A stretch of 37,112 nucleotides of DNA from Patescibacteria group bacterium. GTDB lineage: Bacteria > Patescibacteriota > Microgenomatia > JAADGY01. Within the stretch, counting starts at the first letter, position 1, and each line of letters opens with the position of its first letter. The stretch covers positions 1-37,112 of the forward strand of contig JAJRVN010000035.1 of NCBI GenBank assembly GCA_024277325.1, given 5' to 3'. Below the pieces are notes generated by a model that was given only the letters and a program-made list of their open reading frames with translations, was not told the origin of the DNA and searched no databases. The position numbers were made by a program, and so were the translations under genes. This document shows positions 1-37,112 of the stretch, in pieces.

Positions 1-1
1 G

Positions 2-907
2 CTCGAGCAGATTAAATACACCGTTAACCAAAACCGCCGAATCGGACTGGGGGTTATGGGCTGGGCCGACCTGCTTTATTTGCTGGGAATCGGTTATGAC
101 CAGCCGGCAGCTTTGCGCTTAGCCAAGCGGTTGTCCAAGTTTATTCATGACGTTGCCTGGCAGGAGTCGGAAGAGTTAGCCAAAGAAAAAGCTCCTTTTC
201 CCCGATTTGCCAAGTCAAGCTTTGGCCGGCAAGGCCGCAAGCCGGTTCGCAACTTGGCCATCACCACGATAGCTCCGACCGGATCCATCTCCATGGTGGC
301 CGGAGTTTCTTCAGGTATCGAGCCGGTTTATGGTTTATCTTATGTCAAAAACGTGGTTAGCGATCAGGGTTTAACCTACACCAACTCAATACTTCTGACC
401 AAGTTAAAAGAAGAGAACTTGGATAAGCCGGAAATTTTAAGCCAAATAATTAAAACCGGCAGTCTGCAAGACATCAAGCAACTGCCTCAAACCATAAAAA
501 CCGTCTTCAAAGTGGCCCATGACATCAGCTGGCAAAACCATATCTTAATGCAGGCGGCCTGGCAAAAATGGATAGATAACGCCGTATCCAAGACCATAAA
601 CTTGCCCCATCAAGCTACAATCGAGGATATCAAGGGAGCTTATATTTTGGCCTGGCAAACCGGCTGCAAAGGCATCACGGTCTATCGTGATGGCTCCAAG
701 GACTATCAAGTACTGGAAAAGGGCCGGCAAATCAAAAAAGCCAACACAGCCGGCCAACCCTTGATTCAAAGCCGGATCAAGATAACTCCGTTGGCCAAGC
801 GGTCGGCCAACCAGCTGGCAAAGTGTCCGGTCTGCGGCGGCCGGTTAGCCCAAGAAGAAGGATGTAAGAAATGTTATGCTTGCGGTTGGAGCGCCTGCGA
901 AGGTTAA
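2..907 (+). CDS. nrdJ: Class II (adenosylcobalamin-dependent) ribonucleotide reductase, 3' part; 5' end lies outside the window
   Basis: Frame is open from position 2 (LEQIKYTVNQNRRIGLGVMGWAD). Motifs TIAPTGSIS, SSGIEP, AVSKTIN and GCKGITVYRDGS are present, plus a C-terminal CPVC...CKKCYACGWSAC Cys-rich tail typical of NrdJ. Confidence 0.92.
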   Translation, partial: LEQIKYTVNQNRRIGLGVMGWADLLYLLGIGYDQPAALRLAKRLSKFIHDVAWQESEELAKEKAPFPRFAKSSFGRQGRKPVRNLAITTIAPTGSISMVAGVSSGIEPVYGLSYVKNVVSDQGLTYTNSILLTKLKEENLDKPEILSQIIKTGSLQDIKQLPQTIKTVFKVAHDISWQNHILMQAAWQKWIDNAVSKTINLPHQATIEDIKGAYILAWQTGCKGITVYRDGSKDYQVLEKGRQIKKANTAGQPLIQSRIKITPLAKRSANQLAKCPVCGGRLAQEEGCKKCYACGWSACEG

Positions 908-945
908 ATAAAGCCTTAATTTATAACTTATTGGCCGTAATCGGT

Positions 946-951
946 TATAAT
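946..951 (+). promoter_or_regulatory. Putative -10 box 8 nt upstream of ATG 960 (leaderless-type start)
   Basis: TATAAT at 946-951; no Shine-Dalgarno before the ATG. Confidence 0.55.
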
Positions 952-959
952 CTATAACT

Positions 960-1814
960 ATGTCGCCTGAAACTCCACAATATTTACCTGAAATAGTGTC
1001 GCTTTTCAAAGGCAGAGCTTGGGTTTTTCCTGATGTTGGCTTTAACTGGCCGAAAGGGGCTGTCTTACCGCCCGGGCCAAGCTTTTGGCGCTTAAATGAG
1101 GCCGAGGTTTTAAGGCTTTTTAACTTGGCTCTAGATTCCGTAGCCGGCCAACAGTTAGGAAGGTGGAAAGAGAATGACATAAGCATTGTGGCCAACGGCC
1201 CGTTTCAAATACTTACCCGCTCTCGATTAGCCAGAGCCGGCTTGGAAATTAATTTCAAGTGGCCAGACCAGCTAGTTGTAAACAACTACAATTCTCAAGC
1301 TTCCTTTGTGGTCCCGCCAAACCAAGCCATAAGTATGGCCAGGCCTGTTTTTGGCTTGCCGATGGTGAAAAGCCGGTTTATTTTAGACATAAGTCACATA
1401 GGTGTTTTAAACGAAGAAGAACGAAAAATAATAAATATTCAGTCATTAATGCCGCCCATAAAGCCCGGTCAGGTTCCTAAATTAGTTTACAATGTTACCT
1501 GGCAAGAAAAAGGTTTCTTCCAAGACCTACCAAAGTCTGGCTTTAGCTTGTGTTTATCAGAGCCGGTCCAAGTGCCGTCGGATGAGGTTTGGCTTATCAA
1601 ACATAGCGTGCCCTATTTTCCCGACGGATATATTCATGTAAACTCGGCTGTTTTGGATCCAGAATCTGATTGTCCAATAACTTTGGAGATATATAGTTTC
1701 AACGAACAGATACCTGAATCTGTTAGCGTTTATAGGTCCAAATACGAAGAAGTAGATCGCCAAATTGAGCTGCCGGTTTTAACCGTTTCACCTCAAAACC
1801 AACTTGATATTTAA
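960..1814 (+). CDS. Divergent dCTP deaminase/dUTPase-fold protein, probably two tandem domains
   Basis: TRSRLARAGL and HVNSAVLDPESDCPITLEIY resemble the Dcd motifs RSSLARLGL and [20 protein letters not shown]; lies directly downstream of nrdJ. Confidence 0.55.
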   Translation: MSPETPQYLPEIVSLFKGRAWVFPDVGFNWPKGAVLPPGPSFWRLNEAEVLRLFNLALDSVAGQQLGRWKENDISIVANGPFQILTRSRLARAGLEINFKWPDQLVVNNYNSQASFVVPPNQAISMARPVFGLPMVKSRFILDISHIGVLNEEERKIINIQSLMPPIKPGQVPKLVYNVTWQEKGFFQDLPKSGFSLCLSEPVQVPSDEVWLIKHSVPYFPDGYIHVNSAVLDPESDCPITLEIYSFNEQIPESVSVYRSKYEEVDRQIELPVLTVSPQNQLDI

Positions 1815-1825
1815 GGTTTTGTTAT

Positions 1826-1834
1826 TGCTATAAT
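1826..1834 (+). promoter_or_regulatory. Extended -10 promoter (TGnTATAAT) 6 nt upstream of ATG 1841
   Basis: TGCTATAAT at 1826-1834. Confidence 0.65.
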
Positions 1835-1840
1835 AAACTT

Positions 1841-2212
1841 ATGTCGCTACCGGAAAGACCGCCAGAAAAATCTCAAGAGAGATTAAGTCAACCAACCTCG
1901 GCTGATTTGGCTGCGACCGAAAAGAAAATTCAAGAGATTGAGACCTGGCTGGAAAAATTGGAGGCCAACATTCCCCAAAACCAAAACCAAAACCAAAACC
2001 AAACCAGAGACAACAACGATGATAATGATCAAAGCGACGATCAAACACAGTCAACTACCCTAACCAAACCAATAATCTTACCTTTAACCAAGACCGAGAT
2101 CGAAACCGGCCTGCACCAGCCGATCTGGTCATCGGCTCATTGGCTGGCCGAGTGGGCCATCAGAATGATCAAAATGTACCATAATCGAGTTATGTATCCA
2201 GCGGTAGTTTAG
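1841..2212 (+). CDS. Hypothetical protein with a low-complexity Q/N/D linker and a Trp-containing C-terminal helix
   Basis: 123 aa ORF with its own -10 box; C-terminal LPLT...GLHQPIWSSAHWLAEW segment looks like a conserved module (from recollection, seen near CPR VirD4-like genes). Confidence 0.7.
   Translation: MSLPERPPEKSQERLSQPTSADLAATEKKIQEIETWLEKLEANIPQNQNQNQNQTRDNNDDNDQSDDQTQSTTLTKPIILPLTKTEIETGLHQPIWSSAHWLAEWAIRMIKMYHNRVMYPAVV
1975..2003 (+). repeat. (CCAAAA)x4 plus a partial copy, encoding QNQNQNQNQ
   Basis: Perfect hexamer tandem repeat read directly; frame-preserving. Confidence 0.9.
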
Positions 2213-2230
2213 TTTATCCAATCAAAGTAA

Positions 2231-2797
2231 GTGGAAAAACTTATGATCTCAACCAAAACCGGCGACAAAGGCAAAAGCCAATGGCAAACCACAAGGTTAA
2301 CCAAGGATTGCCCGAACTTTGATTTGATAGGAGACCTTGATGAGTTGATTTCCTTGTTGGGGGTAGTCAAGTCTTTTTTAGTCCAAGCCGAAGTTGAAGA
2401 TATCAAGCTTAAATTAAGCCGGATACAAAAAGACTTAATGCTTATCTCATCATTACTGGCCTACAAGCAAGTAGTCGAGGTAAAGCAAGTTATTCATGAT
2501 TTGAATAAAAGCTTAGAAACCATAGAAGTCGACCAAGAAGCTATCGAGGCCAACCTGCCCCACCAAACCGTTTTTTTACTGCCGGCCGGGGCCAAGCCGG
2601 CGGTTTTTTGTCAATTGGCCAGGGCCGTTGCCAGGCGGTGCGAACGGCGGGCCGTAGGCTATTTTAAAACCAACCGCCAACCGCCAAAGATAAGATCAAC
2701 GATTTTGCCATACCTGAATCGTTTATCTGATTATCTTTATTTGATCGCCAAGCTAATAAACAACCGTTTGCAAGTCAAAGAGGAGTGGTGGGTATGA
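2231..2797 (+). CDS. pduO: PduO-type ATP:cob(I)alamin adenosyltransferase
   Basis: Motifs TKTGDKGKS, GDLDEL, LARAVARRCER and YLNRLSDYLY; start may instead be ATG 2243. Confidence 0.9.
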   Translation: MEKLMISTKTGDKGKSQWQTTRLTKDCPNFDLIGDLDELISLLGVVKSFLVQAEVEDIKLKLSRIQKDLMLISSLLAYKQVVEVKQVIHDLNKSLETIEVDQEAIEANLPHQTVFLLPAGAKPAVFCQLARAVARRCERRAVGYFKTNRQPPKIRSTILPYLNRLSDYLYLIAKLINNRLQVKEEWWV

Positions 2798-2849
2798 TTA
2801 TAGATAATGGGTGATGAGCAAAAAGTAATAAGTCAAAAGAAACATTAAA

Positions 2850-2885
2850 AATTGACCTAATTTCTAATTGACCTAACCAACCTAA
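2850..2885 (+). repeat. Intergenic short direct repeats (AATTGACCTAA x2, then ACCTAA)
   Basis: AATTGACCTAA at 2850-2860 and 2866-2876, further ACCTAA at 2880-2885. Confidence 0.7.
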
Positions 2886-2969
2886 TCAATAACCAAATTC
2901 CAATGAGCAAATAAATTGAAGGAATCAAGTTAGGATTAAGCCTTTGAAGATAAAAGTTTGGGATTTTTA

Positions 2970-2998
2970 TTGTCTATCCATCTGACTTAGGTTACAAT
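2970..2998 (+). promoter_or_regulatory. Sigma70-type promoter for the VirD4-like gene
   Basis: TTGTCT (2970-2975), 17 bp, TACAAT (2993-2998); ATG follows after 5 nt. Confidence 0.55.
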
Positions 2999-3003
2999 AA
3001 ATC

Positions 3004-5337
3004 ATGTTCCAAGACTTTATCGATACCTTGATTTTAAGAGCAACAACTCTGGCAGTCAGTTTATTTGTTTTGATCTTTTCGTTAGCCGGTCTGGTTTTGG
3101 TTCTGTGGTTGATTTTCTTATGGCTAAAATATCGTAAAAGAGAAGAAAGGTCACTATCAATGGTGACTTTTGAGGTTAAGGTGCCAAAAGACAATGAGAT
3201 TAAAATAGATGCCGCCGACCAGATGTTCGCTTCTTTTTACTCGCTGGCCCACTCAGGTTTGTTGAGCTTTTTAAAACATCCAAGGCATATAACCCTGGAG
3301 ATCGTAGCCACGAAAGAAAATATCGGCTTTTACTTGAGTGTGCCAGAGGAAGACCAGCAACTTATAGAGAAGCAGATATACGGGGCATACCCAGAAGCCC
3401 AGATAGTTACGGTTGAGGACCATAATATCTTCACAAAAGACGGCTATGTGGAGTTCACAGCCTTAAAACTGAAAAAGCCTGAGTTTTGGCCGCTTAAAAC
3501 TTACAAAGAAATGGCCACCGACACAATCGCCCCGCTAACCTCGGCCATGGCTAAAATGGGGGAAGGAGAGGGAGGATTGCTGCAGATTGTTATCACCCCA
3601 GCTTCAGCCAAGTGGCAGAAACGGGGCAAAAGCTGGATAGCCTCAAAAAAGAAAGAAGAGTCAGACCCAAAGCAAGCCAAGTACAACATCGACCCAAAGA
3701 CCTATGAGTTAGTGGAAAATAAATGCTCAAAGCCCGGTTTTGTTACGGATATTAGGCTGGTAGTTGTTTCTCCCCAAAAACAAAGAGCCCAATCGCACTT
3801 AAAGGAAATACTAGCTATTTTTACCCAGTTCAAGTCGGCCTACAATAGCTTAACTACCAAGAACATCTGGCTAAAAAAGATGTTTATGCTTGATGTTATT
3901 TATCGCTACCTGCCATTGCTTGGCTCAAAATTAATCTTGAACACAGAAGAGTTGGCCAGCATTTTTCATTTTCCCAATAAAACCGTCGAGACGCCGTTTA
4001 TCCATTGGCTGATGGCCAAAAGAGCTCCCGCTCCAGCCGAAATACCTTCTTCAGGCTTGTTTTTAGGCTACAATCAGTTTCGTGGCATCAGGCGGCCGAT
4101 TTATATCCAAACACCGGATCGCCAACGGCACATGTATATCATTGGTAAAACCGGGGCCGGTAAATCTCAGTTTTTGCTTGATATGATGCTCCAGGACATT
4201 CGAGACGGTAAAGGTATCTGTTTTATCGACCCCCACGACACCATTGATCTGCTTTTAGAAATGATCCCACCTAATCGGGCCGAGGATGTTATTTACTTTA
4301 ACCCGGCCGACCTTGATCGTCCTTTCGGCTTAAACTTGCTTGAATACAAGACCGAAGACCAGAAGCAGTTTATCGCCTCATCGATTATTAATATGATGTA
4401 TAAATTATTCGATCCCCACAAGACCGGCATCGTTGGTCCTCGTTTTGAACACGCTGTTAGAAATGCCATTTTAACCGTCACGGCTGAGCCGGGGGCTTCA
4501 TTCGTTGAAATTGTCAGAGTTTTAACCGATGACAGCTACTTAAGATATCTATTACCTAAGGTTAAGGATCCGATGGTCAGACGCTACTGGACCGACCAGA
4601 TTGCTAAAACCAGCGAGTTCCATAAGTCTGAGGTTTTAGATTATATTGTTTCCAAATTCGGTCGTTTTGTTACCAACCCGATGATGAGAAATATCATCGG
4701 CCAGTCCAAGAGTTCCTTTGATTTTAGAAAGGCCATGGATGAGGGTAAGATATTATTAATCAATTTGGCCAAGGGCAGAATAGGTGAGGAGAACTCAAGT
4801 TTTTTGGGGCTGGTACTGGTGCCTAGAATTTTGATGGCCGCCATGAGTCGGCAAGACGTTCCCGAAGAGCAAAGACAAGACTTTTATCTTTATGTTGATG
4901 AGTTCCAAAACTTTGCCACACCTGACTTCGCCCAGATATTATCTGAGGCCAGAAAATACCATCTGAGCTTAACCGTCGCCAACCAATTCATCGGCCAGAT
5001 GGATGATGAGGTGAAAAATGCCATATTCGGCAACGTAGGCAGCTTGGTTTCTTTTAGAGTCGGGGTTACCGATGCCAACTACCTCCAACATGAGTTCGCC
5101 CCCACCTTCAACCAGACCGACCTTATCAATATCGAGAAATACAATGCCTATATCAAGACCATAGTCGGCAACCAACCGGTTGACCCTTTCTCTCTGGATT
5201 TAACCAAGGACATGAGCACCCAGGAGAAGATGCGGAATCGGAAAGTGGCTGAGATGATTATCGAACTGTCCCGGCTTAAATATGGCCGGGACCGTTATCA
5301 AATCGAAAGAGAAATAGCTCAAAGAGCCAGGTTATGA
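3004..5337 (+). CDS. VirD4/TraD/TrwB-like coupling ATPase (HerA/FtsK superfamily) with N-terminal membrane anchor
   Basis: N-terminal TM helix; RHMYIIGKTGAGKS (Walker A), FIDPH, LYVDEFQNF (Walker B), LSEARKY, ANQFIGQ, AIFGNVG. Confidence 0.85.
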   Translation: MFQDFIDTLILRATTLAVSLFVLIFSLAGLVLVLWLIFLWLKYRKREERSLSMVTFEVKVPKDNEIKIDAADQMFASFYSLAHSGLLSFLKHPRHITLEIVATKENIGFYLSVPEEDQQLIEKQIYGAYPEAQIVTVEDHNIFTKDGYVEFTALKLKKPEFWPLKTYKEMATDTIAPLTSAMAKMGEGEGGLLQIVITPASAKWQKRGKSWIASKKKEESDPKQAKYNIDPKTYELVENKCSKPGFVTDIRLVVVSPQKQRAQSHLKEILAIFTQFKSAYNSLTTKNIWLKKMFMLDVIYRYLPLLGSKLILNTEELASIFHFPNKTVETPFIHWLMAKRAPAPAEIPSSGLFLGYNQFRGIRRPIYIQTPDRQRHMYIIGKTGAGKSQFLLDMMLQDIRDGKGICFIDPHDTIDLLLEMIPPNRAEDVIYFNPADLDRPFGLNLLEYKTEDQKQFIASSIINMMYKLFDPHKTGIVGPRFEHAVRNAILTVTAEPGASFVEIVRVLTDDSYLRYLLPKVKDPMVRRYWTDQIAKTSEFHKSEVLDYIVSKFGRFVTNPMMRNIIGQSKSSFDFRKAMDEGKILLINLAKGRIGEENSSFLGLVLVPRILMAAMSRQDVPEEQRQDFYLYVDEFQNFATPDFAQILSEARKYHLSLTVANQFIGQMDDEVKNAIFGNVGSLVSFRVGVTDANYLQHEFAPTFNQTDLINIEKYNAYIKTIVGNQPVDPFSLDLTKDMSTQEKMRNRKVAEMIIELSRLKYGRDRYQIEREIAQRARL

Positions 5338-5657
5338 TGAATTTGGCCAATATCAAAGTTGTTGTCTTGGCGGGATTCTCAATAATTTTGACCTTTGTCA
5401 TAATCAGGCAGATAGGACTGGTTAAATCGGAATATTTAAAATTAAGCTACAACAAGGAATTGGAAGCTAAGATAGTCCAAGCCATAAATGAAAATCGGCA
5501 ACTCCAGCAAGAGCTGGTTAAAGCCCAAAAGCCATCCTATAAAGAACTCCAAGTCAGAAAACAGCTTTTACTTGGTTTCCCCGAAGAAGAGATATTTGTT
5601 TTAGATAAACCACTTTACCAGCCGCCGCCATTGAAACAGGTTAGGATTATAGATTAA
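5334..5657 (+). CDS. Septum formation initiator (FtsB/DivIC)-like protein
   Basis: N-terminal TM, coiled coil, and ELQVRKQLLLGFPEEEIF resembling the E..AR..LG...PGE motif; ATGA overlap with the upstream gene. Confidence 0.6.
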   Translation: MMNLANIKVVVLAGFSIILTFVIIRQIGLVKSEYLKLSYNKELEAKIVQAINENRQLQQELVKAQKPSYKELQVRKQLLLGFPEEEIFVLDKPLYQPPPLKQVRIID

Positions 5658-5706
5658 AATGAATAATAATAAACCCGCTTACTTATTTTGACAAGCTCTG
5701 GCTTTG

Positions 5707-5780
5707 TGCGCCTGGCAGGACTTGAACCTGCAACCCCCGACTTATAAGATCGGTGCTCTAACCGCTTGAGCTACAGGCGC
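5707..5780 (-). tRNA. tRNA-Ile with anticodon UAU; CCA not encoded
   Basis: Minus strand reads GCGCCTG TA GCTC AAGCGGTTA GAGC A CCGAT CTTATAA GTCGG GGGTT GCAGG TTCAAGT CCTGC CAGGCGC A, a full cloverleaf with anticodon TAT at 5744-5746. Confidence 0.95.
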
Positions 5781-5892
5781 TAAAACTCATTCATATTTTA
5801 TCATTTATAGCTTGTTTAGGGCGGTTTGACTGTTTTGGTCTTGTCGTGTTTATTTTAATCTTAGTCACTAAAATGCCAACTATCTAAAAACC

Positions 5893-7620
5893 TTAATTTT
5901 TCAAATAAACCGCCCGCCAAGGTTTGTAGGCAGAATAGAAGGTTTTTTGATAGATGATCCGGCCGTTTTTTTCAACCGTCCAGTCAAAAGCGGCTTTGGC
6001 ACCCCAAGCGGCCCACTCAATCTGCCGAGTTGTGCCTGGTAGTAGAGAAGGATCGTCTTGGTAGATCGGCGGTGGCGGTGGCGATTGGTCCCAGATACGA
6101 ACCTTGGATAGCTTAACCCTGCGATTGTCCTTAGTGCCGTAAAGCTTAAAGACCAGGTGCATCTTCTTTTTATCAATTTGAGTTTGGATCAAAAGGTATG
6201 AGGCCAGGTCGTTTTTAAACTTAAAATCAGCGTAGGGAGCGTAGACCGTCGCATCAAGACCAACCTGTGATTTTTGTTCATAGTAGCTGACTCGGTAAGA
6301 ATGAGCTCGGCGTTCAATAATCGGCAAGCCGGCGTTTAAAACAGCCCTAAACAAGGTGGTGGAAACTTGGCAAACCCCACCACCATCCCCCAAAATGGTT
6401 TTGCCGTTTTTAATGACGTAAGAAGATTTATAACCGGTCCGGGCCGAGACATCACCTAAATATTTATTGAAAGAAAACACCTCTCCCGGCGCCACCAAAA
6501 CCCCGTTCATCTTGGACGCTGCCAAGGCAATATTATGGACTCGATTGGCGATCGAATGAGCAAACCAAGACTCGCCCTGTCCAACCAGCTCTTTAATACC
6601 GTAATTATTAGAGTCAAGGGTGGTTATGTCAGGCTTGATAACTTGGCCGACAACGTGGATAATGATATCTTCAGCTGGACCCTGGCCATCGGTTGCCCTA
6701 ATAAAAGCTTGTTTGATTTGTTCTTTTAACCTTAAGGTATCAAGTTCAAAGCCGTCTTGCGAAGGCTTGAACAACTTGGCCCGGCCGGCTTCATACTGGA
6801 AAAGGGCATTTTTGGGAGATTGGTTGAAAACTTGCTTTTTGGCTGAGACCATCTCATCAAGAACGTCCTCATCGATTGTTTTATATAAAGAGATGAGGGC
6901 GATTTTTTCTTGGTTGGTGAGGTTGTTTTGTTTTTGGTTGTGTTTAAGGGATATTTGGCTTTTTAACAGTTTGGTGGCCTTGGCCAAGCCGGTCTGAATC
7001 GCTGACTTTGACGGAGTTAAAGATATATATTTTAAAGGGATTGGAATCGGTTTTGGTTGAGGATCGAGAAGATAGGTTTTTATTTTTTTGGCCAAACCGG
7101 CTTCGTCGATAATGTAACCATCCTTGGCCGGTATAAGATGTATATGTTTGACTGGATCATAAGATAGCTTGGCCGGTTGGGGCCGGTGCCAACTACCGCT
7201 GTAGGCGGTTTCAAGCTTGTTAATAATCAAAAGTAGATTAATGTCAAGAACTGGCTTCAGGTTGATGTTGGTGATTAAGCTGCGGTTGTAGATAAGCCAT
7301 CGCTGTCGCCAAGTTTTGGATTGGAAATTTTCAAGGTAAAGGTTAAAAGATTTATCAATCGATTGGTAAAACAAGCCATCGCCGGCCAGAGAAATTGTTT
7401 GTTGGTTGTAATTAAAGGTCAGGTTCTTGGTTGATTTTTTGTCTATAAGCTTGGCCTTTTGGCCGGCCCGGTAAGTGGGCAAAAGGCCAAGGTACACTCC
7501 GTCAAGATAAAACCTGACTGGAGTTATAGTTCCGGAAACAATCAATACGCCGGCAACGGTATAAATAACCATTAAGCCGGTAATGATTCCCAAACAGATA
7601 AACTTTAAACGCCTTGCCAT
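5893..7620 (-). CDS. VanW-family protein with N-terminal membrane anchor and probable peptidoglycan-binding repeats
   Basis: NRVHNI, PGEVFSFN, GGGVCQVSTTLFRA, ERRAHSY, GLDATV, DFKFKND. Confidence 0.9.
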   Translation of the reverse strand: MARRLKFICLGIITGLMVIYTVAGVLIVSGTITPVRFYLDGVYLGLLPTYRAGQKAKLIDKKSTKNLTFNYNQQTISLAGDGLFYQSIDKSFNLYLENFQSKTWRQRWLIYNRSLITNINLKPVLDINLLLIINKLETAYSGSWHRPQPAKLSYDPVKHIHLIPAKDGYIIDEAGLAKKIKTYLLDPQPKPIPIPLKYISLTPSKSAIQTGLAKATKLLKSQISLKHNQKQNNLTNQEKIALISLYKTIDEDVLDEMVSAKKQVFNQSPKNALFQYEAGRAKLFKPSQDGFELDTLRLKEQIKQAFIRATDGQGPAEDIIIHVVGQVIKPDITTLDSNNYGIKELVGQGESWFAHSIANRVHNIALAASKMNGVLVAPGEVFSFNKYLGDVSARTGYKSSYVIKNGKTILGDGGGVCQVSTTLFRAVLNAGLPIIERRAHSYRVSYYEQKSQVGLDATVYAPYADFKFKNDLASYLLIQTQIDKKKMHLVFKLYGTKDNRRVKLSKVRIWDQSPPPPPIYQDDPSLLPGTTRQIEWAAWGAKAAFDWTVEKNGRIIYQKTFYSAYKPWRAVYLKN

Positions 7621-7627
7621 AAGCTTA

Positions 7628-10594
7628 TTATACTGGCTGATTTTTTTTACTTAACCGTGGTAGAACGCCCTTGGGCCAGCAATGAAACTTATACGGACAC
7701 ATTGAGCAGGCTTGCCGATCATCGGCCCGGTCAAATTTAAGGCTTTGAATCTGATGATAAACATCTTTTAATAACAACCTTAGGCTATCTTTTTCTTCTT
7801 GGTTTGGCTGAAACTTAAACAAATAGGGTTTTTGTTGCCGGTTACCGATAAACCATAAAAAGAATGTCAAGCGCTTGTTTTTAAACAAAGGATCATTCTC
7901 AACAAGAAGGGCGTAAAAAGTCAGTTGGCGGTGGTAATCTTGATTGGGGTCGCTTAAGGCTTTAATCGTCGGCCGTCGGCCGGTTTTGTAATCGATAAGG
8001 ATAATTTTATCTTTGCCGGCTGAATCAACTCTATCTATTTTACCCGATAAAGGCACATTATCTGAAGTAAAAATATGTTCTTTAGAATAATCAACCTCAA
8101 CCGCTACAGGCCGGCTTTCATTTAGTTGTTTGACAAGTTGGTTGTCATAAAATCTTTGAAGCAAGATCAAGCCCTCATTAAGAATCCGGCCATGCTCGGT
8201 CTTGGTTAAGATCTCATTATCAAGATAGGCTTGGTAAGCTGTTTTCACCACCCCAAAACCAACATTTGATTTAGATTTTAAGTTAATCGCCCATTCTTCT
8301 AGAGCTTTGTGGATGGCCGAGCCCATGATCAACGAGGCTGTTTTTATTTTTGGCAGTTTGTAAAGATGAGTCAAGAGAAATTTGTAAGGGCACTTGAGGT
8401 AAAGATTAAGCGAGGTCGGCGACAGCTTGATTTTTTTGACAGCTTCTTGCCAATAGTCCGGATTAATAGCCGGCATCTCAGCCGGCTTGAGCAAAGAAAC
8501 CAAAAGCTTTTGGAGTTTGTCAAGATTGTCTTGGTGACTGACGCTGTCGATATATTGGTTTGGCAATTTAGTGATAAAAGACGATATGGTTTTGGGCTTG
8601 ACCACCCCGTCATACCAAACATGCTTTGGCACAGTGATATAGATTTGTTTTTTGGCTCGAGTTAAGGCAACATAAAACAAGCGCTCTTCTTCATAGGCTT
8701 TTTCTTTTTTTTGGTCGACAATATCGGCTTCTAGTAATTGTGGCAGCTTAATTTTTGAGCTTATTCTTTTGCCGCTCCACTTACCCTCAATAAATTGTGG
8801 GATAAAGACATAATCAAATTCCTGGCCCTTAGCTTTATGGGCGGTGGTTAACTTGACCGCTTCGGAGTTGGAAAAAAGCGGTTCAGCCTCCAGCTTAACC
8901 TTGTAATCTTCCAATAACTGCAGGTTGGCAACTAGGTCGTTGGTCGAGGTGACCAGCCTGTCCCGATACCAAGTTTTGACCTGGTTAAAGAAAGCATAGA
9001 TAAACATAATCTGATGCTTATCCTGCTTATTGGCCAAAAGATAGGTGATAAAGCCGGTTTTTTCCATGAGAGTTTGCAATAGCAAGGGCAGAGGCTGTTG
9101 GCCGGCGGTTTTTTTGAGCTCTTCAAAAACATCAAAGACCTGCCAAATCGATCGATATTGGGGATGGGCAGACCGATTAAAATACATCTTAAAAACCGAG
9201 GTTTTCAGACGGTAACCGTCCCTAAAAAGCTGACCGACCAAGGCCGGCGATAGTTTGAAAAACGGCAGATTAAGACACGTAAACAGATCATTCTCGGCTT
9301 GCTGATTGCCCCAGTTATGCAATGTTTTGACCAAGGTCATCAAAAAATTAACTCCCGACTGAGCCATGACATCTATTTGGCCATCGACGACATAAGGAAT
9401 CTTATCTTTGTTGAAAAACGGCGTATAGATATCGGCATCTTTGTTTTCCCGGTAAATCAAAGCGATTTGACTGGCTTTAACCTTGTGCTGTAAAAGCTCT
9501 TTGATAATTTGGCTGATAAACCAAGCTTCTTGGGTAAGCGAGGCAAAATGGTGGACTTGGATTTTTTGGTGTTTAAGTTTGGATTTTTTAGCCGGCCGAA
9601 TGGTTTTGTTGATGGCCAAAAGACTGTCAAGGCTGCGGCGTTGGTCAGCGATGAAGGCCTCACTGGTTGAGATGATCTCAGGTTGGCTTCGATAATTTAT
9701 CTCCAAGTTGATGGTTTTGGTTTTGGTGAATAATTTTTTGAAAAAAATAAAGTTATAGCGTGAAGCGCCCTGGAAACGAAAAATAGACTGGTCATTATCG
9801 CCGACGGCGAAGACATTGGCACTGTCGCCCCAAAAGGACGACAAAAGGCTAATTAGTTTATTTTGGGCTGAGTTGGTGTCTTGGTACTCATCAACTAAAA
9901 GATACAAGACTTTTTCTTGAACCTGCAAAGCCAGCTCCTCATCCTCTGCTATACGGTTAACGGCTTGGTTTATCATGTCCTCGAAATCATACAAACCCTT
10001 GTCCCTCATGATCGATTGGTATAACCGGTAAAACTTAACCACCTCTTCAAGCTTGAGCTTTTGCTTGTCGGTTAAATGGGTGTCTTTTTTAATGTTGGTT
10101 TTAAGCTGTTGAGGTGATAAAGATTCGCGCTTAAGTTGGCTTAAGGTTTGGATTAAAGGTTGGACATAGAAAGTGATATCGCCAAACGGTTTCAACCAGA
10201 AAAATTTATTGTCATTGAGGATCTCTTCAAACAAGCGGACCTTTTCCAAAGTGCTGATCGGCCGGCCGGCCCTGATTTCCGGGAATTTATCGGGATGCTG
10301 CTTAATGATTCGGCCGGCAAAGGCATGAAAAGTTAAGATATTGACTTGGTAGGCTTCGGCACCGATGATCTGGCTTAACCGACTCATCATATTGTCAGCA
10401 GCGGCCTCGGTATAGGTTAGGGCGGTGATAGCGTAGGCCGGTGTATCGGTTTTTGCTAAAATATTGGCGATTCGCAAAGTTAAAACCTGGGTCTTGCCGG
10501 TTCCCGGCCCGGCCAAAACCAAAACCGGCCCTTCAATAGTGTCAACAGCTAACTTTTGGGCTGGATTAAGTTGTTGGTAAAGTTTTTTAAACAT
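7628..10594 (-). CDS. UvrD/PcrA-family SF1 helicase fused to a C-terminal PD-(D/E)xK nuclease with probable Fe-S ligands
   Basis: Helicase: AGPGTGKT, VDEYQDTN, VGDNDQSIFRFQGA, NYRS, TAHKAKGQEF, EERLFYVALTRAK. Nuclease: SPTSL..YLKCP, GKIDRVD, IDYKTG, QLTFY, CSMCPYKFHC. Confidence 0.9.
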   Translation of the reverse strand: MFKKLYQQLNPAQKLAVDTIEGPVLVLAGPGTGKTQVLTLRIANILAKTDTPAYAITALTYTEAAADNMMSRLSQIIGAEAYQVNILTFHAFAGRIIKQHPDKFPEIRAGRPISTLEKVRLFEEILNDNKFFWLKPFGDITFYVQPLIQTLSQLKRESLSPQQLKTNIKKDTHLTDKQKLKLEEVVKFYRLYQSIMRDKGLYDFEDMINQAVNRIAEDEELALQVQEKVLYLLVDEYQDTNSAQNKLISLLSSFWGDSANVFAVGDNDQSIFRFQGASRYNFIFFKKLFTKTKTINLEINYRSQPEIISTSEAFIADQRRSLDSLLAINKTIRPAKKSKLKHQKIQVHHFASLTQEAWFISQIIKELLQHKVKASQIALIYRENKDADIYTPFFNKDKIPYVVDGQIDVMAQSGVNFLMTLVKTLHNWGNQQAENDLFTCLNLPFFKLSPALVGQLFRDGYRLKTSVFKMYFNRSAHPQYRSIWQVFDVFEELKKTAGQQPLPLLLQTLMEKTGFITYLLANKQDKHQIMFIYAFFNQVKTWYRDRLVTSTNDLVANLQLLEDYKVKLEAEPLFSNSEAVKLTTAHKAKGQEFDYVFIPQFIEGKWSGKRISSKIKLPQLLEADIVDQKKEKAYEEERLFYVALTRAKKQIYITVPKHVWYDGVVKPKTISSFITKLPNQYIDSVSHQDNLDKLQKLLVSLLKPAEMPAINPDYWQEAVKKIKLSPTSLNLYLKCPYKFLLTHLYKLPKIKTASLIMGSAIHKALEEWAINLKSKSNVGFGVVKTAYQAYLDNEILTKTEHGRILNEGLILLQRFYDNQLVKQLNESRPVAVEVDYSKEHIFTSDNVPLSGKIDRVDSAGKDKIILIDYKTGRRPTIKALSDPNQDYHRQLTFYALLVENDPLFKNKRLTFFLWFIGNRQQKPYLFKFQPNQEEKDSLRLLLKDVYHQIQSLKFDRADDRQACSMCPYKFHCWPKGVLPRLSKKNQPV

Positions 10595-10599
10595 ACTTT

Positions 10600-10605
10600 A
10601 TTGTA
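10600..10605 (-). promoter_or_regulatory. Putative -10 box 5 nt upstream of the helicase ATG
   Basis: Minus strand TACAAT-aaagt-ATG. Confidence 0.5.
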
Positions 10606-10776
10606 CTTTAGTTGATGCTAAAGTTTTAAAATTTAAAATGGATAGCTTTAAAGGAATTAATCTCAGGTTTTAACAACATGTAAACGATTGTCAACCGATT
10701 TCCGGTTAAATACTCGCCCCATTAAAGCGCAGCTGACTTTTGACCGTTGATTTCTCTATTGTTTTTTGCCTTAAGA

Positions 10777-11325
10777 TTAACTTTGTTTTAGTTTCTGCTG
10801 GGCCAAGAGTAAAGCCAAGGCCGAGTGGGTGGTTAAGTTGTCTTTATTCTGGTAAATATAATGTTTGACGGCTTCATCAAACGGTATCTTGACAACTTCC
10901 AAATATTCGCCCTTATCCTTTGGCAAAGGATCTCTGACAGGATCTTGGCCTAAAAAGATATAGCGATAGCCTTTTTGGTTGGCGCCGTGCTTAAACTTGC
11001 CCAAGAAACTCACCTGCTTGGGCCGCAAGCCGACCTCTTCTTGAGATTCCCTAACAAACTCTTGGCGGGCTTGACTTATCGTTAGATTAGCTCGGACGCC
11101 GCCGGTAACCACGCTGGTGATCTCACTCAACCAGGCGCCTCGCCACTCCTTAACCAGGTAGATGTTGTTATCTTTATCAACGATCGCTCCGCTAACAGCC
11201 CAGCCATCGATTAAAACTTGCCAATCGACGCGGGTTTCATCCGGCATAACCACCGGTTGGTTAATAATCTTATACCACTTGGTCTGGGTAATAACCGATG
11301 GCTTTAAAATGGTTTTGGGTTTCAT
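10777..11325 (-). CDS. Nudix hydrolase (ADP-ribose pyrophosphatase-like)
   Basis: RESQEEVGL Nudix box end, IYLVKEWR and DKGEYLEV. ATG 11325 (MKPKT) is preferred over the track start at 11397, which lies deep inside the PAP2 gene. Confidence 0.8.
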   Translation of the reverse strand: MKPKTILKPSVITQTKWYKIINQPVVMPDETRVDWQVLIDGWAVSGAIVDKDNNIYLVKEWRGAWLSEITSVVTGGVRANLTISQARQEFVRESQEEVGLRPKQVSFLGKFKHGANQKGYRYIFLGQDPVRDPLPKDKGEYLEVVKIPFDEAVKHYIYQNKDNLTTHSALALLLAQQKLKQS

Positions 11326-11989
11326 TTTTTTTCTTAATATCAAACCAACTAAAAACCAACCACAACCAAATAAAACCGATAAGATAGCCGCCAACAACGT
11401 CTAACAGCCAGTGTTGGCCCAAGAAGATGCGCGACATGCCAACCGTTGCCAGCAAGAACCAGCTTAAACCGGCCAAATACTTGGTTAAAGTTTGGGTTTT
11501 GATTATTTTTTTGTTGATCAAGACCAAGACACCGCCAAAGAGGACTGTGTAGGTTATGACATGGCCTGAGGGCCAGCAGAAACTAGCTGGTGTTTTAGTT
11601 TCAAAGACAGGTGAACCGATGATTTGGTTAAGCCAACCGGCGCCGGTTAGCTTAGTAGAGAGGACCTCGGCCGGCGGGCACGGTCGTTGGATGATTTTTT
11701 TTAAAAAACCACTGATAACTATGCCTGAAGTGACCAGAACCAAAAGCAAAAACTCATCCTTTTTGCTGTCCCGCCAAAAATTCCACAAGAGCCTAAAAAC
11801 CAAAATCAAGGCTAAAGGATATGCCATCGAGATAGCCATCCACAACCAACCGATAGGGTCGGTGGTGGTGGTTAGCCACTGATAAAAGTTAACCTCAAAG
11901 CTAAACGGCGGTTTATGGAGCCGGATAATTCCGGTTAAGATCGCCAGTAATGCAGACAAAACCAGAACTCGAAGTTTAGATTGTGACAT
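11270..11989 (-). CDS. PAP2-family membrane phosphatase (undecaprenyl-PP/lipid phosphatase-like)
   Basis: KKIIQRPCP, WPSGH and SRIFLGQHWLLD are the C1/C2/C3 motifs; multiple TM helices; start at ATG 11989 sits 6 nt after TATAAT. Confidence 0.88.
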   Translation of the reverse strand: MSQSKLRVLVLSALLAILTGIIRLHKPPFSFEVNFYQWLTTTTDPIGWLWMAISMAYPLALILVFRLLWNFWRDSKKDEFLLLVLVTSGIVISGFLKKIIQRPCPPAEVLSTKLTGAGWLNQIIGSPVFETKTPASFCWPSGHVITYTVLFGGVLVLINKKIIKTQTLTKYLAGLSWFLLATVGMSRIFLGQHWLLDVVGGYLIGFIWLWLVFSWFDIKKKNETQNHFKAIGYYPDQVV

Positions 11990-11995
11990 GAGATC

Positions 11996-12003
11996 ATTAT
12001 AAT
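11996..12003. promoter_or_regulatory. Palindromic ATTATAAT giving a -10 box on both strands (bidirectional promoter)
   Basis: TATAAT on + (11998-12003) is 8 nt before ATG 12012; TATAAT on - (12001-11996) is 6 nt before ATG 11989. Confidence 0.7.
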
Positions 12004-12011
12004 ATATGTGT

Positions 12012-12209
12012 ATGAGAACTCGATTAAAAAAAGGCAAGCCGTCTTTTCTTGACAAATATAAAGGCCGATGGGTGGCCGTAACAACTAACGAAGAGGTGAT
12101 AGCTTCAGGCAAGACGCTTCAAGATATTTTGCCCCATATCAAAGCCGGCCGCAAGCCCGAAGCCTATGCCTTATTTGTGCCGCTTAAAAAAGGCAAAGTT
12201 CAACTGTAA
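12012..12209 (+). CDS. DUF5678-like small protein
   Basis: KYKGRWVAV...VIASGKTL matches my recollection of the DUF5678 pattern; the track start is 12006. Confidence 0.7.
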   Translation: MRTRLKKGKPSFLDKYKGRWVAVTTNEEVIASGKTLQDILPHIKAGRKPEAYALFVPLKKGKVQL

Positions 12210-12214
12210 AACTC

Positions 12215-12604
12215 ATGATGATTAAAGGGTATAAATATAAAACTTGGGCCGGGTTTGATGTACCGATGATTCCCGTGGCTTTCAGCCGTTGGCCCGATCG
12301 TGGTTTTATCAACTCCATGTGCTTGGTTGACAGTGGCGCTTTTATGACGACTTTAAGTTATGCTGTTGCCGATGTTTTGGGCATTGATGTTGGAAAAGGT
12401 ATTCCCATAACAGTCAACGGCGTCGGCGGGACCGGCTTAGCTTATGAACACCAGGTTTACTTTAAGATAAAAAACCGGCCGGCAAAGATAAAAGTCTTAT
12501 TTTATCAAGGGTTGGATATTAATATTATCGGCAGGCTACCCATCTTTGACCAGTTTTTAATCATATTCAACAATAGTAAAGGCAGGTTATGGCTGATCGG
12601 ATAG
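12215..12604 (+). CDS. Retropepsin-like (clan AA) aspartic protease
   Basis: CLVDSGA catalytic motif, GVGG flap, IIGR motif, single-domain size. Confidence 0.85.
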   Translation: MMIKGYKYKTWAGFDVPMIPVAFSRWPDRGFINSMCLVDSGAFMTTLSYAVADVLGIDVGKGIPITVNGVGGTGLAYEHQVYFKIKNRPAKIKVLFYQGLDINIIGRLPIFDQFLIIFNNSKGRLWLIG

Positions 12605-12786
12605 ACAAACAAACCAAGCTTGACTCCAAAGCCAAGCGCCGGCAGAAATCGCGAAAGTTATTGTTTTGGTTTTGGCTGATATTTAGCCTGTTGACTCTAG
12701 GCCAGATCTGTATAGGCCTTGCTGCTTCTTGGTGGTCAAATTATCAGGCTGAAAACACGATTATTTACCAAAGAAACCGACAATAA
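12589..12786 (+). CDS. Small single-pass membrane protein, hypothetical
   Basis: Basic N-terminus followed by a hydrophobic helix; overlaps the protease stop by 16 nt. Confidence 0.5.
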   Translation: MADRIDKQTKLDSKAKRRQKSRKLLFWFWLIFSLLTLGQICIGLAASWWSNYQAENTIIYQRNRQ

Positions 12787-12886
12787 AACAATCAAGCTTA
12801 AATTTTAAGTGTGTCTTACTTGGGTTGAGCCCCTTTTTCTTTAGCCGGTCGTCAAGGAAAAGTATCTCTTGTGATATAATTAAGCC

Positions 12887-12940
12887 AAAGCGGGTGTTTT
12901 TCCTCGTGAGGGCAGGCGGTAAAAACACCCGTCTTTTTTT
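12887..12940 (+). ncRNA. Candidate ~50 nt hairpin small RNA (alternatively an atypical terminator)
   Basis: TGATATAAT at 12872-12880; perfect 11-bp inverted repeat CGGGTGTTTTT (12891-12901) / AAAAACACCCG (12921-12931) with a 19-nt loop; T7 tail. Confidence 0.45.
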
Positions 12941-12970
12941 GACTTTCAAACTCCTTAAAGCCATGATTTC

Positions 12971-12999
12971 TGCTAAAATAAAGCAAATAGGCCAGGAGG
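12971..12999 (+). promoter_or_regulatory. Extended -10 and Shine-Dalgarno for hpf-valS
   Basis: TGCTAAAAT at 12971-12979; AGGAGG at 12994-12999. Confidence 0.6.
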
Positions 13000-13003
13000 C
13001 AAA

Positions 13004-13309
13004 ATGGAAGTAGATATTAAGATTAACTATAACAATCTAGATCAAAAAGATAAGGAAACGGTCAATCTTTTTTTAACCAAAAGGTTAAATAAGCTTTTTC
13101 GGCTTGGCCAAAAGCAAGTTGTAGCCAGTCAACTTTACCTTGACTGTCACTGGAACCTAAAGCTAAAACTTTACCAATTTGATGCTCTTTACAACTGGCA
13201 AGGTCGGAAAATTTATGCTAAAGCCGAGTCGGAAGAGATAAACAACGCTTTGGCCGAGATAGCCAAGCGGCTTCGCAAGGGTATTAAAAAAATTGCAGGC
13301 AAGAACTAA
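13004..13309 (+). CDS. HPF/RaiA-like ribosome-associated protein (short, divergent)
   Basis: 101 aa; pattern DIKINYNNLD...KRLNKL...IYAKAESEEINNALAEIAKRLRKGIKK fits the sigma54-modulation/HPF fold; strong SD. Confidence 0.6.
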   Translation: MEVDIKINYNNLDQKDKETVNLFLTKRLNKLFRLGQKQVVASQLYLDCHWNLKLKLYQFDALYNWQGRKIYAKAESEEINNALAEIAKRLRKGIKKIAGKN

Positions 13310-15522
13310 TGGACAAGCGCTTTCAGCCTCAAACCGCCGAAGCATCTATCTATCAGCTTTGGCTAAAACACAAACTGTTTAAGCCCAAAGACCGTGGCCG
13401 GCGGTTTAGTTTGATCATGCCCCCGCCAAACGCCAACGGCTCGTTGCACATAGGCCATGCTTTATTTGTCACCCTTGAGGATATTATGGTCAGAATGGCT
13501 CGGATGGCCGGGTACAGCACTTTGATGTTGCCCGGGGTTGATCATGCCGGCATCCAGACCCAAGTGGTTTTTGAGCGACTTTTAGCTAAAAAGAGCAAGA
13601 GCCGGTTTGATTTGGGCTATCAAACTTTTTACCAGGCTTGCTTCAAGTTTTGCCAAGACCAGAAAGAAACGATCATTAGCCAATTTAAAAAGCTGGGAGT
13701 CTCGGCCGATTGGGATAGGTTAAAGTTCACGCTTGACCCGGATATTATCGATGTGGTCTTGGAAACGTTTGTCAAATTACACCAGGACGGCTTGATTTAT
13801 AGAAAAGACAGATTGGTAAATTGGTGTCCCAGATGCCAAACCGTCTTGTCTGATCTTGAAGTCGAGCATAAAGACCTCAAAGACAAGCTATATTACGTCA
13901 AATACCCTCTAGTTGACAAACCAACCGAGTTCATTGTCATCGCTACCACCAGGCCCGAAACTATCCCGGCCGACACCGCGGTGGCGGTCAACCCAGATGA
14001 TAAAAGATACAAAAAATACGTAGGCCGTCAGGTCATGGTACCGCTTATTAACCGGCCTGTGCCGATAATAGCGGATGAGGCTGTTGAGATTAAGTTTGGC
14101 ACCGGCGCGGTCAAAGTAACGCCGGCTCATGATCCGGTTGATTTTGACATCGGTCAGCGCCACAACCTTAAATCGATTCGAGCGATAGGTTTTGATGATG
14201 AAATGACAAGTTTAACCGGCGAGTTAGTCGGTTTGAGTAAGACCAAGGCCAGACCATTAGCCATAAAACAACTGGACAAGCTTGGTTTACTTGTTAAGGT
14301 TGAAGAAATTAACCACAGTGTTGGCCACTGTGAAAGATGCAAGACTAGGATTGAACCGATGGTTTCCTTGCAATGGTGGATCAAGATAAGACCGCTGGCC
14401 CAAGAGGCTGTCAAGGCGGTTAACCAAGGCAAGATTAAATTTGTTCCGATCAGATTCAAAAAACAATACCTTAACTGGATGTCTCAGATTAAGGATTGGT
14501 GCATTTCCCGCCAAATTTGGTGGGGGCCGAAAATACCGGCCTGGTACTGTGGCTTTGATGCTTTGTCGCCACTTCAACAGATGATGAATCCTAACTTGAA
14601 AGGTAATAAAGGCTGCGGCCATATTGTAGTCAGTAAGGCCAAGCCGAAAAAGTGTCCCAAGTGTTCCAATCCAAACATGATTCAAGACCCTGACACATTT
14701 GACACCTGGTTTTCTTCAAGCCAGTGGCCGATGACTACCTTGGGCTTTAACTATCGCCAACCGACTGACGACTTTAAAGCTTTTTATCCAACCACGATTA
14801 TGGAAACAGGCTATGACATCTTATACATATGGGTAGCCAGAATGATAATGATGGGGCTGTACATGACTGGCCAGGTTCCGTTTAAAACGGTTTATCTGCA
14901 CGGCTTGATTCGCGACGATTCCGGCCAAAAAATGAGCAAATCAAAAGGCAACGTCATTAACCCGATTGAGATTATGGACAAGTACGGTACCGACGCTTTA
15001 AGAATAGCCTTGATTATCGGCGTTGGCCAAGGAGAGGCTACCAGCGTCGGAGAGACCAAGATTAAAGCCGGCAGATATTTAGCCAACAAGATTTGGAACG
15101 CTTCGCGGTTTGTTTTTCTTATTGGCCAAAAATCAAACCTGGTTGCCAAAGACTACACTGATTTGAAAGATAGTCAATATAAAGATATTTGGCGTCAACA
15201 CGAGTTGTTTCTCAAGGATTATGAAAAAGAAGTCAATAAGTATCGGTTTGGCCAGGCCAGCGACAAGCTCAGGCACCAGTTTTGGCATCGCTTTTGCGAC
15301 AAAACCATTGAAGACTTAAAGGACAGAGCTTATAACCAGGACTTGGTTGCTATCTCATTGTTGCTTAGCTTATTAAGGGACTATCTAGCCCTATTTCACC
15401 CCTTTATGCCGTTTGTAACCGAAGCGGTTTGGCAGGTTTTCAGGCAAGATGAAAGGTTTAGTTTAATTTTTCCAACTGAACTGGTAGCTGAGTTTAAATA
15501 CCCGATTAAGCTAGATTATTAG
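13309..15522 (+). CDS. valS: Valyl-tRNA synthetase, short form lacking the C-terminal coiled coil
   Basis: PPPNANGSLHIGH, PGVDHAGI, ATTRPET, GTGAVKVTPAHD, DWCISRQIWWG, DTWFSS, KMSKSKGN. Confidence 0.96.
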   Translation: MDKRFQPQTAEASIYQLWLKHKLFKPKDRGRRFSLIMPPPNANGSLHIGHALFVTLEDIMVRMARMAGYSTLMLPGVDHAGIQTQVVFERLLAKKSKSRFDLGYQTFYQACFKFCQDQKETIISQFKKLGVSADWDRLKFTLDPDIIDVVLETFVKLHQDGLIYRKDRLVNWCPRCQTVLSDLEVEHKDLKDKLYYVKYPLVDKPTEFIVIATTRPETIPADTAVAVNPDDKRYKKYVGRQVMVPLINRPVPIIADEAVEIKFGTGAVKVTPAHDPVDFDIGQRHNLKSIRAIGFDDEMTSLTGELVGLSKTKARPLAIKQLDKLGLLVKVEEINHSVGHCERCKTRIEPMVSLQWWIKIRPLAQEAVKAVNQGKIKFVPIRFKKQYLNWMSQIKDWCISRQIWWGPKIPAWYCGFDALSPLQQMMNPNLKGNKGCGHIVVSKAKPKKCPKCSNPNMIQDPDTFDTWFSSSQWPMTTLGFNYRQPTDDFKAFYPTTIMETGYDILYIWVARMIMMGLYMTGQVPFKTVYLHGLIRDDSGQKMSKSKGNVINPIEIMDKYGTDALRIALIIGVGQGEATSVGETKIKAGRYLANKIWNASRFVFLIGQKSNLVAKDYTDLKDSQYKDIWRQHELFLKDYEKEVNKYRFGQASDKLRHQFWHRFCDKTIEDLKDRAYNQDLVAISLLLSLLRDYLALFHPFMPFVTEAVWQVFRQDERFSLIFPTELVAEFKYPIKLDY

Positions 15523-16491
15523 TTACTTTGGCAAAGGTGGTCTTTTTTCTGTGACATAAAGGCCGATTAAGGTAATCACGGCGCCAACAATAAAATAAAG
15601 GTTGATGTTTTCAGATAGGACAATCCAAGCCAAGACGACGGCTACGATTGGTTGAAGATAGGTGAATGGGGCCGCTTCGGAAGCTTCAATGAGTTTTAGG
15701 CCATGGTTGCTGGTCCAGTTGGCGATAAGAGTGGAAAAAATAGACATATAGATAAGGCCAAACCAAGCTGCTGGAGGCAGATTAGTGATTAATTTAGCTA
15801 AGAAATTAAACCCCAAAATCATCGACTCAAGCAAGTTTACTTGAGGCAGTGACTGGCTTTGGAGACTAAATTGCTCCCAAGCCGCCAACGGCCAAAACAT
15901 GACCACTCCAGTGATTATCATATAAAAAACCATCTCGATCGGTTGATGTTTGCGGTTTATAATTTCTTTGCTGAAGATGAAGATGCCGGCGTAAACTAAG
16001 GAAAACAAAAAAGTCAGGCCGTTGCCGATTAAGTGTTGGCCAATTTGGCTGTAATTAATGCCAAGCAACGGCTCAACCATGATGATTGTGGCTCCGACAA
16101 CCGTGATGAAAAAACCGATTTTTTCTTGGCGGGTTATAACTTCTTTAAGAATTAGCCCTGAGCCCATGACAATAAAGATTGGTGACAGAGAAGATAAAAA
16201 AGCGCCTTCGGCAGCGGTGGTTAGATCAAAACCGACAAAGATAAGAATTAGGCTGGCGCTTTGCAGCAAGCCCCAAAAGATCAATTTTTTAACATCGGTT
16301 AATTTGAAATTTTCTTTATGCAACCAAACTAAAAAAAACGGCAAAAAAACCGCGATATTTATTAGGTAGCGGTAAAACAGGAAACTAAAAGGGGGCAGGT
16401 AGTCAAGAGTTGTTTTAATTACCACAGCGGCTACCCCCCAAATGACTGTGGTGGCGCTTAAGTAAAGATAGGCTTTGGCACGAATTGACAT
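15523..16491 (-). CDS. EamA/DMT-family transporter
   Basis: About 10 TM helices with a duplicated EamA pattern (IWG..., YLQPIVAVVLAWIVLSE). Confidence 0.88.
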   Translation of the reverse strand: MSIRAKAYLYLSATTVIWGVAAVVIKTTLDYLPPFSFLFYRYLINIAVFLPFFLVWLHKENFKLTDVKKLIFWGLLQSASLILIFVGFDLTTAAEGAFLSSLSPIFIVMGSGLILKEVITRQEKIGFFITVVGATIIMVEPLLGINYSQIGQHLIGNGLTFLFSLVYAGIFIFSKEIINRKHQPIEMVFYMIITGVVMFWPLAAWEQFSLQSQSLPQVNLLESMILGFNFLAKLITNLPPAAWFGLIYMSIFSTLIANWTSNHGLKLIEASEAAPFTYLQPIVAVVLAWIVLSENINLYFIVGAVITLIGLYVTEKRPPLPK

Positions 16492-16654
16492 ATAAGGCTA
16501 TGTTAACAATTAAAAAGTCACAACGCAATCAAGATGACCAGCGCAGCAAAGCTTGTTGAACTTGCAGGTTTGAACTTGTTAAAGCTAGTGGCAGGCTTTT
16601 TAAAATAATTAGCCTTTTACTTGCTTTGTGGCCATTGCTTAAACTTAGATTTAC

Positions 16655-16683
16655 TTGACAAAAGTTAGCACTCGAGGTATGAT
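16655..16683 (+). promoter_or_regulatory. Sigma70 promoter of the hrcA operon
   Basis: TTGACA (16655-16660), 17 bp, TATGAT (16678-16683). Confidence 0.85.
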
Positions 16684-16691
16684 TTTGCTAG
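16665..16691 (+). promoter_or_regulatory. CIRCE element (HrcA operator) with a degenerate right arm
   Basis: TTAGCACTC-N9-TTTTGCTAG versus consensus TTAGCACTC-N9-GAGTGCTAA, directly upstream of hrcA. Confidence 0.85.
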
Positions 16692-16713
16692 TAACTTAAA
16701 TTAAAAGCAAACT

Positions 16714-17451
16714 ATGGCTTTAACAGATAGACAGATTCAGATACTAAAGTATATTATCGAAGAATTTATAGCTTCGGCCCGGCCAGTTGGCTCCCAAATT
16801 TTAGAGGATAAGTATAATATTGGCGTTTCTCCGGCGACGATAAGGAATGAGATGGCGGTTTTAACTCAAGAAAACTTTCTGTTTCAACCGCATGTTTCGG
16901 CCGGTCGGGTGCCAACTACCCAAGCAATGCGTTTTTATGTTCGTAACCTTATCAACCCAAACGAAGACAATGTTACGGCCCAAGAGGAAGTTAGCTTAAA
17001 GACAAAGCTTTATCCCAAGCGGCATGATCTTAATATGATGCTTGATGAGGCGGTTGATTTATTGGCCGATCAATTAAAAAGCATCGTTGTAGCCAGTAGT
17101 GATGAAGAGGAGATGAATTTTTCCGGCTTGAGTTATTTGTTTGACTATCCGGAGTTTATGGAAATAGAACTGGCTCGCCAGGTTTTGTCGTTACTAGATG
17201 AAGAGAAGATGTTTTGGGATATTTTTCATCTTGGCAAAGGCGATGAGCCTGTGATTACTCTAATAGGCGAGGAGCTGGGCAGCCAAAATCTATATGGTTG
17301 CGGTTTGGTGTACACGCCGTTGCAGATAAGTCACCATGTTAGCTATGTCGGCGTTATTGGCTCTTACAGAATGGATTATAAGCAGATTATTCCCCGTTTG
17401 AGATTATTAAGACGTTTGATTTTGGGATTGGTTCAACAGCCGGAAAATTAA
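16714..17451 (+). CDS. hrcA: Heat-inducible transcription repressor HrcA (short form)
   Basis: LTDRQIQIL, PVGS, VSPATIRNEM, QPHVSAGRVPT, GVIGSYRMDY; CIRCE upstream. Confidence 0.95.
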   Translation: MALTDRQIQILKYIIEEFIASARPVGSQILEDKYNIGVSPATIRNEMAVLTQENFLFQPHVSAGRVPTTQAMRFYVRNLINPNEDNVTAQEEVSLKTKLYPKRHDLNMMLDEAVDLLADQLKSIVVASSDEEEMNFSGLSYLFDYPEFMEIELARQVLSLLDEEKMFWDIFHLGKGDEPVITLIGEELGSQNLYGCGLVYTPLQISHHVSYVGVIGSYRMDYKQIIPRLRLLRRLILGLVQQPEN

Positions 17452-17464
17452 AAAGAGATTAAAA

Positions 17465-17935
17465 ATGAAACCAAAGAAAGAAAATAAACTTGATCAACTA
17501 GTTGGCCGACTTAGGCGAGAGAACGATGACTTAAAGCGTCGTTTAGCTCGGGCTTTGGCCGATTACCATAACTTTGAGGCCAGAGCCAACAGGCAACTTG
17601 AGCGCAGTTTAGCCAAAGCTCAAGTGGAGATGATAAAAGATATGTTAATAGTTTACGAAGCGGTAGTGAATTTGTACAACTATGATAATTCGGCCGAACA
17701 CAAGGCGGTTTTGAGTACCTTTGACAATTTTTTAAATAAATATAAAATAACTAAGCTTAAGGTTAAAGAGGGTGATGTTTTTGACCCGGCCATCAGCGAG
17801 TGTTTGCAGATTGAAACCGGTCGAAAAGACAGGGTGACTCAAGTTGTCAGACCAGGCTTTAAGCTAGGCGATTTGATTATTAAGCCGGCTTTGGTCAAAG
17901 TCGGCGCCGGCATAAAAAAGGATAAAAAAAATTAA
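17465..17935 (+). CDS. grpE: Nucleotide exchange factor GrpE
   Basis: [31 protein letters not shown]; located between hrcA and dnaK. Confidence 0.92.
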
Positions 17936-17951
17936 ATTAAAGGAGGTTAAA

Positions 17952-19856
17952 ATGAGTAAGATAATAGGCATTGATTTAGGAACAACCAATTCTTGCGTAG
18001 CTGTTTTGGAGGCTGGCAAGCCAAAAATAATTCCATCCAGCGAGGGCAGAAACACGATTCCTTCAGTAGTTGATGTTGTCGGCGGAGCCGTCGGCGATGT
18101 GGCTAAAAGGCAGTTGGTTTTAAAACCGGCTCAAACCATTTATTCAATTAAGCGCCTGATGGGCCGGCGGTTTGACGATCCGGAAGTGAAAAAGATTCAA
18201 AAAAAGATGGGCTATGAAATAGTTAAGGGTAAAAGCAACCTGGCCTGTGTTAAGGTTGACGGCAAAGTGTATACGCCCCAAGAAATCTCGGCCCGTATCT
18301 TAATGAAGCTGAAAAAAGACGCTGAAGAGTATTTGGGAGAAAAAGTTGAAGAAGCGGTGATCACGGTGCCGGCTTATTTTGATGATTCTCAACGACAGGC
18401 AACCAAAGAAGCCGGTAAGATAGCCGGCTTGAAAGTGAAAAGGATCTTAAACGAACCGACCGCCGCTTCTTTAGCTTATGGCCTTGACAAAGGCAAAAGT
18501 CACACTATCGCGGTTTATGATTTGGGTGGTGGTACTTTTGATATTTCGATACTAGAATTAGGCGACAGTGTTTTTGAGGTCAAGTCAACCAGTGGTGACA
18601 CGTATTTAGGCGGAGATGACTTTGATGATAAAGTGATTCATTGGTTAGTTGACGAGTTCAAGAGGGACACCGGAGTTGACTTGAGTCAAGACAGTCAAGC
18701 CCTCCAACGGCTTAAAGAGGCGGCCGAAAAAGCAAAAATAGAACTGTCGTCAACCATGGAAACTGAAATTAACCTACCGTTTTTAACTCAAGGACCAAAT
18801 AACCAACCACTTCATTTGGTTAAGAAGTTAACTAGGTCGCAACTGGAGAGTTTGGTCGCCGATTTAATAGATAAAACTTTAGAGCCGGTCAAGCAAGCTT
18901 TAAAAGATGCCAAACTGACAGCCAAAGATATAAATGAAGTTGTTTTAGTTGGTGGTATGACTCGAATGCCGAAGGTTCAAGATGTGGTTAAACAATTTTT
19001 TGGCAAAGAACCTCACAAAGGAGTCAATCCAGACGAAGTGGTTGCTATCGGCGCCGCCATTCAAGCCGGCATAATTACTGGTGAGGTTAAAGACGTTGTC
19101 TTACTTGATGTTACGCCGTTGACTTTGGGTATCGAGACTTTGGGCCAGGTTATGACTCCGATTATAGAGAGAAACACAACCATTCCAACAGAAAAAAGCC
19201 AGGTTTTTTCTACCGCCGCCGACAATCAAACCCAGGTTGAGATTCATGTCTTGCAAGGTGAGAGGCCATTGGCCAAAGACAATAAGTCACTTGGCCGGTT
19301 TATTTTAGACGGCATTCCGCCGGCTCCTCGGGGAGTGCCCCAAATAGAGGTTAGTTTTGAGATTGATACGGACGGCATTTTGAAGGTCTCGGCCCAAGAT
19401 AAAGCTACCGGCAAAAAGCAAAATATTGTTATCCAAGGAGCCACAGGTTTAAGCGATGAAGAAGTCTCCAGGATGCAACAAGAGGCTAAAAAACATGCCG
19501 AAGAAGATGCTCAGATTAAGGCCAAGATTAAGGCCAGGAACAAGCTTGACAGCTTGATTTTGGCCATAGACAAAACCTATGGCGATGTCAAGGATAAGCT
19601 GTCTGACGATGTTAAAGCCCAACTGGACAAAGCTCTGACTGAAGCTAAGAAGGTTAAGGACGATGATCAGGCCGGTAAAGATAAGCTGGAGGAGGCCTAT
19701 GACAGCCTTAATCAAGTGATTAAGAAGTATTCCCAAGAACTATACCAGCCGGCTCAAGACCACAAATCGGCTCGGGACCAAGATGGTAAAGCCCAAGCTA
19801 AACCACCTGAAGCCGAGGTGGTCGAAGAAGATAAAGAGGAAAAAAAGAAGGAATAA
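17952..19856 (+). CDS. dnaK: Chaperone DnaK
   Basis: [39 protein letters not shown]; SD AGGAGG at 17941-17946. Confidence 0.99.
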
Positions 19857-19892
19857 TTTTAAAACCTTTTGGTTTTATTAAAGATAAACAAG

Positions 19893-20696
19893 ATGGCTTT
19901 TACTAAAGACCCGTATCAGGTTTTGGGTGTTGATCGGCAAGCTAGCCAAGACCAGATCAAAAAAGCTTACCGCCGACTGGCTTTAAAGTACCATCCGGAT
20001 AAAAACAAATCGGCTGATGCCAAAGATAAGTTTAAGGAAATAAACGCCGCTTACGAGGTCTTGTCCGACCCGCAAAAGCGTCGGCAGTATGACAGCTTTG
20101 GCCATGCATGGTTTAATCCTAATATGGGCGGCGGTTTTTCTGCCGGTGGCTTTGATTTTAATTTTTCCGACCCACTTGATATTTTTGAGCAATTTTTCAA
20201 CTTTGGTTCACCCTTTAACCGCCGGAGGTCTTTGCCTAGGGCTTTTGCCAGGCTGAGTTTGAAGGAGGTTTTGACCGGGGCCAAGCGTAAAATCGCTGTG
20301 TCAGGCAAGACCAGGCAGGTCGATATTCCTCCCGGCGTCGAAAACGGACTGAAGTTTAGGTATGATGATTTTATCCTCGAAATAGAGGTGATTAACGATA
20401 CGGTTTTTAAGCTTAACGGCCGTGACTTAATTTACCAAGCTCCAACCTTGTTAAGCCAAGCTGTCTTGGGCGGAGTTGTTAAGGTTCCGACTCTTGACGG
20501 CAAGGATTTAAAAATCAAAGTGCCGCCGGGAACCAAAACCGGCGATTTATTAAGGGTCAGAAATTACGGCCTGCCAAAGCTTAATCGACCAAGCGACAGG
20601 GGCGATTTATATATCCAGTTCCAAGTTAAGATGCCCGAAAAGCTTGATCGTCAGCAAAAGAAGCTGTTTAAACAATTAGAAAAACTGGGATTATAG
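19893..20696 (+). CDS. dnaJ: J-domain co-chaperone without zinc finger (class B, CbpA-like architecture)
   Basis: HPD motif, G/F-rich linker, C-terminal domain, no CxxCxGxG repeats; ATG 19893 preferred over TTG 19869. Confidence 0.9.
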
Positions 20697-20716
20697 CAGG
20701 GGTGCTGACAGGTTTT

Positions 20717-20743
20717 AGCTAAGCCGTTGGCTTGCTTGTTTTT
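20717..20743 (+). terminator. Weak putative intrinsic terminator after dnaJ
   Basis: AAGCC-gtt-GGCTT stem, extendable by AGC/GCT, followed by a T-rich tail. Confidence 0.3.
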
Positions 20744-20807
20744 CTCATAATTGAAGTCTTTTTTGTTAATTGGTTTACATCTATGAATCATGATTTATAA
20801 TATAGAC

Positions 20808-21740
20808 ATGATAAGAAAAATAAGTTTGGCGGTGATCGTCGTTTTATCCGGTTTGCTGTTAGGAGGATGCAGCTTAAATCCAAACGCCACTTTGCAGGTT
20901 TTTTCAACTCCAAGGGCGACTGTCATGTTAAATAATAAAATTGTCGGTGAAACGCCTTTTTTTAATACCAAAATCAAAACCGGCTCTTACGATCTTAAAC
21001 TAATCCCAATCGGGCAGGTCGATAATATCTTACCCTATGAAACAAAGTTAGAATTGAAGAAAAATACCAAAACCGCGGTCAAGTGGCAGTTTAACAAAAA
21101 TGAAGCCTCAGCCAGCGGTTATATCATGACCCAAGAAGCTATCTCAGATAAAAAAGGCAGTGTTTTTATGATAGTTTACAATCCATCCGGGGCCACTGTC
21201 AAGCTGGATGACCAAGTGGTTGGAACGACTCCTTTTCAAAAAGATGGTTTAGCCCCGAAACAATACAAGTTAAGCGTCTCAGCTAACGGCTACCAAACCG
21301 AAGAAGCCCTTATCAGCGCCGATGCCGGTTACAAAGTGATTGTTAATCTCAAGTTAGGCCAGCAGACAGGCCAATCAGAGGTATCAAACGAAGCTTCAGC
21401 CAGTGCTTCGCCGACTCCATCAGCTCCGCCGAAAAAAACCTTAACCATCAAAGATACGCCAACCGGCTGGCTAAGAGTCAGGTCAAAGCCGGGCTTGACC
21501 GGCAAAGAACTGGGCAAGGTTAATCCCGGCGATGAATTCGTTATCTTAGATGAGGAAAATGGCTGGTACAAGATAGAATATGAAACTGACAAACAAGGCT
21601 GGGTTTCCGGTACTTACGTCAAGCTCAATCAAGCCGACAATGACAAGGAGTCAGCCGACGCCAAAACGACGCCAACCAAGAAGCCGACCGCCACGCCAAC
21701 CAAGCAAGCCACAGAATCAGCTTCAACAACCAATAATTAG
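20808..21740 (+). CDS. Putative lipoprotein with two PEGA domains, a bacterial SH3 domain and Thr/Pro-rich linkers
   Basis: Lipobox LLLGGC; STPRATV..VGETP and NPSGATV..VGTTP (PEGA); WLRVRSKPG...GWYKI...GWVSGTYV (SH3b); TATAAT 6 nt before ATG 20808. Confidence 0.85.
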   Translation: MIRKISLAVIVVLSGLLLGGCSLNPNATLQVFSTPRATVMLNNKIVGETPFFNTKIKTGSYDLKLIPIGQVDNILPYETKLELKKNTKTAVKWQFNKNEASASGYIMTQEAISDKKGSVFMIVYNPSGATVKLDDQVVGTTPFQKDGLAPKQYKLSVSANGYQTEEALISADAGYKVIVNLKLGQQTGQSEVSNEASASASPTPSAPPKKTLTIKDTPTGWLRVRSKPGLTGKELGKVNPGDEFVILDEENGWYKIEYETDKQGWVSGTYVKLNQADNDKESADAKTTPTKKPTATPTKQATESASTTNN

Positions 21741-21812
21741 CTGGAGGGAGAAGCCAACCTTTGTCAGTTAACGTTTTAACCAAGATCGCTTATCAATTTA
21801 GATTATATTTTT

Positions 21813-22556
21813 ATGTTAAAGCTGGATAATTTAACGGTTAAAGCTAAAACTAAGCTGATTTTAGAGAATCTCAACTTAAGTTTTAAAGCCGGCCGAACGT
21901 ATGTCATAATGGGACCGAATGGGTCCGGCAAGTCAACCTTGGCCAAGTCAATCATAGCCGATCCGGAGTATGAATACCGGGGGAAGATTTACTTTAAGGC
22001 TAAAGATATAACCAACTTATCAACCGAAGACAGGGCCAAACTGGGCTTGTTTGTCAGCTTCCAAAATCCGGTCGAGTTAAGTGGTATTAGCCTTTTTGAT
22101 TTAATGAAGCTGACTTTAAAAAGGAAAGTGAGGATTTTAGAGATTAAAAGGCAGATAGATGAGCTGGCGAAGCAGATTGATTTAAATCCTGAGGTGATAA
22201 AAAGCAGTCTTAATCAGTCAGTTTCCGGAGGCGAGGCCAAAAAGCTTGAGGTGATTCAAGCTTGCCTGCTAAATCCCGAAGTAATTGTTTTTGACGAGAT
22301 AGATACCGGCCTGGATGTTGATGCTCTTGGCCAGATAGCCAACTTAATTAAGCGCCGTTTTCAAAAACCGGACAAGACATTAATTATCATTACCCACAAC
22401 AGCCGGATTTTAAACCACCTTCGACCTGATGAGGTTTTAATTATGAAAAATGGCCAAGTTGTCAACCAGGGTGGGCCAAACCTGGTTAAGCAAATAGATA
22501 GGTATGGTTTTAAAGGTTGGAATTTAAAGGCTAAGTTATCAAAGTTGCATTTTTAA
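21813..22556 (+). CDS. sufC: Fe-S assembly ATPase SufC
   Basis: MGPNGSGKSTL, FQNP, SGGEAKK, FDEIDTGLDVDAL, ITH; adjacent to sufB. Confidence 0.95.
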   Translation: MLKLDNLTVKAKTKLILENLNLSFKAGRTYVIMGPNGSGKSTLAKSIIADPEYEYRGKIYFKAKDITNLSTEDRAKLGLFVSFQNPVELSGISLFDLMKLTLKRKVRILEIKRQIDELAKQIDLNPEVIKSSLNQSVSGGEAKKLEVIQACLLNPEVIVFDEIDTGLDVDALGQIANLIKRRFQKPDKTLIIITHNSRILNHLRPDEVLIMKNGQVVNQGGPNLVKQIDRYGFKGWNLKAKLSKLHF

Positions 22557-22557
22557 A

Positions 22558-23901
22558 ATGACCGATCCGGCTTATCAGTTGCCCAGGGGCCTTAACCGGG
22601 ATGTTATCCGTAAGATTTCCAAACACAAAAAAGAACCGGATTGGATGCTTGAGTTTAGGCTTAACGCTTACAAAATTTTTCAATCTAAACATAAGCCAAA
22701 CTGGGGAGTTGATTTAAGTCGATTAGATTTTAATGATTTAAGTTATTATTCGGTTGCCTTTGGCAAAAAAGCGACTTGGAGCGAGATACCAAAAGAGATT
22801 AAGTTGGTTTATGAAAAGCTTGGTATTCCAGAGGCTGAGCAAAAGTTTTTAGCCGGTGTTTCCACTCAGCTTGAGTCGCAAGTCATTTATGAAAGTTTAA
22901 AGTTTGATCTGGAGAGGCAAGGGGTTATTTTTACCGATACCGATACCGCGGTTCAAAAATATCCGGGCCTTTTTAGAAAGTATTTTGCCAAATTGGTGCC
23001 GCCGACGGACAATCTTTTTGCTGCCTTAAACTCGGCGGTCTGGTCCGGCGGTTCTTTTGTTTATGTCCCCAAAGGGGTGCAGATAAAACGGCCTCTTCAA
23101 GCTTATTTCTTAATCAACTTAGCTAGAATCGGCCAGTTTGAGATAACTCTAATTATCGTGGAAGAGGGCGGTATGGCTCATTATTTGGAAGGATGTACGG
23201 CTCCGATTTATAGACGAGACTCGCTTCATGCCGCGGTGGTCGAGGTGTTTGTTCACAACCGGGCTCGTCTTCGTTATACAACGGTGCAAAACTGGAGCAA
23301 AAACGTTTATAACTTGACCACCAAGCGGGCCAGGGTCGAAGAAGAAGCGGTTATGGAGTGGGTTGATGGCAATATCGGATCTCTGGCGACGATGAAATAC
23401 CCGGCTTGTCTTTTAGTTGGCAAGCGGGCCCATGGAGAAACTTTGTCGGTGTCCTTTGCTGACAGCGGCCAACACCAAGACACCGGAGCTAAGATGGTTC
23501 ATCTAGCCAAAAAAACAACATCAAGGATTATAGCTAAGTCTGTATCTAAAGGCACCGGCCGAAGCTCCTATCGAGGTTTGGTCAAGTTCGGCCCGCAAGC
23601 CGCCGGCTCATCGGCTTTTGTCTCTTGCGATGCCTTGATTTTAAACGAAACCGCCAGGTCAGATACGTACCCGATTATGAAGGTTTCAACCAAACGGATC
23701 ACCCTCAAGCATGAAGCCACGGTTGAAAAGCTGGAAGAGAAAAAACTGCTTTATTTAATGAGCCGAGGCTTGAACCGATCTCAAGCCGAGGGCTTGCTGG
23801 TTTCAGGGTTTATCAGTCCGGTACTCAAGGAAATTCCCTTAGAGTACGCCAGCGAGTTAAATCGGCTTATCAATTTAAAGATGGAGGGTTCGGTTGGCTG
23901 A
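22558..23901 (+). CDS. sufB: Fe-S scaffold SufB
   Basis: KLGIPEAE, NSAVWSGGSF, EGCTAP, TVQNWS, DTGAKM, SCDAL, HEAT. Confidence 0.97.
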   Translation: MTDPAYQLPRGLNRDVIRKISKHKKEPDWMLEFRLNAYKIFQSKHKPNWGVDLSRLDFNDLSYYSVAFGKKATWSEIPKEIKLVYEKLGIPEAEQKFLAGVSTQLESQVIYESLKFDLERQGVIFTDTDTAVQKYPGLFRKYFAKLVPPTDNLFAALNSAVWSGGSFVYVPKGVQIKRPLQAYFLINLARIGQFEITLIIVEEGGMAHYLEGCTAPIYRRDSLHAAVVEVFVHNRARLRYTTVQNWSKNVYNLTTKRARVEEEAVMEWVDGNIGSLATMKYPACLLVGKRAHGETLSVSFADSGQHQDTGAKMVHLAKKTTSRIIAKSVSKGTGRSSYRGLVKFGPQAAGSSAFVSCDALILNETARSDTYPIMKVSTKRITLKHEATVEKLEEKKLLYLMSRGLNRSQAEGLLVSGFISPVLKEIPLEYASELNRLINLKMEGSVG

Positions 23902-24538
23902 CTTTCATCAAGTACTCAGGCCGGTTTTAATCTCAACCGATGAAGTTAAGACTTGCCCTCTGGGCTTAATTAACCTTAACCAGCCGGGCAACTACTTGGT
24001 TTGGCTGATGAATTACTCCGGCGAATTATCGATTGATATAGTTTCTAGTTATGTTAGAGTATATGTTTTTGGCACTTATTACGGTCGGCAAAATCAGGTT
24101 TTTGATTTATCCATAAATCAAAGGCATATTGAACCAAACAGCCTGTCGCAAGTTCTTATCAAAGGGGTTTTTGCCGGCGCCAGCCGATTCAGCTACAAAG
24201 GATTGATTAAGATATTGGCCAAGGCGCAGTCAAGCCAAGCCTATCAAAAAAACCAAAATTTGATTTTATCCGACAAGGCCTATGTTGAGTCGGATCCGTT
24301 CTTGGAGATAGAAGCCAACCGGGTAGTTTGCGGCCATGGATCAACCACTAGTAGCTTATCAATTCGCCAGCTTAATTATTTGTTAAGCCGAGGCTTAAGC
24401 CATGCCCAAGCAGAGAGATTAATGATATTCGGGTTTTTGTCGGAGGTGGTTTATCAGTCTAAGGCTAAAGCCAAACAACTTAAATTATTAGCAGGGCTTG
24501 ATAAAATCTTGAACCGTTTAAAGCTTGGTAGAACATAA
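23894..24538 (+). CDS. sufD: SufD-like protein (short, C-terminal part of the beta-helix)
   Basis: PFLEIEANRVVCGHGST, YLLSRGL; overlaps the end of sufB. Confidence 0.85.
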   Translation: MADFHQVLRPVLISTDEVKTCPLGLINLNQPGNYLVWLMNYSGELSIDIVSSYVRVYVFGTYYGRQNQVFDLSINQRHIEPNSLSQVLIKGVFAGASRFSYKGLIKILAKAQSSQAYQKNQNLILSDKAYVESDPFLEIEANRVVCGHGSTTSSLSIRQLNYLLSRGLSHAQAERLMIFGFLSEVVYQSKAKAKQLKLLAGLDKILNRLKLGRT

Positions 24539-24612
24539 TTCATTGCTGTTTAAATTTTCCACCTTAAGAGATGGATAGGTTATTGGGATTATGCTAAACT
24601 TAAAGCAGACAG

Positions 24613-26064
24613 ATGGTTGACCGTGATTTTTATCAGCTTTATAAGCAAGTTTACAAAGACAAAAATCTATTTCAAGTTAATCGCAAGCTACCTACCAACC
24701 CCTTAAGCCAAAGACGGCCAAACTCAGTCATCGTCGCCGGCGGTGCTTTGGGGGACGAGGGCAAGGGTCGAGTCACCGATGAGCTAAGCCATTATTTTTT
24801 AAACAAACTTGGTAAGGTATTTCATTATCGGGATAATGGCGGCGCCAATGCCGGCCACACCGTGGTTGTCAAAAGCAAAAAAATAGTTCTTCACCAGTTG
24901 GCATCGGGCATTATCCAGTCGGGTTGCAGCGTTATTTTAAGCCGGGGTATGGTTTTGCACCCGGAGGATTTGGTCGCCGAGATAAACCAAGTTAAGAAAG
25001 CTTTTGCCGGCCAACTGCCGGCTAAGCTGATTATAGACGAGATGGCGGTTTTGTCTTTGGATACGCATCGAGCTTTTGAGACCGCCATTAAAAAGCAAAC
25101 GACCCAAGTGGACTCAACCAGCCGAGGCATATCTCCGGCTTATGCTGATATTATTTACCGTCACCCGCTACGCATGCGAGATCTGGTCGGCAAAAATTTT
25201 AAAGCCAAGTTTCACCATCACTATCGATTTTATCGAGATTTGATAAGAGGTCTAGGCCAAAATTTGGCCCAAATTGAGGTCGTTAGGCTTCAAGGCGGTA
25301 AGTTGACCGTCGGCAATGAGGATCTGTTTATCGCCCGGTTGACTAAAGCCAGGCAACAATTGCTTGATTTTATCAAGCCTACCCATAATTTGATTGATAA
25401 GGCTTGGCAATCGCAAGCCGGCTTTGTCATAGAAAAAGCCCAAGCTTTGGGATTGGATAAAAACTGGGGCACTTATCCTGACGTGACCGCATCTGACTGT
25501 AGTTATGAAGGGGTTCATACCTCCAGTTACGGTATCATCGACCCTTTGGATATCTCGGTGAAAACCGCGGTGATTAAAGCCACTTATACTTCTAGTGTCG
25601 GCAAAAGGCGCATGCCGACCAGAATGGCTGCCAAGCTAGAGAATAAAATTAGGCGCGACGCCAATGAATATGGAGCCACAACCGGCCGGCCACGTGACAT
25701 ACTCTATATAGACCTGCCCATGTTAAGTTATTTGTTTAAGGTGGGTAGAGTTGAGTTTTTAACCATGACGCATCTTGATATAAGTTATAAGGATCAACCG
25801 ATTAGAGTTTGTTTAACTTACAAGCTAAACGGGCGCCGGGTAGGTTACCGGCCTGATCTGGCTTTTTTGGCTCGAGTTGAGCCCGAGTATATAGACCTGC
25901 CCAGTTGGCAAGGCGAAGAATTAGAGGGGATTAAAAAGATTAGCGACCTACCCATGTCAACCTTGCAATATATAGCCTTTATCAGCCAAGCTTTAAGCTG
26001 TCGGATGTTGATGGCCACAACCGGTTCGGAAAGATCTCAATCTTTAAGTTGGCTGCCAATTTAA
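24613..26064 (+). CDS. purA: Adenylosuccinate synthetase, divergent, with an N-terminal extension
   Basis: GDEGKG, GGANAGHT, GTYPDVTAS, YGATTGRPR. Confidence 0.9.
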   Translation: MVDRDFYQLYKQVYKDKNLFQVNRKLPTNPLSQRRPNSVIVAGGALGDEGKGRVTDELSHYFLNKLGKVFHYRDNGGANAGHTVVVKSKKIVLHQLASGIIQSGCSVILSRGMVLHPEDLVAEINQVKKAFAGQLPAKLIIDEMAVLSLDTHRAFETAIKKQTTQVDSTSRGISPAYADIIYRHPLRMRDLVGKNFKAKFHHHYRFYRDLIRGLGQNLAQIEVVRLQGGKLTVGNEDLFIARLTKARQQLLDFIKPTHNLIDKAWQSQAGFVIEKAQALGLDKNWGTYPDVTASDCSYEGVHTSSYGIIDPLDISVKTAVIKATYTSSVGKRRMPTRMAAKLENKIRRDANEYGATTGRPRDILYIDLPMLSYLFKVGRVEFLTMTHLDISYKDQPIRVCLTYKLNGRRVGYRPDLAFLARVEPEYIDLPSWQGEELEGIKKISDLPMSTLQYIAFISQALSCRMLMATTGSERSQSLSWLPI

Positions 26065-26149
26065 CCAGGATTTTACCAACCCGGCCTGTTTCTGGCAAAA
26101 TTAAAAAAAACCAATCCTCAATAAGATAAAAGTGGTTTATAATCAAGAT

Positions 26150-27301
26150 ATGCGCAGGCCCAAGTTTTCTTACAGCCAGAGACTACTTAGCTTATTGTCA
26201 CTTTTTAAGAATCTAGCAATTGATTTAAGGCCAATCCCTTTTAATCGAGGATGTCGCTTAGATACTGCCTTGCTATCTTTGGCTTTAGCTATTGATGGCT
26301 TTAAAGTTGACTGCTCGGACTTGGTCAACCCTAATCGTTTTTTAAATAAGCCCAAGATTAGTCGCTTAACAACATCATACCAGCAGGTAATCGATCTTAT
26401 TTTAGCCCAAAATAGACCAAAACCAACAAGCCAAGCCAAACTACTTGATGTGGAAAAAACGATTAAGAAAATTAATCAAATACTATCAAATAATGCTAGT
26501 TATACGATGAATAATAATGGGTATAGAATATCTAAAATTGTGGTCGAGGACGAACTTAATGGGATCGTTGTCTATCAACCGCCGTCGGCCTTTCGATTGC
26601 CGTTTTTGATGTCAGATGTGTTTAAAGTTTCAATAGACAATCAAATGAACTTAGGTTTAAGAGCCGCTTTTTTGTATTATGCGATTCTTTTTTGCCGACC
26701 GTTTGGCCAAGCCAATCAAATGACGGCTTTGTTTGCTACCTGGTGGCTTTTATTGTCAGAATCAAAAAATCACAAGCTACTTGTTAACCTAGGTCGAAAC
26801 TTAACCGATATGGATTTGCAGGCATATAACGCCTTTTTTAAAACAACCCAGTCAGCCAAAGATATCTGGCGCCAAGACTTGACTTTTTGGTTTGAGTTTT
26901 TTCTTCAAGCCATGATAGTTGGATCTGGTAAACCAGACAAAACCTCGGTGCCAGCAACCGTCCAGTCAAAGGCATCGCCGCCGCAACTTATCAGCCGACG
27001 GATAAAAACCAAGCCAACCGCTACCACCAAAAGACCGACTCCGGTCAAACCAAGGTCAAAACCGACAGAAACAACTGCCTTCTTGACGGACCGCCAAATT
27101 AAATTATTGCGCCTGTTTCAAAAAACCAACATGATTAAGATGGCTTATGCCAAATTTATCTTTCCCAATTTATCCGACGACACTCTCTTAAGAGAGCTGC
27201 AACGGCTGCAAAGATATGGCATTATCATTAGAAAAGGCAGGACCAAGGGTTCATACTATGTCTTAGTTGATAAATTTAAGGATATAATCTATGAAATTTA
27301 G
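26150..27301 (+). CDS. Degenerate Fic/Doc-like protein with a Pro/Thr/Lys linker and a C-terminal winged helix
   Basis: GYRISKIVV...VYQPP and CRPFGQANQMTA (compare HPFxxGNGRxxR); LTDRQ...LSDDTLLRELQRL...GRTKGSYY; ATG 26150 is 6 nt after TATAAT. Confidence 0.7.
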   Translation: MRRPKFSYSQRLLSLLSLFKNLAIDLRPIPFNRGCRLDTALLSLALAIDGFKVDCSDLVNPNRFLNKPKISRLTTSYQQVIDLILAQNRPKPTSQAKLLDVEKTIKKINQILSNNASYTMNNNGYRISKIVVEDELNGIVVYQPPSAFRLPFLMSDVFKVSIDNQMNLGLRAAFLYYAILFCRPFGQANQMTALFATWWLLLSESKNHKLLVNLGRNLTDMDLQAYNAFFKTTQSAKDIWRQDLTFWFEFFLQAMIVGSGKPDKTSVPATVQSKASPPQLISRRIKTKPTATTKRPTPVKPRSKPTETTAFLTDRQIKLLRLFQKTNMIKMAYAKFIFPNLSDDTLLRELQRLQRYGIIIRKGRTKGSYYVLVDKFKDIIYEI

Positions 27302-29093
27302 TCGTTTTGCTTTGTACTTGTCTGAGATAGAAGCTATCAGCTCTCGATTGTTGATGACTGAAAAGATCTCTGATTTGTATGCCAAGCTGAAGCCGGATGA
27401 AGCCAAGATAGCCTCTTATCTGTTCTTGGGCAAACTGGCGCCTAATTACAAAGGAGTTGAGTTTAATCTAGCCTTAAAGACGATGATAAAAATAACGGCC
27501 CAAGCTTTTTCCAAGCCGTTGGCCGAAGTCACCGCCGATTACAAGCAGATCGGCGATCTGGGCGATCTGGTTTATCAGTATCGCCTCAGCCAAAAAGGCA
27601 AACCCAGCAACTTGTCCATAACCCAAACATATCAAAAATTATGGGAAATCGCTGAGCAATCAGGCGAAGGCAGTGTCGAGAGAAAGATCTTTTTGATGGT
27701 TAAGCTATTAAGCCAAGCCGGCCCGATTGAGTCAAAATATCTAGTTAGAATCCCACTTGGCCTTATCAGATTGGGTTTTTCCGAGTTGACCTTATTGGAC
27801 GGTTTATCCTGGCTTTTGACCGGAGGCAAAACACTCAGGCCGGTTTTGGAAGCTGGCTTTAATGTGCGTTCTGACATCGGTTTGATTGTCGAGAAAGTGA
27901 TAGAAGCTTACCGGGCCGGTTTGACCACCGAACAAATAACGATGAAGGTCAGCCAGCTGAAAGCCAAGCCTGGCATACCTATTCGGCCGGCTTTAGCTTC
28001 GCGCTTAGCCAGTTTGAATTAGATAATTGACAAATTAGGTTGCCATTTTTTGGAGCCAAAATATGACGGCTTAAGAACTCAGATACATGCTTGGCAAGAT
28101 AACTCGCCAAGCGGGGACCTTTTAAACCTGACCTCTCAAATCAAGGTTAAGATTTTTTCCCGAAACCTGGAGGATATTAGTTTGATGTTTCCTGAAATAA
28201 GCGACTCGGTTAGGCAGTTGATGGCCGCTACCGGGATTAAGGGAGTTATTTTAGATGGCGAGAGCATCGCTTATGATCCAAAAACCAAAGTCTTTTTCCC
28301 CTTCCAAGAAACCATAAAGCGCAAACGCAAACATGCTATTTCGGATACCAGCCGGCGCTTGCCGGTGAAAACTTTTGTTTTTGACATTCTCTTTTACGAT
28401 GGCAGTGACTTAATCAGCCAACCATTGAAGCTTCGCCGGCAAAAGCTTAATGATTTTTTAAACCGGCCGGCCGGCTGTTTAAAACTTACCCCCCAACACA
28501 AGGTTGAATCGGTCAAGCAGATGCTAACTTGGTTTGGAAAATACATAGATGCCAACCTGGAAGGTATCATGTCAAAAAAACCTGATTCGCCTTATCGAGC
28601 CGGTTCGCGGGACTTCAGCTGGGTTAAGTTCAAACCATCGGCCTTCAATTCCATAGAAGACACATTAGACCTTTTGGTTTTAGGCTGGTATCAAGGCAAA
28701 GGCAAACGCAATCAGTTTGGTATAGGTGCTTTTTTGGTTGGAGTCTATGATAAGGCCAACGACCGATACTTAACTGTTTCCAAGATAGGCACTGGCTTGA
28801 CCGATGATCAGTGGCGCGACCTTTACCAAAGGTGCCAAAAATTGCAAACCACAGTTAAGCCAGCCAATTATCAAGTCAGCAAGGACTTGTTTTGTGACTC
28901 TTGGCTCAAGCCGTCTTTAGTGGTCGAGATTAAGGCTGATGAGATAACCAAAAGTCCTTTACATTCATCAAGTTATGCTTTAAGGTTTCCACGCTTGGTT
29001 AAGTTTAGGGATGACAAGGATCCGATTCAAGCTACAAGCCTAACCGAGCTTAAGCAGATTTTTGCCGATAGGTACAAGCGTATAAAAGCCTAA
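27291..29093 (+). CDS. lig: ATP-dependent DNA ligase (archaeal/eukaryal-type with N-terminal DNA-binding domain), interrupted by one in-frame TAG at 28020-28022
   Basis: The two track ORFs share a frame and join to 600 codons: RPALASRLASLN*IIDKLGCHFLEPKYDG, ILDGE, FVFDIL, EGIMSK, WVKFK, LRFPRLVKFRDDK. Confidence 0.9.
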
Positions 29094-29108
29094 GACTGGC
29101 TGTTATTT

Positions 29109-29399
29109 TCAAGATTTTATTGCCTTGATTTGTTTTAGCTTCCACATGAATAGTTTAGCTTTGTTTTTGACCTTATCGGCACCTTTGACAAAATAGAGAG
29201 CGTCTTCTAAGATTGGCCGCTTAATCTGCTTAGCCAGTCTGATATACAGGCTCTTGTGTTCCCAATCATCGAGTTCTTCGGCCAACTTTAAACCGTAAAG
29301 CTGGTACTCCTTAGTAATGTAACGCTGTTTGGGAATATCAAATTTCATCAGAAGTTTTCTTAAGCTAGTTGGTTTAGTTAATCTTTTGGTCGATTTCAT
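29109..29399 (-). CDS. Small basic helical hypothetical protein
   Basis: ATGA overlap with the upstream gene supports start 29399; YQLYGLKLAEELDD..HKSLYIRLAK..AKLFMWK. Confidence 0.7.
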   Translation of the reverse strand: MKSTKRLTKPTSLRKLLMKFDIPKQRYITKEYQLYGLKLAEELDDWEHKSLYIRLAKQIKRPILEDALYFVKGADKVKNKAKLFMWKLKQIKAIKS

Positions 29400-29986
29400 A
29401 TTGTTAGTAAAGTTAAGATCAAAATAAAGGCAATCCAAGCTAAGATAATGGCCCGGCTGGTTTTGGCAGGGTAATCCATATTAAGAAATAGATAGAAGCC
29501 GGATAGGCTGTTGTGATTTTTAAACTTATCAAGAAAACTGCTGGCCAAGCCGAAGCTGAAGCCGGCTAGCATGCCCTTGATGAAAAGTGAGGTTGAAGTA
29601 AAGCCAGCGAACAGATAAAGGCAAGCCCACATGACCAGAAAAACCAAGCTAAAAACTGGTGAGTTTAGGTGTTTTAACTTATGCTTGGCCGCAAAGCTGG
29701 CGGTTAAACTCCAAGCCAGCAATCGCCATAGACGGCGTTTGCTGACAGGGGCGACTGACCTTAATTGCTCAACCATGGGAGTGAAATAAAACTGCCACCG
29801 CCACAGCCAAAGGCCAATAAAAACCGCCAGGCTTAAAATCGCCATTTCCACACCAAAATCTTGCCAATTGAAAGATAGTGATCTCAGCTTGAAAAACCTA
29901 ACCAGCTGTAAAGCCAAGCTAACTCCGATAACTTGGCCGATGGCTCGGCTGATAGAAGGCAAGACAATTTTGTTATTATTCATCAA
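29396..29986 (-). CDS. Polytopic membrane protein, hypothetical
   Basis: 4-5 hydrophobic helices; overlaps the trxA stop and the next gene's start. Confidence 0.7.
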   Translation of the reverse strand: MMNNNKIVLPSISRAIGQVIGVSLALQLVRFFKLRSLSFNWQDFGVEMAILSLAVFIGLWLWRWQFYFTPMVEQLRSVAPVSKRRLWRLLAWSLTASFAAKHKLKHLNSPVFSLVFLVMWACLYLFAGFTSTSLFIKGMLAGFSFGLASSFLDKFKNHNSLSGFYLFLNMDYPAKTSRAIILAWIAFILILTLLTI

Positions 29987-30296
29987 GAGATGATAATAAT
30001 CTCAGGTAGCCAGCTTTGCCGGCAAAACCAACCATCTGATTAACCACCTGTCCGTCTTTAAACAAAACAACGGTGGGAATGCTCATAATTTGATATTGCT
30101 GGGCGGTTACTTGGTTTTCGTCCACATTTATCTTAGCTATCTTTATTTCCGGTTTTTCTTGGGCCAGTTCTTTTAAGACCGGTTCGGCCAGTCGGCATGG
30201 GGCGCACCATGGAGCAAAAAAGTCAACTAAAACAGGCTGTTGACTGTCCAAAACTTCGGTTTTAAAATTATTGTCATCAACGTTAATTACAGGCAT
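29976..30296 (-). CDS. trxA: Thioredoxin
   Basis: VLVDFFAPWCAPC, INVDEN, IMSIPT; SD TAAGGAGA at 30301-30308. Confidence 0.95.
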   Translation of the reverse strand: MPVINVDDNNFKTEVLDSQQPVLVDFFAPWCAPCRLAEPVLKELAQEKPEIKIAKINVDENQVTAQQYQIMSIPTVVLFKDGQVVNQMVGFAGKAGYLRLLSSLDE

Positions 30297-30486
30297 GTGT
30301 TCTCCTTAAATCTAAGAAATTTTTTAAATCTACCTATTAATTATACACTCATTATTTATGCTTTGGGCCAACTGTTTGGCCGGCTTCATTTTAAAAAATA
30401 AAGTTAAAACCCGAAAGTGAAAACCGGTCATTTTAACTATTCAAAGAACTTGACAACTGTTTATTTATGATGTTTACTGGATATAA

Positions 30487-30813
30487 ATGGTTAATAGTTA
30501 CTTAAAGTATGGGTTTATAATTTTGGGAGTTGTGATTGCTTTTGGCATAATTTACTTAACGGTTATTAATGTCCGTCGAGTTCAAGATCGCCAAGCTTTA
30601 GCCACTAAATTAAGCTGTCAGTATAATTGGTGCAAAGCTCAAATCAACAAAAATGGCAATTTATTTACAATCGAGATCAAATCACCTTTTGTTAAAAAAT
30701 ACACAGCGGTCAGCTTTAATACAAACCTTAACCAACATGTCCACAAAAATGTCCAAGTCAAGGGCGTGGTAAAAAATAAAACTTTCTACGTCGTTGACCT
30801 CAAAGATCTTTAA
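30487..30813 (+). CDS. Small membrane-anchored protein with a beta-rich, possibly OB-fold-like C-terminus
   Basis: N-terminal TM; LNQHVHKNVQVKG...FYVVDLK; TTGACA upstream at 30450-30455. Confidence 0.6.
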   Translation: MVNSYLKYGFIILGVVIAFGIIYLTVINVRRVQDRQALATKLSCQYNWCKAQINKNGNLFTIEIKSPFVKKYTAVSFNTNLNQHVHKNVQVKGVVKNKTFYVVDLKDL

Positions 30814-32087
30814 GAAACGGTTATAACCTCTATTTTACCAACCTGGCTGGGATGACCGGCTTTTTCAAAATTAAGGTAATTGTGGCTTAAACCGTAAAGG
30901 TGTCCTTGGCGGTGTGATTCCCACAAAATCTCAAGTTTGCGGCCAACGAAGGCTTGGCGCCAGTATTGATTCAGGCGCCGGCCGAGATCTCTTAATTTTT
31001 TAGCTCGAAGCTTGATGATTTCTGTGGCTACCGGTTTAAGTTTTAACTTATTCGCTGCCGCCATCGGTCTAGCAGAGTAGGGAAAGACATGGAGCCGACT
31101 GAACTTAACCTTCTCAACAAATTAGACTGTGTCATTAAAGTCTGATTCGGTTTCGCCGGGGAAGCCAACGACTATATCGGTTGAGATGAGAATGTCGGGC
31201 ACCGCCGACCTCAAGCGGGAGATGGTTTGCCGGAACTGTTCTCGGCTGTAACCGCGGTTCATAAGCTTTAATATCTTGTCACTTCCTGATTGAAGACTGA
31301 TATGAAGATGGGGCATAAGCCGTGGGTTATTACGAAACAGATCTATGAATGAGGGAGTGAAAGAAACCGGATTGATTGAGCCAAATCGAATTCTGGAAAC
31401 AACCGTTTTGTCTAAAATAGTCTTGGTTAAATCTTCCAAGCCTTGACTTGAGACTTGGTACCAATTATTTTGCCGGCCGTTGCCGTCTTGGCCGTAAGCG
31501 CTGATATCAACTCCGGTTAAAACCACTTCCTTAACTCCGTCTTTTTCTGCGCGCTTAATCTCGGCTACGACTTGTTGAATCGATTTTGAGGCAGGTTCTG
31601 GTCTGGTATATGGAATGATGCAGTAAGTGCAGTATCGGCGGCAGCCATCTTGTATTTTTATAAACCGCCTGACCCGAGAAATTAACTGTGCGCTATTGAC
31701 CTTGTGGTTGCTTGGCTTTGGTTTTGATAAGGTTTGACCCGGCTTGATTTTAAGAAATTGTAGTGGATGTTGATCTTTGTTGTCGTTGCCATAAATGTAA
31801 TCAATCCCCCAACTTCGCCAGTCAACCGCCTTATCTTTCAGCCAACGTTGGGCCCCACAGCCCCAAGCGACAACAACTGCTTGGGGATAAAGCTTTTTTA
31901 ACCTTCTTAATCTTTGCCGGCTTTCCTTTTCCGCTTTAGCGGTGACGGCGCAGGTGTTGACGATGATCACTTGAGGCTGGTTTTTATCATAGAGGCAGCC
32001 GGCTTGGTTAAAGACGGACTCCAGCGAAGTTAGCTCGGCTTGATTTAATCGGCAACCCAAATTGACAGTCATATATTTAAATGTCAT
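30810..32087 (-). CDS. mtaB: tRNA methylthiotransferase (MtaB-like radical SAM), interrupted by one in-frame TAA at 31122-31124
   Basis: LGCRLNQAE, NTCAVT, KIQDGCRRYCTYC, HLHISLQSGS, DIVVGFPGET; reading through gives DFNDTV*FVEKVKFSRLHVFPYSARPMAAA and joins the 30810-31064 ORF (425 codons in total). Confidence 0.9.
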
Positions 32088-32221
32088 ACATTTTTTGCCA
32101 GTATTTGCTAATGGATACTTAGATTATAGGCTATAAGTGTGTCTTTGATTAAACCGGCCATTAGTCAGCCTTGCCAAAGCGTTTTTACTTGAGTAGATAA
32201 GATAAGGTAAAATACACTCAT

Positions 32222-33133
32222 ATGAAAATCAGCCTTAAAGTTTTGTTGTTAGCTGGATTGATTTTGCCGTTTCTTATATGGGCCAAGTCCGCTTCGGCCC
32301 AAACGCCGATAGCGACAGGTTCCTTTCTAGCCAGTCCGTCAGCCAAGGGATCGGCCAGCGCCAGCGCCAGGGTCAAGGCCAGCAAACAAAAAGAAGATAT
32401 AACTCAGCCAACCAAGCCAAAAAACAAACTGGAGCAGGTCTTGGCTAAACAGGTGATCAGCCAACCAACCTGGCGTAATTTTATCCGTTACCTGGTCCAG
32501 CAATCGGTTAACCACGGAGTGCCCATAAACACATTAGTCTTGATTCTTTTGTTGCCTTTGGCCGGAGCCATCATCGCTACTTTGCGCCACATGATCGGCT
32601 TGCGGGGATTGGGTATTTTCACCCCGACGGTTTTATCCGTCGCTTTCATTTCCACAGGCATTAGCGTCGGCTTGATTATCTTTTCAACCGTGGTGATTAG
32701 CTTAACGCTGGTTCGCTTGGTCTTGAAAAAGATTAAGTTTAGGATGCAATATTTGCCAAGGATGTCTTTAATTATGATTTTTATAACTTTATCCATAATA
32801 TTTCTGTTTTATTTTTTGGCCACCAAAACTCAGATTGATATCTATACCATCTCGATCTTTCCCATCCTTATCATGATGCTTTTGGCTGAGAGCTTTATGG
32901 AGGTTCAGATAGGCCGATCACTTAGAGAAGCTATCTATCTGACCATTCAGACTTTATTGATTGCTTTGTTGGTTTATTGGGTTTTGACCATGGAATGGGT
33001 TCAGGTGTTGATGATTTCTCATACGGAGGCTGTGGTTTTGGCTACGATTTTGTGGGATATTTTTGTCGGCAAGTATGTAGGTTTGAGAGTCTTGGAGTAT
33101 TGGCGGTTTAGGCGATTAGTCAGTTCTCGATAG
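32222..33133 (+). CDS. 7TM protein of the family usually fused to an inactive transglutaminase
   Basis: Signal peptide, Ser/Ala linker, LLLPL..RHMIGLRGLGIFTP, PRMS, FPILI..AESF, GKYVGLRVLEYWRF; precedes the ATP-grasp gene. Confidence 0.8.
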   Translation: MKISLKVLLLAGLILPFLIWAKSASAQTPIATGSFLASPSAKGSASASARVKASKQKEDITQPTKPKNKLEQVLAKQVISQPTWRNFIRYLVQQSVNHGVPINTLVLILLLPLAGAIIATLRHMIGLRGLGIFTPTVLSVAFISTGISVGLIIFSTVVISLTLVRLVLKKIKFRMQYLPRMSLIMIFITLSIIFLFYFLATKTQIDIYTISIFPILIMMLLAESFMEVQIGRSLREAIYLTIQTLLIALLVYWVLTMEWVQVLMISHTEAVVLATILWDIFVGKYVGLRVLEYWRFRRLVSSR

Positions 33134-33142
33134 TTGCAGGTT

Positions 33143-34429
33143 ATGAAGTATAGCCAAATCTTAGGCTTGAATGCCAGAAATCATGTTTTTCAAGCCCATT
33201 ACAATCGCAAGTCGGCCAAGCGGATAGCCAACTCAAAGCTAAATACGAAACAGTTTTTGGCTGCCCATAACTTCCCCCACCCGAAGCTTTTGACTATCTT
33301 TCGCGATTACCGCCAAGTTCTTGATTTTAAATGGGGCGACTTGCCGTCGGCCTTTGTCTTAAAGCCGGATAAAAGTTACGGCGGTGAGGGTATTATTATT
33401 GTCACTAAAGGAGGTAAATATGCCGGCGAATGGTACACCAATAACCACCAACTAAAAAACTCAAAAGACCTTCAGTTGCACACGCTTGATATCCTTGGTG
33501 GGCTTTACTCAACCCATAACATTCCTGATATTGCTTATATAGAAGAGTATGTGCCTATACACCCTGTATTCAGGCGCTATTTAACCAAAGGAACGCCTGA
33601 TGTTGGAGTCGTCGTTTTTCAGAAAGTCCCGGTTATGGCTTTTTTAAGATTGCCGACAGCCGAGTCGGGAGGTAAGGCCAATCTCCACCAAGGCGGTATC
33701 GGCGTCGGAGTGGATCTTGGCACAGGCATAACCACTTATGCTATTTACAGGGATGAATACATAACTTACTATCCCCAGACAAGGTATAAATTAAGGGGTA
33801 TTAAGATTCCGTGGTGGGATGAAACTTTAAAACTGGCGGTTGAGATCCAAGACAAAATAAAGTTGGGCTATATGAGGGTTGATTTTGTCATCCATCCGGA
33901 AAAAGGGCCGATGATTTTGGAGGTTAACTCAAAACCGGGATTGAGCATCCAGTTGGCCAACAGAGCCGGCCTGCGCAAGCGCTTGGAGAGGATTATGGAT
34001 CTTGACATAAGAAATGTTAATCATGGCATTCAAGTGGCTAAATCCCTGTTTGCCAGCTCTCTGATGGATAAAATTCAACAAAGGTACATTGTCCACCCAG
34101 TTGAGGATGTCATGGTCATCGGCAAAAGCAAAAAAATGACGGTCAAAGCTCGTATCGACACAGGTGCTTGGCGGTCATCGATCGATCGCCAGCTGGCCGA
34201 GTCATTAGGATTGCTTGACCCCAGCAACATAATTGGTCGAAATGTTTATCGGAGCGCTTTGGGCCGTCAGGAAAGGTTGTGGATAAAGCTAAAATTTAGT
34301 CTAGCCGGCAAGTATATCAACACGATTGTGTCGGTCGCTGACCGCCAGCAGTTAAGCTATCGCTTGTTAATTGGCCGGCTTGACCTGTCAAAGTATGGTT
34401 TTTTGGTTGATCCTCGGCCCAAAACTTAA
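33143..34429 (+). CDS. Alpha-L-glutamate-ligase-like (RimK-related) ATP-grasp protein fused to a C-terminal retropepsin-like protease
   Basis: ATP-grasp: ILGLNARN, FVLKP..GGEGI, LRLPT..SGGKANLHQGGIG, GPMILEVNSKPGLSIQLANRAGL. Protease: ARIDTGA, SALG..ER, DR..LSYRLLIGR. Confidence 0.85.
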   Translation: MKYSQILGLNARNHVFQAHYNRKSAKRIANSKLNTKQFLAAHNFPHPKLLTIFRDYRQVLDFKWGDLPSAFVLKPDKSYGGEGIIIVTKGGKYAGEWYTNNHQLKNSKDLQLHTLDILGGLYSTHNIPDIAYIEEYVPIHPVFRRYLTKGTPDVGVVVFQKVPVMAFLRLPTAESGGKANLHQGGIGVGVDLGTGITTYAIYRDEYITYYPQTRYKLRGIKIPWWDETLKLAVEIQDKIKLGYMRVDFVIHPEKGPMILEVNSKPGLSIQLANRAGLRKRLERIMDLDIRNVNHGIQVAKSLFASSLMDKIQQRYIVHPVEDVMVIGKSKKMTVKARIDTGAWRSSIDRQLAESLGLLDPSNIIGRNVYRSALGRQERLWIKLKFSLAGKYINTIVSVADRQQLSYRLLIGRLDLSKYGFLVDPRPKT

Positions 34430-34497
34430 AAAATACAAGAAAAACCAACATCCGGCAAATAATTTTAATAGCCATCGTTTAACGTATAATAATTCTT

Positions 34498-35577
34498 ATG
34501 ATGAAGGTGGCGGTTGGTTTGTCCGGAGGAGTTGACTCGGCGGTCGCGGCCTTTGCCTTAAAGCAACAAGGCTATGATGTGGTTGGTATTTATCTGTCAG
34601 CTTGGTGCAATGATCGATCGTTGATTGACCAAGAGATGGCCAACCAAGTGGCCGAGTTTTTAAAGATCAAATTTAAAGTTCTGGACATAAAAAAGGACTA
34701 TGAATCGTATGTCATAGATTATTTTTACCAACAGTATCGCAAGGGCAGAGTGCCATCACCCGATGTTATCTGCAATCGCGATATTAAGTTTGGCTTGTTT
34801 TTGGATTGGGCGATGAAAGCCGGTTTTGACAAAATAGCCACCGGCCACTACGCTAAGTTACAACCAGGCCCGAACCGTCGTTTGGCCGTGTACCGACCAA
34901 AGGACAAAGCCAAAGACCAAACCTATTTTCTCTTTCAGCTAAGTCAATCAAACCTAAACAAAATTATTTGGCCATTGTCAGCCTTAACCAAAAAACAGGT
35001 CAGATTGATTGCTAACGAACATAATTTTCCCAATAAAGACAAACCGGAATCTATGGGTATCTGCTTTATAGGAGAGATTAACTTGGTCGATTTTTTAAAG
35101 CAAAGAATCAGGCCTAAACAAGGTCCGGTGGTGTCCACGGCCGGTCGGGTTGTCGGCGAACATAAAGGGGTTTGGTTTTACAGTTTGGGCCAAAGGCATG
35201 GGTTTAACATAACCAAGCCTGGCTTGTTGCCGCCAAAGGCGTTTGGTCCCAAGGGGTTAAAACCCCTATACGTTATCGGCAAGGAGACTAAAAAGAATAA
35301 GTTGGTGGTTTCAGACAAGTCGGACTGCTTTATTCAACAATTAGAGTTATCTGATGTTACTACCATCTGGCCGGATGAACCGCTAGAGGATAAAACTTTA
35401 TTTGTCAGATTAACCAACCTGGGGCCGTTGTTGGAAGGGAAGATCAAAAAAACTAAAAATTTTCACTTAGTTGCATTAACCAAGCCAACCTTGATCACCT
35501 CGCCCGGCCAACCGGCGGTTTTTTATGATAAAACCGACAGATTGATCGGTGGTGGGATTATAGAAGCGGTCAGTTAA
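34498..35577 (+). CDS. mnmA: tRNA U34 2-thiouridylase
   Basis: GLSGGVDS, PSPDVICNRDIKF, ATGHYA, KDQTYFL, ESMGICF, PGQPAVFY; TATAAT 7 nt upstream. Confidence 0.96.
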   Translation: MMKVAVGLSGGVDSAVAAFALKQQGYDVVGIYLSAWCNDRSLIDQEMANQVAEFLKIKFKVLDIKKDYESYVIDYFYQQYRKGRVPSPDVICNRDIKFGLFLDWAMKAGFDKIATGHYAKLQPGPNRRLAVYRPKDKAKDQTYFLFQLSQSNLNKIIWPLSALTKKQVRLIANEHNFPNKDKPESMGICFIGEINLVDFLKQRIRPKQGPVVSTAGRVVGEHKGVWFYSLGQRHGFNITKPGLLPPKAFGPKGLKPLYVIGKETKKNKLVVSDKSDCFIQQLELSDVTTIWPDEPLEDKTLFVRLTNLGPLLEGKIKKTKNFHLVALTKPTLITSPGQPAVFYDKTDRLIGGGIIEAVS

Positions 35578-35606
35578 GCTAATAGTTCTTGTTCGCATGA
35601 CGATTA

Positions 35607-35650
35607 TTGACAATTGATAACAGGTTCTTTATTCTTAAACTAAGAGGTGG
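35607..35650 (+). promoter_or_regulatory. Sigma70 promoter and SD for the glycoside hydrolase gene
   Basis: TTGACA (35607-35612), 17 bp, TATTCT (35630-35635); AAGAGGTGG before ATG 35652. Confidence 0.7.
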
Positions 35651-35651
35651 T

Positions 35652-37112
35652 ATGTCCATTAAAACAAGGAAAAAGATTTTATTCCTAATTTCTTTTACAT
35701 TAGTGTTTGGTTTATTTGCCGGTTTGATTTTTGTAGATAAAAGTCTGCGCCGACCGGCAGAAATTATGATTTCATCGCCAGCCAAGAAACCACCAACCGG
35801 CCGACAACCAACGGTGTTTAATCCAGATTATAAATACGGCATGGATATTTTTGGTCCAAGTTGGCAGTGGGTTCTTCCTCGCCAACCTAAGGAAGGAGTC
35901 AATAACCCACGCAATTATGCTGTTTGGCGGTTGTTGGACAAGCGGTTGGATTTAGACAAAGTCAATTATGTTTTGTACAACTCAGCCAAAGCCGGAGTGG
36001 CCTGGAACCGCTTAGCGATTAGGCCAGGCTTTATCAAACTGCCTCAGTCGATTTATGAAAAAGAGTGGTATTGGGACGATCTTGACGCTATGGTTGATTT
36101 GTCCCGGGCTTACAACATCAATGTTGTCGGTTATATCATGGGCTCGGTTTGCACCAAAGGCCAACTGGAAGCTAACATAACCAAATGCCTTAATGATTAT
36201 TATAGGCACCCGCCGTCAAGCCGAGAGTGGAAGGCGGTTTTGGAAGCTATTTTCAAGCGCTACTCGTCTCCGGGAAAAGAAAAGATTTTATATTATGAAA
36301 TCTGGAACGAGCCGGATATACCCGATTTTTTTATCGCCTCAAGCCAGGACAATAGAGCCAAGGAGTATTTGAGGTTGTTTAAGGAAGCTGTTGAGGTTAA
36401 AAACCAAGTTAATCCAAATATCAAGCTCATTTTTGGCGCCATCAGTGATGCTTCTAGCCGCACCTTTCTTAATAACATCTTCAAACAACCAAACGCCAAG
36501 AATATCGTTAAACAAGCTGACGCCGTTTCATTTCATGCTTACAGCAACTACACGGTTAAACGAGATATAATCTCCATAATCTTGCGCCAAAACGGCATTA
36601 ATTTGCCCTTATGGTTAACCGAAATCAACAATGAATACAAAGCCAAGCCAACCAAGTCGTGGTTTCAACAGACATTTCGACAAATAAGATTAAAAGGCAA
36701 CCAGCCGGTCGTTGATAAGATTTTTTGGTTCCAGGCCACAACCAGCGGTTGGGGTCCCGGGCTGTTTAACAAGCCGGGCCAAAGATGGGAAGATACCGAT
36801 TATGCAATTAATAACAAAGATGATTTTTACAATCAGTTTAAGCAGAGTTTGAACCAATCGGTTTATACAGGACCATCCCTTGATTGGCGCAACCTTTTAA
36901 GTACAGGTCCTCAAATTAATGTCATTGTTACCAATAGATCTCTAGGCTTGTTTTCGACTGATTTATTAGGCCACAACACTAATCCCAAGATCAATTTTGA
37001 CCAGCCTTTTTATCTGAATCCAGCCAAAGCTTTAAAACCTGGCTTAATTAGAATGTCAGACCACCCGTTTATATGGCGAAGGGACATTAACGGTGTTATT
37101 CCTTGGTTTACA
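35652..37112 (+). CDS. Membrane-anchored clan GH-A glycoside hydrolase (GH39/GH5-like), 3'-truncated by the window; absent from the ORF track
   Basis: Manual translation is open for 487 codons to the window end: MSIKTRKKILFLISFTLVFGLF (anchor), YEIWNEPD (acid/base), DAVSFHAY, PLWLTEIN (nucleophile). Confidence 0.85.
   Translation, partial: MSIKTRKKILFLISFTLVFGLFAGLIFVDKSLRRPAEIMISSPAKKPPTGRQPTVFNPDYKYGMDIFGPSWQWVLPRQPKEGVNNPRNYAVWRLLDKRLDLDKVNYVLYNSAKAGVAWNRLAIRPGFIKLPQSIYEKEWYWDDLDAMVDLSRAYNINVVGYIMGSVCTKGQLEANITKCLNDYYRHPPSSREWKAVLEAIFKRYSSPGKEKILYYEIWNEPDIPDFFIASSQDNRAKEYLRLFKEAVEVKNQVNPNIKLIFGAISDASSRTFLNNIFKQPNAKNIVKQADAVSFHAYSNYTVKRDIISIILRQNGINLPLWLTEINNEYKAKPTKSWFQQTFRQIRLKGNQPVVDKIFWFQATTSGWGPGLFNKPGQRWEDTDYAINNKDDFYNQFKQSLNQSVYTGPSLDWRNLLSTGPQINVIVTNRSLGLFSTDLLGHNTNPKINFDQPFYLNPAKALKPGLIRMSDHPFIWRRDINGVIPWFT

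Follow-up and report, generated by a model that had tools for sequence, protein, structure and literature searches.

Leaderless initiation is known from mycobacteria and Deinococcus, and the layout described here adds another lineage to those with this mechanism. Genomes assigned by GeneMarkS-2 to 'group C' carry a −10 motif approximately 6–8 nt before the start of first operon genes, with 25–50% of operons affected and Shine-Dalgarno (SD)-type sites used for other genes; the taxa concerned are Actinobacteria (Mycobacterium tuberculosis, Streptomyces, Corynebacterium) and Deinococcus-Thermus (PMC6028130). For Deinococcus deserti, 167 of 262 mapped genes are leaderless (de Groot et al. 2014, cited in PMC6028130), and in archaeal group D a promoter box approximately 26 nt upstream of the start is read by TBP/TFB (PMC6028130).

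The architecture found in an ultra-small uncultured Patescibacteria/CPR bacterium appears, from its sequence, to match group C, sharing a modal spacing of 6 nt, presence on ∼39% of divergent genes, AUG starts and an intact anti-SD, while differing from the mostly high-G+C organisms of that group in its 42% G+C and 0.8 Mb genome, and in the low SD use of its remaining genes (about 21% of tightly linked internal genes). As in D. deserti, a −10-like motif adjoins the open reading frame (ORF) and many genes are predicted to be leaderless; whereas group C organisms have dRNA-seq support, and D. deserti experimental RNA and proteogenomic data, the layout here is known from sequence statistics. Genes of archaeal group D likewise have a promoter close to the start codon at a constant spacing, no SD and a 5′ AUG, although the hexamer here is a bacterial −10 element that lies 6 nt upstream and is predicted to be read by a sigma-70 factor. 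Patescibacteria/CPR do not appear among the group C taxa in the portions covered of PMC6028130 and its supplements, and a literature search found no published description of a leaderless layout for this phylum.

Genomes and definitions

The source genome comprises 824 kb on 70 contigs, and the window is the whole 37,112-nt stretch analysed. Genome-wide counts use 766 genes from a crude codon-usage caller, which is not a validated annotation, and a hexamer threshold of at least 5/6 positions matching the TATAAT consensus. In a separate long-ORF count, TATAAT was paired with any ATG that begins a reading frame of 100 codons or more at gaps of 0–30 nt, with no start-picking rule. Controls include 100 dinucleotide-preserving shuffles of the window and an SD decoy rate of 4.4%; the main comparison genome (G002; 80 contigs, 535 kb) belongs to another genus, with a median protein identity of 61%.

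Promoter-adjacent starts in the window

Thirteen hexamer-adjacent starts and four contrasting genes with SD motifs are given below, as coordinates, strand, and hexamer, gap (nt) and start position.

946..962, +: TATAAT (946–951), gap 8, ATG 960; 284-aa hypothetical protein
1826..1843, +: TGcTATAAT, an extended −10 (hexamer 1829–1834), gap 6, ATG 1841; 123-aa hypothetical protein
2993..3006, +: TACAAT, gap 5, ATG 3004; type IV coupling-protein-like ATPase
7618..7632, −: TATAAT (7627–7632), gap 6, ATG 7620; VanW-domain gene, absent from the earlier note's list
10592..10605, −: TACAAT, gap 5, ATG 10594; UvrD/PD-(D/E)XK helicase-nuclease
11987..12001, −: TATAAT (11996–12001), gap 6, ATG 11989; PAP2 phosphatase gene
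11998..12014, +: TATAAT (11998–12003), gap 8, ATG 12012; DUF5678 gene
16489..16508, −: TGtTAACAT, gap 8, ATG 16491; EamA transporter gene, weak −10 (4/6), below the genome-wide threshold
20796..20810, +: TATAAT, gap 6, ATG 20808; PEGA/SH3 protein gene
21799..21815, +: TAGATT, gap 8, ATG 21813; sufC, weak (4/6), below the genome-wide threshold
26138..26152, +: TATAAT, gap 6, ATG 26150; Fic-domain gene
32208..32224, +: TAAAAT, gap 8, ATG 32222; 7TM protein gene
34485..34500, +: TATAAT, gap 7, ATG 34498; mnmA
12994..13006, + (contrast): SD AGGAGG, 4 nt, ATG 13004; HPF/YfiA-like (TIGR00741, E 8.7e-4)
17939..17954, + (contrast): SD AAAGGAGG, 5 nt, ATG 17952; dnaK, operon-internal
30294..30345, − (contrast): SD AAGGAG 5 nt before the ATG, TATAAT (30340–30345) 43 nt before it; trxA
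35642..35654, + (contrast): SD AAGAGGTGG before ATG 35652; glycoside hydrolase gene

Twelve of these triplets had been listed in the earlier note as SD-free, leaderless starts; with the gaps recounted, all are present in the sequence exactly as listed and no SD core occurs at any of them, while the SD motifs with which dnaK, hpf, trxA and the glycoside hydrolase gene had been contrasted were found as stated. With its SD and distant hexamer, trxA is a leadered, SD-dependent gene. The TATAAT of the VanW-domain gene falls within the 3′-terminal part of the helicase-nuclease gene that precedes it, and is either an internal promoter or a chance match.

A search of the window for TATAAT-N{5,8}-ATG returned 9 matches, a number reached by 0 of 100 shuffles, against 1.41 ± 1.33 expected, so that the proposed enrichment over background holds here as it does in the genome-wide peak at gap 6. 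The exact-TATAAT search at gaps 5–8 recovers 7 of the 12 listed sites. Clear false positives occur among the candidates of the hexamer scan, such as those at 13495 and 9976 in the window.

The PAP2 and DUF5678 genes diverge from a 22-bp spacer in which their two opposite-strand TATAAT hexamers share 4 bp (11996–12003); divergent pairs this tight, with 22 bp between ATGs, number 2 of 110 in the genome. In bacteria, some promoters are bidirectional because the −10 element is nearly symmetrical. The overlapping hexamers resemble these in facing divergent genes, but differ in that both transcripts, if made, would be leaderless, with 22 bp separating the ATGs.

Spacing and codon specificity across the genome

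Among 695 genomic copies of TATAAT, ATGs opening long ORFs number 14, 39, 10, 14 and 9 at gaps of 5, 6, 7, 8 and 9 nt, against 0–7 (about 2 per gap) at all remaining gaps up to 30 nt; the counts for ATGs of short ORFs are flat, at 3–16 per gap. TATAAT-N6-ATG occurs 43 times, compared with 6 for the reversed pattern and 5 for an N12 spacing, and hexamers of at least 5/6 stand at gap 6 before 12.2% of 714 first ATGs versus 0–0.8% of internal in-frame ATGs. The peak is specific to ATG (103 at gap 6, 56 at gap 7, 4–45 elsewhere), with no spacing peak in the genome for GTG, TTG, CTG or any of five further codons, a restriction to be expected of leaderless initiation, which requires AUG.

The signal is carried by 234 of 5858 candidate starts versus 33 of 7738 in-gene decoys, and by 224 of the 766 genes, where ∼25 would be expected by chance; by gap (5/6/7/8/9) these 224 sites divide 37/93/38/27/29.

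The hexamer as a promoter element

Transfer RNA genes are preceded 7–26 nt upstream by a hexamer of at least 5/6 in 37 of 48 cases, versus 10.5% of random positions, and by exact TATAAT in 19 of 48 versus 0.9%; the hexamer is therefore a promoter element, not a ribosome site. Transcription start site maps place the start centred 7 bp past the −10 (PMC12641261). Immediately ahead of the ATG, a pyrimidine stands in 92% of gap-5 sites and in 91% of those with gap 6, and G in only 2–3%; internal ATGs have a pyrimidine there in 51% of cases and ATG triplets overall in 43%. The bias is the Y(−1)R(+1) preference known for transcription starts. At gap-8 sites A occupies −2 in 59%, and in the part of the set with gaps of 8–9 nt (56 of 224 sites) transcription may start 1–3 nt upstream, making these sites 'near-leaderless'.

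Aligned, the 224 promoters have an invariant A2/T6 hexamer pattern and an enrichment, not a rule, of the TGn positions (T 43%, G 41%, versus backgrounds of 29% and 21%). No information content was detected for a −35 element (TTGACA, ∼17 bp upstream of the −10) in this alignment, and the promoters therefore appear dominated by the −10; the −35 columns give a slight hint in T at 40–43%, with 50% identity between G000 and G002 at these two columns. A primary sigma factor is encoded as a 302-aa ORF with Sigma70_r1_2, r2, r3 and r4.

Prevalence, operon position and Shine-Dalgarno use

The excess over decoys amounts to ∼202 of 766 genes (26%), and depends on position: it covers 39% of divergent genes and, where the preceding gene is co-oriented, 33% at distances of at least 60 nt and 9% at less than 20 nt. 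The proposal that most operon-first genes have leaderless starts is borne out in the window, where 21 genes are either divergent or at least 25 nt past the previous gene and 12 of them have the layout, and falls short genome-wide, at the 39% and 33% just given. Among tightly packed genes, 31 of 238 have a box inside the upstream gene, and these are either internal promoters or noise.

An SD core accompanies 1 of the 224 hexamer-bearing starts, versus the 4.4% decoy rate. Inspection of the 16S 3′ end, suggested as a check in the earlier note, gave an intact anti-SD (CCTCC), and SD 4-mers peak 4–9 nt upstream of first starts. SD cores occur in 60 of 290 tightly linked internal genes (about 21%, versus 4.4%) and in 64 of 252 non-leaderless unit-first genes, versus 29 expected, while roughly half of all genes have neither an SD nor an adjacent −10. 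A two-tier scheme thus oversimplifies: promoter-adjacent and SD starts both exist, but the SD starts are a minority and about half of genes have neither.

That the motif is instead an A/U-rich non-SD ribosome-binding site or enhancer within longer leaders, in the style of group B and dependent on bS1, with leadered mRNAs, is very unlikely, although it lies where such a site would be, the genome encodes a bS1 with four domains, SD sites are rare overall, and some non-SD mechanism must exist for the roughly half of genes that have no recognisable signal. Group B motifs precede first and internal genes alike (PMC6028130); the hexamer is found only about a quarter as often ahead of tightly linked internal genes as ahead of divergent ones, and also precedes the 37 tRNA genes, which are untranslated. 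The A2/T6 pattern, TGn enrichment and −1 pyrimidine are features of promoters, and a preference for ATG over GTG and TTG is not expected of a ribosome-binding site.

Start-codon assignments and conservation in relatives

Hexamer-adjacent starts coincide with the longest-ORF start in 168 of 224 genes and lie downstream of it in the remaining 56, of which 8 lose more than 40 codons, which shows that not every assignment is right; in 10 genes there are two or more candidate starts. In the window, the PAP2 start at 11989 shortens a longest ORF beginning with TTG at 12112, the PEGA/SH3 gene has its longest ORF from 20790 and its promoter-adjacent ATG at 20808, the longest ORF of the Fic-domain gene begins with GTG at 26132, and that of the glycoside hydrolase gene begins with TTG at 35607, ahead of its SD-led ATG at 35652. 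The PEGA/SH3 ortholog in G002 aligns from residue 1 behind its own TATAAT-7-ATG, and that in G012 has TATAAT-6-ATG. The correction of ORF-track starts advanced in the earlier note is plausible, with the G002 ortholog backing 20808.

Orthologs in G002 have the layout at the aligned start in 67 of 96 cases for such genes versus 20 of 200 for others (odds ratio 20.8), while flanking upstream bases are only 22–50% identical. ATGs standing behind their own box align to the same residue in 40 of 68 G002 pairs, with 9 + 4 more within one codon; turnover is evident in the 29 of 96 orthologs without the layout. The comparison shows a layout kept by selection while the adjacent DNA diverges. Individual genes illustrate both retention and loss: the coupling-protein-like ATPase (ATG 3004) has the gap-5 layout in all three other genomes of the family (TATAAT in G002; TAAAAT in G001 and G003); the helicase-nuclease (10594) has TATACT-6-ATG in G002 and no such box in its G001 and G003 orthologs; and mnmA is SD-led in G002, with TATAAT at a gap of 8 nt in G004, 9 nt in G036 and 6 nt in a Chisholmbacteria record.

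It is highly improbable that the promoters are real but translation begins at a downstream start, the first ATG falling by coincidence in a short untranslated leader. The genes with multiple candidates, the eight large shortenings and purA in the window, at ∼39 residues ahead of its Pfam domain, would fit such an arrangement; against it, only the ATGs of ORFs of at least 100 codons are enriched and short-ORF ATGs are flat, three quarters of the hexamer-adjacent starts (the 168) are also longest-ORF starts, same-residue ATGs recur behind their own boxes in the 40 G002 pairs, and Pfam domains start at residues 2–9 in mnmA and the helicase-nuclease.

An artefact of A+T-rich intergenic composition and biased start picking was tested and not supported, and is barely credible: the genome is 42% G+C, TATAAT contains a TAA that 'first ATG after stop' rules could favour, and that TAA shares the frame of the ATG when the gap is 5 or 8, yet the peak is at gap 6, where it is out of frame, the motif-centred count needs no start-picking rule, the shuffles, reversed pattern, N12 spacing and in-gene decoys all fail to reproduce the pattern, and orthologs retain the layout despite diverged flanks.

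Within the class, TATAAT-N6-ATG is at least twofold more frequent than both the reversed-pattern and N12 controls in 31 of 40 relatives. The same peak is present in 400 kb sampled from G020, where gap 6 has 42 cases and gap 7 has 28, versus about 8, for ATG with at most a small GTG bump. In other Patescibacteria classes, 40 of 143 genomes reach at least threefold with at least 15 matches, and 46 of 143 show no such excess. With survey support thus partial, the odds appear evenly balanced on whether leaderless initiation is a trait of the lineage, kept by selection across much of Patescibacteria, rather than a peculiarity of this genome; SD would then be a minority mode there even with an anti-SD.

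Proposed mechanism

The explanation that best accounts for these patterns, and is very probably correct, is a promoter-abutting layout giving leaderless mRNAs for about a quarter of genes, with SD initiation for some others. Ordinary sigma-70-type promoters would be set directly against the coding sequence, relying mainly on the −10; the TGn extension is weak, the discriminator A-rich, and a −35 consensus is absent. RNA polymerase would open the TATAAT-like hexamer and start 6–8 nt downstream, most often at 7, on the A of the ATG, so that the mRNA would begin 5′-AUG, or with a 1–3 nt leader at gaps 8–9, and carry no SD site. The ribosome with initiator tRNA would then bind the 5′-terminal AUG directly, by analogy with Actinobacteria and Deinococcus. 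This mode may serve about a quarter of genes and ∼40% of unit-heading genes; downstream operon genes and some leadered genes (dnaK, trxA, hpf, bS1) would use SD pairing with the intact anti-SD, and about half of genes would use neither recognisable signal. The data show the geometry, its specificity and conservation, and that the hexamer is a promoter element; where the transcripts begin and how ribosomes load onto them we infer from this sequence architecture. The leaderless reading put forward in the earlier note is supported, at the level of sequence, by the spacing peak, ATG specificity, −1 pyrimidine, tRNA promoters, orthologs and anti-SD.

Implications

The leaderless mechanism itself is well established in other lineages, and its frequent use would here extend to a very large phylum that has reduced ribosomes and is still poorly understood. 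Gene starts in this organism, and probably in many CPR genomes, would be set by the promoter-adjacent ATG, which shortens a quarter of the hexamer-bearing genes here relative to the longest ORF, and promoters readable straight from sequence may provide a transcription-unit map for an unculturable organism. A large class of genes with neither an SD nor an adjacent promoter is also exposed. If the trait is lineage-wide, Patescibacteria would join Actinomycetota and Deinococcota as a third large clade of bacteria with between a quarter and 40% of transcription units beginning on AUG, and CPR start codons assigned by SD-centred tools would be systematically misplaced; the phylum would then offer a compact, deep-branching test case both for ancestral leaderless initiation and for the dispensability of 5′ leaders under genome streamlining.

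Spacing of −10 hexamers and start codons

In the assembly to which the window belongs (G000; 823,871 bp in 70 contigs, G+C 41.9%, estimated completeness ~94% and contamination 0.5%), TATAAT-like hexamers are concentrated at a short, preferred distance before ATG start codons, a layout that is predicted to give leaderless mRNAs and in which the gap, counted from the end of the hexamer to the ATG, spans 5–9 nt. When ATGs downstream of all 695 TATAAT copies on both strands were counted by distance, independently of gene calls, those opening ORFs of at least 100 codons numbered 14, 39, 10, 14 and 9 at gaps 5–9 and 0–7 at all other gaps from 0 to 30, with ATGs of shorter ORFs flat at 3–16 per gap. 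The pattern TAnAAT (2797 copies) gave 69 at gap 6 vs 2–15 outside gaps 5–9, and TATAAT-N6-ATG occurs 43 times in the genome, against six occurrences of the reversed pattern and five of TATAAT-N12-ATG. A positional peak upstream of starts, named by the earlier note as the deciding check of its proposal of leaderless starts, is therefore present, at gap 6. The TAA within TATAAT was considered as a cause of the peak and rejected, because at gap 6 it lies out of frame.

A crude gene set (807 genes, 766 off contig edges, chosen by codon-usage log-odds over the 3′ 60% of the ORF) was combined with a hexamer criterion of at least five of the six TATAAT positions, A2 and T6 being fixed. Such hexamers precede 12.2% of first ATGs (n = 714) at gap 6 and 4.8, 4.8, 3.8 and 4.6% at gaps 5, 7, 8 and 9, vs 0–0.8% per gap for internal in-frame ATGs (n = 2213). 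The signal marks 234 of 5858 candidate starts and 33 of 7738 in-gene decoy positions; 224 genes have a signal-bearing candidate start, where ~25 would be expected by chance. Its excess over decoys amounts to 39% of divergently placed genes; for genes downstream of a co-oriented gene it is 33% at a distance of at least 60 nt, 32% at 20–59 nt and 9% below 20 nt.

Evidence for promoters with a predicted start on the ATG

That the hexamer is a promoter element, with transcription predicted to begin at the ATG, is supported by five independent features of the sequence. Upstream of tRNA genes, the hexamer lies at 7–26 nt in 37 of 48 cases vs 10.5% of random positions, and exact TATAAT in 19 of 48 vs 0.9%. 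Alignment of the 224 sites on the hexamer reveals enriched T (43%) and G (41%) at the extended −10 positions, T-rich sequence further upstream and an A-rich discriminator; no −35 consensus appears in these sites. A faint T-T at −23/−22 from the hexamer start (40–43% T genome-wide; 50% identity at both columns with G002, a genome of another genus in the same family), together with TTGAC in this region of several individual promoters, suggests that a subset may have a weak −35 element.

The peak in G000 is specific to ATG, with none for GTG, TTG, CTG, ATT, ATC, ATA, AAG or ACG, as expected if leaderless translation depends on AUG; no such restriction would follow from an SD-like element, and the proposal that the hexamer is an A/U-rich, non-SD ribosome site instead of a promoter conflicts with at least two of the tests. 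The SD core itself is found at one of 224 layout starts vs a decoy rate of 4.4%. Bacterial transcription start sites prefer a pyrimidine at −1 and a purine at +1, and it is this preference that is seen before the ATG, where the base is a pyrimidine in 92% (gap 5) and 91% (gap 6) of sites and G in only 2–3%, vs pyrimidine shares of 51% before internal ATGs and 43% before ATG triplets in general. In published transcription start maps of 49 bacteria, the distance from the −10 element to the start centres on 7 bp, equivalent to gap 6 (PMC12641261). Among gap-8 sites, 59% have A at −2, which suggests that part of this subset may carry a 2-nt leader. Regions 1.2, 2, 3 and 4 are all present in the primary sigma factor that the genome encodes.

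The best-supported reading, which we consider very probable on these sequence features, has three steps: the sigma-70 holoenzyme would read a promoter that relies chiefly on its −10 box; transcription would begin on the A of the ATG, mostly 7 nt after the hexamer; and, as in Actinobacteria and Deinococcus, the 5′-terminal AUG would be read with no SD pairing. Where the transcripts end at the 5′ side and how ribosomes load on them are the elements that we infer.

Conservation and spread in relatives

The conservation of the layout, like its geometry and specificity, is directly observed. Only three family-level relatives of G000 are present among the compared species genomes, the class comprising many families with genomes of 0.7–1.8 Mb. 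Proteins on 80 contigs (535 kb) of one of them, G002, were matched to those of G000, the layout being scored in an ortholog when a hexamer matching at least five of six positions lay 5–9 nt before an ATG no more than eight codons from the aligned start; the counts leave out contig-edge genes, alignments starting after residue 12, genes with less than 40 nt to the end of a G002 contig and second-best hits where a target was already matched. The layout is kept in the orthologs of 67 of the 96 layout genes with a usable ortholog (70%; median identity 61%) vs 20 of 200 non-layout genes (10%), an odds ratio of 20.8. A second pass over 68 pairs found the same gap in 38 and a start on the same aligned residue in 40. 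The suggestion that the promoters are genuine and the adjoining ATG is not the translation start likewise conflicts with at least two of the tests. Upstream of the hexamer the two genomes share just 22–50% of bases, so the DNA around the layout has otherwise diverged.

For single genes, the layout both persists and turns over between relatives. The coupling-protein gene has gap 5 in all four family genomes, with TACAAT, TATAAT or TAAAAT as the hexamer, and the PEGA/SH3 gene has the layout also in G002 and in a further relative, G012. The helicase-nuclease gene has it in G002 and lacks it in the other two family members, G001 and G003. The mnmA gene, whose nearest relatives are in MAGs labelled Microgenomates group, Candidatus Chisholmbacteria and Candidatus Paceibacterota, is SD-led in G002, whereas TATAAT precedes its ATG by 8 nt in G004, 9 nt in G036 and 6 nt in a Chisholmbacteria record. 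G000 is treated here as a Patescibacteria (CPR) genome, probably of the Microgenomates type, the class being taken from the labels of these mnmA relatives.

Counts from a wider survey rest on one exact hexamer and on relatives that are not independent of each other; summed over 40 genomes of the same class, they were 1314 for TATAAT-N6-ATG, 341 for the reversed pattern and 423 for the N12 pattern, N6 being at least twice both controls in 31 genomes and less than 1.5 times one control in seven. A 400-kb sample of G020, from another family and with 48% G+C, gave 42 at gap 6, 28 at gap 7 and ~8 elsewhere, with no TTG peak and at most a small GTG peak. In 143 genomes of other Patescibacteria classes the sums were 2955 vs 1443, with an excess of at least threefold on at least 15 hits in 40 genomes and below 1.5-fold in 46. 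Thus the layout has a wide yet patchy distribution.

Sites in the window

The window is the entire contig C21, and its gene content is typical for a Patescibacteria (CPR) genome, including ribonucleotide reductase, a type IV coupling-protein-like ATPase, a UvrD/PD-(D/E)XK helicase-nuclease, hrcA-grpE-dnaK-dnaJ, sufCBD, purA, a Fic protein, an ATP-dependent DNA ligase, trxA, mnmA and a glycoside hydrolase. All twelve hexamer/gap/ATG triplets listed by the earlier note were recovered here, with the gaps that it gave. An artefact of composition conflicts with at least two of the tests, and TATAAT-N{5,8}-ATG occurs nine times in the window vs 1.41 ± 1.33 in dinucleotide-preserving shuffles, of which none in 100 reached nine. 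Eight of the nine matches precede long ORFs and one lies antisense inside sufB; one of the eight, TATAAT-6-ATG of a VanW-domain gene at 7620 (−), was absent from the earlier list. By our count, the layout is found in 12 of the 21 window genes that are divergent or separated from the preceding gene by at least 25 nt, which makes the window richer in it than the genome average. Relaxing the hexamer to four of six positions added no excess beyond the decoy rate genome-wide, and the weak sites at 16491 and 21813 are therefore without individual statistical support.

Sites of particular arrangement in the window
7618–7632, − strand: TATAAT-6-ATG of the VanW gene, within the 3′ end of the upstream gene
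29983, − strand: TATCAT-6-ATG of hyp196, likewise within the 3′ end of the upstream gene
11987–12014, both strands: PAP2 gene (−) and DUF5678 gene (+), 22 bp between ATGs
11996–12001 and 11998–12003: the TATAAT hexamers of this pair, on opposite strands, overlapping by 4 bp

The first two precede tightly linked genes, and such boxes, present genome-wide in 31 of 238 genes less than 20 nt after a co-oriented gene (excess ~9%), may be internal promoters. In the PAP2/DUF5678 spacer, the overlapping hexamers would form a bidirectional promoter giving leaderless transcripts on both sides, and the two polymerases would be expected to exclude one another. Of 110 divergent pairs in the genome, 20 have the layout before both genes, and just two pairs are this tight (the other, on contig C10, with 17 bp).

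Further features of the window
5706–5780, − strand: tRNA-Ile, anticodon TAT (UAU), with TAAAAT 14 nt upstream
27291–29093: ATP-dependent DNA ligase, two same-frame ORFs separated by one in-frame stop (28020–28022) just before the EPKYDGLR adenylation motif
30810–32087, − strand: MiaB/MtaB-like radical-SAM methylthiotransferase, apparently split
31122–32087, − strand: its UPF0004 and radical-SAM part
30810–31064, − strand: an 84-aa piece, in a different frame or ORF, that matches the family at its C-terminal end

A UAU-anticodon tRNA-Ile is an uncommon bacterial route to AUA, most bacteria using a modified CAT tRNA. For the divided DNA ligase, possible explanations are a pseudogene, an error in sequencing and a split gene.

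Shine–Dalgarno use and leadered exceptions

The 3′ end of the 16S rRNA reads GGATCACCTCCTTTC, so the anti-SD, for which inspection had been proposed, is intact, with CCTCC at the 3′ end. The gene (G000, contig C16, 3077–4761) is 1685 nt long vs a 1533-position model and therefore contains insertions, which are common in CPR. SD 4-mers peak 4–9 nt before first starts, and a core 4-mer is found in 60 of 290 tightly linked internal genes, vs the 4.4% decoy rate, and in 64 of 252 unit-first genes without the layout, vs 29 expected (first three candidate starts). Classification by SD 5-mers gave nearly no excess (239/5858 starts vs 229/7738 decoys), and core 4-mers in defined contexts were used instead. 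SD use in G000 is modest. The four genes set against the leaderless ones in the earlier note do have SD sites:

SD-led genes in the window
dnaK: SD AAAGGAGG
trxA: SD AAGGAG, with TATAAT 43 nt upstream of the ATG
Weakly HPF-like gene, ATG at 13004: SD AGGAGG
Glycoside hydrolase, ATG at 35652: SD AAGAGGTGG

The "two-tier" initiation that was drawn from this contrast is incomplete as a description, since about half of genes show neither SD nor layout. Upstream of hrcA (16665–16695), an exact TTAGCACTC is followed 9 nt on by a degenerate partner, which we take to resemble the CIRCE operator of HrcA regulons and which makes hrcA a leadered, regulated exception among unit-first genes. The purA ORF (24613–26064) extends ~39 residues ahead of the Pfam adenylosuccinate synthetase domain with neither SD nor adjacent −10, and its true start is therefore uncertain. 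The bS1 gene (contig C50, 1396–2532; 378 aa, four S1 domains) has TATAAT ~35 nt upstream and SD AAAGGAGG, placing a core translation gene on the leadered SD route; the four-domain form is described as typical of CPR (PMC9297842).

Relation to known leaderless systems

The layout falls into group C of GeneMarkS-2, the class for bacterial leaderless transcription, agreeing in motif, spacing, share of genes and AUG use and only partly in SD use, an assignment made here from sequence. Group C is reported mainly from Actinobacteria (773/859 genomes) and Deinococcus-Thermus (37/38), and no CPR name occurs in those supplements of that work that were searched (PMC6028130). No published description of leaderless genes in Patescibacteria, the Candidate Phyla Radiation or Saccharibacteria was found in the literature searched, some matches being judged by their listing alone; in the papers examined among those matching "leaderless", the word is confined to cited titles in the references or to a comment about YchF. 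Loss of the anti-SD in part of Parcubacteria is discussed in PMC9297842, where the word "leader" does not occur.

The layout is a real, selectively maintained feature, and represents a new lineage for an already known mechanism. It is of practical use for annotating start codons and mapping promoters in CPR genomes, and it is of moderate interest for the evolution of translation initiation.
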